64,000 nt of DNA from an uncultured Bacteroidales bacterium. Lineage in GTDB: Bacteria; Bacteroidota; Bacteroidia; Bacteroidales; Muribaculaceae. The notes below the pieces were generated by a model. The model saw only the letters and a list, made by a program, of their open reading frames with translations, did no database searches and had not been told where the DNA came from. Made by a program: the position numbers and the translations under genes. Where the stretch lies: NCBI GenBank assembly GCA_902772455.1, contig CACYAW010000001.1, positions 95,001 through 159,000 of the forward strand, given 5' to 3'. Positions within the stretch are counted from its first letter, which is position 1; every line of letters starts with the position of its first letter. Positions 1-64,000 of the stretch are shown here, piece by piece.

Positions 1-1
1 G

Positions 2-3000
2 CTAACGCCCTAGGATGAAGTCGATTACCTTCGACACGTCAGCGATGTTCACTTCTCCGTCTTTGTTCACATCACTGCGTTCCAGGGTGGCAGGATCGAC
101 TTGTGCACCTAACAGGATATCGACAATGAGTGAAACGTCAGCAATGTTCACTTCGCCGTCGTTATTGGCATCTCCCGGCAAATAGCTGTATTGGTCGGTA
201 ATGTCGGCAACACTGTATTTGTTGGTGGTTGAGGTGATCTCTAGATAGATATCCCTGGTGATGCCTGTCACGTCAACGCTCTGGTGCTGGTTGTCGCCCT
301 GGCTGAGCACGACATTGAAACTGTAGTCTTCGCTGTTGACGTTGAAGGTGCGGTAATAGAATCGCTGACCTTGCACCGTCTTGGTGTTGCTGATGTGTAC
401 GCCTGGCCAGCTGTCATTGAGGTCTCCGGTCGAATCCCACGCATAGATATAGACGCTGCTCCAGTTATTGGGCGCTGTGGTCGGGTCTTTGACATATACC
501 GTCGCTGTATATGGAACGAAGCCGTGGAAAATGTATTCTCGCTGAACCACGTTGCGCACTTTGCCTTCGTGAAGGATGCCCGCAGTCAGCACGGTGTTGT
601 CGGTAAAGGTCAGCCTCACTTGGCCCGTGGCTTGACGGCTGCTGGCGGTGGGCGTGCTGCCGTCGGTGGTATAGACGATGACGGCGTCGCTCTCGCTGGC
701 GGTGATGGTTACGGTAACGCTGCCCTCATACTGGCCGCTGGCCTTGTCAATGGTCAGGGTGGGGGCGGGGTTGGAATAGTTGGTCACCTCATGATGCCAC
801 GTGCCGTCGATGTAGTAACCGTGATTACGGAAGGTCAGGTCGCTGGTCTGCTGCCCGTCGGTGACAAAGATGATGCCGGTGGGGTCGCTGGTCAGCGTCC
901 CTTCATAGGTCCATTTCCAGATCTTGCGGCTTCCGTCGCTGGTGGTTCCCATCAGGGTCATCGTCTGGCCGGGCCATGAGCCGCCGGTAAAGTTGCTGCT
1001 GCTGTTCCACACCCACGTCGTCACGCTGCTCACGCTGGTGCTCGTTTCCAGGAACACGCTCATGTCGTCTTCCTCGCAGCTGGGCTCGTAGGGCTCCAGC
1101 GTGCCGGGCTGGCTGCTGCCGTTGCCTTCGCCGTCGTTGCTCGACAACTCTTCCTCGGTGCCGTCATAGCTCAACACGTTGCCGGCATTGGCACTGCTGG
1201 TGTACAGGTAGGGCCCGTCTTCTCCAATCTTGCCTGGGGCGGGTGTCAGGCTGGTCGAGAGCACATACACGCGCAGGTTGCCCTTGCCGCTGCAGCCTGT
1301 GGTGGTCAAGGTGCCGTCGGTCACCGTCTTGACGTCGCCCGTCACACAGTCGGTGTAGGTGCCGTTGAGCACGCCGGTGAAGGTGGCGGGGCCATTGATG
1401 GTCACGAGGGCGTAGCTGTCGGTGGTGCTGTCGGTATAGCGGCGCTTGAAGGCGTAACCGCCCGTCGAGCTACAGCCGCTGGTGCTGTACTGCCCCTTGC
1501 GCAGGGCGGGAACGGCCTGCCGGATGCGGTTCAGGCGTTGCAGGTGCTTGACCAGGGGCTTGGAGAGTGTGGCGGCAAGATTGCCGCTGGCACCGCTGGC
1601 CACGCCAAAGTCGCTTGTCGTCACGTTGCCCTTGATGTAGCCGCCATAGTAGGCGCGGCCACTGTCCTTGAGTGAGCCGTTGCCGCCGGGATCGATGGTC
1701 TTGCCGGCCTTGAACTCGACCTCGCTGCCGTAGTACAGGCACGGGATGCCGCGGAAGGTGAACATCAGCGACAGGTTCTCGGCCCATTGCGCCGTGCCCT
1801 CGTTGAAGCGGATGTTGTCGTTGGGGCCGGGGCTGTAGTCATGGCTGTCGACATACACCACGTTATAGGTGGCGTCATTATAATATTTGTCGCCGGTGAC
1901 GGCGAGGTTCCACACGCTGGCAATGTTGTGGAACGAGTAGTGAACGGGGAAGTCGATGACGTTCAGTCCCGAGGCCCTGCTCACGTCGGGCGCGTGATAG
2001 GTGTTGCCGTCGAGCACGGCATTGTTCGAGGTGGGCATCGCGCTGCTCGTTTCCTTATTGTTGTCGGCATACATCTGCTGGCAGGAACCGATGTTGTCCA
2101 GCGAGTTCAAGTCGGTGCTCTCATAGATGGCGATGCCGTCCCAGTAGCTGGCGTCGTCGTTCCAGCTGTAATTCTTGTTCTCGGCCCAAGTGTAGAAGTA
2201 TGGCGACAGTGCAGGCTGGTTGCGGTAGGTGACGCTGCCCTGGAAACGGGCGCACACCTCGGTGCACAGGTAAAAGTCTGCCTGGTTCAGGCGCTTGCTC
2301 TTGTATTGCTCGCCCAGGGCCTTGAAGGCCGGGATGTAGATCTTGTTGAATGTCAGGCGGGAAATGTGGCCGCCCGTGTCGATGCGGAAACCGTCAACAC
2401 CCATCTTGATGAACGAGCCGTAGCAGTCGATCAGATAGTCGGCAACGGCGGGGTTCTCGGTGTTCAGGTCAACGCAGTCTCCGGCAATCTGGGCCCACCA
2501 CCGTGTGTTGTCGTCCCAGTTGAATTGGCCGAAGTGGTGCCAGTAGTTGTGCGTGTCGTGGTTCTGGTTGTCGGTGTTTTTCATCTGTTTCAACCGGGCG
2601 TCATACTGTTGTCCCGACGGCAGGTTGGCGTAGTTGGTCGGCAGCTTGCCGCCCACCGAGTCGGTCGTGTAGGGCAGCATGCACTCGTTGATCTTGAACT
2701 GGTTGGCGTTCCAGTCGCGGGTGAACAGTTTGCACAGGTGCTCTTCGCCAAAATTGCCCGTGTGGTTCAGCACCACGTCAAGCAGCACCTTCATGCCGCG
2801 GGCATGGGCCTCGTCGATAAGCGTCTGGAACGTGGTGTCCCCGCTCTCGTAGCGGTGGTCAACGCGGCTGAAGTTGCGGGCATGGTACCCGTGATAGTCA
2901 AGCCCCGAAGCGTTCTCCACAATCGGGGTGACCCACACCGCCGTGAAGCCCAGCGCCTTGATGTAGTCTAATTTCTCAATCAGACCTTTGAAGTCGCCAC

Positions 3001-3217
3001 GCCAGCACGGGTCGCCATGGTTCGCCGAGGCTCCGTCCCAGCATTGCGCGTTATTACTCGGGTCACCGTCATAGAAGCGGGTAGTGATCACAAAGTAGAT
3101 GCTCTCGTCCCGAAAGTCGTCGCGTGGCCCCACAAAAGCCCCCCACGCCTGTTGAGTGATAACGATTGCCATCATCAACGGCAATAAGTACTTGAAAATT
3201 GTTCTTTGGCTCTTCAT
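2..3217 (-). CDS. Secreted multidomain GH13 alpha-amylase with two CBM26-like starch-binding modules, an FN3-associated/CHB_HEX_C-like domain and a C-terminal dockerin-type double EF-hand repeat
   Basis: Signal peptide ending ..QQAWG; GH13 regions DVVLNH, GFRIDTGGH (nucleophile D), LCTEVC (acid/base E), VDSHD; two W..WPG starch-binding-type modules; IVYTTDGSTP; GDANNDGEVNIADVS..SDVNKDGEVNIADVS; TAG stop at 2-4, so the gene is complete. Confidence 0.9.
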   Translation of the reverse strand: MKSQRTIFKYLLPLMMAIVITQQAWGAFVGPRDDFRDESIYFVITTRFYDGDPSNNAQCWDGASANHGDPCWRGDFKGLIEKLDYIKALGFTAVWVTPIVENASGLDYHGYHARNFSRVDHRYESGDTTFQTLIDEAHARGMKVLLDVVLNHTGNFGEEHLCKLFTRDWNANQFKINECMLPYTTDSVGGKLPTNYANLPSGQQYDARLKQMKNTDNQNHDTHNYWHHFGQFNWDDNTRWWAQIAGDCVDLNTENPAVADYLIDCYGSFIKMGVDGFRIDTGGHISRLTFNKIYIPAFKALGEQYKSKRLNQADFYLCTEVCARFQGSVTYRNQPALSPYFYTWAENKNYSWNDDASYWDGIAIYESTDLNSLDNIGSCQQMYADNNKETSSAMPTSNNAVLDGNTYHAPDVSRASGLNVIDFPVHYSFHNIASVWNLAVTGDKYYNDATYNVVYVDSHDYSPGPNDNIRFNEGTAQWAENLSLMFTFRGIPCLYYGSEVEFKAGKTIDPGGNGSLKDSGRAYYGGYIKGNVTTSDFGVASGASGNLAATLSKPLVKHLQRLNRIRQAVPALRKGQYSTSGCSSTGGYAFKRRYTDSTTDSYALVTINGPATFTGVLNGTYTDCVTGDVKTVTDGTLTTTGCSGKGNLRVYVLSTSLTPAPGKIGEDGPYLYTSSANAGNVLSYDGTEEELSSNDGEGNGSSQPGTLEPYEPSCEEDDMSVFLETSTSVSSVTTWVWNSSSNFTGGSWPGQTMTLMGTTSDGSRKIWKWTYEGTLTSDPTGIIFVTDGQQTSDLTFRNHGYYIDGTWHHEVTNYSNPAPTLTIDKASGQYEGSVTVTITASESDAVIVYTTDGSTPTASSRQATGQVRLTFTDNTVLTAGILHEGKVRNVVQREYIFHGFVPYTATVYVKDPTTAPNNWSSVYIYAWDSTGDLNDSWPGVHISNTKTVQGQRFYYRTFNVNSEDYSFNVVLSQGDNQHQSVDVTGITRDIYLEITSTTNKYSVADITDQYSYLPGDANNDGEVNIADVSLIVDILLGAQVDPATLERSDVNKDGEVNIADVSKVIDFILGR

Positions 3218-3246
3218 AATCGTAAGAGGATTAATGATTTTTGCAT

Positions 3247-3254
3247 CAAAGTTA
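3247..3254 (-). promoter_or_regulatory. Bacteroidetes sigma-A -7 box (TAACTTTG) for the amylase gene
   Basis: Matches TAnnTTTG about 30 bp upstream of the ATG at 3217. Confidence 0.65.
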
Positions 3255-3308
3255 CAGATTGTCCTTTAAATATGTCAATTTTTCCGTCTTTTTTCGTGGA
3301 AATTTTGC

Positions 3309-3326
3309 CATGCAAACGTTTGCATG
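3309..3326. promoter_or_regulatory. LacI-family operator-like perfect palindrome CATGCAAACGTTTGCATG
   Basis: 18-bp perfect palindrome with a central CG and AAAC-GTTT core typical of LacI/GalR operators, upstream of the amylase promoter. Confidence 0.65.
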
Positions 3327-3359
3327 TTTATTTTTTGTAGCATCATCGCTGTCACGTTG

Positions 3360-3409
3360 ACGGTGGCGGAGCCACCGCCCACAGGACATGACGTTTCCAG
3401 AAAATGGGG
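3360..3409 (+). repeat. 50-bp direct repeat, copy 1 (contains CGGTGGC-GGA-GCCACCG hairpin; REP-like)
   Basis: 47/50 identical to 9910-9959 by direct comparison. Confidence 0.9.
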
Positions 3410-3491
3410 CCGTGGCGGAGCCCCGGCACAGGGGGCCTGGACCTACTAGACGGGCTGGATTTCCCTGTCCACCCTGTCCAGTCCATCTACC

Positions 3492-3565
3492 CTTGGATAT
3501 CATCAACGCCCCCTGCCTCTTGGGTATCATCAACGCCCCCTGACCCCCTCTAATCTTAGAGGGGG
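3492..3565. repeat. 27-bp-period tandem duplication (CTTGGRTATCATCAACGCCCCCTG x2) followed by the hairpin CCCCCTCTAA-TC-TTAGAGGGGG
   Basis: Copies at 3492-3515 and 3519-3542; inverted repeat at 3544-3565 just downstream of the 3595-4839 gene (REP-like or terminator). Confidence 0.75.
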
Positions 3566-3594
3566 AGTTGCTGGAGTTGCTGGGTGGTCTTGCC

Positions 3595-4839
3595 CTAGTT
3601 GCTGGCGGGGGTGTGAGCGTGTTGTGCGCGGCGGTTAAAATATGTTAACGTATTGATTGGTTTTTCCTTTGGGATGTTTGGTATCTTGTTGTGCTTCTGG
3701 ATATTAGCGATGAGGTCATCGAGCGGATCATAGTCTGGTTTTGCAGGCATGCCATTGCCACACTTATCGTTGTTAATGGTATAACGGCGATTGCCATCCC
3801 GGACAATGATGCCTTGAGCGAGCGCTCCCGCAATCAGGTGACGGTTGCGGTTAAGGCGGTTCATGTCGTCGTGCCGCTTGTTGAGTCTTGTGAGCAATTC
3901 GTCGGGAGTCAGCGCCTCATCGGCGGGTAAGACCGAGGTAAAGATATCTTGCACGGCAGTTACCTCGGCGAACCGAGCCTCGACCGTTGTGTTGTCGGGA
4001 ATCATCACGACTTCCTGCGGGAAATTCTGATCATTGACCGTGAAAGCGAACTCGAACTGGTCATCACCCGTCACCCCCTTGACGCGCCGGACGTGAGCAA
4101 TGGAGCCTCGGTTGGTGATGCGGAAGACGTTGTTGGCGATGGGAAAGAGCACCTTGCCGATAAATCCAGCCGTGGCCTTTGCCCTCCCTATCATATTGTA
4201 TCCCACGCAAAGCAGTGATGTATCGTAGTGGTCGAGGGTCTCCCTGATGGCGAGGTAGAAGTTATTGGCGAGATTCATGCCACACTCGGGAGTGAGATGA
4301 TCCAGGTCGTCAATCACCACCAATGTGGGTTTGAAATCGCGTATGGCTTTGATGATGTGCTGTAGTACTGTTTCGTCGCACTCGTTGAAAGTACCGATGT
4401 CATCGAGGCACATGACACGGAAGTTGTCGGAATTGACGTTAAAGTTGCGCTTGAAGTCATCCACGAAGCCGCAAACGGTGTAGAAGGAGTGGACGGAATC
4501 AATCCAGAGGACTTTTCCCGGCATGACCTTTGGCTGCGTGTCGTTGTCGTCAGATTTGGCGCTGTCGGCCTGTCGTGCTACCTGCAAAGAGTGGGCAAAG
4601 GGATAGCTGCCGTTGAGGACGGCGGCTGTTATCATCTTAGCCATTGCGTGTGCCTTGCAGTGTGATGAGCCCGTCAGGAATGTGATTTCGTGCCGATGGA
4701 TGGCAGTGGATCCACAAATGTTGACGATAGGATGTGGCCTGTAGCTGGCGATGTCATCGTTGTCGATGTTAATGAATAGCGATTCCCACGGGTCGAGGGT
4801 ATCGGGGATGAGGGGTTGACGGTTGTAATGCATGGTCAT
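3595..4839 (-). CDS. RecA/DnaB-like (AAA_25-type) P-loop protein with degenerate Walker A
   Basis: ITFLTGSSHCKAH at the Walker A position, VLWIDSVHS, Walker B-like PTLVVIDDLD, and C-terminal FEFAFTVNDQNFP, as in Bacteroidetes AAA/mobilization-type ATPases. Confidence 0.6.
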   Translation of the reverse strand: MTMHYNRQPLIPDTLDPWESLFINIDNDDIASYRPHPIVNICGSTAIHRHEITFLTGSSHCKAHAMAKMITAAVLNGSYPFAHSLQVARQADSAKSDDNDTQPKVMPGKVLWIDSVHSFYTVCGFVDDFKRNFNVNSDNFRVMCLDDIGTFNECDETVLQHIIKAIRDFKPTLVVIDDLDHLTPECGMNLANNFYLAIRETLDHYDTSLLCVGYNMIGRAKATAGFIGKVLFPIANNVFRITNRGSIAHVRRVKGVTGDDQFEFAFTVNDQNFPQEVVMIPDNTTVEARFAEVTAVQDIFTSVLPADEALTPDELLTRLNKRHDDMNRLNRNRHLIAGALAQGIIVRDGNRRYTINNDKCGNGMPAKPDYDPLDDLIANIQKHNKIPNIPKEKPINTLTYFNRRAQHAHTPASN

Positions 4840-4875
4840 TTGTGTTTAAGGGTGAATAATTTATTGATTGTGGGG

Positions 4876-4911
4876 CAAAAATAGCGACAGCGAGTGCCAA
4901 GAAATGGCACT
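4876..4911 (-). promoter_or_regulatory. Promoter -7 box (TATTTTTG, 4876-4883) plus palindrome AGTGCCA-N5-TGGCACT (4893-4911)
   Basis: TAnnTTTG match about 37 bp upstream of the ATG; 7-bp inverted repeat; same arrangement at 9844-9879. Confidence 0.6.
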
Positions 4912-5088
4912 TGCCCGTTAATGATTTTGAAGCATTGCCTTTAATCGTGACTATCCCTAGAAAATGTTGACAGATTTGAGAGCGATTAACTAAGTTGGTT
5001 TACACTAATTTTATCGTTCGCCTAAACCGGGTTGACAGTTTGGCGGTTTTATCACTGAATGGGGTTTACAGCTCTATGTAGCGGAATC

Positions 5089-5979
5089 TTATTGCCGGTA
5101 TTTGATCTGGAAGTAGTCGAGCAGGGCTTTGAAGTTATCCTGGGCGGTGAGGCAGGTGTCGAGCAGGAAACCTTTAATATGGGGCCATTCACGGAGACCT
5201 CGATAGTAGAACATCTTCAGATCGTCGGTGATGATGAAGGGGACGATTCCAGCCGATAAACATTCTTTGAACATGATCAGCCGGCCTACACGTCCATTAC
5301 CGTCCTGGAATGGGTGGATGGCCTCGAAACGTTGATGGAAGTCGATAATGTCCTCTAGGGTATGTTTCTTGATGGCGTTATATTCTTGCAGCAGCTCTTT
5401 AATCTGTCGGTGAACGTCGGATGGTGCTGCTGTTTCCATGCCTCCCACTTCGTTAGGCAGTCGTTTATAGTCTCCCACAGCAAACCAGGGCTTTCGAGAA
5501 TCAGAGGTGCTGGACTTGAGTATCAGGTGCAGCTGTTTGATAAACGATTCAGTCAATTTCGCTCCCGCCTGTTCAATGATACAGTCGATGCAGCGGAAGT
5601 GGTTAGCCGTCTCAATAATATCATCCACCTTAACAGCGTCGTCAGTAATGCCGATGGTGTTAGTCTCGAAGATATATCTCGTCTGGTCGTGGGTCAGGCG
5701 GCTACCCTCGATGTGGTTGGAGTTATAGGTGAGGTCAATCTGGACACGGTGATAGATACCTCCCTTTATCCTTCCGTCCTTTTGCTCCTGGAGTGTGCTT
5801 AGTAAGGGTGATGTCTTAGAAGTCCTTTTCCGACCGGGCAAGACGGCATCGGCAGGAATATTCCACGACTTACCCACGAGATAGGCACCGTCAATCTTCC
5901 CGCTCACACAGTAGTTACGGGCGGTGCGTTCCGAGACATTGAACTTCTCGGCAAATTGCTTCACTGATATATACTCCAT
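5089..5979 (-). CDS. Fic-family protein (AMP transferase) with N-terminal helix-turn-helix
   Basis: Canonical HPFQDGNGRVGR motif, inhibitory SNHIEG motif, N-terminal YISVKQFAEKFNVSERTARNYC HTH; start moved to ATG 5979 because a -7 box lies at 6015-6022. Confidence 0.92.
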   Translation of the reverse strand: MEYISVKQFAEKFNVSERTARNYCVSGKIDGAYLVGKSWNIPADAVLPGRKRTSKTSPLLSTLQEQKDGRIKGGIYHRVQIDLTYNSNHIEGSRLTHDQTRYIFETNTIGITDDAVKVDDIIETANHFRCIDCIIEQAGAKLTESFIKQLHLILKSSTSDSRKPWFAVGDYKRLPNEVGGMETAAPSDVHRQIKELLQEYNAIKKHTLEDIIDFHQRFEAIHPFQDGNGRVGRLIMFKECLSAGIVPFIITDDLKMFYYRGLREWPHIKGFLLDTCLTAQDNFKALLDYFQIKYRQ

Positions 5980-6014
5980 CGTTCTATCGGCAAGAAAAAT
6001 CCATAAAACAGCTG

Positions 6015-6045
6015 CAAATATACCTATTTTTGCCGACATCGGCAA
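6015..6045 (-). promoter_or_regulatory. Fic promoter -7 box (TATATTTG) and palindrome TTGCCGA-CA-TCGGCAA (6030-6045)
   Basis: TAnnTTTG at 6015-6022; inverted repeat inside the promoter; additional half-site ATCGGCAA at about 5986-5993. Confidence 0.55.
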
Positions 6046-6403
6046 TAAAAACAAGCACATTTCATTGATTAGTGGTCGATGGGCACTGTATTCTCTGACA
6101 TACTTTGAAAATCCTCCGAGAATCTCAGACTTATTCTCAAAATTTCAAAGAATCATCCCATTTCTCTCAAACTTTTCCGGAGACTTTCAATAATCTCACA
6201 ATACGGGGCTTACTGATGGCTTACGTTGCGGCATGACAAATATTTGGTGTCTTCAGCGGTTCCACGCAGGCGATCTGTTCCTTTATAAATGAAGTCGGCG
6301 GCCCAATCTTCTTCATGATGCGGGCTTAAAACGTGTAGAACGAGTTTACAAGATCCTTGAACTGTTCTCTACTCGGTACTTCAGTCATTTATGTTTATTA
6401 TGA

Positions 6404-9400
6404 TTAGAATCCGAAAATTTCATAGTCAACATCTCCACCTGGATAATCGCCATACATACCATCAGTTAATGCATACCAGGTATCTTCTGCATAATCTGAT
6501 TCATCAAAATCTCTATCATCTCCATCATCTTCATGAAAATTGTTATCGTGCAACCTAGAATCACATGAAAGCCAATAAATATTTTTGTATTTCGAGCAAA
6601 AATAATCCGACTGCTCACCTGATACTAATTGTTTGAATGAATCATCGAACAAATCTAGCTTAGGTAAAATAATATCTTTTATGTTGTGAGAAGTGTCATC
6701 AAAACTGATTAATAATCTACCATAAGCTGTTTCTTCAATTAGGTCTTTCGTATCTATTTTTTCGATTGCAATTTCATGAACGTTTTCATCAAATATTGAG
6801 AAAAGCAAAAGGCGAGATTGTTTCTCATCCAATTCTTCTGCAGCGAAAAAGAAACCTTCTTGAGGTAATGTTAAGAATGTATATTTTGCTTGTTTAATAA
6901 CATCTTCAAAATTTCTTATTCCTATTTTGCCATTTTCTGAGAAATAGAACAATGATTCTGAAACGACTATCAAATTCGAATAAAATGGTGTTCGCTTTCC
7001 AGTTTTAATGTCAATAGCAGCTATATTCCTATTTGAATCATTGGAATCTCCTATCAACAGGACATTATTGTTAATGCCACAAAAACCTCTCGCCATTATA
7101 CTGATGGGAAGATTGTAGACATAAATATTCCTATTCTCTTGTTTTTTAACTTCAATATTGCAGATCGCTCCTCTTTTTATTGCGGCTTGCTTCCCATTCT
7201 CATATCTGATAATTGATTTAAGATTTTTGTCGAGAAAAAGCCACAATCCGATTCCTCGGATGAATGTGTAATCAGGAATAGTTATATTATTCCATTCATC
7301 AACGCACTCTGAATAAATACTCCATTTTCCGCCTAAAAAGAATATGTATAATTCATTCGATTCGTTATACTGGAACTCAGAAAAACCTCCAAAAATTAAT
7401 TCTCCAGTAGATGAATATAGATCATATACACCACTATAATCAGATCCATAGTCGCTATCATGATGATACAACATTCTTCCGTCTCTGCCCGCCAGCAATA
7501 GACCATACTGTTCTATATAACAATCATATTTGGGCTCTATGATTACTTTGCCATCCATATTCATAACTCCCCAAATTGCAGATTGAATATTACTAAAGAA
7601 ATCTCCTCCCTTTATTTCATAACCCTTAAAACCATAAAAGATGAAGTTATTTCCAATCTTTAAATGCTCATAAATTGATGGTACTTTCTCTGATCCATCT
7701 TCAGCCAGAATACCTAATCGGCCAGTATGTGCATTCTTAACTATTGTATTATTCCATTCTTGAGGAATTTTTTCTGAATATTTAATGCTTACGATTTCCC
7801 TACCTGACATGTCAATAACACCCCAGTTTTCATTTTTACAAACATCAAAGTAACCATCTTCCCTATAAGTTACTTCATCGTATTGAAATGGAATCGCAAC
7901 ATAACCTCTTACACTTATAAATCCAAATTTATTCTTCTTTGAAGCGAGTATTCTATCATAATTTGAATTGAAGATAGCACATTGCCTATCTAAATAATAG
8001 AATTCGGACATTTGTCCTAATACTTGGCCCTTATTATTTATGATGCTATATTCTTCAACTTTCTCACCATTATATCTTTCTCTTTCTCTTTTGACTCCAA
8101 ATATAAGCTCAGAAGGCTCAAGAATTTCAATTTCTTTGAAATTAACTGGTACATCTACATCATAAAATAATGTAAAATTAGGGTATGTTTCATTAACTAA
8201 TGTTTTAGCTCCCCACAAACCATCTTTCTGTAGAAGTACTACATGATGACCCTCATATCTAATACGATCATATTCGCATTCAATAATAAGATTCGATGTA
8301 TCTGCGCGAAATACGCCCCACTTATTGTTCTCCTTTACAGCGAATGAAATATTGCTTAATTGGCGAATGGTCTCATATCGACTATTTGGAAGTAATCCTT
8401 TTTCTACAGAGAATAATTCTGAGTATTGATTTGTTGTTAAAATAAAATATCGATTAAAATCAAATTTATCTTTTCCTGTTATTTCTATCCCATTGCTTCG
8501 TCCATATCCATAATAGCCTGAGTTGTGGACAATTTTTTTACTATATATTTTGGAGTTATTGTTAGAGGAGTCAAAAACATATTCCTTGCTGTATCTTCCA
8601 TATGATATCGGACTTGAAAAACCACCATAGTTTTTATCTTCTACAACAATGCATTCTATTGATTCGTAAGATGGGTTAATTATTAACCTTCCTTTATCAT
8701 CAAGAATACCTACATTTTTGTCTTTTGAAACTATAATATAATTCTGAATACAATCTACGTCATCATAAATAAAGTTTACTATCCTTGTGTTTGATTGGTT
8801 GATAACCCCCCATTTTTCATTAGATTGAACACCTAACAAATTATTTGAAATGATTTTTGATTTAAGAGAACAAACAAATTCGCCTTTTTCATTATACCAA
8901 GTGACGTCCTTCTTATCTAAATATTCAGGCGTGAGTGCGTGGGAATTCCAGTTGTTGCGATTGTACTCACATCTACATTCTTTATAGCATTCATAAAACG
9001 CATTGCTTTCATGAGATATAAACTTATATTCAAACGGAATAATAATTTTACCGTTGTTGTCAATGACACCAAATCGCCAACTTTCCTCTGTTTTTAGACG
9101 AGCTACGAATCGGTCTTTTCGTACACAATGTATTTCTTCATACTTTGATGGCACAATAATGAGTCCATCAGAATTAATTGCTCCCAAACCATTATCATCC
9201 CTAGTAATTAAATAACCGTATTCACTTTTTACTCCTTTTCCTTGATAGATTATTTTACAATTTGAATTGTACCATTCACTTTCATTGAGTGTATTATATT
9301 CAAAAATTCGTCCTTCAGTATCCATCAACTGAAATGAATACTTTCTTTTTGAATTTGCTTTATTACAACATTTTATATATTTCCCAATTTTGTCAATATA

Positions 9401-9727
9401 TTTGTACTTAAATGGTATTAAAACATTTCCTTCAGAATCTATAACTCCGAAATTCCATTGTCCTTTCTTTTCCTTCCTTCTTGCAGCAAAAAGGTTGTCA
9501 AATAGATAATAGATTTCCTCATATTCAAAAGGAATTATCTCATTGCCGTACTCGTCTATAATACCGCAAGACATAGATTTAGCCACACAAGCAAATGGTG
9601 TTTCATAAATAGATTGAGATCCCAAAAACATTGGGCCTTCATCATAAATTGCATTTATGACTATTTCATCGTTACAATCTTTGTAACCAATCTTATTATT
9701 ATGTTTAAATTGTTTTAAGTTAGCCAT
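6404..9727 (-). CDS. Large WG-repeat (WG beta-repeat/KWG-like) protein with acidic C-terminal tail
   Basis: Many (W/F)GVID..G..IIP..Y repeats; no signal peptide; tail DDGDDRDFDESDYAEDTWYALTDGMYGDYPGGDVDYEIFGF; DNA visibly AT-rich relative to its flanks. Confidence 0.85.
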   Translation of the reverse strand: MANLKQFKHNNKIGYKDCNDEIVINAIYDEGPMFLGSQSIYETPFACVAKSMSCGIIDEYGNEIIPFEYEEIYYLFDNLFAARRKEKKGQWNFGVIDSEGNVLIPFKYKYIDKIGKYIKCCNKANSKRKYSFQLMDTEGRIFEYNTLNESEWYNSNCKIIYQGKGVKSEYGYLITRDDNGLGAINSDGLIIVPSKYEEIHCVRKDRFVARLKTEESWRFGVIDNNGKIIIPFEYKFISHESNAFYECYKECRCEYNRNNWNSHALTPEYLDKKDVTWYNEKGEFVCSLKSKIISNNLLGVQSNEKWGVINQSNTRIVNFIYDDVDCIQNYIIVSKDKNVGILDDKGRLIINPSYESIECIVVEDKNYGGFSSPISYGRYSKEYVFDSSNNNSKIYSKKIVHNSGYYGYGRSNGIEITGKDKFDFNRYFILTTNQYSELFSVEKGLLPNSRYETIRQLSNISFAVKENNKWGVFRADTSNLIIECEYDRIRYEGHHVVLLQKDGLWGAKTLVNETYPNFTLFYDVDVPVNFKEIEILEPSELIFGVKRERERYNGEKVEEYSIINNKGQVLGQMSEFYYLDRQCAIFNSNYDRILASKKNKFGFISVRGYVAIPFQYDEVTYREDGYFDVCKNENWGVIDMSGREIVSIKYSEKIPQEWNNTIVKNAHTGRLGILAEDGSEKVPSIYEHLKIGNNFIFYGFKGYEIKGGDFFSNIQSAIWGVMNMDGKVIIEPKYDCYIEQYGLLLAGRDGRMLYHHDSDYGSDYSGVYDLYSSTGELIFGGFSEFQYNESNELYIFFLGGKWSIYSECVDEWNNITIPDYTFIRGIGLWLFLDKNLKSIIRYENGKQAAIKRGAICNIEVKKQENRNIYVYNLPISIMARGFCGINNNVLLIGDSNDSNRNIAAIDIKTGKRTPFYSNLIVVSESLFYFSENGKIGIRNFEDVIKQAKYTFLTLPQEGFFFAAEELDEKQSRLLLFSIFDENVHEIAIEKIDTKDLIEETAYGRLLISFDDTSHNIKDIILPKLDLFDDSFKQLVSGEQSDYFCSKYKNIYWLSCDSRLHDNNFHEDDGDDRDFDESDYAEDTWYALTDGMYGDYPGGDVDYEIFGF

Positions 9728-9746
9728 ATTATATCTTTATCGAACG

Positions 9747-9754
9747 CAAAGATA
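9747..9754 (-). promoter_or_regulatory. -7 box (TATCTTTG) for the WG-repeat gene
   Basis: TAnnTTTG match 20 bp upstream of the ATG at 9727. Confidence 0.6.
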
Positions 9755-9843
9755 AGAATTTTTCTTGAAAAACGGGCATCTCACATTACGAATGAATTCA
9801 TGCAATGCCAAATCTTACAAAAACGCGAATCTGTAATCCGCTG

Positions 9844-9879
9844 CAAAATTAGGGCATGCCGGTGCCATATTTGGGCACT
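9844..9879 (-). promoter_or_regulatory. Second -7 box (TAATTTTG) with imperfect GTGCCA-N5-GGGCAC palindrome
   Basis: Same 18-bp offset between box and palindrome as at 4876-4911. Confidence 0.5.
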
Positions 9880-9909
9880 GGGAGCAGGAATAAGGTTAAA
9901 AATGCCGAA

Positions 9910-9959
9910 ACGGTGGCGGAGCCACCGCCCACTTGACATGATGTTTCCAGAAAATGGGG
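9910..9959 (+). repeat. 50-bp direct repeat, copy 2
   Basis: 47/50 identical to 3360-3409. Confidence 0.9.
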
Positions 9960-10232
9960 ATGTGTCATCATTTGCCTCAGGATTTTCAATCGGCCTATCG
10001 GCCGAGAAATTGAACAAAATTATTAATATAATCAAAATAAATAGTTGTCATATTTGATTTTTATACAAATTTTTGTTTAATTTCTCCGTGCTAAGCACGG
10101 ACATTAATACAGGCTTGAATTATGAGACGGCCTCCATGTTGACCCACCCGCGGGGTAAGGGTGTTGCTGTTATTAATGTGGCGGTTCATTGATTAGTTCC
10201 AGGTCCAGGGAGTCATTGTCGTGGTTTTTTTG

Positions 10233-10240
10233 TAATTTTG
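10233..10240 (+). promoter_or_regulatory. -7 box (TAATTTTG) for the nuclease gene
   Basis: TAnnTTTG match about 55 bp upstream of the ATG at 10296. Confidence 0.6.
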
Positions 10241-10295
10241 CGGTCTGTATGTTATTCGTATTCACATTATTATTAACATAAATCAAAACACTACG

Positions 10296-12596
10296 ATGGA
10301 CAAAAAACGACATTACCTCTTGCTCCTGCTTGCAGCGATTGTGGGCATGACGGCGGCCGCTGCGATTCCCAGCGGCTACTACAACAATGCCAACAACAAG
10401 AGCGACCAGGCCCTGATGGCAGCCCTGCATTCGATTATCGATGGACACACCAAGCGTTCCTACCAACAACTGTGGTCTGACTTCAAGTCAACAGACTGCA
10501 ACGGCACAACCATTATCGACCGCTATTCCACGACACAATACACCTATAGCAGCGACCAGTGCGGCAATTACAGTGGAGTGGGGGACTGCTACAACCGTGA
10601 GCACTCGATTCCCAACAGCTGGTGGGGTGGTAGTGATACTGATACTGCCTACACCGACTTGCATCACATGTTCCCTGTTGACGGATGGGTGAACAACGAA
10701 CGCGGCAATCATCCGTTTGGCGACTGTGCCAACGGCGTGGCCAAGGGTACCGGCAAATTGGGCTCATGCACCTTTAGCGGTTATAACGGCACTGTGTTTG
10801 AGGTCGCCGACGAGTATAAGGGTGACTTCGCACGTGTGTATTTCTATTTCGCGACACGCTACATGACGCGTATAAGCAACTACACCAGCGGCACCGGCAA
10901 CGTCGTGTTCACCGCCAGCACCTATCTGGGACTGACGAATTGGGCCATCAACCAGTTGCTGGAGTGGCACCGCAATGATCCCGTGAGCACGCTCGAAACC
11001 AGGCGCAACGATGCGGTATATACCATCCAAAAGAACCGCAACCCCTTTGTCGACTATCCCGAGCTGGTCGAGTACATCTGGGGAAACAAGAAGGGTAGTG
11101 TGTGGAATCCCAGTGGTGCCCCGACACCGACGTTGACGTCTCCCACCAGCGGCTCGACCGTGAACGTGGGCACCCATACGGGCGACGGCGTGAGCAAGGC
11201 CATCACCGTTAAGGGCGCTAACCTGACCAAGGCCTTGACCATCAGCGTTAGCGGCACTGGCTTCTCGGTGACTCCGGCAAGCATCACTGCTGCCAATGCC
11301 AACAACGGAACATCAGTCACCGTGACCTATAACGGCACTCAGAGCAACGCAACCGGCACGCTCACCATCAGCAGCACCGAGGTGAACGCTACAGTCAACC
11401 TTACCGCATCTTACCAGGGTGGCGGCGGCCAGACCGAAGACGAAGAGGTTGTTGAAACTTGGGAAGGATGTGCTACGGGTGGCTACTGGACCCAGGATGT
11501 GCAAGGCGCTGCTTTCAACTGGAACTTCAACAATGCCGGCCTCTATGCCCGTGAAAATGATCACTGGAACGGTTCGCTTGGCTGTTGCTTTGGCAAGAAT
11601 GCCAATTCCTCCATTACGATGAACGAAGACGTCCAGAATGGCGCCAGCAAGATCACGTTCTATGCAGCAAAATACGGCAGTGACGCAAATGCTACATTGC
11701 AGATTCAGTATAGCACCAACGGCGGTAGCACCTGGACCACGTTGAACACATGCACCCTCAATGGCACCTGGCAGCAGTACACATATAACATGGATGTGAC
11801 CGGGAATGTGCGTTTCAAGTTCCAGCAGACGGCAGGGTCGCGCCTGAATATCGATGATATTGCCATCACCAGCAATGTGGCAACACCCGTCGAGCCGACT
11901 ATAGCGCTCTCACCGATTGCAGCCATGGAGGCTGAGCAGGACGGCACTTCCTCTATCGTGACGGGCACCGTTACGGCCGAAGACAATACCGATAATATCA
12001 CGCTGACCGTGGAAGGCAATTTTGAGCTGAGCTTGAACAGGCAAAACTGGTCTCGTTCGCTGACGCTCGATCCTTCGGGCGAGGTGTTCTATGTCCGTCT
12101 GGCCAACACAGGCACGGTCGGCAATTTCTATGGCACCGTTACTGCAACCACAGGCAGGGTAAGTGCTTATGCCGATGTGCAAGGTGTAGTCAATGCCAAA
12201 CCGACGATGATTGGTGACGTGAATATGGACGGTAACGTGGATATTGCCGACGTTACTACTCTCATCGACCATCTGCTGGGCGGTGATGTCCCGGCGTTTG
12301 ATGCCGAGGCTGCCGATGTCGCTGCTGATGGCAATGTCGATATTGCCGATGTGACAGCACTGATCGACAGGCTGTTCTCGCCGGCCACTCTTGCCGGACT
12401 GCAGGGATGGGACGCCTATCCTGCTGTCAGAGGCATGAATGTCGAGAACTATTCTGGAGAGAATCTTGAGGTTTATGACATGGATGGCAACTGCTGTGCG
12501 GTGTTGATGTCACAGGGTGAATTCAGCATCGAGCTGCCGGCAGGCATTTATATCGTTGCCAGCGATAACCGTTCACGCAAAGTGGTCATCAAGTAA
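10296..12596 (+). CDS. Secreted endonuclease I-family nuclease with Ig-like/beta-sandwich domains, dockerin-type repeat and T9SS-like C-terminal domain
   Basis: Signal peptide; YNREHSIP, TDLHHMFP..N..RGNHPF, KGDFARVYFY, QKNRNPFVDYP; GDVNMDGNVDIADVT..ADVAADGNVDIADVT; ends VYDMDG..LPAGIYIV..RKVVIK. Confidence 0.9.
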   Translation: MDKKRHYLLLLLAAIVGMTAAAAIPSGYYNNANNKSDQALMAALHSIIDGHTKRSYQQLWSDFKSTDCNGTTIIDRYSTTQYTYSSDQCGNYSGVGDCYNREHSIPNSWWGGSDTDTAYTDLHHMFPVDGWVNNERGNHPFGDCANGVAKGTGKLGSCTFSGYNGTVFEVADEYKGDFARVYFYFATRYMTRISNYTSGTGNVVFTASTYLGLTNWAINQLLEWHRNDPVSTLETRRNDAVYTIQKNRNPFVDYPELVEYIWGNKKGSVWNPSGAPTPTLTSPTSGSTVNVGTHTGDGVSKAITVKGANLTKALTISVSGTGFSVTPASITAANANNGTSVTVTYNGTQSNATGTLTISSTEVNATVNLTASYQGGGGQTEDEEVVETWEGCATGGYWTQDVQGAAFNWNFNNAGLYARENDHWNGSLGCCFGKNANSSITMNEDVQNGASKITFYAAKYGSDANATLQIQYSTNGGSTWTTLNTCTLNGTWQQYTYNMDVTGNVRFKFQQTAGSRLNIDDIAITSNVATPVEPTIALSPIAAMEAEQDGTSSIVTGTVTAEDNTDNITLTVEGNFELSLNRQNWSRSLTLDPSGEVFYVRLANTGTVGNFYGTVTATTGRVSAYADVQGVVNAKPTMIGDVNMDGNVDIADVTTLIDHLLGGDVPAFDAEAADVAADGNVDIADVTALIDRLFSPATLAGLQGWDAYPAVRGMNVENYSGENLEVYDMDGNCCAVLMSQGEFSIELPAGIYIVASDNRSRKVVIK

Positions 12597-12628
12597 AGCG
12601 CTAAACGGCATAGTCGCTACTCTAGCAT

Positions 12629-12671
12629 AAAAGAAGAACTGCAAGGCCTCAAGGTCTTGCAGCTCTTTTTA
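12629..12671. terminator. Bidirectional intrinsic terminator between the convergent nuclease and ugd genes
   Basis: Stem AGAACTGCAAGGCC-TCAA-GGTCTTGCAGCTCT flanked by an A-run and a T-run. Confidence 0.8.
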
Positions 12672-12689
12672 AAATTTCGGGAAAACCGA

Positions 12690-14009
12690 TTACCTGCCTA
12701 TGCAGTGATATTCGAAACCTGCTTGATGCAGTTCCTCGGCATCGAGGATGTTGCGGCCGTCAAGCACTAACCGTCCGCGCATCTGGCGTTGAAGCGTTTC
12801 CATGTTGGGCATGCGCAGTTCCTTCCATTCGGTGACCAGCATCAGTGCGTCGGCACCTTTTGCGGCATCATACATGTCGGTGGCATAGGTCACGGTATCG
12901 CCCAGGCGTCGGCGGCACTCGTCCATGGCCACGGGGTCATAGACGCGTACAGCGGCACCTGCCTTGAGCAGGAGGTCTATCAGTACTAACGACGGGGCTT
13001 CACGCATATCGTCGGTCTCGGGTTTAAAGGAAAGGCCCCAAATGGCAACAGTCTTTCCGCGCAATTGGTCTTCGCCGCCATAGTAGTTCACTATCTTGTG
13101 ATAAAGTACCAGTTTCTGGTCTTTGTTCACCTCCTCAACGGCTTGCAGGACTCGCATAGGGTAGCCCATATCTGCTGCTGTCTTGATCAGGGCTTTAACG
13201 TCCTTGGGGAAGCATGAACCGCCATAGCCGCAGCCAGCATAAAGGAACTTCTTGCCGATGCGGGTGTCGCTGCCAATGCCTTTGCGAACCATATTCACGT
13301 CAGCGCCAACAAGTTCGCACAGGTTGGCGATATCATTCATGAAGCTGATGCGTGTTGCGAGCATGGAGTTTGCGGCATATTTGATCATTTCGGCTGATGC
13401 GATATCAGTAAATATCAGTCGGTCGCTCACAATCATGAAGGGCTTGTAAAGGCGGGCCATGAGTTTGCGGGCACGCTCACTCTCAACTCCAACTACAACG
13501 CGGTCAGGGCTCATAAAGTCTTTGACGGCATTGCCTTCTTTAAGGAATTCTGGATTGCTGGCGATATCAAAATCAACGTTCACGCCACGTTTGTCCAACT
13601 CTTCCTGAATGGTCGCTTTGACCTTGCGTGCAGTGCCAACAGGCACGGTGCTCTTGGTGACGACAACAACATATCGGTTGATGTGGCGGCCAATGGTGCG
13701 TGCCACGTCCAAGACGTATTTGAGGTCGGCGCTGCCATCCTCGTCAGGGGGCGTCCCTACGGCGCTGAATACGATATCCACATGATTGATTACGTCTTCA
13801 AGACGAGTGGTGAATTGTAGTCTGCCAGACTTGGTGTTCTTGTGAACCAGGGTCTCAAGTCCCGGCTCATAGATGGGAACAATACCTTGTTTGAGCTTCT
13901 CGATTTTATGCTCATCGACATCAACGCATGTCACGTGAACACCCATCTCGCTGAAACAAGTGCCAGTGACAAGTCCCACATATCCAGTACCAACTATAGC
14001 AATATTCAT
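12690..14009 (-). CDS. ugd: UDP-glucose 6-dehydrogenase
   Basis: GTGYVG Rossmann motif, KSTVPVG, NPEFLKEG, GYGGSCFPKD. Confidence 0.95.
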   Translation of the reverse strand: MNIAIVGTGYVGLVTGTCFSEMGVHVTCVDVDEHKIEKLKQGIVPIYEPGLETLVHKNTKSGRLQFTTRLEDVINHVDIVFSAVGTPPDEDGSADLKYVLDVARTIGRHINRYVVVVTKSTVPVGTARKVKATIQEELDKRGVNVDFDIASNPEFLKEGNAVKDFMSPDRVVVGVESERARKLMARLYKPFMIVSDRLIFTDIASAEMIKYAANSMLATRISFMNDIANLCELVGADVNMVRKGIGSDTRIGKKFLYAGCGYGGSCFPKDVKALIKTAADMGYPMRVLQAVEEVNKDQKLVLYHKIVNYYGGEDQLRGKTVAIWGLSFKPETDDMREAPSLVLIDLLLKAGAAVRVYDPVAMDECRRRLGDTVTYATDMYDAAKGADALMLVTEWKELRMPNMETLQRQMRGRLVLDGRNILDAEELHQAGFEYHCIGR

Positions 14010-14086
14010 GATTTGGTAATGCTACTTATCGTTTGATGAAATTTTCGGGTTCCACTGAAAATTGTGAAACCCGAAAAAAGTCTTTA

Positions 14087-16534
14087 TTAACCGTTAATTG
14101 GTTTTTCGCGGTCCTTTGGAGTGTCGTCAACGTAATAACCGCCACTATCACCACCATAACCGTATCCGTAACCATAACCATATCCGTAGCCATAGCCTTT
14201 ACCATAACCATAGGCGTAGGAGTAGTTATAGCGGGTCTTGCTCACCTTAATGTCATTAATCAAAATGGTCAAGTTCTTAACCTTGCCCTCTTCGACCATG
14301 TGTTCAAGCTCATACATGTAGGTCTGCTCAACTCTACCGTCACGAATAACATAGATAGTCAAATCGGCATATCGGTTTACAACGGCAGCATCGGCAATCA
14401 GGTTATAAGGCACGGTATCAAGAATGATGTAGTCGTAGCGCTGCTTGAGGATTTCGATCATCTTTTTCATATTGTCACTCAGCAACAATGCCGTCGGGTT
14501 GGGAGGAATCGCACCAACGCTGATGATGTCGAATCCTTCATGCAATGCACCACGATGGATTACGTTGTCGATATTGGTCTCTTTACCTGATAGGTAAGCC
14601 GAGGCACCCTTACCGCCTTGTACTCCTACGTATTCAGAGAATTTGCCTTTACGAAGGTCAAGGTCCACAACGATAACCTTTTTATTGACATAGGTATAGG
14701 ACAATGCCAGGTTCACAGCCACGAAACTCTTACCTTCACCAGACATGGTAGAAGTGAACTGGATAACGGTAGCTTCTCCCGTAGACTTATTTAGGTCGGT
14801 CACGTAGTCCAAGTTGTTGCGAACGATGCGGAAGGCCTCATTCATGCGGTCATTTGAAGTTTCATTAACCACAATCTCACCAGTGACATTGTTCTTCTTG
14901 GCAGGAAGCTCACCCAGAATGGGAATGTCGCACACCTCTTCAACCTCACGACGCGTATGGATGGTTTTGTCAAGAGAGAAGTACCAGAATACGCCGTAGA
15001 GAATAAATGCAGGAATCAATAGACCGATAATCATTCCCGTAAGCACGATACGGGTAAGTGGTGCGGTGACAGGGGCGGGGTTAGGAATAGCTGGTTCCAT
15101 TACCTTGGCGTTAGGCTCTGTAATGGCCATTTGCAACGCATTTTCCTCGCGCTTATTGAGTAGGTACAGATATAGCTGTTCCTTAATCTTCTGTTGGCGG
15201 GTGACCTCGGTAATGGCTTTCTCATGAGATGGATTAGCGCTCATGCTGCTTTGAGCCTGGCCTTGCAAGCGCTGTGCTTGTCCTTGCCGAGTGCGCAAGA
15301 TACTCATGTAGCTATCCAAACTGGCAAGAATGTTTTTCTTTTGGATTGCTAGAGAGTTGGACAACTCTTTCATCACTGGGTTCTCGGCGCTGGAGGTGGT
15401 AGAAATCTTTTGGTATTCTTGAACGGCCTGGTTATATTGGGCCATCTGGCTGTTTATGCCAGCATTGTTCATGCCGGTGTTGATAGGTATCAATTCGCCA
15501 GTGCCCATGTCTGCGATGAAACGACGAACCTGTGACACAAGATTGATCTCCAAAGTCAGATCCTCGGTCAGACCGATTTTGTTCATGGTGTTGCCTTCAG
15601 CACCAAACATTCGGGAATTGGCTGATCCTGCTGTAAGAATAGCAACCTCGTTGTCTACACCACTCAAGTCCTTAGACAGGTCAGAAACACGTTCAGCAAT
15701 GAACGCCTCAGTGCTGCGGGCAATCTGGTTCATATCGTTAATGCCTTCTTGGTTGTAAGCCACAACCAGAGCGTTTAAGATATCAGCACACATATCAGGG
15801 TTCTCCCCTCTAATGGCAAGGTTAAGCACATCACTGTGTGCATCGGCATTACTAACATGTAACGATCCAGAAAGTGATCTGGCCATTGCAGTAGGGTTAA
15901 TAACATTTACAATGACAGTGTAGTCGATATACCTGTCTCCAAAGTTCTTTGTCTTGGTAATGGCAACAGGTCCAAAGTCAGTATTTATTTTATTCCCGAA
16001 GTGGGCTTTTTTCCACTCGCCACCATTTACACGGAACTCGTATTCATCATCACTTTTAGGAACAATCGTTACCGAGAAGCCTCGTGTCACTTCCTTAAGG
16101 GGAGTGAGTTGTACGGGAGTGTCCTTATAAATGTTGACGTCACGCAGGAACATGTGACCATAGTATTGCACATTCAGCCCTAACGAGTTCACGACAATCT
16201 CCATCACTCGAGAGGAGCGCAACTTGTGGGGTTCATTGGGAATGTAGTTGACAGTGTTCAGGCCAAGGTCACTAAAAGTCATGGATGGGGTTCCCTGTGC
16301 GCTATCCTTGGAACGGATTAGAATAGATGATTTGGCTATATAGGCTTGTGGCTGTGTCTTTGCAAGCAGATAAGCGAGGCTTGCACAAACGATCATTGAC
16401 AAGACAAACCAATACCAGTTGTAGGCACATGCCATAAACAAACGGTCCCACTTAATACCAGTGCGAGCGCGTTTTTTCTTCTTCTCTTCGGCAGCCATTT
16501 TAGCAGCCAGATCTTCTTGAGCTATTTGTTGCAT
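14087..16534 (-). CDS. wzc: Polysaccharide co-polymerase / BY-kinase (Wzc)
   Basis: Two TM helices around a periplasmic coiled region; Walker A STMSGEGKS, A' VDLDLRK, B IILDTVP; C-terminal Tyr cluster YNYSYAYGYGKGYGYG... Confidence 0.92.
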   Translation of the reverse strand: MQQIAQEDLAAKMAAEEKKKKRARTGIKWDRLFMACAYNWYWFVLSMIVCASLAYLLAKTQPQAYIAKSSILIRSKDSAQGTPSMTFSDLGLNTVNYIPNEPHKLRSSRVMEIVVNSLGLNVQYYGHMFLRDVNIYKDTPVQLTPLKEVTRGFSVTIVPKSDDEYEFRVNGGEWKKAHFGNKINTDFGPVAITKTKNFGDRYIDYTVIVNVINPTAMARSLSGSLHVSNADAHSDVLNLAIRGENPDMCADILNALVVAYNQEGINDMNQIARSTEAFIAERVSDLSKDLSGVDNEVAILTAGSANSRMFGAEGNTMNKIGLTEDLTLEINLVSQVRRFIADMGTGELIPINTGMNNAGINSQMAQYNQAVQEYQKISTTSSAENPVMKELSNSLAIQKKNILASLDSYMSILRTRQGQAQRLQGQAQSSMSANPSHEKAITEVTRQQKIKEQLYLYLLNKREENALQMAITEPNAKVMEPAIPNPAPVTAPLTRIVLTGMIIGLLIPAFILYGVFWYFSLDKTIHTRREVEEVCDIPILGELPAKKNNVTGEIVVNETSNDRMNEAFRIVRNNLDYVTDLNKSTGEATVIQFTSTMSGEGKSFVAVNLALSYTYVNKKVIVVDLDLRKGKFSEYVGVQGGKGASAYLSGKETNIDNVIHRGALHEGFDIISVGAIPPNPTALLLSDNMKKMIEILKQRYDYIILDTVPYNLIADAAVVNRYADLTIYVIRDGRVEQTYMYELEHMVEEGKVKNLTILINDIKVSKTRYNYSYAYGYGKGYGYGYGYGYGYGYGGDSGGYYVDDTPKDREKPING

Positions 16535-16615
16535 ATCAAGTTAATTTTGTTCCAATACTGATGAATAATTCTGCCCATTATGTTTTGTCATTCCATTCTT
16601 GGGCATAATCAACGG

Positions 16616-16646
16616 CAAAATTACTGTAATTACTTTAAACTGCAAA
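16616..16646 (-). promoter_or_regulatory. Consensus Bacteroidetes promoter TTTG-N19-TAATTTTG for wzc-ugd
   Basis: CAAA at 16643-16646 and CAAAATTA at 16616-16623 on the + strand. Confidence 0.75.
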
Positions 16647-16710
16647 GTGTTATTTCTATAAAAAAGTATTAAATATTGTGAGCATCTTGTCTGCGACGTG
16701 ATTGTGTGCC

Positions 16711-16750
16711 AAAAAAGTAGAGCGGAACCCTCAACGTGGTTCCGCTCCAC
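16711..16750 (-). terminator. Intrinsic terminator after ino1
   Basis: Stem GTAGAGCGGAACC/GGTTCCGCTCCAC next to A6 (U-tract on the minus strand). Confidence 0.8.
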
Positions 16751-16779
16751 CTATAATGTTTAATTACTATAAATCTCGA

Positions 16780-18087
16780 TTAATCCATCTCCTCGTCAGC
16801 GGGATAACCGCCCATCTCGCGGATGGCGTTCTTCAGCATGACATACTGCTGGAAGAGGTGGTTTACAGGAATCTCATCCTTAGTGTAGTCGTGCATCGGG
16901 CTCTTGAGGAAGAAGCTCAAGAAGCGCTGAGTGCCCCAGCGGCCGGCGCGATGAGCCAGGTCGATGAGCAGACACAGGTCGAGGCACAAGGGAGCAGCGA
17001 GGATAGAGTCACGGCACAAGAAGTTAATCTTAATCTGCATGGGATAACCCATCCAGCCAAAGATGTCGATATTGTCCCATCCCTCCTTGTTGTCGTTGCG
17101 GGGAGGATAATAGTTGATGCGCACCTTGTGGCAGTAGTCACTGTACAGGTCGGGTTGTTTGTCGGCAACGAGAATGGACTCGAGGGTTGAGAGTTTGCTG
17201 ACCTCCTTGGTGCGGAAGTTAGCGGGCTCATCAAGCACGAGGCCGTCACGGTTGCCCAGGATGTTGGTTGAGAACCAGCCGCTCAGGCCCAGCATACGGG
17301 TGCCGATGATGGGAGCGAAACCGCTCTTCACCAGGGTCTGGCCGGTCTTGAAGTCCTTACCAGCGATGGGCAGTTGCTTCTTCTCTGCGAGTTCCCACAT
17401 TGCGGGGATATCAACGGTGGTGTTGGGTGCACCCATAACAAAGGGAGCATCCTCCATCAATGCAGCGTAAGCGTAGCACATCGAGGGAGCGATCTTGTCT
17501 ACTACGTTGTCCTTCATTGCCTGCTCCAGGTCGGCGAGCTTGCCGTGATACTTCATGTCGGGCTCAACGTAGATTTCGGTTGAAGCTGCCCAAAGAACAA
17601 CCACGCGGTCAACACCGGTGTTCTTCTTGAAGTCGCGGATGTCCTGGCGGATCTGCTCAGCCATGTCCCAACGGTCCTTGCACTGCTTCACGTTGTCACC
17701 ATCCAGACGCTTGGCGTAGTTCACGTCAAAAGCGGCCTTCATAGGCTTAATCTTCAGCAGTTCATCCTTCACGGGATTGATGTCCTTTTCCTTGAGAACC
17801 TCGGCTTTAATAGCGCTCTCGTAAGCGTTCTCGGGGAATACATCCCATGCCGCAAACTCGATGTCGTCGAGCGAAGGCATCGATACGATCTCATTATAAT
17901 GTAAATACTTCTTGTCTGCACCTTTTCCAATGCGGATCTTGTCATACTGGGTCATGCTGCCCACAGGCTTTCCAAGACCCTTACGGATCATCATAACACC
18001 AGTCATGAACGTAGTGCTCACGGCACCCAATCCTACTACCATAATACCTAACTTGCCGGTAGCGGGCTTAACGATTTCTTTTGCCAT
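16780..18087 (-). CDS. ino1: myo-inositol-3-phosphate synthase (MIPS)
   Basis: VGLGAVST, LWAASTE, GKDFKTGQT, NILGNRDG, DSILAAPL, LSFFLKSP. Confidence 0.95.
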   Translation of the reverse strand: MAKEIVKPATGKLGIMVVGLGAVSTTFMTGVMMIRKGLGKPVGSMTQYDKIRIGKGADKKYLHYNEIVSMPSLDDIEFAAWDVFPENAYESAIKAEVLKEKDINPVKDELLKIKPMKAAFDVNYAKRLDGDNVKQCKDRWDMAEQIRQDIRDFKKNTGVDRVVVLWAASTEIYVEPDMKYHGKLADLEQAMKDNVVDKIAPSMCYAYAALMEDAPFVMGAPNTTVDIPAMWELAEKKQLPIAGKDFKTGQTLVKSGFAPIIGTRMLGLSGWFSTNILGNRDGLVLDEPANFRTKEVSKLSTLESILVADKQPDLYSDYCHKVRINYYPPRNDNKEGWDNIDIFGWMGYPMQIKINFLCRDSILAAPLCLDLCLLIDLAHRAGRWGTQRFLSFFLKSPMHDYTKDEIPVNHLFQQYVMLKNAIREMGGYPADEEMD

Positions 18088-18465
18088 AATTTTTTATTAC
18101 AGTTAATGTTTAAATGTATTCAAACGTTAGTTTATTCGGGCCCCATATATTGGGGCATTGTCTCTTGCCGATGTTTGCTCTCGCAAAAAACGGCGCTAAA
18201 TTACTGTCTTTTTTATAAACGAAAAACTAAATAATTAGTAAATTATATTTAAAATAATTAAAAGAAGGTCCGAATTTATAAAATTCCTAAAATTTAGGCA
18301 ATATTTAATCCAAAACACTAAATAATGTTAACGTCACCTCAACGAAAATGAATAGAAAAATAGTGGTTTTTGAGTTGTTTTTCGTTATCGGTGGCTCCAA
18401 TAACATTTTTTTAGAAATGACATGAGATTATGTGCTGAATGATACCGGAACCATCCTCAAAACGG

Positions 18466-19164
18466 TTACTGATTTAGGAAGGCCTCGGCTGTTGCAATGT
18501 CTCCGGCGTGGTCCACGTCAACAATTTTGTCGATGCTGTAGGCTTTCAGGCGTTGGCCGGCTTTCACGAGAGCTCGTTGGAAATTGCGCATCCTGCTGAT
18601 GCCTTGCTCGATGCAGTCATCAAGCACGCCAAAAGCCCCATCGGTCATTGCATAAACGCCACCTGATACATATTTTGCGCCCACCCATCCTTTATCACGG
18701 AAAGCCGTAATGTTCATTTCCTCATCGACATCGACCCACAGGGGCTTTTCATCATCGATGAAGGGGGTCACCGCCCACATTCCGTCGTGTTCGGTGTCGG
18801 CCTCAAAGGCGTCAATATAGCCTTTAAAGTCCTCTTCCTTGAATATCGTGTCCACGGTCGTCAAGCAGAATTTACCCTTGGGAATGACTTTGCTCAGATG
18901 CCACAAACTGTGCATCGAACTAGGCGTTGTCTTGACGACAAGATTGAGTGGCACGGGTAATTCAAGGTTCTCGAGATACTCTCGCACCTCGGTCATGTGC
19001 TCATTAACAATGATGCTGATGCTCTCGGCGTTGCACCTCAGCATGATGTTGATCAGCCTTCCAATCATGGGCTCACCTTGTAATTCAACAAGAGGCTTTG
19101 GCTTTGTAACACCTTCTTGGGCCAGTCGCGAGCCTTCTCCGGCAGCTATGATAGCGTAGTTCAT
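18466..19164 (-). CDS. NTP transferase (nucleotidyltransferase) family protein
   Basis: IIAAGEGSRL..KPKPL N-terminal motif; DVDHAGD at the C-terminus. Confidence 0.85.
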   Translation of the reverse strand: MNYAIIAAGEGSRLAQEGVTKPKPLVELQGEPMIGRLINIMLRCNAESISIIVNEHMTEVREYLENLELPVPLNLVVKTTPSSMHSLWHLSKVIPKGKFCLTTVDTIFKEEDFKGYIDAFEADTEHDGMWAVTPFIDDEKPLWVDVDEEMNITAFRDKGWVGAKYVSGGVYAMTDGAFGVLDDCIEQGISRMRNFQRALVKAGQRLKAYSIDKIVDVDHAGDIATAEAFLNQ

Positions 19165-19205
19165 ATTTTATAATTAGGTCTTAAGTTCAGTAAAGCGGTT
19201 TTGTG

Positions 19206-19907
19206 TCAGAATCTCTCCAGCCAATCCATTACCTCGGTAATGCGCGTGATGGTGTTGGGGTGGGTTTGACGGTCTTCTTCCTCGGTCCAGCCTTTGCCTT
19301 TGAGCCACAAGACGTGACAGCCCAATTTCTCGGCCGGCTCAATGTCTTTGCGTAGGCTGTCACCCACGACGAGCACTTCGCTGGGCTCTAACTCCAGCGC
19401 ATCAACACCTAACTTGAACAGGGTGGGGTTGGGTTTGCGTATTCCCACGACAGCGCTCTCGATGATTCCCTTGAACATGTGCCGTATGCCATAGGATCGC
19501 AATACTTCATCAATATTGCCGTAGAAGTTGCTCACCAGCATCATCGGGTAACGTTCGTGCAACTGTTCCAGCATGGGGAGGGCTTCGTTGATGCAGGAAC
19601 GGGCGGCGTTGTCGCAATACGTAGAAATCTCATCTACCCACTGGTCTGTAACTGTTTCATCGGGTGTTAAAGGCAGGTGGCTGATTTCCAGTGCTACTTT
19701 CTTGCGCAGCAGGGTGAGAAAATCGTCTTGAGGCAGGATGATGCGCTCGCGTGCCAAGGCACGTTCTCCCTCAACGTATGCATTGCGGAATGTCTCCTTG
19801 TCAATGGGGACACCCGCCTGGAGGTAACCCTGCCACAGCACTTCACTCCAGTGTACGCCACGGCTATCGAGTGTGCCGCCGTAATCAAAAATGATGCCCT
19901 TGATCAT
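19206..19907 (-). CDS. HAD-superfamily hydrolase
   Basis: FDYGGTLD, VSN, KPNP, VVGDSLRKDI. Confidence 0.85.
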   Translation of the reverse strand: MIKGIIFDYGGTLDSRGVHWSEVLWQGYLQAGVPIDKETFRNAYVEGERALARERIILPQDDFLTLLRKKVALEISHLPLTPDETVTDQWVDEISTYCDNAARSCINEALPMLEQLHERYPMMLVSNFYGNIDEVLRSYGIRHMFKGIIESAVVGIRKPNPTLFKLGVDALELEPSEVLVVGDSLRKDIEPAEKLGCHVLWLKGKGWTEEEDRQTHPNTITRITEVMDWLERF

Positions 19908-19939
19908 GGGGAAATAACATTACATTATAATATTAATAT

Positions 19940-21046
19940 TTATTCGTCTTTAGTCAGGTCGAGCTTTACGTTGTCGCGTCCTTTGTCCTGGAAAAGTTTG
20001 GGCAAAGGGTTCTGCTTTGCCTCATCGTAACGGATTCGGTTGCGGTACACGTCAATGGCTGTATAAATGGCATGACGCATGGATGACTCGTTGGCAATTC
20101 CTTGGCCTGCAATGTCATAGCCTGTGCCGTGGTCTGGGCTGGTGCGGACGATGGGAAGACCTGCCGTAAAGTTGACTCCTTCGTCCATGGCGATGGTCTT
20201 GAAGGGGGCAAGCCCTTGGTCGTGATACATCGCCAACACACCGTCAAAGCGGCGGTAATGACGGGCGCCGAAGAAGCCGTCGGCAGCATACGGCCCGAAG
20301 CTTTGAACACCATCTTCATCTAGTGCCTGTTGGATGGCTGGCAGGATGATTTCGCGCTCCTCTGTTCCGAGCATGCCGTTCTCGCCAGCGTGAGGATTAA
20401 GTGACAGGACGGCAATGCGTGGCCCGTCTATATTGAAATCGCGCTTCAACGATAAGTTGAACATGCGCAGTTTCTCGCGGATACCCTCAATAGTAAGTGA
20501 GCCAGGGACTTGAGACAGGGGTAGGTGAATTGTGGCAAGGGCCACTCGCAGGCCGTTGGTGCACAGAATCATCAATGCCTTGTTTCCCTCACCAGCAGCG
20601 CTTTCAAGATAGTCAGTGTGGCCGGTGAAGTGGAATTGCTCGCTCTGGATATTGTCTTTGCTGATGGGGCCGGTGACGAGCACGTCAATCAGGCCTGTTT
20701 TGAGGTCCCGCACTGCAGCTTCAAGGGCCATGAACGATGCTTGGCCAGCCTGCTTGCTGGGATATCCCAACTCAATTTTGACGTCTTGGTCGATGCATTC
20801 AACCAGGTTGGGCATATTTTCCTTGAGGTTTTCGGCGCTCTTGGTGTGGTTGATCTGGAAATTGGGCAGGTTGCATGCGTTGCGGTGATAGCTGACCACC
20901 TTGCTTGATCCGTAAATAACTGGAATGCACATTTCCATCATTTCGGGGACGGACACGGCCTTAATGGCAACTTCAATGCCGATGCCGTTGGTGTCACCGA
21001 TAGTGATGCCGACTTTTAGTCGTCTATTGTTATTGTTTTCGCTCAT
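19940..21046 (-). CDS. pdxA: 4-hydroxythreonine-4-phosphate dehydrogenase
   Basis: ITIGDTNGIG, FTGHTDYL, LNPHAGE, AMYHDQG, RTSPDHGT. Confidence 0.95.
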   Translation of the reverse strand: MSENNNNRRLKVGITIGDTNGIGIEVAIKAVSVPEMMEMCIPVIYGSSKVVSYHRNACNLPNFQINHTKSAENLKENMPNLVECIDQDVKIELGYPSKQAGQASFMALEAAVRDLKTGLIDVLVTGPISKDNIQSEQFHFTGHTDYLESAAGEGNKALMILCTNGLRVALATIHLPLSQVPGSLTIEGIREKLRMFNLSLKRDFNIDGPRIAVLSLNPHAGENGMLGTEEREIILPAIQQALDEDGVQSFGPYAADGFFGARHYRRFDGVLAMYHDQGLAPFKTIAMDEGVNFTAGLPIVRTSPDHGTGYDIAGQGIANESSMRHAIYTAIDVYRNRIRYDEAKQNPLPKLFQDKGRDNVKLDLTKDE

Positions 21047-21102
21047 TGGTTTTTATTTCGTTTTACTGATGTTTTGTCAATGTGATTTGTCATTTCAACC
21101 TG

Positions 21103-21110
21103 CAAAGGTA
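21103..21110 (-). promoter_or_regulatory. -7 box (TACCTTTG) for the pdxA operon
   Basis: TAnnTTTG match upstream of the ATG at 21046. Confidence 0.6.
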
Positions 21111-21488
21111 AACATTTATTCCAAACCCGCAACCCCATGGAGGCCGATAAATATCAATAAGTAATGAACGGGAGGGGGCTTGCATTGATTCGTTGCCTTG
21201 CTGTTGAGGCGCAAACTTATGGCACCTTGCATCAGCACTCGGTTGGAGCATGCATTTCGATGGCCGATCTGGATTATTAATAAAAATTCAGAATAATGAA
21301 GCATTGCCACTGGTGCTCTTTAGCGTTTGGATTCCATGTGGGATTGATGTTTTGGGGTAGGGGGATTAAACTAGTAAAAATCAAAGAACTGACATGCGGC
21401 CTTCTAAAGGCGAAATGGGGCTGTTATCGTCGTTCGCTAGGCATTTAGGGTGATTTATTAACAAAGGTTAGTTTTTTTCATTATCATA

Positions 21489-21521
21489 CTTGTGCATATC
21501 GGCAAAATAAGTTAATTTTGC
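21489..21521 (+). promoter_or_regulatory. Promoter of the polysaccharide locus (CTTG..TAATTTTG) overlapped by the inverted repeat GCAAAAT-N6-ATTTTGC
   Basis: TAATTTTG at 21513-21520; inverted repeat at 21502-21521. Confidence 0.6.
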
Positions 21522-21707
21522 GAGTTAAAACTATGCGCGGCGAGCGCCCTAGCCATGGGCGATTGAGCCACTGCGCAACATGACATAAAGAGGTAACTCG
21601 CTGATAATGACTACTGCGATAGTGTCGCCAGCATTGCCTACTCTCCACAGGTTCGCCAGGTCCACAAGACCCGGTGACCCCCGTTTTATCTCCAACTGAC
21701 GATAGCG

Positions 21708-22820
21708 ATGAATAATGATTTGATCACTGTAACTTCCCCTTTGTTGCCCAACCTCGACGAGTTCAACCAGATGCTCCGCGAGATTTGGGACAGCAAGTGG
21801 ATTACCAATAACGGCTCTTTCCACAAACGGCTGGAACAGGCACTGTGTGACTACCTCAAGGTGCCTTACATCAGCCTGTTCACCAATGGTACTTTGCCAC
21901 TCATTACGGCGCTGCAGGCGCTTAACATCAGTGGCGAGGTCATTACCACGCCTTACAGCTTTGTCGCCACCACCCATTCCATTTGGTGGAATGGCATCAA
22001 GCCGGTATTTGTAGATATCGACCCGGCAACGGGCGGCATCGATCCTGATCGCATCGAGGCGGCCATCACCCCGCGCACAACGGCGATCATGCCCGTTCAC
22101 GTCTATGGAAAGCCCTGCCGAACCGCTGAGATTCAAGCGATTGCCGACAAATATGGCTTGCGCGTCATCTATGACGCCGCCCATGCCTTTGGCATCGAGG
22201 TGGACGGCAAGAGCATCCTCAATGAGGGCGACATGTCCACCTTGAGTTTCCATGCCACCAAGGTCTATAACACCATCGAGGGCGGAGCGCTCGTCATGCA
22301 TGACGAGAAGATGAAGCAGCGCATCGACTTCCTTAAGAACTTTGGTTTCGCTGGCGAGACGGAGGTCGTGGCGCCAGGCATTAACGGAAAGATGGACGAG
22401 ATGCGTGCCGCCTATGGCCTGTTGAACCTGCAACAGGTGGATGCCTGCATCGAGGCTCGCCATCAGGTGGCTATCCGTTACCGCGCGGCGTTGCGTCCCG
22501 TCGAGGGCATCGACTTCTGGGACGACATGCCCGGTGTGCGCCACAACTATAGCTATTTTCCCATCTTTGTCGATGCCGACAAGTATGGTATGACGCGCGA
22601 TGAGCTCTATTTCAAGATGCGCGAGCAGGGCATCCTGTCGCGCCGCTACTTCTACCCGCTCATCAGCACCTTCTCCACCTACAAAGGCTTGCCCAGCGCC
22701 ACCCGCGAGAATCTGCCCAATGCCACCCGCATGGCCGACACCGTCATCTGCCTGCCCATGCATCACGAACTCACCGATGCCGACCTCACCCGCATCCTCG
22801 ATATCATCATTAACAAGTAA
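21708..22820 (+). CDS. vioA: dTDP-4-amino-4,6-dideoxyglucose (viosamine) transaminase, DegT/DnrJ/EryC1/StrS family
   Basis: VioA-type N-terminus ITVTSPLLP..IWDSKWITNNG, YDAAHAFG, SFHATK (PLP lysine), RRYFYP. Confidence 0.85.
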   Translation: MNNDLITVTSPLLPNLDEFNQMLREIWDSKWITNNGSFHKRLEQALCDYLKVPYISLFTNGTLPLITALQALNISGEVITTPYSFVATTHSIWWNGIKPVFVDIDPATGGIDPDRIEAAITPRTTAIMPVHVYGKPCRTAEIQAIADKYGLRVIYDAAHAFGIEVDGKSILNEGDMSTLSFHATKVYNTIEGGALVMHDEKMKQRIDFLKNFGFAGETEVVAPGINGKMDEMRAAYGLLNLQQVDACIEARHQVAIRYRAALRPVEGIDFWDDMPGVRHNYSYFPIFVDADKYGMTRDELYFKMREQGILSRRYFYPLISTFSTYKGLPSATRENLPNATRMADTVICLPMHHELTDADLTRILDIIINK

Positions 22821-22825
22821 CTCCG

Positions 22826-24043
22826 ATGGCTGAAGCGAAAAAGAAACTGATGCTCCTGGGCGGCTTGCGCTACCTGTTGCCCGTCATCGAGGCTGCGCAT
22901 CGTCATGGCATCCACGTCATAACGGTAGATTATCTGCCTGACAATATAGCTCACCGTTACAGCGATGAATACCACAATGTGAGCATCATCGACAAAGACG
23001 CCGTGCTTGCTTTGGCTCAGGAACTGCAGATTGACGGCATCATGTCGTTTGCCGTCGATCCCGGAGTCGTGGCAGCCGCCTATACGGCAGAGAAGATGGG
23101 CCTGCCGTTCCAGTGCAGCTATGAGGCCGCCTGCATCCTTCAGGACAAATCCAGGTTCCGTAAGTTCCTTGCCGATAACGGCTTCAACGTGCCCAATGCA
23201 CGCGGATACAGCGAGGGTGACGATACCCTGCAGGATATAGATTACTTTAACTGGCCAGTTATCGTCAAGCCCGTGGACAGCGCCGGCAGCAAAGGCGTCA
23301 CTCGCGTTGACGACCCCGCCGACCTCCCTGCTGCCATCGCCCATGCCATCGACTGCTCTCCCTCCCGGCACTACATCATCGAGGACTTCCTGGAAAAAGC
23401 AGGCTTTTCATCTGATACTGATAGTTTTTCGGTAGATGGTGAGTTGGTATTCTGTACGTTCAACAATCAATATTTTGATGATGATGCCGAGAATGAGTAT
23501 ACCCCTGCTGCCTATAGTTGGCCGTCATCCATGTCCCTGGATGTTCAGGACGAATTGAGGTCCGAATTGCAACGTTTGCTCACCCTGTTGGACATGAAGA
23601 CGGGATTGTACAACATTGAAACACGATTGTGCACTAATGGTAAGGCATACATTATGGAAGTCTCGCCTCGTGCAGGAGGCAACCGCCTCGCAGAGATGTT
23701 GAAATACGTCACAGGCGAGGACATTATTGAACGAGCGACTCTAGCTGCTGTTAGGGAGGAATTCCAACCCATTTCACAGGGCTCAGACGCATGTGGCACC
23801 CATATTGTTGAAATAATTCTTCACGCCAACCAGCCTGGTCTTTTTTCTCGATTGGAGATTTCACCTGAACTCAAATCTTTTTTGGTTGAGGAAGACCTAT
23901 GGGTTAAGCCTGGTGCAAAAGTGGAAACTTTTACTGGGGCCAATATGGCCATCGGGACACTAGCTTTCAAGGCTAATTCCCAAGATGATGTGGCTCGTAT
24001 CATCAATCTGGCCAAACGACATGTCAAGGTCATTGTCTCATGA
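22826..24043 (+). CDS. ATP-grasp ligase (carboxylate-amine / L-amino-acid-ligase-like)
   Basis: DKSRFR, VIVKPVDSAGSKGV, IIEDFL, YIMEVSPRAGG. Confidence 0.85.
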   Translation: MAEAKKKLMLLGGLRYLLPVIEAAHRHGIHVITVDYLPDNIAHRYSDEYHNVSIIDKDAVLALAQELQIDGIMSFAVDPGVVAAAYTAEKMGLPFQCSYEAACILQDKSRFRKFLADNGFNVPNARGYSEGDDTLQDIDYFNWPVIVKPVDSAGSKGVTRVDDPADLPAAIAHAIDCSPSRHYIIEDFLEKAGFSSDTDSFSVDGELVFCTFNNQYFDDDAENEYTPAAYSWPSSMSLDVQDELRSELQRLLTLLDMKTGLYNIETRLCTNGKAYIMEVSPRAGGNRLAEMLKYVTGEDIIERATLAAVREEFQPISQGSDACGTHIVEIILHANQPGLFSRLEISPELKSFLVEEDLWVKPGAKVETFTGANMAIGTLAFKANSQDDVARIINLAKRHVKVIVS

Positions 24044-24993
24044 TAAATCAGCGTAAATCTATCGGCGGATACTTTGAACTCGAACTGCCACAAGGTGTAG
24101 AGTACCATAGCAATGCCATAGCCTTGAATACGGGGCGCAATGCTTTGGAATATATCCTGCGGGTGCGTGGCTACAAACGGGTTTATCTGCCGTATTATTC
24201 CTGTGATGTACTGCTTGAACCCTTCAGTAAACTGCGCATCAACTATACGTTTTATCACATCAATTCAAATCTAGAAGTAGAATTTCAGGAATCGTTGAAT
24301 TCAGATGAGGCAATCCTCTATATCAACTATTTCGGTCTAAAACAAGACCATGTCGAGAGTTTGGCTAAACGATATGGAAAACAGTTGATTGTCGATAATA
24401 CCCAAGCATTCTATGCACCGCCAATAAGCGGTATAGACACTTTTTATAGTTGCCGCAAGTTCTTTGGTGTGCCCGATGGTGCTTATCTTTACTGTGACCA
24501 AGTACTAGATGTAGATTTGGAGCAAGACCATTCATGGGAACGGATGACACATCTGCTTAAACGGATTGATGTATCGGCAGAGGACGCATATGTCGATTTT
24601 CGTGAAACAGACGAGAGCCTGAAGAATAATCCCATTAGGCAAATGTCTCTCTTGACTCACCGCATCATGGCGTCGATTGACTATAGTGGGATAGCGGAAT
24701 GTCGCAGAAAGAACTATCTGCGACTAGACGAGGTTCTTAGTAACAAGAACGGTATTTCTTTATTACTTACTACGGATGCCGTACCCATGGTTTATCCTTT
24801 TTTCATCACAGACATTCAACTTAGGCAACGTCTCATCGAGAATAAAGTGTATGTTGCCACCTATTGGCCCAACGTGTTGGATTGGTGTGACAAGAACACT
24901 ACTGAACATCCTTTAACCCAGCAGTTGTTACCCATCCCCATCGACCAGCGTTATGGCGAGGGTGACATGAAAATGATTGTTGAATTGATATGA
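24040..24993 (+). CDS. Short DegT-like PLP-fold protein of unknown function
   Basis: IGGYFELE N-terminus, YINYFG, IVDNTQ, SCRKFFGVPDGA, PIDQRY. Confidence 0.6.
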   Translation: MINQRKSIGGYFELELPQGVEYHSNAIALNTGRNALEYILRVRGYKRVYLPYYSCDVLLEPFSKLRINYTFYHINSNLEVEFQESLNSDEAILYINYFGLKQDHVESLAKRYGKQLIVDNTQAFYAPPISGIDTFYSCRKFFGVPDGAYLYCDQVLDVDLEQDHSWERMTHLLKRIDVSAEDAYVDFRETDESLKNNPIRQMSLLTHRIMASIDYSGIAECRRKNYLRLDEVLSNKNGISLLLTTDAVPMVYPFFITDIQLRQRLIENKVYVATYWPNVLDWCDKNTTEHPLTQQLLPIPIDQRYGEGDMKMIVELI

Positions 24994-25619
24994 AAGATTT
25001 GATTATAGCTGGTGCAGGTGGATTTGGCCGCGAGGCATTAGGATTAGCAAAGGCTATAAATGAGGTCAATCCCCAATGGAATATTAGGGGGTTTATTAAT
25101 GATATTCCTAATGCCCTTGACGGCGTGAAATGCAGTCATGGCATTATAGGTACCATCAAGGACTGGCAACCTTCAGAGAACGAGGTGTTTGTTATGGGTG
25201 TTTCTTCTCCAGAAGGAAAGGAAAAGATAGCCAATATTCTTAAGGCTAAGGGTGCTCAGTTTGTTTGCTTGATACATCCACTAGCCCTTATCTCCGATTA
25301 TGTGACCATGGGAGAAGGCTGTATTGTTGGTGGCCGTTCTTCGATTGGTGACAATGCTATCCTGGGAGATTTTGTCAATCTGGCTGGTTCGATGGTGGGG
25401 CAAGATGCTGTTATTGGTGATTTCTCGACGGTTACGGGTTATGCCAACATCACCAATGCCCAGTTGGGAAAGCGCGTGTTTGTAGGTAGCCATGCCGTTA
25501 TCATGAATAAACGCAAGGTGGGCGATGATGCGTACGTTTGTGCTGGCAGCATCGTGTTCAATAATGTCAAACCAGGCATTAAGGTGTTTGGCAATCCAGC
25601 TAAGAAATTCGATTTATAA
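24990..25619 (+). CDS. Sugar N-acyltransferase, NeuD/PglD/VioB family (left-handed beta-helix)
   Basis: IIAGAGGFGRE, LIHP, hexapeptide repeats, VFGNPAK. Confidence 0.85.
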   Translation: MKDLIIAGAGGFGREALGLAKAINEVNPQWNIRGFINDIPNALDGVKCSHGIIGTIKDWQPSENEVFVMGVSSPEGKEKIANILKAKGAQFVCLIHPLALISDYVTMGEGCIVGGRSSIGDNAILGDFVNLAGSMVGQDAVIGDFSTVTGYANITNAQLGKRVFVGSHAVIMNKRKVGDDAYVCAGSIVFNNVKPGIKVFGNPAKKFDL

Positions 25620-26369
25620 ATGGAAGGATTTAACCCATTTTCTCTTGATGGTCGCAGGATTCTGGTGACCGGAGCATCGTCGGGAATTGGGCGCACTACG
25701 GCTATTGAGTGCTCCCGTATGGGTTCACGCATGATAATTACAGGCCGTGACACCGAAAGGTTGGACGAAGTCCTGCATGAGTTGCAGGGAGAGGGACATC
25801 AGTCTATTATTGCTGACTTGACGCAAGCCGACCAAGTTGAAAACCTGCTCTCACAGTTGCCCGTTGTTGACGGTGTCGTGTTGTGTGCTGGCCAGGGTAC
25901 GGTCGTGCCTTTCAAAATGGCAGATAGAAAGAAGATTGATCCCATTTTCGAGATCAACTATTTTGCTCCCGTTGAGTTATTGCGGCTGATATTGAAAAAG
26001 AGAAAACTAGCGGATGGCTCATCTGTAGTATTTGTCTCATCGATTGGCGGAGTTGATGCTATCACCATTGGTAATAGCATTTATGGCGCTTCCAAGGCTG
26101 CGTTAAATTCCGCTATGCGATTCTGCGCACTGGAACTGGCTTCCAAACAGATTCGTGTCAACAGTGTTTGCCCTGGCATGGTGAATACACGCCTCATACA
26201 GGGAGGGGCAGTCAGCGAGGAGCAGCATCAGGCCGATATGCAGAAGTATCCGCTCAAGCGATATGGTGAGCCCGAAGACATCGCTCACGGCATCGTTTAT
26301 TTGTTGTCCAATGCATCATCATGGGTTACCGGACATTCGCTGGTGATTGATGGTGGATACACAGTTTAA
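25620..26369 (+). CDS. SDR oxidoreductase, FabG-like (copy 1)
   Basis: TGASSGIG, YGASK, RVNSVCPG, IDGG. Confidence 0.9.
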   Translation: MEGFNPFSLDGRRILVTGASSGIGRTTAIECSRMGSRMIITGRDTERLDEVLHELQGEGHQSIIADLTQADQVENLLSQLPVVDGVVLCAGQGTVVPFKMADRKKIDPIFEINYFAPVELLRLILKKRKLADGSSVVFVSSIGGVDAITIGNSIYGASKAALNSAMRFCALELASKQIRVNSVCPGMVNTRLIQGGAVSEEQHQADMQKYPLKRYGEPEDIAHGIVYLLSNASSWVTGHSLVIDGGYTV

Positions 26370-26377
26370 GATAGATA

Positions 26378-27490
26378 ATGGCTTTTTTTGAGTTTAATCA
26401 TATTAAGGTGGCTGGCGTGGCATGTGCCGTGCCCAAGAATGAGGTCAAGACCGAATCCTATAAGCCCGTTTTCGGTGATGAGGAAGTAGATAAGTTCATG
26501 GCGATGACCGGCGTGAAGGCATCGCACAGAACCCTTGAACACCAGACATGCTCTGACCTGGGCTATCGTGCCGCCTGCGAGCTATTGGCTCATAAGGGCA
26601 TCAAACCTGAGGAAATCGGGGCCTTGCTCTTCTCTTCACACAGTCCCGACTATCGCCGTCCGTCAACAGCGTTTGTGCTGCAGCATCGATTGGGCGTGCC
26701 CGAGGAGGCCGTGTGCTATGACATCAGCCTTGGTTGTTCATCGCTAGTGGTAGGCATGCAGACGATGGCGTCTATTATGAGCACCAGCGACATGAAATAT
26801 GGTCTGCTGTTTGTGGGCGACACGGCTGGCAAGTCGGTAAATCCTCATGACCGCAGTTCGGCCATGCTCTTTGGCGAGGCAGGAGCAGTGATGTTGCTCG
26901 AAAAGACGCAAAACGAAGCCGACCAGATTAAGGCGCTGGTGCGCAGCGACGGTTCTGGTTTTAAGTATATGATTATTCCTGGTGGTGGTTACCGCAACCT
27001 GCATGCCAGCGAAGAGGTCGTAATGTGCGCCGATGGCAACGAGCGCACCTTGATGAATTCCTTCATCCAAGGCACGTCGGTGTTCACGTTCACCATCTTT
27101 GATGTGCCTCGATTGATTAAGGACTTCTGGAAGCAGACAGCGACTGGTCCTGACGACTATGACTGCTTTGCCTTTCACCAGGCCAACCTGTATATCCTCA
27201 AGCAGATTGCCAAAAAGACCAAGATACCCTTTGAGCGCCTGCCCATCACGCTCGACCGCTATGGCAACACGTCAGGTGCATCGGCCATTGTGTCGCTATG
27301 CGACGTCTATGGCGCTGGAAACGATAACAAGACCATCAAGGTGATGGCATGCGGCTTCGGCATCGGTATCTCGCTGGGTGCGACGTCATTCGAGATCAAT
27401 ACCGATGACATCCTGCCCATTATGGAGGATGACGAGATCTATACCGAAGGCCTCATCACCAATCCCAACCAACTCTACGAGAAAAAGTGA
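26378..27490 (+). CDS. Ketoacyl-ACP synthase III, FabH-like (copy 1)
   Basis: Catalytic triad DISLGC, FHQAN, YGNTS; GFGIG. Confidence 0.9.
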   Translation: MAFFEFNHIKVAGVACAVPKNEVKTESYKPVFGDEEVDKFMAMTGVKASHRTLEHQTCSDLGYRAACELLAHKGIKPEEIGALLFSSHSPDYRRPSTAFVLQHRLGVPEEAVCYDISLGCSSLVVGMQTMASIMSTSDMKYGLLFVGDTAGKSVNPHDRSSAMLFGEAGAVMLLEKTQNEADQIKALVRSDGSGFKYMIIPGGGYRNLHASEEVVMCADGNERTLMNSFIQGTSVFTFTIFDVPRLIKDFWKQTATGPDDYDCFAFHQANLYILKQIAKKTKIPFERLPITLDRYGNTSGASAIVSLCDVYGAGNDNKTIKVMACGFGIGISLGATSFEINTDDILPIMEDDEIYTEGLITNPNQLYEKK

Positions 27491-27494
27491 TATA

Positions 27495-27554
27495 TTCAAG
27501 TCATGTTTTTCATGACTTGAAGTTTAGAGTTTAGAGTTTAGGCTTAGAGTTTAG
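27495..27554 (+). repeat. Palindrome + (AGTTTAG)n heptamer element, copy 1
   Basis: 11-bp stem TTCAAGTCATG-T5-CATGACTTGAA followed by about 5 heptamer units. Confidence 0.85.
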
Positions 27555-27590
27555 TGAAATAGACACTTGAAGGTATCGCATAGAATCCCA

Positions 27591-29120
27591 ATGATTTATA
27601 ACGTCCTGTCATATCTTGAGGATACAGCCCGCCGTTTTCCTGATAAAATGGCGCTGGCTGACGACAAGACTGCCCTCACCTTTGCCCAGTGGCTGTCGAT
27701 GGCGCAGGCTATCGGCACCCAAGTCGCCCGCCAGACTAGCGCCGTGCGCCGTCCCGTGCTGGTGTTTGTTGACCGTAAGGTGGAGTGTCTGGTTGGTTTT
27801 ATGGGCGTGGTCGAGAGCGGCAATTTCTATGTGCCCATCGACAATAAGATGCCCAGTGAGCGCATCCGCCTCATCGTTGACGTGCTCGATCCCGTTGCCG
27901 CCATCACAGTGACTGACAAGGATGCTCAGGTGTTGCAATCCATCGGTTTTCAGGGCGTAATTATAGATTACAATACCGTTATCGGTCAGGACGTCGATGA
28001 GGCGCTGTTGTCTGGCATTCGTGGGCAGATGATTGACACCGATCCGTTGTATGCCATCTTCACCAGCGGCTCGACGGGAGTGCCCAAAGGGGTTGTCGTC
28101 AGCCATCGTGGTGTGATTGACCTGGCCGAGTGGCTTGTGGGACGTTTTGGCTTTGACGAGACCGATGCGCTGGGCAACCAGACGCCGTTCTATTTCGACG
28201 GCTCGGTCAAGGATATCTACATCTGTCTCAAGACCGGTGCCACGTTGAACGTCATCGGCAAGAAATATTTCACCTTCCCCAAGTTGCTCATCCAGCTCTT
28301 GAACGAGCGTCAAATCACCACCATCCTGTGGGCGACGTCGGCCATCGTGCTGGTGGGCAACAGCAACATCCTTGACGATAATGTTCCGCAGCACCTGCGG
28401 CGCATTTTCTTTGCCGGCGAGGCCATGCCTGCCAAGCAGTTGAAGGTGTGGATGAGCAAATTGCCAGGGGTTCAGTTCATCAATCTGTACGGTCCCACCG
28501 AGATCACCGTCGATTGCACCTACTATGTGGTGGACCGCGATTTTAGTGACGACGAGTACATCCCCATTGGGCGTCCTTGCGAGAACATGCAGGTGCTCGT
28601 CTTCAACGACGAGGGCAAGCTGGTGGGCATCGACGAGCCGGGCGAGTTGTGCGTGCGTGGCACGGGAGTGGCCCTGGGCTATTATAATAATGTGGAAAAG
28701 ACTCGGGATGCTTTTGTGCAGAATCCGCTGCACAACCTTTATGAGGACAAGATTTACCGCACGGGTGACATCGTGAAGTATAACCGCTGCGGTGAACTGG
28801 AGTTTGTGTCCCGCAAGGACTTCCAGGTCAAGCACAACGGTAATCGCATCGAGTTAGGCGAGATTGAGGTGGCCGTCAACGCCCTTGACGGCGTGACGGG
28901 TGCCGCCTGCATACACGACAGCGAGGAGGACAAAATCGTGCTGTATTACACCACGGCCAGCGGCGATGAACTCGACATTATCAATCTGGTGAAGGACAAA
29001 TTGCCTAAGTACATGTTCCCTAACGTCATCAACCGCATTGATGCCATGCCCCACAACATGAACGGCAAGATCGACCGCATCGTCCTCAAGCACAACTACC
29101 AAGAACTAAAACAACAATAG
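27591..29120 (+). CDS. Stand-alone amino-acid adenylation enzyme (NRPS A-domain / DltA-like)
   Basis: Core motifs YAIFTSGSTGVPKG, FYFDGS, NLYGPTE, GELCVRG..VALGY, YRTGD, RIELGEIE, NGKIDR; no C or T domain; ATG at 27591 preferred. Confidence 0.92.
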   Translation: MIYNVLSYLEDTARRFPDKMALADDKTALTFAQWLSMAQAIGTQVARQTSAVRRPVLVFVDRKVECLVGFMGVVESGNFYVPIDNKMPSERIRLIVDVLDPVAAITVTDKDAQVLQSIGFQGVIIDYNTVIGQDVDEALLSGIRGQMIDTDPLYAIFTSGSTGVPKGVVVSHRGVIDLAEWLVGRFGFDETDALGNQTPFYFDGSVKDIYICLKTGATLNVIGKKYFTFPKLLIQLLNERQITTILWATSAIVLVGNSNILDDNVPQHLRRIFFAGEAMPAKQLKVWMSKLPGVQFINLYGPTEITVDCTYYVVDRDFSDDEYIPIGRPCENMQVLVFNDEGKLVGIDEPGELCVRGTGVALGYYNNVEKTRDAFVQNPLHNLYEDKIYRTGDIVKYNRCGELEFVSRKDFQVKHNGNRIELGEIEVAVNALDGVTGAACIHDSEEDKIVLYYTTASGDELDIINLVKDKLPKYMFPNVINRIDAMPHNMNGKIDRIVLKHNYQELKQQ

Positions 29121-29204
29121 GATCTTGTTCCAGTTTAACAACAGATTGTTCTGATCAATCTGATTTTCAGAACACTTAGATTCTTCAGTTGTTTTTAAGT
29201 AATT

Positions 29205-30014
29205 ATGGAGCAGTTGACCACAATAGAACAGTATAACAGCATTGCCGAGCGCTACCGCCGCCTGGGATGCTTTAGTAATGACTATCTGCAAGCTCGTGCC
29301 GAAGGGCTGATTGCCCGTGGACTGCTGTCGGCTGAATGGACTAACAACAATGCCTACCTGCTGGAGAGTAAAGACGGTTTCTATCGCCTGTACTACTACC
29401 TCAATGACCTGGAGGCTGACGATAAGCCTCAATTCCCCGGTGATGTGGTAACCGAAATCCTGTATCGTGGCCCGGCGCGTTACCCCAAGGCCGAGGTGGT
29501 TTTCCTCGAGCGCATGGGCTTCAATCCCAACCTGGTGCGCGACCAGTATGCGGCCGTCTATCGGGATCTGGCCCCTGCAGGCGATAACAAGGAGGTCACA
29601 GTGCGGCCCGCACTCGACATGAGCGAGGTGCAGTGGGCATGCCAGCTGTTCAATGTGACGTTTGACCGCTATAGCGGCGATTTCATCCCCGAAGAGAGTT
29701 ATGGCGGTTTACTTGCCACCGACAGCATCCTGGTGGCGATGGACAACATCGGCAACAGGGTGGGGGCGCTGCATCAGACCGTGGAACGTAACGTCGCTTG
29801 GATTTCACATGTCGCCGTCGTGCCCGCGGCACGAGGTCACCATGTAGGGGCTGCGCTGGTGGACGCCTTCGTCGAGCGCAACCACACCAGTGACAAGAGC
29901 CGCTATATGCTGTGGGTGCAGCAGCAGAACACCGCCGCTGTGGCCATGTACAAGAAAAAAGGCTTCACCAACTTGGGCAAATCCACCCTCTCTCTCATCA
30001 GAACTACGAATTAA
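29205..30014 (+). CDS. GNAT-family acyltransferase
   Basis: C-terminal VAVVPAARGHHVG and NTAAVAMYKKKGF motifs. Confidence 0.8.
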   Translation: MEQLTTIEQYNSIAERYRRLGCFSNDYLQARAEGLIARGLLSAEWTNNNAYLLESKDGFYRLYYYLNDLEADDKPQFPGDVVTEILYRGPARYPKAEVVFLERMGFNPNLVRDQYAAVYRDLAPAGDNKEVTVRPALDMSEVQWACQLFNVTFDRYSGDFIPEESYGGLLATDSILVAMDNIGNRVGALHQTVERNVAWISHVAVVPAARGHHVGAALVDAFVERNHTSDKSRYMLWVQQQNTAAVAMYKKKGFTNLGKSTLSLIRTTN

Positions 30015-30049
30015 ACTAAATAAACGAAATTGTTGTTTTCCTTTTTATT

Positions 30050-30271
30050 ATGGATAAACTGTTAAAGATAATGAAGGGCATTCGCCCAGACGTGGATTTC
30101 GAGAACGAGACCGAACTGATTGACGACGGCATTCTCGACTCGTTTGACGTTGTTTCCATCATCAGCGAAATCGATGACGCCTTCGGTGTCCAGATACGTA
30201 TCAACGAGCTCGACCCCGAGAACTTCAATTCGGCCGAAGCCATCTGGTCCCTTATCCAAAAGCTGAAATAA
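30050..30271 (+). CDS. Acyl/aminoacyl carrier protein (DltC-like, copy 1)
   Basis: 73 aa, acidic, LIDDGILDSFD phosphopantetheine serine motif. Confidence 0.9.
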   Translation: MDKLLKIMKGIRPDVDFENETELIDDGILDSFDVVSIISEIDDAFGVQIRINELDPENFNSAEAIWSLIQKLK

Positions 30272-30280
30272 ACAACGATT

Positions 30281-31435
30281 ATGATTGACGACATCATCAG
30301 GCATTATCCGGGTGAGGACGAGGTGTCCTATATCAAACGCAAAGCCTATTATTATAGGATATTGGGTCCTCGCACGAGGGTGGGATGTTATGTTCTTGTC
30401 AACCAAGATGTTAATTACCTCCCATTAAGTGCTGCGGAAACAAAAGCAATTGATGCGTTTTGGGACAGGTATTTGTCGCCGTCGATTCGTGAAAAGCTGA
30501 TAGATTACAGGTACTACAGCGTCTATAAGACGGTTATCAAAGAGGATGAAAACCTGTTGGATTATATACCTGATTCATTTTATCAGACTTTCATTGATGA
30601 TTATTACAGCAATCCCCAGGAATCCAAGCCCTGTGATGACAAAAATCTGTATGACCTGTACTTTCATGACATCAACAGGCCCAAAACCGTCTTCCGGAAA
30701 ACAAAGGGGCAATACCTTGACGAGAATTATGAAGTGATTTCGCTGGAAGATGCGTTGAAAAAGGCGAAATCCAGGAATGAGGTGATTCTCAAGATTGCCA
30801 AGTTCTCGGGTGGAGGTCACGGGGTGATGTTCTGGGATGCCAAGTCGTCCAGCGTGGACCAACTAATGGAATTTTTAAACAGTTCTGATAGAATCGTTTG
30901 CCAAGAAGTCCTTCGTCAACATGAAGTGCTGAATCGTGTGAATCCGACCAGCGTGAATACATTGAGAATAGTGACTTTCATGTTTAACGGCAAGGTGAAT
31001 ATCCTGTCGAGCGTCTTGAGGATGGGCCGGAATGGCTCTCGTGTTGACAATGCGAGCAGTGGAGGCATTGTGTGCGGTATCAAGCCAAACGGCCAATTAA
31101 AGAATGTGGCCTATGACACGGCAGCTAACGTATACTATAAACATCCTCAAGGAACTGAGTTTGAGAGTATAGTCATACCCAATTATGTCGATTGCACTAA
31201 CCTGGTGACAACTTTGGCCAAAAGGTTTTCTTCGGTGTCAAGGTTGATTTCTTGGGACCTAGCCATTGGCGAAGATGGTCAGCCAATATTGATTGAAAGC
31301 AATGTTACTTTTGGGGAATTGGATTTCCATCAGTTGTGCAATGGCCCTATTTTTGGTGCCTTGACCGAAGAGGTTCTGGCGGATGTGTTTGCCAACAGCT
31401 ATACGTTAAATTCTGTCATTAAATCATTTATATAA
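30281..31435 (+). CDS. Sugar-transfer-associated ATP-grasp protein, tandem paralogue 1
   Basis: DDKNLY, QEVLRQH, NPTSVNTLR, RMG..VDNASSGG, ISWDLAI, IESN. Confidence 0.85.
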   Translation: MIDDIIRHYPGEDEVSYIKRKAYYYRILGPRTRVGCYVLVNQDVNYLPLSAAETKAIDAFWDRYLSPSIREKLIDYRYYSVYKTVIKEDENLLDYIPDSFYQTFIDDYYSNPQESKPCDDKNLYDLYFHDINRPKTVFRKTKGQYLDENYEVISLEDALKKAKSRNEVILKIAKFSGGGHGVMFWDAKSSSVDQLMEFLNSSDRIVCQEVLRQHEVLNRVNPTSVNTLRIVTFMFNGKVNILSSVLRMGRNGSRVDNASSGGIVCGIKPNGQLKNVAYDTAANVYYKHPQGTEFESIVIPNYVDCTNLVTTLAKRFSSVSRLISWDLAIGEDGQPILIESNVTFGELDFHQLCNGPIFGALTEEVLADVFANSYTLNSVIKSFI

Positions 31436-31440
31436 AATCT

Positions 31441-32595
31441 ATGACATACGACATTATCAAACCGTTTTCTGGTGAAAGTGAAGAATCTTTTGCAAAACGA
31501 AAAGCCTATTATATAAGGATCTTAAAGAATCGTTTTGAATTTAGCACAATGAATTTAGAGAGAAAATTGCACAATGCAGTCCCCATTACGGCTCAAGATC
31601 GTGAAGAACTTGACGAGTTTTGGGATCAATATATGTCTCCAGAACTTCAAACGAAATTGATCGACTATCGTTATTATGACATGTATAATTGTGCTAGACG
31701 ACAGGGTGAACCTATCTATCAATACATACCCGATACTTTTTTCCAGCCATTTGTGGATGACTATTTTACTAATCCTCAAGATTCAATGCCATGTGATGAT
31801 AAGAACTTGTATGACATGTATTTTCATGATCTCAAGCGACCTAAAACAGTATTTAGATATATAAAAGGCTTATTTTTAGATGAGGATTATAAGGAATTGA
31901 CAATTAAAGAGGTAATAAATAGATGCCGGGATTGTGGGGAAGTTGTATTAAAGCCAGCAAGGTTCACAACGGGTGGTAGAGGTATATTATTTTGGAGAGC
32001 AGAAACAGATGGTTTAGACAAATTATTGGATTATCTGCAGAACATCAAATTTGTAATCTGCCAAGAAATCATCAAGCAGCATAATGAGCTTAATCGATTG
32101 AGCGTAAATAGTGTTAACTCTGTTAGGATCATGACATTACTTTTCGACAATGAGGTGCATCTATTGTCGAGTGTCTTGAGAATGGGGACGAATACAGCTA
32201 GAGTTGATAACTTCACTAATGGTGGTATTGCGGCTGGCATCAAGCCCAATGGTCAGTTAAAAAATGTCGCCTATGATGTGTGTGCCAATAAATACGAACA
32301 GCATCCATTAGGGACGGCTTTTGAAAGCGTTATAGTACCCAGCTACAGCCAATGTGTAGATATCGTGAAAATATTTGCAAAAAGATTTGCAATGGTTTCA
32401 AGGCAAATCTCATGGGATTTTGCGATAGATGAGGCTGGTAATCCTTTAATCGTAGAGTTTAATTTGTCCCGTGGTGGTATTGATGTTCATCAGTTATGTA
32501 ATGGTTCAATTTATGGTGACATGACTAAACCTATTTTTGATGAGGTTTTTGCCAACAGCTACACGTTGAATTCCATCATCAAATCATATCAATAG
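31441..32595 (+). CDS. Sugar-transfer-associated ATP-grasp protein, tandem paralogue 2
   Basis: DDKNLY, KPARFTTGGRG, VDNFTNGG, SWDFAI, VEFN. Confidence 0.85.
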   Translation: MTYDIIKPFSGESEESFAKRKAYYIRILKNRFEFSTMNLERKLHNAVPITAQDREELDEFWDQYMSPELQTKLIDYRYYDMYNCARRQGEPIYQYIPDTFFQPFVDDYFTNPQDSMPCDDKNLYDMYFHDLKRPKTVFRYIKGLFLDEDYKELTIKEVINRCRDCGEVVLKPARFTTGGRGILFWRAETDGLDKLLDYLQNIKFVICQEIIKQHNELNRLSVNSVNSVRIMTLLFDNEVHLLSSVLRMGTNTARVDNFTNGGIAAGIKPNGQLKNVAYDVCANKYEQHPLGTAFESVIVPSYSQCVDIVKIFAKRFAMVSRQISWDFAIDEAGNPLIVEFNLSRGGIDVHQLCNGSIYGDMTKPIFDEVFANSYTLNSIIKSYQ

Positions 32596-32598
32596 CAT

Positions 32599-33753
32599 AT
32601 GATAGACGACATTATTAGGCCCTATCCCGGAGAAGACGAATTTTCTTTCGAAAAGAGGAAAGTCTATTTTAATAGGCTTTTAAGAATTCGCTTTGTAGGA
32701 GGAGATTATCGAATAAGGGAAATGGTAAAAAAGGCTGTTCCTCTTGATGCTAATGAAAAGAAGCGGATTGATGATATCTGGGCACCTTATCTTCCTGTAG
32801 CGCTGCGTGACGAGGTTGTTGATTACAGGTATTATGAAGCTTACAAAGGGCTTAAATCAGAGGAAGATGACCTGTTTAAGTATATGCCGGATTCTTTTTT
32901 TAAGACATTCATTGACGACTATTTTACCAACCCTCAGGAGTCTAGGCCTTGTGATGACAAGAATATATATGATTTGTATTTCCATGACGTGGAACGGCCT
33001 AAGGTGCTTTTTAGGAAAATCAAGAATATATATTTAGATTCCGAATTCAATGAGATTTCATTGAACGAGATCATCAGGATTGCTAAAGCTCAACCTGAGG
33101 TCATCTGCAAGGTTGCAAAGTTTTCGATGGCTGGTAGTGGCATTTTGATTTGGAATTCGGAGCGTGATGATGAAGCAAAGTTAGTGGAATTCCTGCAGTC
33201 TGCAAATTACATCATTTGTCAAGCCATGCTCAAGCAGCATAGTGAGTTAAGCCGTTTGAATCCGACTAGTGTCAATACCATCAGAATTTTCACATTATTG
33301 TTCCAAGGCGAAGTCCATGTCCTATCGGCTATAGTTCGTATGGGGCGTAATGGTTCACGGCTTGACAATGCCAGCCAAGGAGGCATCGTGTGTGGTATCA
33401 AGCCCAATGGACAATTGAAGGATGTGGCTTGGAATGTTTTTGGCGATAAGTTCACGGTTCATCCTCTTGGTGTGATGTTCAATAGCGTAACCATCCCCAA
33501 TTACTATGAGTGCATCGACTTGGTGAAATCATTGGCCAAGCGAATGAGCTCCATCTCAAGGTTGATTTCGTGGGATTTGGCTATCAACGAGGCTGGTCAT
33601 CCGGTATTCATTGAATGCAATTTAACATGGACAGGAACGGAATCTCTGCAAATTCCAAATGGGCCGTTGTTGGGTGATTTGGCCAATGAGGTATTAAAAG
33701 AAGTATTTGCCAACAGTTATACGTTAAATTCAATTATTAAGTCATTCCGATAA
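32599..33753 (+). CDS. Sugar-transfer-associated ATP-grasp protein, tandem paralogue 3
   Basis: DDKNIY, KFSMAGSG, LDNASQGG, SWDLAI, IECN. Confidence 0.85.
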   Translation: MIDDIIRPYPGEDEFSFEKRKVYFNRLLRIRFVGGDYRIREMVKKAVPLDANEKKRIDDIWAPYLPVALRDEVVDYRYYEAYKGLKSEEDDLFKYMPDSFFKTFIDDYFTNPQESRPCDDKNIYDLYFHDVERPKVLFRKIKNIYLDSEFNEISLNEIIRIAKAQPEVICKVAKFSMAGSGILIWNSERDDEAKLVEFLQSANYIICQAMLKQHSELSRLNPTSVNTIRIFTLLFQGEVHVLSAIVRMGRNGSRLDNASQGGIVCGIKPNGQLKDVAWNVFGDKFTVHPLGVMFNSVTIPNYYECIDLVKSLAKRMSSISRLISWDLAINEAGHPVFIECNLTWTGTESLQIPNGPLLGDLANEVLKEVFANSYTLNSIIKSFR

Positions 33754-33756
33754 AAT

Positions 33757-34914
33757 ATGATAGATTTTGAATTAAGACCCTATCCTGGCGAGGACAAGGA
33801 TGCTTTTATCAAAAGAAAAGCTTACTTTATCAGGATACTCAGGCGACGTAAGGATTTGAGTTCATGGTATATACCGAAAGCATTAGTCAACAATAATAAA
33901 CCTATAAGTGCTAGAGATAAAGAATTAATAGACGCTTTTTGGGGACGTTATTTGTCTGAGGATTTGAGGAACCATATAGTGGATTATGGATATTATGATA
34001 TTTATAATAACGTATTGACTCCAGGCGAACACCTCTGTTATTATATACCCGATTCTTTCTACCAAACTTTTATTGATGATTACTACACCAACCCTCAGCA
34101 TTCGTTTCCTTGTGATGACAAGAACCTGTACGACCTGTATTTTCATGATGTGAATAGACCGGAAACGATCTTTAGGAAAACCAGCGATTTTATCCTTGAT
34201 GGAAACTATCATGAAATTTCATTAAGAGAAGCCATTGACAGGTGTAAAGCTGAAAATGAGGTAATCTTGAAGAAAGGGAAGTTTTCTATGGCAGGAAAGG
34301 GTATTATGATTTGGAATGCTCAGCAGTCTGAGAAAGATTTGTTGGATTTTCTTAATGAGTCTCCTGATGTAGTTTGCCAGCGGATGATCAAGCAGCATGC
34401 CGAGTTGAGTCGTATTAATCCAACAAGTGTCAATACTGTTCGTATCATGACATTAGTATTCAAGGGGCAAGTCCATGTTTTGTCCCGTGTACTGAGAATG
34501 GGAGTCAATGGTTCTAGGGTTGATAATGCCAGTCAAGGTGGCATCGTTTGCGGTATAAAGCCCGATGGACAACTTAAGAATGAGGCATATAATACCTATG
34601 GCAAGAGGTTCCCGGTACATCCTCAAGGCCTAGAATTTGAGAGTGTAAAGATACCTAACTTTAACGAATGTACTGAGCTTGTCATGAACTTGGCGAAAAG
34701 ATTTTCCTCACTCTCTCGATTAATATCTTGGGACCTAGCAATTGACGAAGCTGGCCATCCATTGTTAATTGAGTTTAATCTGACCTTCGGCGAGTTGGAT
34801 TTCCATCAGTTTTGCAATGGCCCAATATTTGGAGAATTGACCGAAGATGTGCTGGCGGATGTCTTTGCCAATAGTTACACATTGAAATCCATCATTAAAT
34901 CGTTCAAGAACTGA
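33757..34914 (+). CDS. Sugar-transfer-associated ATP-grasp protein, tandem paralogue 4
   Basis: DDKNLY, KFSMAGKG, VDNASQGG, SWDLAI, IEFN. Confidence 0.85.
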   Translation: MIDFELRPYPGEDKDAFIKRKAYFIRILRRRKDLSSWYIPKALVNNNKPISARDKELIDAFWGRYLSEDLRNHIVDYGYYDIYNNVLTPGEHLCYYIPDSFYQTFIDDYYTNPQHSFPCDDKNLYDLYFHDVNRPETIFRKTSDFILDGNYHEISLREAIDRCKAENEVILKKGKFSMAGKGIMIWNAQQSEKDLLDFLNESPDVVCQRMIKQHAELSRINPTSVNTVRIMTLVFKGQVHVLSRVLRMGVNGSRVDNASQGGIVCGIKPDGQLKNEAYNTYGKRFPVHPQGLEFESVKIPNFNECTELVMNLAKRFSSLSRLISWDLAIDEAGHPLLIEFNLTFGELDFHQFCNGPIFGELTEDVLADVFANSYTLKSIIKSFKN

Positions 34915-36068
34915 TGATAGACTTTATAAAACCTTATCCTGGAGAGGACGAATTATCCTATTGGAAAAGAAGGGTATATTTCCTGAGGGAGGTGCAATAT
35001 CGCATTGATTATCAGAATAAAGAGATTCTGAAGAAATTATCGAATGCGATGGCATTAACTCCGCAAGAGAAAGCAGAGATTGATGCTTTTTGGGGCCGAT
35101 ATCTTCCTGGATGTTTAAAGGAGTCATTCCTTGATTACCGGTTTTATGAATTCTATAAGACAGTAAAAAAGGCTAGAGAACGTTTGTGTGACTATATACC
35201 CGATAACTTTTATGAGGCATTCATTGATGAATACTTCACAGATCCTCAGCACACAAGGCCATTTGATGACAAGAATCTGTATGATGTTTATTTCCATGAT
35301 GTGCCTCAGCCGAAGACGATCTTCCGCAAAATCCGCGACTCCTATCTGGATGCGAATTATAGGATCATCACCCAAGAATATGCCATTGAAGCGGCTCTTG
35401 GTGCTGAAGAGGTTATATTAAAAGTCGGAAAGTACTCATGCGCAGGAAAAGGTGTAAAGTTTTGGAATAAGTCTATAAACGACAAGCATGAAATCATTGA
35501 TTTCTGTGACGATTCAGCTAATGTTACTTGTCAAGAGGTAATCAAGCAGCATGCAGAATTGAGTAGGCTTAATCCTAGTAGTATCAATACTGTTAGAGTG
35601 TTGACACTGTTTTTCGATAATCAGGTTCATGTCCTGTCAAGTGTCCTGCGGATGGGTGTGAATGGCTCAAGAGTGGATAATGCTTCCAGTGGCGGAATCG
35701 TTTGCGGTATCCATGAGACTGGACAATTAAAAGGGGAGGCTTTTGATACAATGGGCAATAGGTATTTAAAGCATCCTCAAGGGACGAATTTTGAGAGTGT
35801 AACAATCCCTAATTTCTCTTACTTTATTGATTTGTCCATTTCATTAGCGGAGCGGTTCTCATCTATGTCAAGACTGATCTCGTGGGACTTTGCTGTTGGG
35901 GAATCTGGCGAGCCTATTTTGATAGAATTCAATATTTCTCATGGACAACTGGATTTCCATCAGTTGTGCAATGGCCCGATTTTTGGTGATTTGACCGAAG
36001 ACGTTTTGAAGGATGTTTTTACCAACAGTTATACGTTGAAATCAATCATTAAATCATTCAAAAACTGA
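34914..36068 (+). CDS. Sugar-transfer-associated ATP-grasp protein, tandem paralogue 5
   Basis: DDKNLY, KYSCAGKG, VDNASSGG, SWDFAV, IEFN; TGATG overlap with paralogue 4. Confidence 0.85.
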   Translation: MIDFIKPYPGEDELSYWKRRVYFLREVQYRIDYQNKEILKKLSNAMALTPQEKAEIDAFWGRYLPGCLKESFLDYRFYEFYKTVKKARERLCDYIPDNFYEAFIDEYFTDPQHTRPFDDKNLYDVYFHDVPQPKTIFRKIRDSYLDANYRIITQEYAIEAALGAEEVILKVGKYSCAGKGVKFWNKSINDKHEIIDFCDDSANVTCQEVIKQHAELSRLNPSSINTVRVLTLFFDNQVHVLSSVLRMGVNGSRVDNASSGGIVCGIHETGQLKGEAFDTMGNRYLKHPQGTNFESVTIPNFSYFIDLSISLAERFSSMSRLISWDFAVGESGEPILIEFNISHGQLDFHQLCNGPIFGDLTEDVLKDVFTNSYTLKSIIKSFKN

Positions 36069-37222
36069 TGATAGACTTTGATATAAAACCCTATCCTGGC
36101 GAGGATGAGATATCTGTGTTGAAACGAAAGGTTTACTTTATTAGGGAAGTAAAACCGCGCATCGACTATCAGAAAAAATCGATTCAAGAAAAATCGTTGA
36201 ATTTGGTTCCTTTGACTTCGGAGGAAAAACAGGATATAGATTCATTTTGGGATAAATATCTGCCAGGCGATCTGAAAGAAAAATTCTTGGATTACAGGTA
36301 TTATGAGTTTTATAAGAATGTCTTGAAGGATGGTGAACGCTTGTGCAATTATATGCCCGATTTGTTTTATCAGGCGTTCATAGATGAGTATTTCACCAAT
36401 CCGCAGCACACAAGGCCAATTGATGACAAGAACCTCTATGACTTGTATTTCCATGATGTGCCTCGACCTAAGACTATATTCCGCAAAATCCTTAACTCCT
36501 ATCTGGATGAAGATTATAGGCCGATTTCAATGGATCGTGCCATCGAAATGGCATGCGAAACAGATGAAGTCATACTAAAGGTAGCAAAATTCTCTGCAGG
36601 CGGGGCCGGTGTGAAGTTTTGGAAAAATGGTGTAAATGAAAAACAGGAATTAATTGACTTCCTGAATTCCTCGACCAACATCGTCTGCCAGGAGGTCCTC
36701 AAGCAGCATGACGAACTCAATCGGCTCAATTCCAGTAGTGTGAATACCGTAAGGGTGATGACACTGTTATTTGATGATCAAGTCCATGTGTTGTCAAGTG
36801 TGTTGAGGATGGGCATTAATGGCTCAAGAGTGGATAATGCCAGCAGTGGAGGCATCGTGTGCGGAATCATGCCTGACGGTAGATTGAAAAATGTTGCTTT
36901 CGACATGCTGGGCAATAAGTTTTTGAAGCATCCTCAAGGAACGGCTTTTGAGAGTGTGAGAATCCCTGATTTTTCAAAGTGTCTCGAATACTCAACCTCA
37001 CTGGCGGAGAGACTATCATCGACCTCTAGATTGATGTCATGGGATTTAGCAATTGGCGAATCTGGTCATCCATTTTTAATAGAATTTAATAATTCGAGAG
37101 GGCAAATGGACTTTCATCAGTTGTGCAATGGACCATTTTTTGGAAAAATGACTGATAAGGTCTTGTCTGAAGTTTTCAGCAAGAGTTTTACGTTAAATTC
37201 CATCATCAAATCATTACAATAA
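36068..37222 (+). CDS. Sugar-transfer-associated ATP-grasp protein, tandem paralogue 6
   Basis: DDKNLY, KFSAGGAG, VDNASSGG, SWDLAI, IEFN; TGATG overlap with paralogue 5. Confidence 0.85.
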   Translation: MIDFDIKPYPGEDEISVLKRKVYFIREVKPRIDYQKKSIQEKSLNLVPLTSEEKQDIDSFWDKYLPGDLKEKFLDYRYYEFYKNVLKDGERLCNYMPDLFYQAFIDEYFTNPQHTRPIDDKNLYDLYFHDVPRPKTIFRKILNSYLDEDYRPISMDRAIEMACETDEVILKVAKFSAGGAGVKFWKNGVNEKQELIDFLNSSTNIVCQEVLKQHDELNRLNSSSVNTVRVMTLLFDDQVHVLSSVLRMGINGSRVDNASSGGIVCGIMPDGRLKNVAFDMLGNKFLKHPQGTAFESVRIPDFSKCLEYSTSLAERLSSTSRLMSWDLAIGESGHPFLIEFNNSRGQMDFHQLCNGPFFGKMTDKVLSEVFSKSFTLNSIIKSLQ

Positions 37223-37225
37223 ATC

Positions 37226-38377
37226 ATGAAGGATTTTGAATTGAAACCCTTTCCTGGTGAGAGCAGCGTTTCGTTTGACAAACGGAAGGCATACTATCAC
37301 AGGGTATTAGCGCATCGTTTGGCCTATGGCCGGGATTGCCTGGACAACAAGCTGAAGAATTCTACCCCCATCAGTGTAAGTGAACGTGAGGAAATCGATG
37401 CCTTTTGGGCACCCTATCTCACGCCTGAGCAGCGTGCCGAGTTTATCGATTACAGGTACTATGACGTGTATAAAAAGGTGCTGCGAGAGGGAGAAAGACT
37501 TTGTGAGTATATGCCTGAGGATTTTTATGCCCTATTTATCGATGAGTATTTCGGCAATCCGCAACACTCTTTTCCAACCGATGACAAGAACCTGTATGAC
37601 CTGTATTATCATGACGTCAAGAGGCCCAAGACAATCTTCAGGAAAGTGAAAGGCGTATTGCTTGATGAGAAATATGATGAGATTGCGCTCGATGATGTGC
37701 TTGCCATGTCTAGAGAACAGGGCGAGGTGATTGTTAAACCTTCTCGATTCACTCGAAGTGGCCGTGGCCTACTGTTTTGGAATTCAGTCAGGAATGACGA
37801 GAAAGAACTCAGGGATTATCTGCAGAGTAGTGGAGATGTTGTGTGCCAGGAAGTGGTAAAGCAGCATCCCGAACTGAGCCGACTCAATGCCTCGAGCCTG
37901 AATACTATCCGCATCATGACATTGATGCTCCATGGTAAGGTGCATGTGCTGTCAAGCTGTATCAGAATGGGCATTGAAGGCTCAAAAGTTGATAATTTCA
38001 CCAATGGCGGCATCGGGAGCGGCATCAAGTCAAACGGACAGCTGAAGAATGAGGCTTTTGATTATCAGGCCAATAGATATGAGAAGCATCCATCAGGCAC
38101 GATATTTGAGAGCGTGATGATACCAAACTTTGATGAGTGTATCGAGATGGTGAAATACCTCGCTAAACGAATCAGCATCATGTCAAGACTGGTTTCTTGG
38201 GATTTGGCAATTGACGAGAGTGGTCACCCCTTGATTATAGAGATGAACTTTGCTGGTGGATTGGACATTCATCAGCTCTGCAACGGACCGATTTACAGGG
38301 AACTGACGCGCGAGGTGCTAGATGACGTGTTCAAGAATGCCTATACATTAAATGCCATCCTCAAATCCATGCAATAG
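37226..38377 (+). CDS. Sugar-transfer-associated ATP-grasp protein, tandem paralogue 7
   Basis: DDKNLY, KPSRFTRSGRG, VDNFTNGG, SWDLAI, IEMN. Confidence 0.85.
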   Translation: MKDFELKPFPGESSVSFDKRKAYYHRVLAHRLAYGRDCLDNKLKNSTPISVSEREEIDAFWAPYLTPEQRAEFIDYRYYDVYKKVLREGERLCEYMPEDFYALFIDEYFGNPQHSFPTDDKNLYDLYYHDVKRPKTIFRKVKGVLLDEKYDEIALDDVLAMSREQGEVIVKPSRFTRSGRGLLFWNSVRNDEKELRDYLQSSGDVVCQEVVKQHPELSRLNASSLNTIRIMTLMLHGKVHVLSSCIRMGIEGSKVDNFTNGGIGSGIKSNGQLKNEAFDYQANRYEKHPSGTIFESVMIPNFDECIEMVKYLAKRISIMSRLVSWDLAIDESGHPLIIEMNFAGGLDIHQLCNGPIYRELTREVLDDVFKNAYTLNAILKSMQ

Positions 38378-38378
38378 G

Positions 38379-39422
38379 ATGCGGACTATCAGCAGCGATT
38401 CTCTAAAGCGAGCTCAGATGTTGTATGACTATAAGTTGTACAGCATTAAACAAATCAGAACTTTTTCAAAATATGCTTGGAAAACGTCAGGAGAATTGTC
38501 TGCAAAATACGGCGGCAGCAGGTTGTGCTACTGGGTTGACATGATTTGGAGCAACCTCATGTACGGAGCCATGCATTGCCGAGATTATGTGGAATTTGAG
38601 TTTTTCAAGAAAAACGGCAGGGAAAAGAATACGTTCTTCACGCTGCGCCGATATTTTAATCTGGTCAAGCATCTTGACAAGGAAACCTTTTTCAGCTTGA
38701 TAGACAAGGCGTCCATGTATGAGATTTATGCCAAATATATCCATCGGGATTGGATACTGGCCGATGCTGGCACTCCCGAGAGCCAGATTCGGGAATTTGT
38801 GGATAAGCACGGAAAAGTGATTGTCAAGCCAGTGTCCTCAGACAAAGGCAAAGGCATTTATGCCCTTAATGCCAATGATAACGCTGCCGTTGCCAAGCTG
38901 ATGGAGCACAAACAGCAGAACGCGTATCTGCTAGAAGAACTGTGTGTGAATTGTGAAGAATTGAACACAATTAATGCGACTTCTCTTAATACGATGCGTC
39001 TGTTTACTCTTGTGAATGCTCAGGGCGAAGTTCAGATTATGTGTGCCTTCTTGCGCTGTGGTCGAGGTGGGGCGGTCGTTGATAACTGGTGTGCAGGTGG
39101 CGTGGGTTATCCTGTGGATGTTGAAACTGGCATTATTGCTTATCCCGGTGTGGATGCTGCTGGCAATAAGTATGTGATTCATCCAGGAACCGACAAGATT
39201 ATGCCTGGTTTTGAAATCCCGCGTTTTAAAGAGATCTGTGCATTGGCTAAGGAAATCATCAGTGACAACAAGAAAATCGTTTATGCTGGATTAGACTTTG
39301 CCATCCTTCCTGATAGGGTGGAATTTATTGAAATCAATTTCCCTGCTGGATATGAATTGATACAAACGTGGGACATGGTGGGTAAAAACCACTGGTTTGA
39401 GCATATAGTAAATAAAAACTAA
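38379..39422 (+). CDS. Sugar-transfer-associated ATP-grasp protein, divergent member (8th)
   Basis: DYVEFEFF, LIDK, IVKPVSSDKGKG, SLNTMR, VDNWCAGG, HPGT, GLDFAI, IEIN; ATG 38379 follows the previous stop. Confidence 0.85.
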   Translation: MRTISSDSLKRAQMLYDYKLYSIKQIRTFSKYAWKTSGELSAKYGGSRLCYWVDMIWSNLMYGAMHCRDYVEFEFFKKNGREKNTFFTLRRYFNLVKHLDKETFFSLIDKASMYEIYAKYIHRDWILADAGTPESQIREFVDKHGKVIVKPVSSDKGKGIYALNANDNAAVAKLMEHKQQNAYLLEELCVNCEELNTINATSLNTMRLFTLVNAQGEVQIMCAFLRCGRGGAVVDNWCAGGVGYPVDVETGIIAYPGVDAAGNKYVIHPGTDKIMPGFEIPRFKEICALAKEIISDNKKIVYAGLDFAILPDRVEFIEINFPAGYELIQTWDMVGKNHWFEHIVNKN

Positions 39423-39430
39423 AGAGATTG

Positions 39431-40195
39431 ATGGAGGCTGGATTTCTTGATCTTCAAGGTAAAAAAATAGTTGTTGCCGGGGCTTGTGGAGGCATGGGCA
39501 AGGCTTTGTCAGCCATGTTGGCTCAGGGTGGGGCACAGGTTATCGCACTGGACCTTAACGAGGAAGCACTGGTGCAGCTGTGCCAGCAACTGAATGGCGA
39601 GGGGCATTGCTACCGTGTGTGTGACTTTGGGCACATCGAGGGCATTGAACCAGTCATTGACGATATCATCAAGCAATGCGGGCCGGTGGACGGCTTTGTG
39701 CATTGTGCGGGCACTGGTGAGGTACGCCCCTTGAAGATGTCGAAGTATCCTTATATGGTGGATGTGATGAATGTGAACTTTTTCTCGTTTGTTGAAATCG
39801 TGCGTTGCCTAACTAAGCGCAAAGCCTTCAACCCTGGGATGAGCATTGTGGGCGTGTCGTCGATAGGCGCGTTCTATGGTGCGCCGACCAAAGTGGCCTA
39901 CACATCGTCTAAGGCGGCGATGAATGCCGCCGTGAAGTGCATGGCAGTGGAGCTGGGCGGGAAAGGCATCCGTGTGAATGCTGTTGCTCCTGGTGCGACC
40001 AACACCAGCATGAGGCGCCAATATGAAAGCTATGCCCAGGATACCGATAGCTACAAGATCAATGCCATACGTCAATTCTTGGGCGTGTGTGAGCCTGAGG
40101 ACATCGCCAATTCGATAGCGTTCCTGCTGAGTGACAAGGCGAGGATGATTACGGGCACCTGCCTGACCGTGGATGGCGGCAAAATGTCCACGTGA
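39431..40195 (+). CDS. SDR oxidoreductase, FabG-like (copy 2)
   Basis: AGACGGMG, YTSSK, RVNAVAPG, VDGG. Confidence 0.9.
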   Translation: MEAGFLDLQGKKIVVAGACGGMGKALSAMLAQGGAQVIALDLNEEALVQLCQQLNGEGHCYRVCDFGHIEGIEPVIDDIIKQCGPVDGFVHCAGTGEVRPLKMSKYPYMVDVMNVNFFSFVEIVRCLTKRKAFNPGMSIVGVSSIGAFYGAPTKVAYTSSKAAMNAAVKCMAVELGGKGIRVNAVAPGATNTSMRRQYESYAQDTDSYKINAIRQFLGVCEPEDIANSIAFLLSDKARMITGTCLTVDGGKMST

Positions 40196-40196
40196 T

Positions 40197-40247
40197 TCAA
40201 GTTTTGGAAAAACTCCCAAAACTTGAGGTTTAGAGTTTAGGGTTTAG
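40197..40247 (+). repeat. Palindrome + (RGTTTAG)n heptamer element, copy 2
   Basis: 11-bp stem TCAAGTTTTGG-N8-CCAAAACTTGA followed by GGTTTAG AGTTTAG GGTTTAG. Confidence 0.85.
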
Positions 40248-40311
40248 AGAGATTTAAGACGGTTTTAGGCCAAACTTTAGTAATAAGGGACAAGAAACTA
40301 GATACTAATAT

Positions 40312-41349
40312 ATGATTATCAATGAATTAAATAGTATTGCGATAAAGGGTGTCGCATGTGCGGTATCGACCAACTGGGTGTCGATTGAATCACTCAAGAA
40401 CGGTGAGAATGACGCCACGCTCGACAAGTTCGTGAAGACGACGAGCGTGCAGGGGCACTATGAGTGCGGGCCGCGTCAGACGGCTGCCGACCTGGCTCAA
40501 GTGGCCGCCCAGCGCATTATTGATGCCAAGGGTATAGACAAAGGTGAAATCGGTGTGCTGGTGTTTGCGACTCAGTACCCGGACTACCGCGTACCATCGA
40601 CGGCCTGTGTGCTGCAAGACAGGCTGGGCTTGTCGAAGAACTGCATCGCCTTTGATGTGAACTTGGGTTGCTCTGGCTATGTGTATGGCTTGAACATCGT
40701 CGCCTCGCTGATGCAGACGGGTAATGCCCGTTACGGTCTGTTGCTGGCAGGCGACACGCCATCGAAGGGCGTTCGCAGCGACAACTCGCGCAACCTGTTT
40801 GGCGATGCCAGCGCTGCCACGTTGCTGGTCAAGGAGGAAGGCGCCTCGCCCATGACCATTGCCTCAAGGACCGATGGTTCGGGCTACAAGGCGATCCTTC
40901 GCCCCTATGGCTACAGCAAGCACCCCGAGCGTCCCGACACCCAGGGTGTGTTTGACGAGATTGACGTGTTCAACTTCGCCATCAACGAGGCCCCTGCGCT
41001 CATCAACGAGCTGCTGGAAGCGAAGAACTTGACGCCCGACAACTTTGACTGCATGGCATTGCACCAGGCTAACATGATGATCATGAAGCAGATCGTGCGC
41101 CGCACCCACTTTGACAAAGACAAAGTGATCTACTCGATAGACCGCTATGCCAACACGAGCGCAGCTTCCATCCCCCTGTGCTTCGTCAAGAAGTATGGCG
41201 AGGTGGACGATAGCCAGCGGTTGAAGGCCCTGGTGTGCGGCTATGGCGTGGGCCTGTCGTGGGCTGCCGGCATCATTAGCCTGGATGCGCGTGACGTGCT
41301 GCCCATCATTGAGACGGACGAGTACTTTGACGATGGACTGTTTGAATAA
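40312..41349 (+). CDS. Ketoacyl-ACP synthase III, FabH-like (copy 2)
   Basis: DVNLGC, LHQAN, YANTS, GYGVGLSW. Confidence 0.9.
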   Translation: MIINELNSIAIKGVACAVSTNWVSIESLKNGENDATLDKFVKTTSVQGHYECGPRQTAADLAQVAAQRIIDAKGIDKGEIGVLVFATQYPDYRVPSTACVLQDRLGLSKNCIAFDVNLGCSGYVYGLNIVASLMQTGNARYGLLLAGDTPSKGVRSDNSRNLFGDASAATLLVKEEGASPMTIASRTDGSGYKAILRPYGYSKHPERPDTQGVFDEIDVFNFAINEAPALINELLEAKNLTPDNFDCMALHQANMMIMKQIVRRTHFDKDKVIYSIDRYANTSAASIPLCFVKKYGEVDDSQRLKALVCGYGVGLSWAAGIISLDARDVLPIIETDEYFDDGLFE

Positions 41350-41389
41350 ATAGAAGTATTTAATAATATAATTATCAGAGATTTAGATT

Positions 41390-41608
41390 ATGACTAACGA
41401 AGAAAAGTTGCACATGATTGAAGATGTGCTTGAACTGGACGAGAACACGTTGACTCCCGAGATGGTACTGGCTGATATCGAGGAATATGACTCGATGTCC
41501 AAACTGTCACTCATCGTGATGATTGACGACGAGTGCCACAAGAAATTGACCGGCGAGCAGCTGCGCGAATTCGTGACTGTGCAGGACGTGCTCGATTTCA
41601 TGGAGTAA
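41390..41608 (+). CDS. Acyl carrier protein (copy 2)
   Basis: 72 aa, acidic, EEYDSMSKL serine motif, TVQDV. Confidence 0.88.
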   Translation: MTNEEKLHMIEDVLELDENTLTPEMVLADIEEYDSMSKLSLIVMIDDECHKKLTGEQLREFVTVQDVLDFME

Positions 41609-41676
41609 ACAGCATCGTTTAAAGTCCGCTGCGGCGGCAACTGATTGATGATCAGGTTACCAAAACTAGAATTGAA

Positions 41677-43110
41677 ATGGCAGAATCGCTGAAGAAAAAG
41701 ACCGTTAAGGGCGTTGCCTGGACCTCGCTGGACCAGTTTGCGAAATTAGGCTTTGGCTTCGTGATCGGAGTTATCCTGGCGCGAATCCTCAGCCCGAGCG
41801 ATTATGGCCTGCTGGCAATGATTGCCGTGTTCAATGCCATTGCTTTTGCTTTTCTTGACAGTGGATTTGGCAGTGCACTGATCCGCAAGCCTGACTTGAC
41901 TGAGAACGATAACTGTACGGCATTTTATTTCAATATTGTTGCCGGTGTCGTCCTTTATGGCGTGATATGGCTAATAGCGCCGTGGGTATCGGTTTTCTAC
42001 GACAAACCGATATTGACGCAGCTGTTACGGGTTGAGGGCCTGTTGCTGATTATCTCGTCGTTCAAGATTGTCCAGAACACCCAATTGTCGAGGGCGCTGA
42101 ATTTTAAAGCGAAGGCTATCATCAATGTCACTTCAGATGTCATTTCGGGAATTATCGCCGTTATAGCCGCTTATCATGGGATGGGTGTGTGGTCACTGGT
42201 GCTGCAGCATATAGCCAGTGGTGTGATCAGCTTGATCATGTTGTGGTTGTTCTCTCCATGGCGACCTCGCGGCAAGTGGGACAAGAGGTCTTTCCGTTAC
42301 CTGTGGGGATATGGCTCCAAATTGCTGGCATCAGGTTTGTTGGATAAGATTTATGGCAATATCTATCCGATTATCATTGGCAAATTCTATTCGGCAGCCG
42401 ACTTGGGACAATACACACGTGCCACCCATTATGCCGGAATGCCATCAGGAATCCTCACGGGAGTATTGCAAAAAGTGACATTTCCGGTACTGAGCCATAT
42501 CCAAGAAGATACTGAGCGTTTGGGCAACAGTTACCGCCGCATGTTGCGTTTTACAGTGTTTATCGTTTTTCCCGTCATGGTTGGTATGGCGGCGCTGGCC
42601 TATCCCCTTGTGGTGGCCCTAGTCACCGATAAGTGGGCACAGTGCGTGCCTTATCTGCAGATTATCTGTTTGTCGTCGATGTGGTACCCAGTGCATGCCA
42701 TCAACCTGAATCTGTTGCAGGTGAAGGGGCGTAGCGACTTGTTTCTGAGACTGGAAATCATCAAGAAGGCTTTGATTACCGTTGTGATCTTTGTCTGTGT
42801 CCCGTTCGGTATCATTGGCATCTGTTACGGAGCGGTTTTCACATCGCTGGCTTGTTTAGCGATTAACACCTACTATACGGGCAAACTAATCAACGTAGGC
42901 TTTGTCCGGCAGATGATGGATATGACACCCACACTGCTGGCCTCGCTGGTCATGGGAGCTGTTGTCTTTTTTGCCGTGATGCCATTCGATAGCAATGTGG
43001 TGAAACTCGTTATTGGCATCCCACTCGGCATGGTTGTTTATCTTTCTATCGCCAAGGTCTTCAATATGGCAGAGCTGCAGGAGGCCCTCGACATCATCCA
43101 CCGCAAATAG
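41677..43110 (+). CDS. wzx: Polysaccharide flippase (WzxC-like)
   Basis: LKKKTVKGVAW..LARILSPSDYG, multiple TM helices. Confidence 0.9.
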   Translation: MAESLKKKTVKGVAWTSLDQFAKLGFGFVIGVILARILSPSDYGLLAMIAVFNAIAFAFLDSGFGSALIRKPDLTENDNCTAFYFNIVAGVVLYGVIWLIAPWVSVFYDKPILTQLLRVEGLLLIISSFKIVQNTQLSRALNFKAKAIINVTSDVISGIIAVIAAYHGMGVWSLVLQHIASGVISLIMLWLFSPWRPRGKWDKRSFRYLWGYGSKLLASGLLDKIYGNIYPIIIGKFYSAADLGQYTRATHYAGMPSGILTGVLQKVTFPVLSHIQEDTERLGNSYRRMLRFTVFIVFPVMVGMAALAYPLVVALVTDKWAQCVPYLQIICLSSMWYPVHAINLNLLQVKGRSDLFLRLEIIKKALITVVIFVCVPFGIIGICYGAVFTSLACLAINTYYTGKLINVGFVRQMMDMTPTLLASLVMGAVVFFAVMPFDSNVVKLVIGIPLGMVVYLSIAKVFNMAELQEALDIIHRK

Positions 43111-43162
43111 TTTTAATCGATTAATCGATTAAAAAGTTTAGAGCTTAGGGTTTAGAGTTTAG
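43111..43162 (+). repeat. Palindrome + (RGYTTAG)n heptamer element, copy 3
   Basis: Perfect 24-bp palindrome TTTTAATCGATTAATCGATTAAAA followed by AGTTTAG AGCTTAG GGTTTAG AGTTTAG. Confidence 0.85.
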
Positions 43163-43268
43163 AGAAAGTGTTTGAATAATAATCGACTTAATCCCAAGAA
43201 TCCGCTAACAGTAAAGAATGAATGCGGATGTCAACTAGGGACTAAGGGCTAAAAACAAATAACTAATA

Positions 43269-44177
43269 ATGATCGGTGATCCGTTAGTATCCATACGTTG
43301 CATGGTTTATAATCATGAGCCGTACTTGCGGCAGTGCTTGGACGGTTTTGTGATGCAGAAGACGACTTTCCCCTTTGAGGCAATCGTTCACGACGATGCA
43401 TCGACCGACGGTTCTGCTGCAATCATCCGTGAGTACGCTGAAAAGTATCCCGACATTATCAAACCCATTTACGAAACCGAGAACCAATTCCGTAAAGGGA
43501 CCATACAAAGAATCATGTCTGCAGCTACACACCCCAATACAAAATACATTGCTACCTGTGAAGGTGATGACTGCTGGATAGACCCTGAGAAGTTGCAGAT
43601 ACAAGTGGATTTTTTGGAGAGCCATCCTGACTATACGATGTGCTTTCATCAAGCTAAGACAGTCATAGGGAATACTGGTAAAGAAACAGATAGGCCACCA
43701 GCCCAGAATTTCCGTTCTGTCGAGTCGCGGGATTATGATTCAACTGAGCTGTTTCAGAAATGGATGGTCCCCACAGCCTCTATCGTGCAGCGTAGGAAAT
43801 GTTTATATGTCAGATATAAATATCTTAACAGGACACCTTATGAGGATATCTATATTGTGTTGAGGTGTGCAGAATTAGGTAAAGTAAGAGGCATTGGCAG
43901 AATGATGTCTGTTTATAGAGTTCACCCAAATGGATTAACCTATTCTCCTGAAGCTGCGGTTAAATATATCATGATTTCACCCGAGCATTTTGTGACACTG
44001 ATGAAGAATTTTTCAAAGGTTGATAAACGGGTGATACGCATGGCAATCGCCAATAGATACTGGATTCGAGCGAGATTTGATAAAAAACGTTTTTTTCATG
44101 ATATGCTGATGTCCTTCAGATACGACTTTAGGGTGCCGATTAGCCGCATGCTGAAGAAGTTGGGATTAAAGCGATGA
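43269..44177 (+). CDS. Glycosyltransferase family 2
   Basis: VSIRCMVYN, HDDASTD, CEGDD. Confidence 0.9.
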   Translation: MIGDPLVSIRCMVYNHEPYLRQCLDGFVMQKTTFPFEAIVHDDASTDGSAAIIREYAEKYPDIIKPIYETENQFRKGTIQRIMSAATHPNTKYIATCEGDDCWIDPEKLQIQVDFLESHPDYTMCFHQAKTVIGNTGKETDRPPAQNFRSVESRDYDSTELFQKWMVPTASIVQRRKCLYVRYKYLNRTPYEDIYIVLRCAELGKVRGIGRMMSVYRVHPNGLTYSPEAAVKYIMISPEHFVTLMKNFSKVDKRVIRMAIANRYWIRARFDKKRFFHDMLMSFRYDFRVPISRMLKKLGLKR

Positions 44178-44417
44178 TGATTTGAGATTTGCTGCTAGGC
44201 TATTCATCAATCCAAAATGAAAAAATGAGAAATATCATTTAATATGATTTTCTCACACAATAAAACGTTTGATTACGTATTCTGTTCCTGAGAAATTTCA
44301 AAAGTAATAATTGCTGAAAAGAACCCTGAAAGCCACCATCGGATTTTGTTGTGTTGAGGAAGAATATAATTTCTCCTTATTTGATGGCGTATAACAAAAC
44401 ACATAAGCATTAGACCA

Positions 44418-45419
44418 ATGGCTAATAACAAAAGAATTGCATATTATGACCTGTTAAATGTGATTTCATGTTTTGGGGTGGTTTGTCTTCACTCAAATGG
44501 TTATGTGCATTCTTTTGTTAAAGATTCATGGTGGTGGTTGAGAGTTTTGGTTGAAGTTTTATTTTATTTTGCCGTACCTGTTTTCTTTATGTTATCTGGT
44601 GCGACTCTTATGAGCTATCGTGAGAGGTATTCGACAACTCAGTTTATCCGCAAGCGATTCTTGAAAGCGGTCTTCCCTTATTTAATTTGGGGTTGTTTTT
44701 TCATTATTGTACATTCGTTTTATGATTCCTCAAGTATCAGTATAGGCGGGATAATCATGTCGTTCACAACAGGTAAAATAGCTTATACCAATTACTGGTT
44801 TTTCATACCGTTGTTTTTGTTGTATATATTTATTCCGTTTTTGTCGTTGATGGTGCTCAGATTGAACTTTAAACAAATGACTTGTTTGATTGCAATCATG
44901 ATTCTTTTTCAATCTTTGCTGCCTACGATATACTCTATTTTTGGACTAGAATTTAGAATCTCGATGCCTATTGGTGGCTATTTTACCTATGCTCTATTAG
45001 GTTACTATATTGCTACATTCGATATTGAGAAAAATAATAAGTTGTGCTATGCGGTATTTTTAATAGCAATCCTTTCGATGATGGTGAGATATTGGTTAAT
45101 TTATATATCAGATGAAAAAGAACCAATGCTGTTCACTTATTTTGGACTATATGCTATTATTCCTGCTATTGCAGTATTCTTGTTATTTAAAAGAATATCT
45201 ATAACAAATGTTCGAGTGCAAAAAACTTCTACATTTCTTGCTAAGAGAAGTTATGGCATATTCTTGATACACACGTTTTTAATCGTCTTATTGTCTAATG
45301 TGGTTAGCAGACAGAATCCTTGCTTCATCCCCCTATCTGCGTTGTCGGTGTATTCTATCTCATTGATAGTTGTTGCAATAATGCAGAAAGGACGTTTGAC
45401 AAGACTGATCGTTCCTTGA
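44418..45419 (+). CDS. Membrane acyltransferase (acyltransferase-3 / OafA-like)
   Basis: RIAYYDLL..VVCLH, AVPVFFMLSG, SYGIFLIH; polytopic; AT-rich. Confidence 0.85.
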   Translation: MANNKRIAYYDLLNVISCFGVVCLHSNGYVHSFVKDSWWWLRVLVEVLFYFAVPVFFMLSGATLMSYRERYSTTQFIRKRFLKAVFPYLIWGCFFIIVHSFYDSSSISIGGIIMSFTTGKIAYTNYWFFIPLFLLYIFIPFLSLMVLRLNFKQMTCLIAIMILFQSLLPTIYSIFGLEFRISMPIGGYFTYALLGYYIATFDIEKNNKLCYAVFLIAILSMMVRYWLIYISDEKEPMLFTYFGLYAIIPAIAVFLLFKRISITNVRVQKTSTFLAKRSYGIFLIHTFLIVLLSNVVSRQNPCFIPLSALSVYSISLIVVAIMQKGRLTRLIVP

Positions 45420-45597
45420 AATGATTCGGGATGCCGTGCCACAAGAGATAGACAATCAGCATTGGATGCCTGATAATAATAACACACAAATATTGGCAGA
45501 TATTGGCGGAAGTTATGTGTTTTTTGAGAACACAAATAGAGTTACACTTTTTTGAGATTCTAATAGCATCACGATATTTTATTGATTTAACGGAACA

Positions 45598-46728
45598 ATG
45601 AAACCGTTTGATTATCTCATAGTTGGAGCGGGCTTGTTTGGAGCAGTATTTGCTCATCAGGCAAAACAAGCAGGAAAGCGGTGTCTGGTCATCGATAGGC
45701 GCAACCATGTAGGTGGTAACGTGTTTTGTGACCGTATAGAAGGCATCAATGTTCACCGTTATGGAGCGCATATTTTCCACACGAGCAATAAGCAGGTCTG
45801 GGATTTTGTCAATTCGATAGTCGAGTTTAACCGTTACACCAATTGCCCTGTGGCATGTTATGGCAAGGAGTTGTATAACCTGCCATTCAACATGAATACC
45901 TTTAACCGCATGTGGGGCGTTATCACACCTGCTGAGGCTCAAGCCAAAATAGAAGAGCAGAAGGCTGAGGCGTTGGCCCGAATGAATGCCGAAGGAGCCA
46001 AGGAACCACGCAATCTCGAGGAACAAGCTTTGCTGCTGGTGGGTAGGGATATCTATGAACGTCTGATCAAAGGGTACACCGAGAAGCAATGGGGGCGTGA
46101 TTGTCGTGACCTTCCGGCATCGATTATTCGTAGGTTACCTGTTCGTCTGGTCTTTGACAACAACTACTTTAATGATCCATACCAGGGGATTCCTGTTGGA
46201 GGCTATAACAAATTGATTGCTGGCTTGTTGGACGGAGTGGAAACCCGAATTGAAATGGATTTTGCATCGTTGCGGGATCAATGGAAAGACATGGCAGAAA
46301 CCTTGGTTTACACGGGAGCCATTGATGAATATTTCGATTACTGCTACGGAAACCTACAATATCGGACTGTTTCTTTTGAAACGGAAATCCTGAATACCTC
46401 TAATTATCAAGGGAATGCAGTAATTAACTATACAGAGAGAGAGGTGCCTTACACACGCATCATTGAGCACAAGCATTTCGAGATGTTTGGAAATGAAGTG
46501 TATCAAATCCCCAAGACCGTCATTAGCCGAGAGTACTCAACAGAATGGATTCCCGGAAAGGAACCATATTACCCGGTTAACGATGGAAAAAACACGGCGC
46601 TGTATGAGCGCTACAAAGCATTGGCCGACAAGGAAGAGCGTGTCATCTTTGGAGGCCGTCTCGCTGAGTATAAGTACTATGACATGGACAAGGTCATCGA
46701 ACGTGCATTGTCAGTCGCTAAATTCTAA
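45598..46728 (+). CDS. glf: UDP-galactopyranose mutase
   Basis: IVGAGLFG, HRYGAHIFHT, YTEKQWG, EPYYP, GRLAEYKYYDMD. Confidence 0.95.
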   Translation: MKPFDYLIVGAGLFGAVFAHQAKQAGKRCLVIDRRNHVGGNVFCDRIEGINVHRYGAHIFHTSNKQVWDFVNSIVEFNRYTNCPVACYGKELYNLPFNMNTFNRMWGVITPAEAQAKIEEQKAEALARMNAEGAKEPRNLEEQALLLVGRDIYERLIKGYTEKQWGRDCRDLPASIIRRLPVRLVFDNNYFNDPYQGIPVGGYNKLIAGLLDGVETRIEMDFASLRDQWKDMAETLVYTGAIDEYFDYCYGNLQYRTVSFETEILNTSNYQGNAVINYTEREVPYTRIIEHKHFEMFGNEVYQIPKTVISREYSTEWIPGKEPYYPVNDGKNTALYERYKALADKEERVIFGGRLAEYKYYDMDKVIERALSVAKF

Positions 46729-46733
46729 TAGTT

Positions 46734-47747
46734 ATGAGCAAAGTATTGAGCGTATGTGTGCCAAGCTATAACATGGAGAAGTATCTGAATCGATGCATCG
46801 ATTCGTTCTTGCTTCCAGAAGTACTTGATCGTCTTGAACTCATTATAGTCAATGACGGTAGCACTGATAAAACCTTGTCTATTGCTAACGATTATAAGGC
46901 GAGGTATCCTCAAACCATAGTCGTCATCGATAAGCCCAATGGCCATTATGGCTCATGTGTCAATGCCTCGCTAAAGATTGCGACAGGTAAGTATTTTCGC
47001 ATTGTCGATGCTGATGATTGGGTGGATAGCGACGCTCTTGTGACTTTCATCAACAAACTGGAGACTATTGATGTCGATTGCGTCTGTACAAAGCGTACTG
47101 TTCACAATTTTAATGAAAATAAATTAATTGAAGACATTTCAGATATTAAGTTTGAAGGGTGCTTGGATCTGAATAGGGATATTTTTCCCGTTCAATTCCT
47201 AAGAATGCACAATTTGACTTTCTCAGTATCATTGCTTCAAAGGATTAACTATACGCAAACAGAGGGAATATGCTACACAGATACTGAATACACCTATACT
47301 CCGTTATCATGTTCACATAACATGGCAATGGTTGATGTGTCACTATATCAGTATTTTGTAGGTCGTGGTGATCAGTCAATGTCGCAAGGCGTCCTTAAAA
47401 AAAATATGGTTCATTTGGTACGCGTACTCCGAAGTGTCCAAAGAGATCATCAAGGTGGTTTCCCGTTTAATGATAACGAACAGCTTATATGTTCAACCTT
47501 GTTGTCAAGATTACTATATCTAGTGGTACCTGTCTATCTTTTACAGTACAAGAGAGATGTGGAGATAGACGAAACACTTAGAAAAGCGATTGCCACAGTT
47601 AACGTACTGGGCAAAGTCACGTTGTCTGGAGTTTTCAGTAATAGAATCATAGGAATTCCCTATGTTTCATGCTGGTATTACAATGTCAAGTTATTTAATT
47701 CTGTATCTCCGATTTTTAGATTGCTTAAAAAGATACGACGCGATTAA
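46734..47747 (+). CDS. Glycosyltransferase family 2 (possibly a galactofuranosyltransferase)
   Basis: VCVPSYN, VNDGSTD, NGHYG, VDADD; directly follows glf. Confidence 0.88.
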   Translation: MSKVLSVCVPSYNMEKYLNRCIDSFLLPEVLDRLELIIVNDGSTDKTLSIANDYKARYPQTIVVIDKPNGHYGSCVNASLKIATGKYFRIVDADDWVDSDALVTFINKLETIDVDCVCTKRTVHNFNENKLIEDISDIKFEGCLDLNRDIFPVQFLRMHNLTFSVSLLQRINYTQTEGICYTDTEYTYTPLSCSHNMAMVDVSLYQYFVGRGDQSMSQGVLKKNMVHLVRVLRSVQRDHQGGFPFNDNEQLICSTLLSRLLYLVVPVYLLQYKRDVEIDETLRKAIATVNVLGKVTLSGVFSNRIIGIPYVSCWYYNVKLFNSVSPIFRLLKKIRRD

Positions 47748-47767
47748 TCACTAGTAGTAATCAATTA

Positions 47768-48895
47768 ATGGTTGTTAAAATGCCTACTGTTTCGGTGATA
47801 GTTCCGGTGTATAATGCTGAGGGGGTCGTTTCCCGGGGCGTTGACAGTATTTTGGCTCAGAGTTATCAAGACTTTGAGTTGATACTGGTTGATGACGGGA
47901 GCACTGACAACAGTGGGGCAATCTGCGACAATTATGCCCAGCAGGATGGAAGGGTGAAGGCCTTTCATCAGGAGAACGCGGGCGTGAGCGCGGCGCGAAA
48001 TGCCGGACTGAAAGTCGCTCAGGGCGAGTGGGTGACGTTTGTGGACAGCGATGATATCGTGCTGGACGGATTCCTTGAATCGCTTGTCATGGCTGTAAAC
48101 AGAGATGAGCGGATTGATTTGGCCTATTGTGGTTATGCGATTGTAGAAGGATCAACCAGCATCAAGACATATCGGTCTGCAACCTATATCGGAAAGGATC
48201 AGTTGCATGATGTATTGAGTTCGACCAATCTTCTTTACAGATGCAGCCCATGGGCTAAATTGTTCCGTAGGTCAATCATCACCGATAATGGGTTGCAGTT
48301 TGACGAGAATCTCACGATTTCTGAGGATCGGCTGTTCCTCTATCAGTACTTGATTCATGTCCGCGGTGTTGCTACTACGTCATCAGTAGGCTATCTGTAT
48401 GGCAGTTTCTCGCCAACGTCGCTCAAACACAAGCGAGTCCCAACAGAAATGCTAGCTTACCGCCAACGTTCTATCACTGCAGCGGCCCACGGTGTTGTGA
48501 ATGAGTTCAGCCTAGGAAAAGGAAAGGCTTTCTTGATTGCCCGTCACCTGATGTTGATCTTGTTTGAGTTGATCAGGAATGTGTATCAGGAATCGGGAGC
48601 ATCAAGGAAAACAAGAGAAAGACAGCGGGAATTGTTTATCGGTTTGTTTGACGTTGATCTGTATCAAGACAACCTTGAGAACGATCCACGATGGATTGCT
48701 TATTTGCGGCAGAATAGACTGATGGATGACATGGTCAACTTTCGTTTTAGAGTTTTTAATCGGAAGCTTAATCGTGACGAGTTGAACCTGAGGCTTCGTT
48801 TGTTCGCTTATAATTTGTTGAAAAAGAGACGGGCAAAGCCAACAACAGCATCCTTTGAGAAGTACATAACTTTTATAAATGGCATGATGAAATGA
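47768..48895 (+). CDS. Glycosyltransferase family 2
   Basis: VIVPVYN, VDDGSTD, GVSAARN, FVDSDD, SED. Confidence 0.9.
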   Translation: MVVKMPTVSVIVPVYNAEGVVSRGVDSILAQSYQDFELILVDDGSTDNSGAICDNYAQQDGRVKAFHQENAGVSAARNAGLKVAQGEWVTFVDSDDIVLDGFLESLVMAVNRDERIDLAYCGYAIVEGSTSIKTYRSATYIGKDQLHDVLSSTNLLYRCSPWAKLFRRSIITDNGLQFDENLTISEDRLFLYQYLIHVRGVATTSSVGYLYGSFSPTSLKHKRVPTEMLAYRQRSITAAAHGVVNEFSLGKGKAFLIARHLMLILFELIRNVYQESGASRKTRERQRELFIGLFDVDLYQDNLENDPRWIAYLRQNRLMDDMVNFRFRVFNRKLNRDELNLRLRLFAYNLLKKRRAKPTTASFEKYITFINGMMK

Positions 48896-49893
48896 AGAAC
48901 ATTCTTCTACTTGATACTTCGGTTGGCTCACAGAATAAAGGTGATGACATCATCATGGAGTGCACCCGCAAAGAATTGGGCTTTATTCTGAAGGACAATT
49001 TTGAATATACATTGCCCACTCATGTGAGTCCTTTTCATTGGTATCAGTTACTGATTCACTATATTACAGGACCCTCGGGAAAAGGACGAATTCAGACTTA
49101 TGCGGATTGTAAATTGAAATTCATAGGAGGCTCAAATATCCTATGCAAGAATTTACTGAACTATTATCCTCAGTGGAATATTAACTGGTTCAATTGTAAA
49201 CCGATTGAAGGTTGTATAGGTGTTGGTGTCGGAGCTGGTGCTGGGGAGAAATCCAACTGGTACACTCGCAAGATGTATCAACGAGTGTTGAATCATGATT
49301 ATTATCATAGTGCGAGGGACGAGCGGACAAAGGAATACATTGAGAGCTTGGGCTTGAAAGCACTCAATACTGGTTGTGTGACGATGTGGATGTTCACACC
49401 GGAGTTTTGCAAGTCAATACCCATTGCCAAATCCAATACTGTAGTATTCACATTGACGGCGGATAAAAATCTGATGCGGGAGGACCAGTTCTTGATGGAT
49501 ACTCTTATTAAGGAGTATGAGACCGTGTACTTTTGGCCACAAGGGATGTTTGATTTTAATTATTTTAGAAGCCTAGAGAATATCGAGAGCGTCAATGTTT
49601 TACCTGCGAACAAAGCTGCATATGATGCATTCTTGTCGAATAATGACGTGGATTATGTGGGAACCCGATTGCATGGGGGCATTTATTCAATGAGACATGG
49701 CCGCCGTGCAATCATTGTAGCAATTGATGAACGGGCAAGGGAAATCAACAAGACCAATCACTTGAATTGTATAGATATAAAAGACATAGAACAACTCCCT
49801 GAACTCATTGACTCGGAATTTGAGACAAGAGTTGTAATGGATTACCAAGCGATTGACCAGTGGAAGTCGCAATTTGATAATTTCAACGAATGA
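48892..49893 (+). CDS. Polysaccharide pyruvyl transferase family protein
   Basis: NKGDDII, IGGSN, SARD, GTRLHG. Confidence 0.82.
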   Translation: MKNILLLDTSVGSQNKGDDIIMECTRKELGFILKDNFEYTLPTHVSPFHWYQLLIHYITGPSGKGRIQTYADCKLKFIGGSNILCKNLLNYYPQWNINWFNCKPIEGCIGVGVGAGAGEKSNWYTRKMYQRVLNHDYYHSARDERTKEYIESLGLKALNTGCVTMWMFTPEFCKSIPIAKSNTVVFTLTADKNLMREDQFLMDTLIKEYETVYFWPQGMFDFNYFRSLENIESVNVLPANKAAYDAFLSNNDVDYVGTRLHGGIYSMRHGRRAIIVAIDERAREINKTNHLNCIDIKDIEQLPELIDSEFETRVVMDYQAIDQWKSQFDNFNE

Positions 49894-50900
49894 AAACAAC
49901 GATATTAGATGTAACCTTACGGGATGGCAGCTACGAGTTAGACTTCCAAGTATCTGAGCAAGATGAAATCTTGGTCGGTGCTGCACTCGAAAAGGCAGGA
50001 ATAGAGTATATTGAAATTGGGCATGGCCAAGGTTTAAATGCCAGTTCTCCCAAAAATGGAGTTGCTCGGTGCACTGATTTAGAGTACCTTGTGGCTGCCG
50101 AGGAGAATTTTCATAGGGCTAAGTATGGTTTTTTCTGTATCCCAGGAATTGCCCGATTAGAAGACTTAGACCTGCTGAAGAGTCATGGCGGCTCTTTTGT
50201 AAGAGTAGGAGCTAATTGTGACTTAAAATCACAAGAAGGAACAATTCCTTTTATTGAGCGTGCAAAGGAGTTGGGCTTGACTGTATTTGCCAATTACATG
50301 AAGACTTACTGCGCTTCGCCCGATGTGTTTGAAAAATGTGTGAAAATCTCGGATAAAGCGGGTGCTGATTACCTAACGATTGTTGACTCGGCTGGATGCA
50401 TGTTTCCAGAGGATATCAAGATGTATTATGATATCATCAAAAACACGGCCACAAGAGAGGTCGGGGTGGGTTTCCATGGACATGACAATTTGGGCTATGC
50501 CGTTTACAACACGATATATGCAGCGACCATTGGCTGTGAGTTCATTGACACATCATTGCAGTCATTAGGCCGTGGTGCCGGTAATGCTTCAACTGAACAG
50601 GTCATAGCTGTATTACAAAAAAAATATGGTATTGATACCTATTCTTTGCCTGGCTTGATGCATTTTAGTGAAGAGTATTTGCGACCCATGGTCAAGTTCA
50701 AAGGAGTGAGTGGATTGGATACCTATTGTGGCATAGCTGGATTTCATAGTGGATACATGAACTCAATCCGTAAGGTAGCGAAAGAATTCAATGTCAGTCC
50801 TTACTCATTGATTGTGGCTTATTGCAAGCATGACCGCATCTACATGAATGAAGAATTGTTGAGAGACGTAGCAAAAGAGATTCAGCATGAAAAATCTTGA
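49890..50900 (+). CDS. 4-hydroxy-2-oxovalerate aldolase-like DRE-TIM metallolyase
   Basis: LDVTLRDG, IEIGHG.GL, GFHGHDNLG, LGRGAGN, DmpG-like C-terminal GIAGFHSGY. Confidence 0.82.
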   Translation: MKTTILDVTLRDGSYELDFQVSEQDEILVGAALEKAGIEYIEIGHGQGLNASSPKNGVARCTDLEYLVAAEENFHRAKYGFFCIPGIARLEDLDLLKSHGGSFVRVGANCDLKSQEGTIPFIERAKELGLTVFANYMKTYCASPDVFEKCVKISDKAGADYLTIVDSAGCMFPEDIKMYYDIIKNTATREVGVGFHGHDNLGYAVYNTIYAATIGCEFIDTSLQSLGRGAGNASTEQVIAVLQKKYGIDTYSLPGLMHFSEEYLRPMVKFKGVSGLDTYCGIAGFHSGYMNSIRKVAKEFNVSPYSLIVAYCKHDRIYMNEELLRDVAKEIQHEKS

Positions 50901-52143
50901 CATCATTCTTACCCAAATTGAGCGAAACGGGCATTTGGTGAACTATCATTTTACGGTCAGTCGTGAATTGGAGAAGTATTTTACCTCTCACACTCTTTTC
51001 CTGGAGTATGATAGGGATGTGGCAAGCGTTCCTGACAGTATTTTAGCCATACCTTTTGTGAGTAGTTTATTGGCTTTTTCATGGGTGCTGGATTGCAATT
51101 TATGGGTTCGTGAGATTGATAAGACTTTTTATGACTCAGTTTCACGAATTCGAGAAGCATATCGAGAGATTTATGATCACTTCCCGTTAAAAGGACGCTT
51201 TGTCCCTGCAATCCTTACGCGCAATGAATTGGTCATGAGGGGAAAAACGGATACTAGCGCTGTTTTGTTATTCAGTGGTGGAGCTGATTGTCAAGCCACA
51301 TTTATACGCAATTTAGCCAAGTCTCCGATGCTGTGCAATATACAAGGATGGTACAAGTCATTGGAAGATAAGGACTTTGCAGCAGATGCTGACAAGAGGG
51401 ATATTTCAAAGTTTGCTGAGGAGTATCATGTGCCGACTTGCTTTGTGCGTTCAAATTTCGCAGTATTGCTAACTAAGGAGTTTGATAAAGTATTTGCTAA
51501 GAAGTTGGGTGACACTATGTGGCATGGTTTTTTGCATTCAATGGCATTCATAGGCATATCGATACCAATCGCCTATCAGGTTGGAATCAATGAGATACTT
51601 ATTGCCAGTTCTCTGACTATTGGATTAAACTTCTTGTGCGCATCCAACCTGACGACAGATAGTGAATTCCGCTATGCTGAGAGTGGTTTTACTACTCACG
51701 ACGGTTTTGAACTGAACAGGCAAGGTAAAATGGGGGTGATTGTAAAGCATCAAAAGTCAACAGGAAAACCCTATTTCATGCGTGTATGCTCTTTCAATGA
51801 CCATAATTGTTGTGAATGTGAGAAATGTTTTAGAACGATCTTGGGCATAGTTGCTGAAGGTGGTGATATTAAGGACTTCGGCTTTAATATTGAAGGTTCT
51901 CTTAAGGAGCACTGGGAAGATGTCCTTTACAGGAGAGGTGGATTAATGAGCTTTAAAAGTGAGAAGTTTATTCACTGGCCTCACATAAAGAAGCGTATGC
52001 TTGAGAACTATGATATCATCAAAGATAAGGAATTCGTCGATTGGTTCTTGCATTTTGATTTTGATAAAGCAAAACGAGAAGGACTAAGACGCTATTACAG
52101 ACAGAATTTTTTCTCAATCTTGAGGCGTAAACTGTTTCAATAA
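50887..52143 (+). CDS. Hypothetical protein with PP-loop-like SGG motif and CxxCxKC cluster
   Basis: LLFSGGADC; RVCSFNDHNCCECEKCFRT. Confidence 0.6.
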   Translation: MKNLDIILTQIERNGHLVNYHFTVSRELEKYFTSHTLFLEYDRDVASVPDSILAIPFVSSLLAFSWVLDCNLWVREIDKTFYDSVSRIREAYREIYDHFPLKGRFVPAILTRNELVMRGKTDTSAVLLFSGGADCQATFIRNLAKSPMLCNIQGWYKSLEDKDFAADADKRDISKFAEEYHVPTCFVRSNFAVLLTKEFDKVFAKKLGDTMWHGFLHSMAFIGISIPIAYQVGINEILIASSLTIGLNFLCASNLTTDSEFRYAESGFTTHDGFELNRQGKMGVIVKHQKSTGKPYFMRVCSFNDHNCCECEKCFRTILGIVAEGGDIKDFGFNIEGSLKEHWEDVLYRRGGLMSFKSEKFIHWPHIKKRMLENYDIIKDKEFVDWFLHFDFDKAKREGLRRYYRQNFFSILRRKLFQ

Positions 52144-52164
52144 GGCTCCAAAATATCATTGAGG

Positions 52165-53712
52165 ATGACTTCGGCACAGAACCAAAATACTAGTGGTAAC
52201 GGGAGGATAGCCAAGAATGCGGTGATGCTGTATGTCCGCATGTTCTTGACGATGATCGTGGGGCTTTATACCTCGCGTGTCGTCTTGGCTGTGCTGGGTG
52301 TCGAGGATTTTGGAACCTATGGGGTTGTTGGAGGCATCGTGACCATGATCGGTTTCGTGAACAGTTCGATGACTGGCGCAACAAGCCGTTTCTTGACGTT
52401 TGAATTGGGTAAAGGTAACGAGAAACGCTTGGCTGATACTTTTTCTAGCGCATTGATCATTCACATTGGCATAGCTCTGATTGTCCTGCTGCTTGCTGAA
52501 ACAGTTGGCCTGTGGTTCTTGAATAACAAACTGGTCATTCCTGCCGGGCGCATGCCGGCTGCCCAATGGGTCTATCAGTTGAGTGTAGCGAGTGCTATGC
52601 TGTGGATCACGCAGGCTCCCTATAATGCCACAATCATAGCCCATGAGCGAATGGATGTATATGCCTATGTCGAAATCCTACACGTGCTACTCAAACTGCT
52701 GATAGTCTATCTGTTGATGATTGGGAACTTTGACAAGCTGATCCTGTATGCCTTCTTGATGTTTGTGGTGAGTGTGCTGATCAGGATGATCTACCGCATC
52801 TACTGCGTTCGCCATTACAAAGAATCTCACCTTCACTGGGTTTGGGACAAATCGATATTAAAACCGATGCTTGTCTATAGTGGTTGGAATTTTTATGGAG
52901 CTTTGTGCTTGACCACACGCCAGCAGGGCACGAATTTTTTGATAAACATCTTTTTTGGCGTTGTATTCAATGCGGCATCAAGTATAGCAACAACAATTCA
53001 AGGTGTTGTGAAAGGTTTCACTTACAGTTCAACGATGGCATTCAGACCGCCGATCATCAAGGCCTATGCCCAGGGAAGCTTTCAAGAAATGATGCGGCTC
53101 ATGAAATCGGCTATGTCATTGTGTATATTCTTGTCATTACTGGTTTCGTTGCCACTATATATTGAAATAGAGTATGTGATGAACCTGTGGCTGGTCAATC
53201 CGCCTGTGATGGCCGTTGAATTTGTGCGGTTGTTAATCGTGTCGGCCTTCTTCGCATTGATCACATTGATTTTCACTATTGGCATAGAGGCCACCGGCTA
53301 TAACCGCCAGATGAACATATACACTGGCTCTATTTTCATGTTGACCATACCTGTCATGTATGTCTTTTTCAAGATGGGCTTCGGAGTCTTGTACTCCTAC
53401 TACTGCATCTTGGGAGCCAATGTTTTGATATTCGTGTCCAATATGGTGATATGTAAGCATTTGGTGCCGTCGATCAGGCTGACTGACTATATGTGGCTCT
53501 TCTTGAAAAGTACCTTGGTGATTGTTCTGTCGGTACTGCCTGCCATCTATATCGTTCGGCATTATGATGCGAGCTTTTTGAGGCTCATCGCCAATACGGT
53601 TGTCATCTTGTGCCTGTGCACGGCTTTATCATACTGGCTGGTACTGGACAATTCTTCAAGGTCATTTGTGCGCCAGAAACTGTATTCGCTGATCAAGAGA
53701 ATACACAAATGA
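52165..53712 (+). CDS. wzx: Second polysaccharide flippase (MOP/Wzx family)
   Basis: RIAKNAVMLYVRM..LYTSRVVL..LGVEDFG, multiple TM helices. Confidence 0.88.
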   Translation: MTSAQNQNTSGNGRIAKNAVMLYVRMFLTMIVGLYTSRVVLAVLGVEDFGTYGVVGGIVTMIGFVNSSMTGATSRFLTFELGKGNEKRLADTFSSALIIHIGIALIVLLLAETVGLWFLNNKLVIPAGRMPAAQWVYQLSVASAMLWITQAPYNATIIAHERMDVYAYVEILHVLLKLLIVYLLMIGNFDKLILYAFLMFVVSVLIRMIYRIYCVRHYKESHLHWVWDKSILKPMLVYSGWNFYGALCLTTRQQGTNFLINIFFGVVFNAASSIATTIQGVVKGFTYSSTMAFRPPIIKAYAQGSFQEMMRLMKSAMSLCIFLSLLVSLPLYIEIEYVMNLWLVNPPVMAVEFVRLLIVSAFFALITLIFTIGIEATGYNRQMNIYTGSIFMLTIPVMYVFFKMGFGVLYSYYCILGANVLIFVSNMVICKHLVPSIRLTDYMWLFLKSTLVIVLSVLPAIYIVRHYDASFLRLIANTVVILCLCTALSYWLVLDNSSRSFVRQKLYSLIKRIHK

Positions 53713-53738
53713 TTATTGTTGGCTTATAATAGTCTAAT

Positions 53739-54713
53739 ATGCCTAAGATTTCAGTTGTCATCCCTGTCTATAACACCGAGCGTTTTTTAGCGCGGGTGAT
53801 TGAAAGTGTGATGGCCCAGACGTTTGCTGATTTTGAGCTGATTCTTGTTGATGACGGCTCGAAGGACGCGAGTGGTGAAATCTGTGACCAATTTGCTGCC
53901 AAGTATAGCGGCAAGGTGAGGGTGAAGCATAACGAGAACCAAGGTGTTAGCTCGGCACGAAACTGTGGCATAGACCTGGCAACAGGAGAGTGGATAACCT
54001 TTATCGATTCTGACGATTATATCTTGCCGCAGTATCTGCAGAATCTGTATGACAACGCAGAGAAGTTCAACAGTGATTTTGTGATGACAGGCATCGTGCG
54101 TCGGTATGAAGAGAAGCCGATAGATGATGTCGTAAGAGAGTGGTCCGAATGTGTGGTTACTAGGGAAGAAATTGCTAAGCTCTATGAACTGGAAATCATG
54201 CAGTACCAAAAAGGGCCGGTCATCAAATTGTTTAAGCGTGAGATTCTCAACAAACATGGCATACGTTTTGACAAGCGGTTGAGCCGTGGTGAGGATGCCC
54301 TGTTTGTCTATACCTATCTGTTGCATTGCTCAAGGATGAGTGTCGCTCCAGGGGCCAATTATATTTATTGCCTGAGGGACGGATCCCTCATGTCTCAGAT
54401 TATGGCTCCATTCCAAACCGAACTCTATGGTTATGAACGCATGAAGTCGGTGTTGCTCAATTTGACAGATATAAGCCATCCTTATCCGAGGCATTATCTG
54501 GTCTATTGGTTTGAGCGAGTGATCAATGCGATTTACAGTATCGGCAATAGCTATTGTTTTTCTGATCGGTTGAAATTCTTGAAGCAGTTGGACTATAGCT
54601 ATTACAAGAAATGGAAAGAGCCTATATCATGGAAGGAAAATGTCAACAAGCGTCTCTTGTGTGACAAGCAGTTCCTGCTCTATGACGTTTTAACCAAGTT
54701 ATTTAAATCGTGA
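53739..54713 (+). CDS. Glycosyltransferase family 2
   Basis: VIPVYN, VDDGSKD, FIDSDD, GED. Confidence 0.9.
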   Translation: MPKISVVIPVYNTERFLARVIESVMAQTFADFELILVDDGSKDASGEICDQFAAKYSGKVRVKHNENQGVSSARNCGIDLATGEWITFIDSDDYILPQYLQNLYDNAEKFNSDFVMTGIVRRYEEKPIDDVVREWSECVVTREEIAKLYELEIMQYQKGPVIKLFKREILNKHGIRFDKRLSRGEDALFVYTYLLHCSRMSVAPGANYIYCLRDGSLMSQIMAPFQTELYGYERMKSVLLNLTDISHPYPRHYLVYWFERVINAIYSIGNSYCFSDRLKFLKQLDYSYYKKWKEPISWKENVNKRLLCDKQFLLYDVLTKLFKS

Positions 54714-55690
54714 TGTCAATCAACCTGTCTGTAGTCATACCGATTTATAATGTTGAGCAGTACTTGCGCCAATGCCTTGACAGCATTGGTGTCTTAGGCC
54801 GCGATGATGTTGAAGCCATTCTAGTCAATGACGGGAGTACTGACGGCAGCCGTAATATCTGTGTCGACTATGTGAATAAGTGGAGCAATGTGACCTTGAT
54901 TGATAAAGAGAATGGCGGATTGAGTGATGCCAGAAACAAGGGCACAGAAGCAGCGGCAGGGGAATATATCTATTATTTGGACAGTGATGACTGGCTGGAG
55001 CCAGATGCGATTGACAAATTATATAGGTTTGCCGTTGAGAATGATTGTGATATTGTCCAGGGAAGTTTCTATTATGCATTTGAAGGGCATGTAGAGCACA
55101 ATAACCGGTTCTATAAAGCTGATGATCCCCCCTTCGTTCTGAATCGTGAAGAGGCCATGAGAGAATTGATCAAGAATTACTATGTCTTGAATTTCGCATG
55201 GGGAAAAGTGTACAGGACATCTTTGGCAAAATCTCATCAATTCCCCTTCGGCAAGTATTTTGAGGATAGTTATTGGCAGCACTTGATGATTCATGACAGC
55301 AAGAGATATGGCGTCATCAATGAGCCGTTATACTATTACCGTCAACGAGCCAACAGCATTTCCAACAATCTGGGTAAGCGCTATTTGGACTTGAACCGCG
55401 GTCTTGAAGAAAGGTTGCTCTTCATCAAAGATCATTATCCTGAACTTACCAATATGGCTGCTGAGCGCTTGTGGTACAGCTCATTCGTGATGCGTGGCCG
55501 CAGTAAGGAAATGAAACGGTTGTTCAGCAGAATTAATGAAGAATATTCGTCATTATTGAGCGAAAAATACAGGCAGTCAACGCTTTTTAAGCTGGCAGAT
55601 AGAGATTCCTTCTTGTTGCCGCTCTATCTATTCTGGAAACGGGTTGACCGGTTTGTTCACAGGAAACCTCTTGGCAAAATTAAAATTTGA
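54713..55690 (+). CDS. Glycosyltransferase family 2
   Basis: VIPIYN, VNDGSTD, GLSDARN, LDSDD, FED. Confidence 0.9.
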   Translation: MSINLSVVIPIYNVEQYLRQCLDSIGVLGRDDVEAILVNDGSTDGSRNICVDYVNKWSNVTLIDKENGGLSDARNKGTEAAAGEYIYYLDSDDWLEPDAIDKLYRFAVENDCDIVQGSFYYAFEGHVEHNNRFYKADDPPFVLNREEAMRELIKNYYVLNFAWGKVYRTSLAKSHQFPFGKYFEDSYWQHLMIHDSKRYGVINEPLYYYRQRANSISNNLGKRYLDLNRGLEERLLFIKDHYPELTNMAAERLWYSSFVMRGRSKEMKRLFSRINEEYSSLLSEKYRQSTLFKLADRDSFLLPLYLFWKRVDRFVHRKPLGKIKI

Positions 55691-55692
55691 CA

Positions 55693-56394
55693 ATGAAGTC
55701 ACCGTTTGGACGAATAGAGGATCTGTTCAACACGCTCAATGACGCAGGCATCAAGTACCTTGTCCTGCGTAACTACGAGAATCTGCTTGAACCGGAATTA
55801 TATGTCGATGGCCATGGCGACATTGATATGCTTTGCATTGATTCTCAGGAAATTGTTGACCTCATTAATGCTCAAGTTTTGACACACGACAAACCTGGAA
55901 TGCGTGGCGATGGTGTTCATTATGCCATTGAAGTGGATGGGAAACCCGTCAAACTGGATTTGCGCCATCTGGGTGATGGATATTACTGCACAAAGTGGGA
56001 AAAAGAGATGCTTGAACGCAGGGTAGGGCATGATTGTTTCTATGTAATGAACGAAACAGACTATTTCTATTCTCTTATATATCATGCTGTGCTGCAAAAA
56101 AGATCTCTTAGCCAGGAGTACAGTTCGCGTCTATTTCAGATGTCGAAAGGCCTTGGGTTGGTCATGACCTCAGCTAATGAGCATGAATACCTGCTATTGT
56201 TGCAGGAATATATGCGGGAGCATGGCTACCGTTTTACTTATTCTAAAGACCACTTGGTTCCCAATCGTTTTCATTTGGTGGACCAGGGGCTTATCGATAA
56301 GGATCGTGGCCTCAAGTGGAAGCATAGCCTGTATAACATGAAAATCGGTATGATCGAGTGGCTTGTAAAGGTTAAACATGCCTTACTGCATTGA
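55693..56394 (+). CDS. Hypothetical protein, nucleotidyltransferase-fold-like
   Basis: YLVLRNY..HGDIDML..LDLR pattern (G-D-x-D plus a third Asp). Confidence 0.5.
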   Translation: MKSPFGRIEDLFNTLNDAGIKYLVLRNYENLLEPELYVDGHGDIDMLCIDSQEIVDLINAQVLTHDKPGMRGDGVHYAIEVDGKPVKLDLRHLGDGYYCTKWEKEMLERRVGHDCFYVMNETDYFYSLIYHAVLQKRSLSQEYSSRLFQMSKGLGLVMTSANEHEYLLLLQEYMREHGYRFTYSKDHLVPNRFHLVDQGLIDKDRGLKWKHSLYNMKIGMIEWLVKVKHALLH

Positions 56395-56401
56395 CACACA
56401 G

Positions 56402-57451
56402 ATGGATTATAGCTTACTTCAGGAACACACGATAGGGATCTATCAATTGAGAGGCCATGAGTGCAGGATAGAGAAGGTTCCTGCCCGTTCATTGCTTACG
56501 CCCCAGCGATTTGACCTGTTTGCCAAAATTTATTACATTGGCAATGTGTCAACTAATAGGGAAAGCGCAATGAGGGTTTATGGAGAGCACATCAAAGCCT
56601 TTAACCCCGATGGCCGTGAACCAGGCAGAGACGATAAGCAGGGCGTCAATGATTTTGTGTCAGTCTTTGACCAGATAATCGCCCATTTCAAGGACCATGA
56701 TTTCGATGATCAAGTATCGGTCGTTCCTGTTGATGGGAATGGTGTGATCCTTGACGGCGCGCATCGTGTAGCGGCATTGGCCTATTATGGCAAGGACGTT
56801 ACCATCGCACGGTTTGATGACGTGGAAGCAAAGTGCGTTTTTGATTACACCTATTTCAAGAACCGAGGTTTAGCGTGGGATGTTGCCGATACTATCGCCC
56901 TGGAGATGGCCAAATGGCTTGATCAATTGTTGGTGGCCTGTTTATGGCCTTCGACGGATCTCAATCAAAAGCAACTGATAGTTGAGACACTTGGTAAGAC
57001 GCATCAGTTGGCCTACAGGAAAGACATTAGATGCGATTTGCACTCATTAGCTAACTTCGTGGGGTACATCTATCGTGGGCAAGACTGGACACGAAACCCT
57101 GATTATGTTTTGGATAAAGCTTCTAGGGTGTATGGGAAATCCGCATTGTCTCTGGTACTGTTTGTCTCTGAAAGCTCACTGGACACTGTGTTAGAAGAGA
57201 AAGATGGGATCCGTCAGCTGTTGGGCAAGGGCAAAGATTCCTTGCATATTGCTGACAACCATGATGAGACGTTAGATATTGCGACTGTCACCCTTGATAA
57301 AAACCGTCAAAGTCTGTGGATGACTAGCCACTCTCTTAATCTTTTCAACAAGTTTTCTGATAAGTTGAAGGAACGCTGGCTGGTTTTCAAGAAAGTGCAA
57401 TGGATCGCATTTAAGGTCAGAATCTACAATTTGATTAAACGCAATAGATAA
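56402..57451 (+). CDS. Hypothetical protein with ParB/Srx-like motif and possible NDK-like C-terminal region
   Basis: VVPVD..ILDGAHRVAAL; GIRQLLGKGKDSLHIADNHDE. Confidence 0.5.
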   Translation: MDYSLLQEHTIGIYQLRGHECRIEKVPARSLLTPQRFDLFAKIYYIGNVSTNRESAMRVYGEHIKAFNPDGREPGRDDKQGVNDFVSVFDQIIAHFKDHDFDDQVSVVPVDGNGVILDGAHRVAALAYYGKDVTIARFDDVEAKCVFDYTYFKNRGLAWDVADTIALEMAKWLDQLLVACLWPSTDLNQKQLIVETLGKTHQLAYRKDIRCDLHSLANFVGYIYRGQDWTRNPDYVLDKASRVYGKSALSLVLFVSESSLDTVLEEKDGIRQLLGKGKDSLHIADNHDETLDIATVTLDKNRQSLWMTSHSLNLFNKFSDKLKERWLVFKKVQWIAFKVRIYNLIKRNR

Positions 57452-57455
57452 GTCG

Positions 57456-58073
57456 ATGATATATCCTTCATTCCTTCGCGTTTTATATCGTAAATTAAGG
57501 CCGACTATTGTTAACGGCAAAAATAATACCGTTGCGATAAAGTCAAAACGCCATAATTTCCGTGTGCGCATCGACGGTAACAACAACTCAATTGAAATCG
57601 GGGAGGGTAGCCGATTGAAGAATACCCGAATCCTGCTATTTGGTGATAACAATCGCATTATTGCCGAAGATGGCTCAAAGTTTGATGGCCCATGCAACAT
57701 TACGTTAGAAGGAAATGCAACGCTCTACATAGGCCGTAACAGTGGCATTCGCGGTGTGACATTTGTACTCAAGGATGCAAATATAACTGTTGGACGGAAC
57801 TGTATGTTCAGCTATAATGTCTTGGTGCGTAATAATGATTCTCACAAAGTACTCGACAGTGAAGGTAACGTTACAAATGAAGCTAAGGATATTGTTATTA
57901 ATGACCACGTTTGGTTGTGTGAGCGATCTTCGATCTTGAAAGGTGTAACCATTGGTGCCGACTCGATTATAGCTTTTGGCGCTGTCGTTACCAAAGATTG
58001 TCCGCCTAACTCCATTATGGCTGGGAATCCTGCACGTGTCGTTAAACAGAATATTAACTGGTTAAACAAGTAG
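57456..58073 (+). CDS. O-acyltransferase, left-handed beta-helix family
   Basis: Hexapeptide repeats, DSH, IVINDHVW, ILKGVTIG, AGNPARVV. Confidence 0.85.
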   Translation: MIYPSFLRVLYRKLRPTIVNGKNNTVAIKSKRHNFRVRIDGNNNSIEIGEGSRLKNTRILLFGDNNRIIAEDGSKFDGPCNITLEGNATLYIGRNSGIRGVTFVLKDANITVGRNCMFSYNVLVRNNDSHKVLDSEGNVTNEAKDIVINDHVWLCERSSILKGVTIGADSIIAFGAVVTKDCPPNSIMAGNPARVVKQNINWLNK

Positions 58074-58086
58074 CAACTGAGTAAGC

Positions 58087-59301
58087 ATGAGCAAACCTCG
58101 CATTTTCATCAACATGCACTATATGGAGCTCGGTGGTGCCGAGAGAGCACTATTGGGACTCCTTAACTCATTGGACACCGATAAGGTTGACGTTGACTTG
58201 TTCTTGAATCAGCATACAGGCGAATTTATGCCACTGATTCCTAAGAAGATCAATCTGTTGCCTGAGCGCCTTGGCTATAATGCCATCGAACGTCCAATGT
58301 TACAAGTGTTGAAAGAAGGCCAATACGGTATCGTGCTGGGACGATTAAAAGCGCGCATACTTCACAGGAAGTACCATAAATCATTGACTGATATTGAGAA
58401 GTCTTTCGATTCCAGCTCTTTCCACTATGTGGCTGAATGCGTCCAGCCCTATCTGCCTTCACTTGAGGATTTGGGTGAGTATGATCTGGCTATCAGTTTC
58501 CTGCAACCGCACAACATTGTTCTTAACAAGGTTAAAGCAAAGAAAAAAATTGCATGGATCCACACCGATTACTCAACTGTTCATGTCAATGCCGAACTAG
58601 AACTTCCTGTATGGGCCGGATTTGACTATATAGCATCAATCTCTCCCGATTGCACCCGTTCGTTTTTGCAGACGTTCCCCACCTTAAAGAACAAAATCAT
58701 CGAGATCGAGAATATTCTCTCAACCAGTTTTGTTCGCCGTCAGGCCGAACTTCTTGATGTCAGTGATGAGATGCCGAAGAACGGAATTAACCTGTTGTCT
58801 GTTGGCCGGTATCATTATCAGAAGAACTTTGATAATTTGCCAGATATAGCGAAACGTATTATTGAATTAGGCCATTCTGATTTGAAATGGTATGTTATTG
58901 GATTTGGACCAGAAGAAGAGTTGATAAAACAGAAGATTGCGGAAGCGGGAATGGAGAGCCATGTGATTTTGTTGGGCAAAAAGGAGAATCCATATCCCTA
59001 TATTAAGAGATGTGATTTATATTTGCAACCTAGTCGATATGAAGGAAAAAGCGTCTCTGTGCGTGAGGCTCAAATCTTGTGCAAACCAGTTATAATTACA
59101 GACTATCCTACTGCGAGTAGTCAAATAAAAAATGGGATAGATGGCTTTATCGCTCCAACTGATAACGAAGGTTGTGCAAAGTTCATTGACAATGTTCTCA
59201 CACATCCTGCTTCGCTGGATAAGTTGTTCTCTCATATGAGTAAACATGATTATGGCAATGAGGAAGAAGTGTCTAAGATATATAGAATCATTGGCATCTA
59301 A
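58087..59301 (+). CDS. Glycosyltransferase family 4 (tandem copy 1)
   Basis: GGAE, WIHTDY, SVGR..QK, NPYPY, PSRYEG. Confidence 0.9.
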   Translation: MSKPRIFINMHYMELGGAERALLGLLNSLDTDKVDVDLFLNQHTGEFMPLIPKKINLLPERLGYNAIERPMLQVLKEGQYGIVLGRLKARILHRKYHKSLTDIEKSFDSSSFHYVAECVQPYLPSLEDLGEYDLAISFLQPHNIVLNKVKAKKKIAWIHTDYSTVHVNAELELPVWAGFDYIASISPDCTRSFLQTFPTLKNKIIEIENILSTSFVRRQAELLDVSDEMPKNGINLLSVGRYHYQKNFDNLPDIAKRIIELGHSDLKWYVIGFGPEEELIKQKIAEAGMESHVILLGKKENPYPYIKRCDLYLQPSRYEGKSVSVREAQILCKPVIITDYPTASSQIKNGIDGFIAPTDNEGCAKFIDNVLTHPASLDKLFSHMSKHDYGNEEEVSKIYRIIGI

Positions 59302-59351
59302 TTATATACAGCATCCACAATTTTTTAGTCGCTAATGTGATTAATATTGAA

Positions 59352-60560
59352 ATGGAAAAACCACGAATCTTTATCAATATGCACTATATGGCAATGGGAG
59401 GTGCAGAGAGCGCACTTCTCGGCTTGCTCAATGCATTGGATACCGATAGGGTTGATGTGGATCTGTTCCTTAATCAGCATACGGGTGAGTTTTTGCCACT
59501 TATTCCGAAGAACATCAAACTCTTGCCTGAAAGAAAGGGCTACAATGCGATAGAGCGTCCAATTAGTCAGATTCTTAAGGAAGGCCAATTCAGTATGGTG
59601 TTTGGTCGTCTAAAGGCACGCTGTCTTCATAAGAAGTATTACAGCACGCTCAGTGACAAAGAAAAATTATATGATTCAAGTTCGTTTTACTATGTAGCTG
59701 AATGTGTGCAGCGATATTTGCCCTCACTGGAAGATTTGGGTATGTATGATTTGGCAATCAGTTTTTTGCATCCTCATAATATTGTTCTAAATAAGGTGAA
59801 CGCTAGAAAAAAAATAGCTTGGATTCATACTGATTATTCTGCTATCCATGTTAATGCTGAAATGGAATTACCGGTCTGGTCTGGGTTTGACTATATAGCG
59901 TCAATTTCACCCGACTGTACCCGTTCTTTTTTGCAGACGTTCCCGACATTGAACGACAAGATTATCGAGATTGAGAATATTCTCTCTACTAGTTTTGTAC
60001 GTCATCAGGCTGAGCTTTATGATGTTAGTGATGAGATGCCAAAGAACACATTCAATCTTTTATCTGTTGGTCGTTATTGTCACGCTAAGAATTATGATAA
60101 TGTACCGGATATTACTAAGCGGTTGGTTGAGATGGGTTTTAAGGATTTAAAGTGGTATCTCATTGGCTTTGGCTCTGATAAGCAATTAATTCGCCAAAAG
60201 ATTGCTGAGGCTGGAATGGAGGAGCATGTCATCATGCTCGGCAAGAAGGATAATCCATATCCCTATATTAAGGCATGTGATGTCTATGTGCAGCCGAGCC
60301 GCTACGAAGGTAAGAGTGTGACCGTCCGTGAGGCTCAGGTCCTGTGTAAGCCGGTCATCGTTACCAGTTATCCCACAGCCAGGAGTCAGGTGCGAAATGG
60401 TGTGGATGGTATAATTGTACCCCAGGAGAACGAAGGCTGTGCCGATGGGATAGCTCAAGCCATACAAAATAGCGATCAATTGAAGGCTCTCACTGCCTAT
60501 TTGCAAGAAAACGATTACGGTAACGAACGAGAAGTTGAGAAAGTTTTGAATTTGATATGA
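59352..60560 (+). CDS. Glycosyltransferase family 4 (tandem copy 2)
   Basis: Same motifs; start set at MEKPRIF by alignment with copy 1. Confidence 0.9.
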   Translation: MEKPRIFINMHYMAMGGAESALLGLLNALDTDRVDVDLFLNQHTGEFLPLIPKNIKLLPERKGYNAIERPISQILKEGQFSMVFGRLKARCLHKKYYSTLSDKEKLYDSSSFYYVAECVQRYLPSLEDLGMYDLAISFLHPHNIVLNKVNARKKIAWIHTDYSAIHVNAEMELPVWSGFDYIASISPDCTRSFLQTFPTLNDKIIEIENILSTSFVRHQAELYDVSDEMPKNTFNLLSVGRYCHAKNYDNVPDITKRLVEMGFKDLKWYLIGFGSDKQLIRQKIAEAGMEEHVIMLGKKDNPYPYIKACDVYVQPSRYEGKSVTVREAQVLCKPVIVTSYPTARSQVRNGVDGIIVPQENEGCADGIAQAIQNSDQLKALTAYLQENDYGNEREVEKVLNLI

Positions 60561-61549
60561 GCACTATGGTTCGGAATCATAGATTGGACTTATTGCGTGT
60601 GATTGCACTCATGATGATTATTTTGATGCATTCACCAATGCCAAAATATGCACTTGCTCCAAGCTATATCATTACAGGACTTTCATATTTTACCGCACCA
60701 GGAATAGGCTTGTTTTTCATGATAAGTGGCGCATTGCTTCTTGGAAATGGTCTTTCTACTCGTGATTTCTTGAGAAAAAGAATCTCAAAGATTTTGTTTC
60801 CAACTGTATTCTGGACTTTCTTCTACTTGATCGTGAACTATATTCGGGGAGGCTTAAGCGTCATAGAAGCATTACAGTCAATTGCATCTATCCCATTTTC
60901 TATGCAGGGACAAGGCATATTATGGTTTATGTACACTTTGGCCGGTTTGTATCTTTTGACACCAATATTGGCACGATGGCTGAAGACTGCGTCAAAAAAA
61001 GAAGTGGAGTTTTATCTTCTCTTGTGGGCCATTACTCTCTTATATCCCTATTTGGAGATGGTGTTATTCATAGATACGAGCTCAGCTGGTATATTATACT
61101 ATTTCACAGGGTATCTGGGATATTATCTGCTAGGCTATTATTTGAATAGGTACTATGGATTTCAAAATATTCATGTCGTTGTTGCAGTAGTTATCGCAAT
61201 TTTGATACCTGCATTATTGTATGCCAGTGGTATTGAATTCAACTTTTATTCTTTACTGTGGTACCTGTCTCTTCCTGTAGTCCTGATGGCAAGTGTTTGG
61301 TTTGTTTTGATAAACCGGACTCCGAATAAGCATTTTTTCCTCATCAGTGAGATATCACGACTCTCGTTTGGTATTTATTTTGTTCATATTTTCATCTTGA
61401 GGAGGTGTTTGTGGAGAATTGATTTCATTAGAGAGTTGCCTGGGCTGATTCAGATTCCAGTGGTAATGATAGCTACACTTGTTTTGTCTTTTTTAATAGT
61501 GAAACTGATTTCACGACTGCCATTTAGCAAATATATAATAGGAGTATAA
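60557..61549 (+). CDS. Membrane acyltransferase (acyltransferase-3)
   Basis: RNHRLDLLR..ILMH, FFMISG, LWFMY, SFGIYFVH. Confidence 0.85.
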   Translation: MSTMVRNHRLDLLRVIALMMIILMHSPMPKYALAPSYIITGLSYFTAPGIGLFFMISGALLLGNGLSTRDFLRKRISKILFPTVFWTFFYLIVNYIRGGLSVIEALQSIASIPFSMQGQGILWFMYTLAGLYLLTPILARWLKTASKKEVEFYLLLWAITLLYPYLEMVLFIDTSSAGILYYFTGYLGYYLLGYYLNRYYGFQNIHVVVAVVIAILIPALLYASGIEFNFYSLLWYLSLPVVLMASVWFVLINRTPNKHFFLISEISRLSFGIYFVHIFILRRCLWRIDFIRELPGLIQIPVVMIATLVLSFLIVKLISRLPFSKYIIGV

Positions 61550-62304
61550 TGATACCCAAGATAATACACTATTGCTGGTTCGGACGCAATCCATTGCCGG
61601 AAAAGGCCATAAAATGCATCAATAGTTGGCGCAAGTTTTTTCCTGATTACGAAATCAAGGAATGGAATGAGGACAACTTTGATGTCAACATCATCCAATA
61701 TACTGCTGAGGCTTATCTGGCGCGCAAATTCGCTTTTGTGAGCGACTATGCACGATTTTGGATACTCTATCACTATGGTGGTGTTTATTTTGATACCGAT
61801 GTCGAAGTTATCAAACCGATGGACGATATCATTGAGAAGGGTCCATATATGGGTATCGAAACAATAGGCACAGATATATTGAAGTCATATCCACTTGTAA
61901 ATCCTGGTTTAGGCGTTGCTGCTGGGCCAGGCATGGTCTTTTTTCATGATCTTTTGGAGCATTATGCCTCATTGTCGCATTTATACGATGCTAATGGAAA
62001 TCTTACAGGTGGAACAGTGGTTACACATACAACAAGTGAACTCCTTAAATTTGGTTTAAAACCGTCAGATTCTTATCAGTTCATAGCTGATATTTCCCTA
62101 TATCCTGCTGATTTTTTTAATCCGTATGATGACTTGACGGGTAGATTAAATGTGACAGATAATACAAGATCCATTCATTGGTATTCATCGTCTTGGAATA
62201 AACGCCCTTCATATATCACATGGTTGTCAAGAGTGTCCCATCGTATTTTTGGTTTATATCTTCATAATGCAAAGAATAAACTAAGAGGGAAAACGGATTA
62301 TTAA
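61549..62304 (+). CDS. Glycosyltransferase family 32 (DXD, OCH1-like; tandem copy 1)
   Basis: MIPKIIHYCWFG, SDYAR, GGVYFDTD. Confidence 0.9.
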   Translation: MIPKIIHYCWFGRNPLPEKAIKCINSWRKFFPDYEIKEWNEDNFDVNIIQYTAEAYLARKFAFVSDYARFWILYHYGGVYFDTDVEVIKPMDDIIEKGPYMGIETIGTDILKSYPLVNPGLGVAAGPGMVFFHDLLEHYASLSHLYDANGNLTGGTVVTHTTSELLKFGLKPSDSYQFIADISLYPADFFNPYDDLTGRLNVTDNTRSIHWYSSSWNKRPSYITWLSRVSHRIFGLYLHNAKNKLRGKTDY

Positions 62305-62313
62305 AAGAATAAA

Positions 62314-63066
62314 ATGATACCGAAGACGATACATTATTGCTGGTTTGGACGCAATCCATTGCCAGAAAAAGCTATAAAATGCATCAACAGTTGGCGCAAG
62401 TTTTTCCCTGATTACGAAATCAAGGAATGGAACGAGGACAACTTCGACGTAAATGGTATTCTCTATACTGCGGAAGCATATCAGGCATGCAAATATGCCT
62501 TTGTAAGCGACTATGCCCGCTTTTGGATACTTTATCACTATGGTGGTGTTTATTTTGATACCGATGTGGAGGTGATAAGGCCGATGGATGACATTATTCT
62601 TCGAGGTCCATTTTTAGGCATGGAGAATGTGTGGACATATCCAAATGTTGCACCAGGGCTGGGAATGGCCGCTGAAGCAGGGCATAGAATTTATAAACAG
62701 GCCATTGATTGTTATTCAAGAATGCACTTCTCTTTTGAGAACGGAATTGTGACTCATGAGAGTATAGTCCCCTTGACAACTCGCCTGTTGAAAGAGGCGG
62801 GAATGCAACCAAATGGTGATTTACAACAAGTGGACGGAATATGGATATATCCATGCGATTTCTTTAATCCTTTTGATGATCTTACGGGTAAACTAAATAT
62901 TACTGATAATACTTATACTATTCATTGGTATACCGCGTCTTGGCGTAAGCAAAATGATCTTATACGATGGATTAAGAGGTTTTTTCACCGTTTAGTCGGA
63001 GATAGAATGCATATAATTCATCGTATCAAAAACCAACTAATTAGTAAGCTGAAATTTAGTATTTGA
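62314..63066 (+). CDS. Glycosyltransferase family 32 (tandem copy 2)
   Basis: MIPKTIHYCWFG, SDYAR, GGVYFDTD. Confidence 0.9.
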   Translation: MIPKTIHYCWFGRNPLPEKAIKCINSWRKFFPDYEIKEWNEDNFDVNGILYTAEAYQACKYAFVSDYARFWILYHYGGVYFDTDVEVIRPMDDIILRGPFLGMENVWTYPNVAPGLGMAAEAGHRIYKQAIDCYSRMHFSFENGIVTHESIVPLTTRLLKEAGMQPNGDLQQVDGIWIYPCDFFNPFDDLTGKLNITDNTYTIHWYTASWRKQNDLIRWIKRFFHRLVGDRMHIIHRIKNQLISKLKFSI

Positions 63067-63103
63067 TTCTTACTTAACAAATTAATTCACACAAAAACAA
63101 GAT

Positions 63104-64000
63104 ATGCAAACAATTGAATTTCTTTCACCCTGGTACTTCGCTACAACTTACTATATAGTTTTCCTAGTTATCTCTTGGATTACCGTGCTCTACTATGTAG
63201 GCTCCAATCAGCAGAAAATACTTCATTCAGAGGGTTCTCCTATGCAAGGAGCAGCATTACTTTTGACAATTGTTCTTATTTTCTTTATTGGTCTGAGGCC
63301 AAATTCTAGGATATTTGGTGACATGGGTATGTATCGCCATACTTATGAAAATGTATTATATGAATATGCTCCGTTTAGCCTTCATAAGGAGTGGCTTTGG
63401 GATAATTTGATGTATTTCTTCAAGAGTTCCGGATTTAGCGCAAACGAGTTCTTTCTCTTTGTCTCTTTCGTTTACTTTGGGGGGATGCTGATTTGTGCCA
63501 TCCTGTTGATGCGCGAGAATTTATGGATCGCTTTATTGTTTTTCTTCACATCTTTTTCTTGTTACTCTTATGGCACTAATGGAATCCGTAATGGCTTTTC
63601 ATGTAGCATGGAATTGATTGCGATAACTCTCTTGACAATGGGAAAAACAAAACATGTGGCGGCTTATATTTTATTGTTCCTGTCAATGGGAATTCATCGT
63701 TCATCCATTCTACCTGCAGCAGCGGTTATCGCTTCGCTATATTTTATCAAAGATACGAAAACGGCTATTCGTTTTTGGCTAGTTTCTATCGCCGTCTCGT
63801 TGGTTGCTGGTCCACTTGTTGAGCAATTCTTTGCTGCATTGGGTTTTGATGATCGCATGAGTGATTATGCTAGTACTAATCAGAATGAGGATGCCGCATC
63901 TCAATTTTCTCAAACAGGTTTTCGTTGGGATTTCTTATTATATAGTGGTTTCGGTGTAGCCATGGTGTGGTATGTGACACGTTATCGTAGGTTTATCGAT
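63104..64000 (+). CDS. EpsG-family polysaccharide polymerase (Wzy-like), truncated by the window end; absent from the ORF track
   Basis: Manual translation from ATG 63104: MQTIEFLSPWYF..FFIGLRPNSRIFGDMGMY..YGTNGIRNGF; polytopic membrane protein. Confidence 0.8.
   Translation, partial: MQTIEFLSPWYFATTYYIVFLVISWITVLYYVGSNQQKILHSEGSPMQGAALLLTIVLIFFIGLRPNSRIFGDMGMYRHTYENVLYEYAPFSLHKEWLWDNLMYFFKSSGFSANEFFLFVSFVYFGGMLICAILLMRENLWIALLFFFTSFSCYSYGTNGIRNGFSCSMELIAITLLTMGKTKHVAAYILLFLSMGIHRSSILPAAAVIASLYFIKDTKTAIRFWLVSIAVSLVAGPLVEQFFAALGFDDRMSDYASTNQNEDAASQFSQTGFRWDFLLYSGFGVAMVWYVTRYRRFID

Follow-up and report, generated by a model that had tools for sequence, protein, structure and literature searches.

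Contigs of rumen and gut Bacteroidales share a recurring gene frame in which a stand-alone adenylation (A) domain, a GNAT and a carrier protein are followed by n long ATP-grasp ligases, a short ligase, a FabG/FabH/acyl carrier protein (ACP) cassette and a Wzx flippase, with n = 1, 2, 3, 4, 6 or 7. The ligase types are shuffled between loci, in varying combinations of one to seven ligases. This frame with its shuffled types is new, and our literature search found no paper describing such ligase arrays. One copy, with seven long ligases, lies in the 64,000-nucleotide stretch of DNA analysed here (the window), from a rumen Prevotellaceae bacterium. With somewhat less than even confidence, we read positions 21708-43110 as the substituent-building half of a Wzx-dependent capsule/EPS locus in which the ligases would add amino acids stepwise, as in the Mur pathway, onto an N-acylated 4-amino sugar. 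If true, the ligase types of a strain would determine both how long the side chain is and what its sequence is, and the cluster suggests a sugar coat with a built-to-order peptide side chain, as yet chemically undescribed.

Gene order and integrity of the array

ORF calling and a Pfam/NCBIfam scan of 21708-41608 gave the same ORFs, in the same order, as an earlier sequence-only reading had listed, from a VioA-type aminotransferase to a carrier protein and then wzx. The families which that reading had named for an HMM scan (ATPgrasp_ST, adenylation, PP-binding and ACP_syn_III) were all matched. Its count of nine ATP-grasp genes is right for the window, a tenth lying further down the same glycan region, and the first 20 kb of the operon are indeed free of glycosyltransferases, the earliest being at 43269. 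The data support its picture of a Wzx-type glycan operon headed by enzymes for amide bonds and acyl chains, with no glycosyltransferase among them. All genes from 21708 to 43110 are on the + strand, and the array genes are closely packed, with intergenic gaps of −26 to +9 bp. A UDP-glucose dehydrogenase gene lies upstream of the block and a pyruvyl transferase gene downstream, the latter kept together with the cassette in related loci.

The seven long paralogues share 46-68% protein and 57-71% DNA identity in pairwise comparisons, so that an assembler could neither collapse nor duplicate them. Window positions 30000-39500 are present as one piece, with zero differences, in contigs assembled separately from two runs, and G1, G2 and G3 are likewise joined in a 97% relative taken from another study. 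Since the separate per-run assemblies span the whole array, it is real and not an assembly artefact.

An A domain, carriers, FabH/FabG and ligases typify small-molecule clusters, which would suit a free acyl-peptide, a secondary metabolite merely lodged in the capsule locus and unattached to the glycan. We give this very little credence, because the block always lies between the sugar aminotransferase and Wzx, in a tight same-strand operon with glycosyltransferases downstream, and no dedicated exporter or regulator accompanies it. The Pfam scan found neither a thioesterase, a further point against this reading, nor a condensation domain anywhere in the locus.

Ligase types and their recurrence

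The seven long genes (30281-38377, about 384 aa each) match PF14397 (ATPgrasp_ST) at 121.8-140.8 bits against a cut-off of 31.4. A tree resolves about nine or ten well-supported orthologous ligase types common to several loci, with a mean identity of 69% within and 53% between types; members from two new loci match a single type at 76-91% identity, the runner-up type reaching no more than 64%. G1 (30281..31435; type G1) matched no NCBIfam model or PDB chain by sequence search. G2 (31441..32595; 122.5 bits; type G2) branches together with L012_2, L017_2 and L009_2 (L numbers denote related loci), G3 (32599..33753; 126.4 bits; type G3) with L009_1, L016_1, L014_3 and L042_3, and G4 (33757..34914; 135.9 bits; type G4) with L039_2, L041_4, L014_2 and L042_2; L047_1 and L048_2 also belong to type G3, at 78-86% identity. 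G5 (34914..36068; 125.5 bits), whose closest relative is L041_1, and G6 (36068..37222; 121.8 bits), sister to both, are 68% identical and are the sole window pair inside one type, G5/6. G7 (37226..38377; 140.8 bits; type G7) groups with L012_3, L017_3, L042_4 and L016_3, and the G7/G7b superclade supplies the last long member in eight of twelve arrays. The short terminal ligase G8 (38352..39422; 356 aa; PF14397 136.3 bits; weak YheCD, GSH-S_ATP and MptN matches) is 24-29% identical to G1-G7 and belongs to its own clade of ten, always placed between the array and FabG.

The ATP-grasp residues K171, D256-N257 and E339-x-N341 are kept in all seven paralogues. A structure model of a long ligase (pLDDT 90) begins with an all-helical domain of about 130 residues, and residues 101-140 of this N-domain show the lowest variability across the paralogues. 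The best matches in a fold search belonged to the RimK, LysX-ArgX and glutathione synthetase clade (PDB 4iwx, 5k2m, 3vpb and 1gsa) at 12-14% identity, with about 150 of the 384 model residues outside the aligned core. Nine columns are strictly type-specific, a small number that is a point against a stepwise peptide pathway; seven of them (258, 264, 278, 290, 340, 347 and 349) adjoin the DN, GGI and ExN motifs.

The conserved N- and C-terminal segments and the tight coupling of the genes, together with the often oligomeric nature of ATP-grasp enzymes, might suggest redundant or structural paralogues, that is, a hetero-oligomeric ligase, dosage or spare copies performing one reaction and giving one simple substituent. 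This seems highly improbable, given that the types are old and discrete by the identities above, that their composition and number vary from one to seven by locus, unlike a fixed complex or a dosage effect, and that every copy retains its catalytic residues.

The synteny search for variable-copy arrays in Bacteroidales that the sequence-only reading had proposed found between one and seven long ligases per locus. Arrays of three to five occur behind a different starter module, without A domain, carrier or FabH, in L039, L041 and L048; a 96%-identical orthologue of G1 lies in such a locus. Among 400 species-representative genomes of the host family, in each of which up to four candidates were scored, only three had long-type matches (E ≤ 1e-90), all single or double; hence the sample of arrays comes from metagenome contigs. 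In related loci the slot behind the carrier can hold a MurF-family ligase (TIGR01143 331.7 bits, cut-off 288.6), a Peptidase_S11-like (DD-carboxypeptidase-like) protein (47.4 bits), CapA/PGA_cap-GDSL fusions, L-amino-acid-ligase-type ATP-grasps or an AlaDh/PNT-type enzyme; the MurF, S11 and CapA genes belong to those loci and none is in this window. Furthermore, a ligase relative adjoins a Na+:alanine symporter in five genomes.

Collinearity of ligase types between loci is partial and weak, and no single gene order holds throughout, G3 standing ahead of G2 in L009 but behind it in the window. Such variation fits independent rather than sequential steps, as would be expected if the ligases decorated the glycan in parallel, amidating different carboxyls of the repeat unit (uronic acids, a pyruvate ketal, acidic acyls) or putting alternative amino acids or amines on one site. 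The product would then carry a number of amides of one residue each, or be heterogeneous, with no single linear peptide. The UDP-glucose dehydrogenase and pyruvyl transferase genes are consistent with this, as is the sole assayed capsule precedent known to us, a single-step ATP-grasp amidation of glucuronate in C. jejuni HS:2. We nevertheless consider parallel decoration unlikely, because as many as seven to nine ligases would need equally many carboxylates per repeat unit, and the ligase block is co-inherited with the aminotransferase, starter modules and Wzx and not with particular glycosyltransferases. Two further points against it are that in related loci the slot holds MurF-like and DD-peptidase-like genes, whose products work on peptide termini, and that the G7/G7b type is found preferentially at the array end.

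Sugar, starter and carrier genes

The block opens with a DegT/DnrJ/EryC1-family sugar 4-aminotransferase (21708..22820; 370 aa; PF01041 327.7 bits), and a DegT aminotransferase is also the first cassette gene in L009, L021, L023, L039 and L048. The names 'VioA' and 'VioB', and with them viosamine as the sugar, were not borne out. The aminotransferase falls far under the DesI, WecE and VioA-type equivalog cut-offs (top NCBIfam match DesI, 297 bits against 650), and the NeuD/PglB/VioB-family left-handed beta-helix N-acyltransferase (24990..25619; PglD_N and Hexapep) scores 134.8 bits with TIGR03570 against 160.8, its LpxD matches being weaker. Because the dTDP-glucose 4,6-dehydratase RmlB was not found in the 87%-complete genome, and a PglF/CapD-type dehydratase was found in the same genome, the sugar is probably of the UDP-linked bacillosamine type rather than dTDP-viosamine.

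Between these two genes lie an L-amino-acid-ligase-like ATP-grasp, AG0 (22826..24043; 405 aa; ATP-grasp_4/3, ATPgrasp_N and weak LAL_C2), and the gene of a 317-aa protein (24040..24993), which accompany each other in L012, L021, L023, L039, L041, L043 and L048. The 317-aa protein gave no Pfam or NCBIfam match; in the protein atlas its neighbours by features are clusters of short DegT-like proteins (score 0.99, a lead only), and it is probably a short DegT-like PLP-fold protein. A FabG-type ketoreductase of the SDR family (25620..26369; adh_short_C2 167.5 bits; YxxxK motif present) and a FabH-like ketosynthase III (26378..27490; ACP_syn_III and ACP_syn_III_C) follow, the latter with its triad intact (Cys120, HQAN267, GNTS296).

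The stand-alone amino-acid A domain (27567..29120; TIGR01733 342.7 bits, cut-off 317.4) has intact core motifs (TSGSTGVPKG, FDGS, YGPTE, YRTGD and NGKIDR), and its pocket, at positions which we take to follow GrsA numbering, reads D-G-K..., unlike the DltA pattern. The GNAT acyltransferase (29205..30014) has an extra 150 or so N-terminal residues; GNAT families cover only residues 160-260, MshD and RimI matches are weak, and in related loci the gene is invariably placed between A domain and carrier. Carrier protein CP1 (30050..30271; 73 aa; PP-binding 21.1 bits) has a DltC-like DSF serine motif and is 92-95% identical over eight loci, with GILDSFD invariant. Beyond the array lie a second FabG (39428..40195; adh_short_C2 167.4 bits), a second FabH (40312..41349; ACP_syn_III and ACP_syn_III_C; Cys120, HQAN251 and ANTS intact) and ACP2 (41390..41608; 72 aa; DSM serine motif; PP-binding 22.3 bits), which is kept in L009, L014 and L043. 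There are two FabH/FabG cassettes, yet the three systems that use a carrier have just two between them, which counts against a stepwise peptide pathway. The Wzx-type flippase (41677..43110; Polysacc_synt_3 321.9 bits) is co-inherited with the cassette, a 477-478-aa orthologue following it in L009, L012, L016, L039, L043, L044, L047 and L048.

The position of the A domain, GNAT and CP1 directly before the array, and the conservation of CP1, are what one would expect if the chain grew on CP1 or ACP2, as the sequence-only reading proposed, with ligases acting on a carrier-bound amine in the manner of BtrJ/BtrI and a VioB-type or GNAT transferase finally moving the acyl-peptide to the sugar amine. 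Each of the nine cassette architectures with G8 also has this trio, ArgX and LysX, which lead the fold matches, act on a carrier protein, and BtrI/BtrJ/BtrK of butirosin offer a precedent (PMC11405602). We judge carrier-tethered assembly distinctly improbable, given the lack of a thioesterase or condensation domain and the presence of the same ligase types in L039, L041 and L048, from which it follows that the array is independent of a carrier.

The proposed pathway and known systems

Mur-like C-terminal addition is favoured over NRPS-like thiotemplate logic, because the nearest fold neighbours of the ligases, ArgX/LysX, RimK and glutathione synthetase, together with the co-occurrence of MurF, point to extension of a free carboxylate. 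The interpretation given in the sequence-only reading stands only in part: a variable amino-acid or peptide substituent is favoured by the copy number of one to seven, the discrete shuffled types and the peptide enzymes in the slot, whereas dependence on A domain and carrier is contradicted by arrays that have neither. A general rule that linked peptide ligases perform successive ligations has been described, O-antigen included (PMC4431377).

From the gene content, intact catalytic motifs, fold, modular variation and accompanying peptide enzymes observed we infer the substrates, growth direction and sugar attachment as follows. The DegT enzyme would aminate a nucleotide-activated 4-keto-6-deoxy sugar, probably of the UDP-linked bacillosamine type, which may then be N-acylated by a starter. 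One candidate starter is a 3-hydroxyacyl group that a FabH/FabG/carrier cassette would make and the VioB/PglD-type transferase deliver; another, in its place or in addition, is an amino acid that the A domain would load on CP1 and the GNAT transfer or cap. Soluble G1-G7 would then lengthen the chain by one amino acid (or similar amine) apiece, converting its free carboxylate into an acyl phosphate in the way of RimK, LysX, glutathione synthetase and the Mur ligases. Their acceptor may be a nucleotide sugar, a lipid-linked unit or a carrier protein. The conserved helical N-domain might hold a common handle while type-specific residues beside the catalytic motifs choose the incoming residue. G8 and the second FabG/FabH/ACP cassette would finish or cap the chain, and the co-inherited Wzx would flip the decorated repeat unit.

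Among known systems, DltA/DltC resembles the locus in having a free-standing A domain, here about as long as DltA, and a small carrier (73 aa here) whose serine lies in a DS motif; unlike DltA, the A domain here is below the equivalog cut-off (290.7 against 559.85 bits), and no MBOAT (DltB) or DltD was among the genes scanned. In butirosin biosynthesis the ATP-grasp ligase BtrJ acts on BtrI-bound intermediates, and BtrH is a transferase. The likeness lies in an ATP-grasp ligase, a small carrier and an acyltransferase placing an amino-acyl chain on an amino sugar or aminocyclitol amine, but there one ligase is used twice and the chain is carrier-bound throughout, whereas the arrays occur also without a carrier gene. 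BtrI, BtrJ and BtrK build an aminohydroxybutyrate side chain whose final place is an aminoglycoside amine (PMC11405602).

RimK, LysX-ArgX and glutathione synthetase likewise join a free amino acid to the carboxylate of a larger acceptor through an acyl phosphate, but the array ligases are only 12-14% identical to them, lack sequence-level membership and have an all-helical N-domain. The C. jejuni HS:2 amidoligase probably belongs to a different, TupA-like ATP-grasp family. As reported by the Raushel laboratory, this ATP-dependent enzyme makes a glucuronamide with ethanolamine or serinol; it resembles the array as an amide ligase of a capsule locus that puts a small amine on a sugar polymer, and differs in that each repeat receives one amide, from a single ligase, without arrays, carriers or A domain. 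G1-G8 are far above the PF14397 gathering threshold and have the glycan-locus context that the family name ('sugar-transfer associated') predicts. This family was defined by comparative genomics and its description is without modular typed arrays or starter and capping cassettes; our literature search found no assayed member, and no paper using the family name.

The peptidoglycan enzymes MurC/D/E/F and Ddl, and their pseudomurein counterpart, are also soluble paralogous ATP-dependent ligases that add one amino acid per step before flipping. Their acceptor is a carboxylate on a nucleotide-activated sugar, as we propose for the array; Ddl is itself an ATP-grasp enzyme, and MurF-family (TIGR01143) and DD-carboxypeptidase-like genes lie inside related cassette copies. 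Unlike the Mur enzymes, the array ligases are PF14397 ATP-grasps rather than proteins of the Mur fold, vary from one to seven in number and in type, and are encoded in a strain-variable Wzx capsule locus rather than the dcw cluster. Where the Mur pathway builds on a lactyl ether, the array peptide would probably be anchored on the amino group of a 4-amino-6-deoxy sugar bearing an acyl starter.

A seven-ligase array in a Wzx-dependent glycan locus

Twenty-one closely packed genes occupy the forward strand from 21708 to 43110. They encode, in order, a DegT aminotransferase, an ATP-grasp enzyme resembling L-amino-acid ligases, a 317-aa protein, a hexapeptide acyltransferase of the NeuD/PglB/VioB type, FabG and FabH (FabH1, 26378-27490); a stand-alone adenylation domain, a GNAT, a 73-aa carrier protein (CP1, 30050-30271), seven PF14397 (ATPgrasp_ST) ligases of about 384 aa (G1-G7, 30281-38377) and a shorter eighth (G8, 38352-39422); and finally FabG, a further FabH (FabH2, 40312-41349), a second carrier (ACP2, 41390-41608) and the flippase Wzx. 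A Pfam and NCBIfam profile scan of these genes agrees with the domain content listed in the sequence-only reading. The 317-aa protein belongs to no family, its nearest protein-atlas clusters being short DegT-like PLP proteins. A 405-aa antisense ORF (21549-22766, reverse strand) overlaps the DegT gene, and in the public record of the related locus L039 an equivalent ORF (422 aa, no Pfam match) is annotated in place of the aminotransferase; this ORF is a gene-calling artefact.

The seven-ligase array is real. Positions 30000-39500 of the window are spanned in one piece and with zero differences by contigs from two runs of a bovine gut study, each assembled on its own, and the junctions between G1, G2 and G3 are bridged by a 97% relative from a separate study. 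Intergenic gaps within the array are -26 to +9 bp, and G1-G7 share 46-68% pairwise identity as proteins and 57-71% as DNA. The spanning contigs, the 97% relative and the divergence of the paralogues together rule out an assembly artefact, which the sequence-only reading had named as a way in which it could fail. RNA runs contain 5-9% of the sampled words.

Glycosyltransferases begin only at 43269, and GT2, GT1 and Gly_transf_sug genes lie downstream of Wzx (41677-43110; Polysacc_synt_3, 321.9 bits) in the operon. The 60-kb same-strand glycan region to which these genes belong carries, at its 3' end, a small PglC-like phosphoglycosyl transferase (Bac_transf, 204.9 bits; 5389-6003 of the adjoining contig piece L045) and PglD-like acyltransferases. 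With Wzx, glycosyltransferases and an initiating phosphoglycosyl transferase, this is a Wzx-dependent glycan locus.

Several further features of the region were noted. The 60-kb run holds a second flippase-like gene, a weak MatE-type match of 517 aa (52159-53712), and may be either a tandem pair of loci or a single very large one. The trio at 48892-52143 (a pyruvyl transferase, a DmpG/HMGL-like aldolase with 255 bits to NF006049, and a 418-aa protein without a family) is kept downstream of the cassette in L009, L012, L016, L047 and L048, and forms one mobile unit with the ligase block. About 9 kb past the end of the window the glycan region contains another, smaller cassette (L045:8597-16310, or G000:C1:167597-175310 in the window's own genome); it comprises an AMP-binding enzyme, FabH, a tenth ATPgrasp_ST ligase (366 aa), an MBL-fold hydrolase, DegT, a PglD-like acyltransferase and FabH, and its FabH-ligase-MBL-DegT core also occurs in four genomes of the same genus (L005-L008). 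Just upstream of the locus, on the reverse strand (16780-19907), genes for myo-inositol-1-phosphate synthase, a nucleotidyl transferase and a HAD hydrolase recall the inositol-lipid genes of Bacteroidetes, for which a literature search listed PMC9246714.

Ligase types and their arrangement across loci

Over 600 homologues match G1 in length, unnamed and nearly all from gut and rumen assemblies; the named genome records among them are from Prevotellaceae, Muribaculaceae, Alistipes, other ruminant Bacteroidales MAGs and Prevotella corporis DSM 18810. The homologue in this cultured P. corporis strain (locus L029) is 43% identical and is accompanied by a short ligase and a CapA-like gene. Long-type matches are rare in the family, occurring in 3 of 400 species-representative genomes at E <= 1e-90 with at most four candidates scored per genome. 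A strong match in another genus of the family (G340:C6:13868-14926) lies inside a 772-aa open frame and may be a fusion with another domain.

We compared the gene contexts of eleven proteins, the loci being metagenome contigs picked by similarity to G1. Arrays of variable copy number, for which the sequence-only reading had suggested a synteny search, were indeed found: the same frame of A domain, GNAT, CP1, n long ligases, one short ligase, FabG, (FabH, ACP) and Wzx recurs with n from 1 to 7. There are seven long ligases in the window and L042, six in L014, four in L009, three in L012/L017, L016, L043 and L047, two in L044 and L023, and one in L021. L039, L041 and L048 carry three, five and four long ligases, respectively, behind a different starter block (two LAL-type ATP-grasps, the 317-aa protein, an AlaDh/PNT-type enzyme and a protein of about 331 aa), and have no A domain, carrier or FabH. 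Growth of the chain on a carrier, one form of the sequence-only reading, is weakened by these three arrays, which exist without any carrier gene. L039 has the PdxA/HAD flank of the window and holds a 96% orthologue of G1; in a close relative, therefore, a different cassette occupies this chromosomal site. In this starter block (7682-9908 in L039, and likewise in L041 and L048) the AlaDh/PNT-N-domain protein is about 405 aa long and the 331-336-aa protein has a faint GNAT match. The AlaDh/PNT-type enzyme may produce an opine-type N-(carboxyalkyl) amino acid; such groups occur on Qui4N in some O-antigens.

In a maximum-likelihood tree of 104 ligases (quick search, SH-aLRT support only) the cassette long ligases form one supported clade, within which about nine or ten types have support, every one of them present in several loci. 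On average, members of one type are 69% identical, against 53% for members of different types. For two loci added later, most members were 76-91% identical to one type and at most 64% to the next. Four ligases, L048_1, L043_1, L042_7 and L044_2 (numbered within their loci), have no close match to any defined type and probably represent further types. G5 and G6 are the only same-type pair in the window, the other five members each being closer to genes of other loci than to their neighbours. This tree placement, together with the divergence of the paralogues, rules out a recent duplication of the array.

The order of types is partly collinear, with A-G4-G3-x-G7b-6b common to L014 and L042 and with L039 corresponding to the tail of L041. 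It is not universal, as L009 has G3 before G2. The last long member is of the G7/G7b type in 8 of 12 arrays, and the short G8 type, a clade of its own, invariably follows the array. The type pattern argues for distinct specificities and speaks against a dosage effect, a recent duplication and a hetero-oligomer of fixed composition. Hence a reading in which the ligases are redundant copies or subunits of a hetero-oligomer is unlikely, being at odds with this pattern.

All eight window ligases belong to PF14397 (G1-G7 121.8-140.8 bits, G8 136.3 bits; gathering threshold 31.4) and to the ATP-grasp superfamily, and they have the ATP-grasp fold. K171, D256-N257, D326 and E339-x-N341 are invariant across G1-G7, and K171, D256, N257, D326 and E339 also in 50 homologues; G8-type proteins retain the equivalents K159, D244-N245 and E327-x-N329. 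No NCBIfam model matched G1 in a scan that included the rimK_fam and glutathione synthase models, G8 gave only weak matches (24.6 bits against a cut-off of 272), and a PDB sequence search with a G1-G7 profile returned nothing meaningful (best E 0.62). The likeness of the modelled fold to RimK, LysX and GshB is thus structural only, with no sequence-level membership.

In the structure model the first 130 or so residues are all-helical, and the aligned core leaves out about 150 of the 384. Variation across types is lowest at residues 101-140, and we infer that the helical N-terminal domain binds something common to every step. Nine columns are fixed within types yet differ between them, and seven of these (258, 264, 278, 290, 340, 347 and 349) adjoin the D-N, G-G-I and E-x-N motifs. 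Other ATP-grasp ligases pick the incoming nucleophile in this region, as is established for Ddl. A predicted complex of G8 with CP1 scored 0.00, which is evidence neither way.

Sugar, starter and neighbouring enzymes

The viosamine pathway proposed in the sequence-only reading is not supported. The aminotransferase falls far under every equivalog cut-off (DesI, 297 versus 650 bits; WecE, 144 versus 435), and the 87%-complete assembly of the window's genome has no dTDP-glucose 4,6-dehydratase above threshold (best TIGR01181 score 102 versus 365 bits). Contig C13 of that assembly encodes a PglF/CapD-type dehydratase (PF02719, 401 bits). The aminotransferase scores, this dehydratase and the PglC- and PglD-like genes favour a UDP-linked sugar, and within the bounds of an incomplete assembly a UDP-linked 2-acetamido-4-amino-2,4,6-trideoxyhexose appears more likely than dTDP-viosamine.

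The adenylation domain exceeds the TIGR01733 cut-off (342.7 versus 317.4 bits) and has all of core motifs A3, A4, A5, A7 and A10 (TSGSTGVPKG, FDGS, YGPTE, YRTGD and NGKIDR). Its 366-bit similarity to LgrA breaks down into two ordinary A-domain matches (163 + 200 bits), and no substrate was inferred from it. The specificity code, read as D-G-K-L-F-A-L-V-D-K in what we take to be GrsA numbering, is not relied on, nor is the lysine at the presumed 239-equivalent position, which hints at an acidic substrate. Both FabH copies have an intact Cys-His-Asn triad (C120, H267 and N297 in FabH1; C120, H251 and N281 in FabH2) and score 186 and 201 bits against the NF006829 subfamily, under its cut-off of 249. 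CP1, with a DSF serine, is 92-95% conserved from locus to locus despite their different arrays, and so probably carries the same cargo throughout.

Between CP1 and the array, L016 and L047 carry a MurF-family ligase (TIGR01143, 331.7 versus 288.6 bits); no Mur-fold gene is present within the window. The same slot in L047 holds a protein with a D-Ala-D-Ala carboxypeptidase segment (Peptidase_S11, 47.4 bits), and related loci can have there one or two CapA/PGA_cap-GDSL fusions, accompanied by a serine-acetyltransferase-like hexapeptide protein. Downstream of some arrays there are MBL-fold hydrolases. Outside the glycan loci, on contig C33 of the window's genome (L046:8696-11247), a Na+:alanine symporter gene is followed immediately by a 367-aa PF14397 ligase with 44% identity to G1. 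This genome and four others (L004, L022, L025 and L027) share the pairing, which often has a short G8-like ligase close by. These neighbours work on amino acids or on the ends of peptides. PGA_cap has a weak NCBIfam match (19 bits) to MslH, a peptide epimerase that acts at the C-terminal residue (PMC10406935); that the CapA/PGA_cap fusions may be peptide C-terminal epimerases is offered as a lead only.

A proposed stem-peptide route and its relation to known systems

We tentatively propose, as a reading that may well prove wrong, a second, independently evolved 'stem-peptide' system. About ten mix-and-match ATP-grasp types would build a non-ribosomal, non-thiotemplate, sequence-defined oligopeptide on a capsule sugar, at most about eight residues long and perhaps in part of D-form residues; its length and sequence would be readable from the gene array, and would diversify as glycosyltransferase sets do in serotype switching. 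In the mechanism that we favour over its rivals, the DegT enzyme would form a nucleotide-linked 4-amino sugar, whose amine would receive a 3-hydroxyacyl starter made by FabH/FabG on a carrier and transferred by the beta-helix acyltransferase. Alternatively or additionally, the starter could be an amino acid from the A domain and CP1, moved or N-capped by the GNAT. Each long ligase would add one residue at the free carboxylate of the growing chain, as the chemistry of the nearest structural relatives and of MurF suggests. G8 and the second FabG/FabH/ACP cassette would end or cap the chain, and the co-inherited Wzx would flip the decorated unit.

The main alternative, parallel single-residue amidation of several carboxylates, we regard as rather unlikely. 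It agrees with the loose gene order and with the sole assayed capsule precedent, the glucuronamide of C. jejuni, but could hardly employ seven to nine ligases and leaves the MurF and S11 neighbours and the preferred terminal type unexplained. A free metabolite whose genes are lodged in the locus is also unlikely.

If the stem-peptide reading is right, capsules of rumen and gut Bacteroidales vary antigenically not through sugars alone but also through a peptide side chain programmed by interchangeable single-step ligases, adding a dimension to phage-receptor and host-immune variation among gut bacteria. PF14397, uncharacterised and with hundreds of metagenome relatives, would gain a function, and its members would amount to a naturally occurring set of orthogonal amide ligases that share a handle-binding domain, and to a further case of peptide synthesis without ribosome or thiotemplate. 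The hypothesis is testable, as the ligases are small and soluble and the loci provide a natural 'deletion series' of 1 to 7 modules.

The block is neither an NRPS nor a Dlt system. The NRPS-like logic of the sequence-only reading gives way because the profile scan of the 21 genes (21708-43110) found no condensation or thioesterase domain and because arrays also occur without A domain or carrier. Against DltA (TIGR01734) the score is 290.7 bits versus a cut-off of 559.85, and the window genes scanned include no MBOAT (DltB) or DltD partner. Aravind and colleagues described it as a rule that linked ligases carry out successive ligations, with O-antigen among the examples (PMC4431377). Literature searches for ATPgrasp_ST, PF14397 or the family's full name found no paper, and those for ATP-grasp with O-antigen, amide-linked, Prevotella or capsule found no account of such arrays. 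The concept of successive ligation thus has precedent and the modular array, as far as we found, has none. The proposed system is most like the Mur pathway of peptidoglycan, in which soluble paralogous ligases lengthen a peptide on an activated sugar before it is flipped; it differs from that pathway in the fold of its ligases, in its strain-variable capsule locus and in the variable number of its modules.

Follow-up and report, generated by a model that had tools for sequence, protein, structure and literature searches.

In Bacteroidales of the gut and rumen, the capsule determines how sensitive a cell is to phages, how the immune system recognises it and how fit it is in its niche. The ATP-grasp family PF14397 (ATPgrasp_ST), named 'sugar-transfer associated ATP-grasp', was defined from genome context, and a literature search by family name found no characterised member. 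Among other ATP-grasp enzymes, RimK modifies the protein S6, and LysX and ArgX act on LysW. In a capsule locus, the C-terminal TupA-like ATP-grasp domain of Cj1438 amidates capsule GlcA in Campylobacter jejuni HS:2 (PMC11800379), and for the synthesis of O-antigens and teichuronopeptides, linked ATP-grasp peptide ligases have been predicted to work one after another (Iyer and Aravind, as cited in PMC4431377). We obtained no direct match when searching the literature for a connection between ATP-grasp genes and the amide-linked amino acids of O-antigens.

Here we analyse a tandem array of PF14397 genes within a 64,000-nucleotide stretch of DNA from an uncultured Bacteroidales bacterium, referred to as the window. 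Because the array is made of old, separately conserved gene types, of which related loci carry selections of different length in nearly the same order, its most likely role is to decorate a capsule sugar with amino-acid-like units, in a set that differs by strain.

Results

A preliminary description of the window had noted seven intact open reading frames of 383-385 aa with a period of about 1.16 kb. We reproduced all seven, each on the + strand and each a member of PF14397 (Pfam search, E 4e-35 to 6.5e-41, 121.8-140.8 bits; gathering threshold 31.4 bits), but found that an eighth, divergent gene of the same family had been overlooked. With the orthologous types introduced below, the ligase genes are:

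30281..31435, + strand: ATP-grasp copy 1, 384 aa; type T07, a 'first-position' type; PF14397 E 5.8e-37
31441..32595, + strand: ATP-grasp copy 2, 384 aa; type T08; E 2.4e-35
32599..33753, + strand: ATP-grasp copy 3, 384 aa; type T02; E 1.5e-36
33757..34914, + strand: ATP-grasp copy 4, 385 aa; type T04; E 2.1e-39; the copy used for the AF2 model
34914..36068, + strand: ATP-grasp copy 5, 384 aa; type T06, subtype a; E 2.9e-36
36068..37222, + strand: ATP-grasp copy 6, 384 aa; type T06, subtype b; E 4e-35
37226..38377, + strand: ATP-grasp copy 7, 383 aa; type T01, a 'last-position' type; E 6.5e-41
38352..39422, + strand: div8, the eighth, divergent ATPgrasp_ST ligase; E 1.6e-39, 136.3 bits; weak YheCD and GSH-S matches

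Neighbouring genes of the seven-copy array are separated by gaps of 3-5 nt or overlap by 1 nt, and the array forms a low-GC block (0.39-0.42) flanked by genes at 0.51-0.54. It is real and no assembly artefact: an 18-kb contig from an independent assembler covers positions 29000-40500 with zero differences, and, of the six internal junctions, five are also crossed by contigs from a second sample. Where the read-derived contigs of X5 and X19 leave parts uncovered, they are uninformative; an X5 contig that apparently skips 29930-39764 is unreliable, as only 29-39 letters match on one side. Contigs from an RNA-library run over parts of copies 1, 3, 4 and 6 are only 90-95% similar and are not evidence of this array's expression. 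Genes of equal length at a regular spacing might also be expected from a recent dosage amplification or a faulty assembly, but the copies share 51-63% amino acid identity and differ at pS 0.69-0.87, with synonymous sites saturated, and an orthologue of each is found elsewhere; together with the reproduced junctions, these data refute that explanation.

For each copy, orthologues on other rumen or gut Bacteroidales contigs are closer than its array neighbours, and different copies have different nearest relatives. Copy 1 is 96% identical to copy 1 of locus L036, and the orthologues of copy 2 are L014_c2, L012_c2 and L043_c1. Copy 3 compares with L039_c3 at dS 0.18 and omega 0.11, copy 5 with its orthologue L037_c1 at dS 0.59 and omega 0.12, and copy 7 with its orthologues L014_c3 and L040_c2 at omega 0.055-0.064, while copy 6 is nearer to L039_c2 (dS 0.94) than to copy 5 (dS 1.88). 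Within types, dN/dS is 0.03-0.16, indicating purifying selection. Saturated dS, closer orthologues in other arrays and low within-type dN/dS thus support old functional divergence instead of dosage amplification, in line with the neofunctionalisation proposed in the preliminary description. Recombination hot-spots or gene conversion at the conserved gene ends were considered and rejected, since identical-codon use at the termini (0.47-0.53) shows no excess over that elsewhere (0.33-0.59).

As had been stated, the catalytic positions (DDK, the R of N-T/S-x-R, DN, SWD and ExN) are invariant in the seven copies, and most of them are invariant or at least 90% conserved among 148 homologues: K172, R229, W325, D326 and E339 belong to the former class, R247, D256, N257 and N341 to the latter. 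The proteins have the ATP-grasp layout of a conserved Lys with a Gly-rich loop, an Arg and a D...E-x-N metal site. The AF2 model of copy 4 (pLDDT 94.3) places an ATP-grasp fold in the central and C-terminal domains. A wide VIA search with this model ranked ArgX (Z 15.5), LysX (14.7), RimK (14.1) and GshB (13.6) first to fourth among 67 chains at Z>=8, for the most part ATP-grasp enzymes, and Foldseek assigned a probability of 1.00 to RimK and Ddl. The first ~135 residues of the model are all-helical; the N-domain of RimK, LysX, ArgX and GshB is alpha/beta. Sequence searches of solved structures (PDB) returned no significant match to the array ligases, and the RimK, LysX and GshB family models gave none above cut-off. 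NCBIfam models had no match in copy 4 and partial matches only in div8 (E about 1e-5, far below cut-offs); for the seven copies, the TupA-like family had no match at E<=0.01 and PF14397 alone was reported. The array enzymes are putative ATP-dependent carboxylate-amine ligases that would act via an acyl-phosphate.

Alignment of the seven proteins also bore out the loop strings quoted in the preliminary description. From copy 1 to copy 7, the Gly loop reads KFSGGGHG / RFTTGGRG / KFSMAGSG / KFSMAGKG / KYSCAGKG / KFSAGGAG / RFTRSGRG, the DN loop ASSGG / FTNGG / ASQGG / ASQGG / ASSGG / ASSGG / FTNGG, and the segment after ExN VTFGELDFHQ / LSRGGIDVHQ / LTWTGTESLQ / LTFGELDFHQ / ISHGQLDFHQ / NSRGQMDFHQ / FAGGLDIHQ; motifs said to be shared by copies 2 and 7 (KP.RFT..GRG, FTNGG, GG.D.HQ) and by copies 5 and 6 (REV..RIDYQ, HTRP) are present as well. 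Variation had been described as concentrated in these three loops and a helix at residues 25-45, in the manner of a specificity code. When divergence between types is compared with that within types, the DN loop (ratio 6.4) and the post-ExN loop (4.0) do stand out against 2.1 overall, but the Gly loop gives a marginal signal, helix 25-45, although the most variable stretch, has a ratio of 2.1 and no specificity-type signature, and many other segments also vary. In fixed differences between nearest types, enrichment in the four regions was not significant for nine of ten pairs and reached p<0.05 in one. Since saturated dS makes site-wise dN/dS between the seven paralogues impossible, we used region-wise omega within types, which is 0.003 for the DN loop and 0.038 for the post-ExN loop, compared to 0.099 overall. 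These two loops are therefore frozen within types and different between them, a pattern expected of specificity determinants, and the idea of a specificity code survives for them but neither for the helix nor for the four regions as a set. From general ATP-grasp knowledge and a weak alignment, we take the variable loops to sit at the substrate site; in that alignment, the Lys/Gly loop pairs with its counterparts in PurK and Ddl at E 0.12-0.35.

The covariation reported for copies 2 and 7 holds as far as the shared motifs go, but not as independent change: an AU test leaves a clade of T01 and T08 unrejected (p 0.53), and the tree constrained to this clade is 0.77 lnL better, so the motifs may have been inherited. 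We therefore do not claim convergence. A chimeric origin of T01 (copy 7), with loops from T08 (copy 2), was likewise discarded, as T01 is nearest to T03 in nearly all blocks and its loop blocks are not nearer to T08.

We found 19 related loci with 1-7 copies each, drawn from at least 39 types. L117 begins with the four types that open the window array but ends in three others, and L039 and L036 are one type apart. All repeat the surface-polysaccharide context, and identical types occur in two unrelated gene chassis, A and B. In a set of 300 species genomes from the same bacterial family, 19 had matches, with a maximum of four. In the window, which belongs to chassis A, the array is accompanied by:

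21708..24993, + strand: DegT aminotransferase, 405-aa ATP-grasp_4 ligase and a 317-aa unknown; common to both chassis by synteny
27567..29120, + strand: stand-alone amino-acid adenylation enzyme, DltA-like (chassis A); TIGR01733 score 342.7 vs cut-off 317.4, DltA models below cut-offs
29205..30014, + strand: GNAT acyltransferase (chassis A); Pfam Acetyltransf_1/7/10; always after the adenylation enzyme
30050..30271, + strand: 73-aa carrier protein, DltC/ACP-like, with a DSF motif; DltC and ACP models at E 2e-10 and weaker, all below cut-offs
39428..41608, + strand: second SDR - KASIII - 72-aa ACP cassette, between array and flippase; co-travels with div8 in chassis A
41677..43110, + strand: Wzx-type flippase, closing the module; PF13440 E 4.6e-96

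Further polysaccharide genes in the window encode Wzc-like and EpsG-type proteins, many glycosyltransferases, Glf, a pyruvyl transferase and a UDP-glucose dehydrogenase. A Wzx flippase lies downstream of the array in all related loci that extend that far. Of 12 chassis-A loci, 11 have div8 behind the array; none of five chassis-B loci has it. Chassis B carries opine-type dehydrogenases and additional ATP-grasps. In L040 and L116, a gene for a Mur-family ligase lies within the array or next to it, and in four related loci a PGA_cap protein is encoded just upstream that is related, at E 6e-4, to MslH, a peptide C-terminal epimerase (PMC10406935).

The 73-aa carrier gene directly precedes copy 1 and is kept across chassis-A loci, and the top structural matches, ArgX/LysX and RimK, act on protein C-termini; both would fit ligases that extend or load the carrier or another protein, with no sugar as direct substrate. 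However, chassis B has the same ligase types with neither carrier protein nor adenylation enzyme, the DSF motif of the carrier is of the phosphopantetheine type and its C-terminus is basic rather than acidic, and the array always lies within capsule loci, adjoining Wzx. Protein modification is thus improbable, and attachment to a capsule sugar remains the preferred reading.

Across arrays, the order of types is concordant in 91 pairs and discordant in 8. T07 comes first in four of the five arrays that hold it, and T01 last in four of five. Such conservation is also predicted by descent through deletion and replacement. The variation in array size, from one to seven, and in composition by locus argues against a fixed stoichiometric complex in which some paralogues catalyse and others serve as scaffolds; tight gene spacing and conserved terminal segments could be read in favour of such an obligate hetero-oligomer, but with catalytic positions intact in 7/7 copies we consider it very improbable.

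A more serious alternative to chain building is that the ligases work independently, each coupling a repeat-unit carboxylate (uronic acid, pyruvate ketal or acidic substituent) to a different amine and so yielding mixed, non-stoichiometric single-residue decorations. Types can be dropped or exchanged while their neighbours are kept: T04 has six different successor types across arrays, L044 and L038 hold one or two copies, and internal types may be absent while later ones remain (T02 after T08, T06 or T07), which parallel decoration or a loose acceptor specificity fits better than a strict chain. Moreover, the UDP-glucose dehydrogenase and pyruvyl transferase of the window would supply carboxylates, and the capsule precedent Cj1438C is a one-step GlcA amidation that accepts two amines (PMC11800379). 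On the other hand, seven or eight ligases probably exceed the few carboxylates plausible in one repeat unit, at least 39 types outnumber the likely number of distinct amines, and the nearest folds belong to enzymes that extend peptide termini. Types that typically open or close an array also point to chain chemistry, as do the Mur-family ligases and the MslH-like C-terminal epimerase of sister loci; the opine-type dehydrogenases and further ATP-grasps of chassis B belong to the same peptide theme. On balance, we regard independent decoration as possible but doubtful.

Discussion

The explanation that we favour, tentatively and at somewhat below an even chance for the whole, is that each ligase adds one unit to a short amide-linked, oligopeptide-like side chain on a capsule precursor, within a Wzx/Wzy capsule locus of a rumen bacterium of the Prevotellaceae type. 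Each paralogue would represent an ancient, separately conserved specificity type, using ATP to activate a carboxylate as an acyl-phosphate that is then joined to an amine. All ligases may hold a common handle, the sugar-linked precursor, via the residues that are invariant across types, while the type-specific DN and post-ExN loops would pick the variable partner. With one ligase per added unit, a short side chain could be built stepwise on the cytoplasmic sugar or lipid-linked repeat unit and be finished before Wzx flips it. This would parallel the work of MurC-F on UDP-MurNAc and the extension of C-termini by enzymes of the RimK/GshB type. The array as a whole would be a menu that diversifies capsule chemistry, since strains differ in the types they carry, from one to seven, in a largely fixed order.

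In its furthest form, this proposal amounts to an assembly line that works without a template, is distinct from both ribosome and NRPS, and uses one gene per residue to build a defined peptide-like chain of seven or eight units on a capsule sugar. The chain would be spelled by the types in a strain's array and their order, as had been suggested for gene order in the preliminary description, and cassette exchange between strains and chassis would reprogram a glycopeptide capsule. We consider this extended version unlikely.

Should strain-specific amino-acid or peptide side chains indeed be made, the arrays would be an undescribed source of capsule diversity and, with at least 39 natural types, a compact collection of soluble, modular amide ligases on which biocatalysis could draw. 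The ordered menu offers a direct experimental handle, in that natural arrays one type apart exist and their products can be compared; because no family member has a known substrate, one series of assays would be enough to annotate genes by the hundred.

How does the array relate to described systems? All eight genes score far above the gathering threshold of PF14397 and, true to the family name, are part of a polysaccharide locus, but while this family is known from single or few genes, the members described here form a tight subfamily in ordered arrays that reach seven plus one genes. In structure, the model is closest to RimK, LysX/ArgX and GshB, ligases that extend the carboxylate of a peptide or protein by an amino acid, with ~220 aligned residues and the same catalytic layout; these enzymes share 13-15% identity and no sequence match with the array ligases, lack the all-helical N-terminal region predicted by the model, and serve ribosome, lysine and thiol metabolism rather than capsule synthesis. 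Cj1438C is likewise an ATP-grasp of a capsule locus and the only biochemical precedent for such amide formation on a sugar carboxylate, but it comes from another Pfam family, and instead of an array there is one domain, fused to a glycosyltransferase, that carries out one step. MurC/D/E/F on UDP-MurNAc provide no more than a working analogy, being paralogous ATP-dependent ligases that act one per residue on a sugar-linked carboxylate; however, the Mur ligases are of unrelated fold and form a fixed set of four rather than a strain-variable menu. Finally, the prediction of Iyer and Aravind, in the form in which it is cited, shares with our proposal operon-linked ATP-grasp ligases and successive ligations on surface polymers. 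It was based on genome context and concerned pairs or few genes; relative to this cited form, ordered, combinatorial arrays of one to seven genes with orthologous types appear to be new here.

Ligase genes of the capsule locus

The seven tandem ATP-grasp ligase genes (copies 1-7) are embedded in a large Wzx/Wzy-type polysaccharide locus with the following order:

Upstream, opposite strand: Wzc-like kinase and UDP-glucose dehydrogenase
Then: DegT aminotransferase, 405-aa ATP-grasp_4 ligase, 317-aa unknown protein
Then: PglD-like acyltransferase, SDR, KASIII
27567-30271, directly before the array: amino-acid adenylation enzyme, GNAT, 73-aa DltC/ACP-like carrier protein
30281-38377, all on the + strand: seven ATP-grasp ORFs, intact, 383-385 aa, spaced 3-5 nt or overlapping by one base
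38352-39422: eighth PF14397 ligase gene, far more divergent, its called ORF overlapping the end of copy 7
Then: second SDR-KASIII-ACP cassette
Then: Wzx flippase, many glycosyltransferases, Glf, pyruvyl transferase, EpsG-type protein

In a Pfam profile search, copies 1-7 score 122-141 bits against PF14397 (ATPgrasp_ST, "sugar-transfer associated ATP-grasp"), with a cut-off of 31.4 bits; their pairwise identity is 51-63%. The preliminary description had reported seven intact ORFs of this length with invariant catalytic positions, both of which hold in our searches and alignment, and the motif strings it quoted for the seven copies were each recovered exactly; it had overlooked the eighth ligase. 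The stand-alone adenylation enzyme is DltA-like (TIGR01733, 342.7 bits vs a cut-off of 317.4), and the scanned ORFs include no gene of DltB or DltD type.

An assembly artefact as the origin of the array is ruled out by three sets of contigs: one that an independent assembler made from a bovine gut metagenome, possibly the source run, covers 29000-40500 and agrees at every base; a second sample of the same study gave identical contigs across five of the six internal array junctions; and copies 1-3 are joined on a 2.4-kb contig of another study, at 97% identity. At window 40219-40255, which separates the SDR from the second KASIII, numerous contigs of several runs stop or diverge, possibly because of a short repeat or a site of recombination.

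The host genome assembly (3.15 Mb, 163 contigs) contains 12 PF14397 matches, eight of them within the window array. The four others lie elsewhere in this genome (contig C1 170351-171184, C10 5185-5841, C33 55212-57559), one of them about 11 kb beyond the window end; one on C33 shares 41% identity with copy 4. In a set of 300 species genomes from this taxonomic family, PF14397 matches (E<=1e-20) occur in 19, never more than four per genome.

Ligase types, their age and selection

A protein search returned 497 relatives at E<=1e-20, and contig look-ups together with scans of genome and metagenome collections yielded 19 loci of the tight subfamily, of which those with recorded origin belong to Prevotellaceae and other Bacteroidales of the rumen or gut. 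Clustering of 168 sequences at ~67% identity defined 39 orthologous types (T01, T02 and so on). Synonymous differences among copies 1-7 are saturated (pS 0.69-0.87), and in the tree the window copies never form one group, as every copy has a closer relative in an array of another contig; copy 1, for example, is 96% identical to a gene of the related locus L036. These nearest relatives differ from one window copy to another, and dS against the same foreign array varies widely (against L039, 0.37 for copy 1, 0.18 for copy 3 and saturated for copy 4), so that the window array is a mosaic. Unsaturated pairs of the same orthologous type give dN/dS of 0.03-0.16, by which measure every copy is maintained by selection. 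The earlier argument against recent dosage amplification is thus borne out, such amplification being excluded by this mosaic of old, separately related copies.

In L036 (8843-9997) the T02 gene is broken into two ORFs, 314 and 69 aa long; measured against window copy 3, which is intact, its dN/dS remains 0.10, so that the break is either recent or a sequencing error.

Order of types and gene settings

Arrays comprise 1, 2, 3, 4, 5, 6 or 7 copies, and their types recur in a conserved order.

Ligase types, in gene order, of the window array and three arrays on other contigs
Window: T07 T08 T02 T04 T06 T06 T01
L117: T07 T08 T02 T04 T11 T03 T05
L039: T07 T06 T02 T04 T03 T05
L011: T12 T13 T14 T01 T03 T05 T15

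Across arrays, 91 type pairs are concordant and 8 discordant in order, and 28 of the 33 recurring pairs keep a constant order; T07 or T12 occupies the start position and T05 or T01 the end. This is compatible with the proposed colinearity of gene order and product, yet equally expected from descent alone.

The arrays occur in two gene settings, which share the same types and have Wzx downstream wherever the contig extends far enough. Chassis A, as in the window, carries the adenylation enzyme, GNAT and carrier protein upstream, and the eighth ligase and second SDR-KASIII-ACP cassette downstream; chassis B carries two other ATP-grasp ligases, an AlaDH-type or octopine-type dehydrogenase, and unknowns. 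The eighth ligase is found in 11 of 12 chassis A loci and in none of the five of chassis B. The GC content of the array is 0.39-0.42 (window 30001-38000) versus 0.51-0.54 in flanking chassis genes, which fits movement of the array from chassis to chassis as one module. GC is lower still, at 0.33-0.34, in window 6001-10000; this segment, flanked by genes of 0.50-0.59 GC and containing a minus-strand ORF of 1107 aa, is probably an accessory islet. In chassis B, the octopine-dehydrogenase-type or AlaDH-type enzyme beside the two ATP-grasp ligases (L118:3622-4824; L036:5366-6583; L117:4201-6432) suggests that an opine-like or otherwise unusual amino acid is made.

A Mur-family ligase gene lies inside the array in L040 (between 2596 and 5226) and directly before it in L116 (2231-3550), resembling an alternative module. 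Immediately before the array, four loci (L115, at 6252-8222, L014, L041 and L043) encode a PGA_cap + GDSL fusion protein, which is not present beside the window array; its PGA_cap part matches MslH (8GQ9; E 6e-4), a lasso-peptide C-terminal epimerase (PMC10406935).

Variation at the predicted substrate loops

Four variable regions had been proposed to form a specificity code. Regional omega was computed from 36 unsaturated pairs within types.

Omega within types, and between/within ratio of amino-acid divergence
DN loop: 0.003; 6.4
Segment after ExN: 0.038; 4.0
Gly loop: 0.058; 2.5
Helix 25-45: 0.17; 2.1
Whole protein: 0.099; 2.1

The DN loop and post-ExN segment behave as such a code would, varying between types while frozen inside them; the Gly loop is marginal, and the helix is simply the least constrained region. 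From what is generally known of ATP-grasp enzymes, the two former loops would line the substrate site. Further type-defining positions are many (e.g. 104, 32, 142, 278, 280 and 92), and fixed differences between nearest types show no enrichment in the four regions. The motifs shared by copies 2 and 7 are real, but need not have arisen independently, as an AU test leaves a T01+T08 clade unrejected (p 0.53). T01 as a chimera of T08 was rejected.

Predicted fold

An AlphaFold2 model of copy 4 (pLDDT 94.3, from a 148-sequence alignment), in which residues 1 to ~135 are predicted to be all-helical, most resembles ArgX (Z 15.5), LysX/ArgX (14.7), RimK (14.1) and glutathione synthetase (13.6), followed by Ddl, TTL/TTLL, graspetide ligases and L-amino-acid ligases. 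Identity to these structures is only 13-15%, and sequence searches gave no match to them. A weak alignment links the Lys/Gly-loop segment to the PurK and Ddl ATP-phosphate loop.

Discussion

The evidence supports the array being a cassette of amide ligases with intact catalytic positions, in which every member is of an old and conserved type, strains differ in the selection they use, the order is fixed, and the whole serves capsule synthesis ahead of flipping. We tentatively favour a reading in which each ligase would add one unit, so that a short chain joined by amide bonds would grow on a sugar-linked precursor; the substrates are inferred. This is favoured by the number of ligases, by nearest folds that extend peptide carboxylates, by sister loci having Mur-family and MslH-like genes nearby, by the existence of start and end types, and by the large number of residues that do not vary among types, suggestive of a common handle. 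The main rival, parallel decoration in which each ligase attaches a single residue, would explain why internal types are freely lost and exchanged, and has on its side the sole precedent established biochemically, a C. jejuni enzyme that amidates GlcA in one step (PMC11800379); we regard it as less likely than the chain. Successive action of linked ATP-grasp ligases was already predicted in O-antigen synthesis (PMC4431377); the novelty lies in the scale of the arrays and in their ordered, combinatorial organisation.
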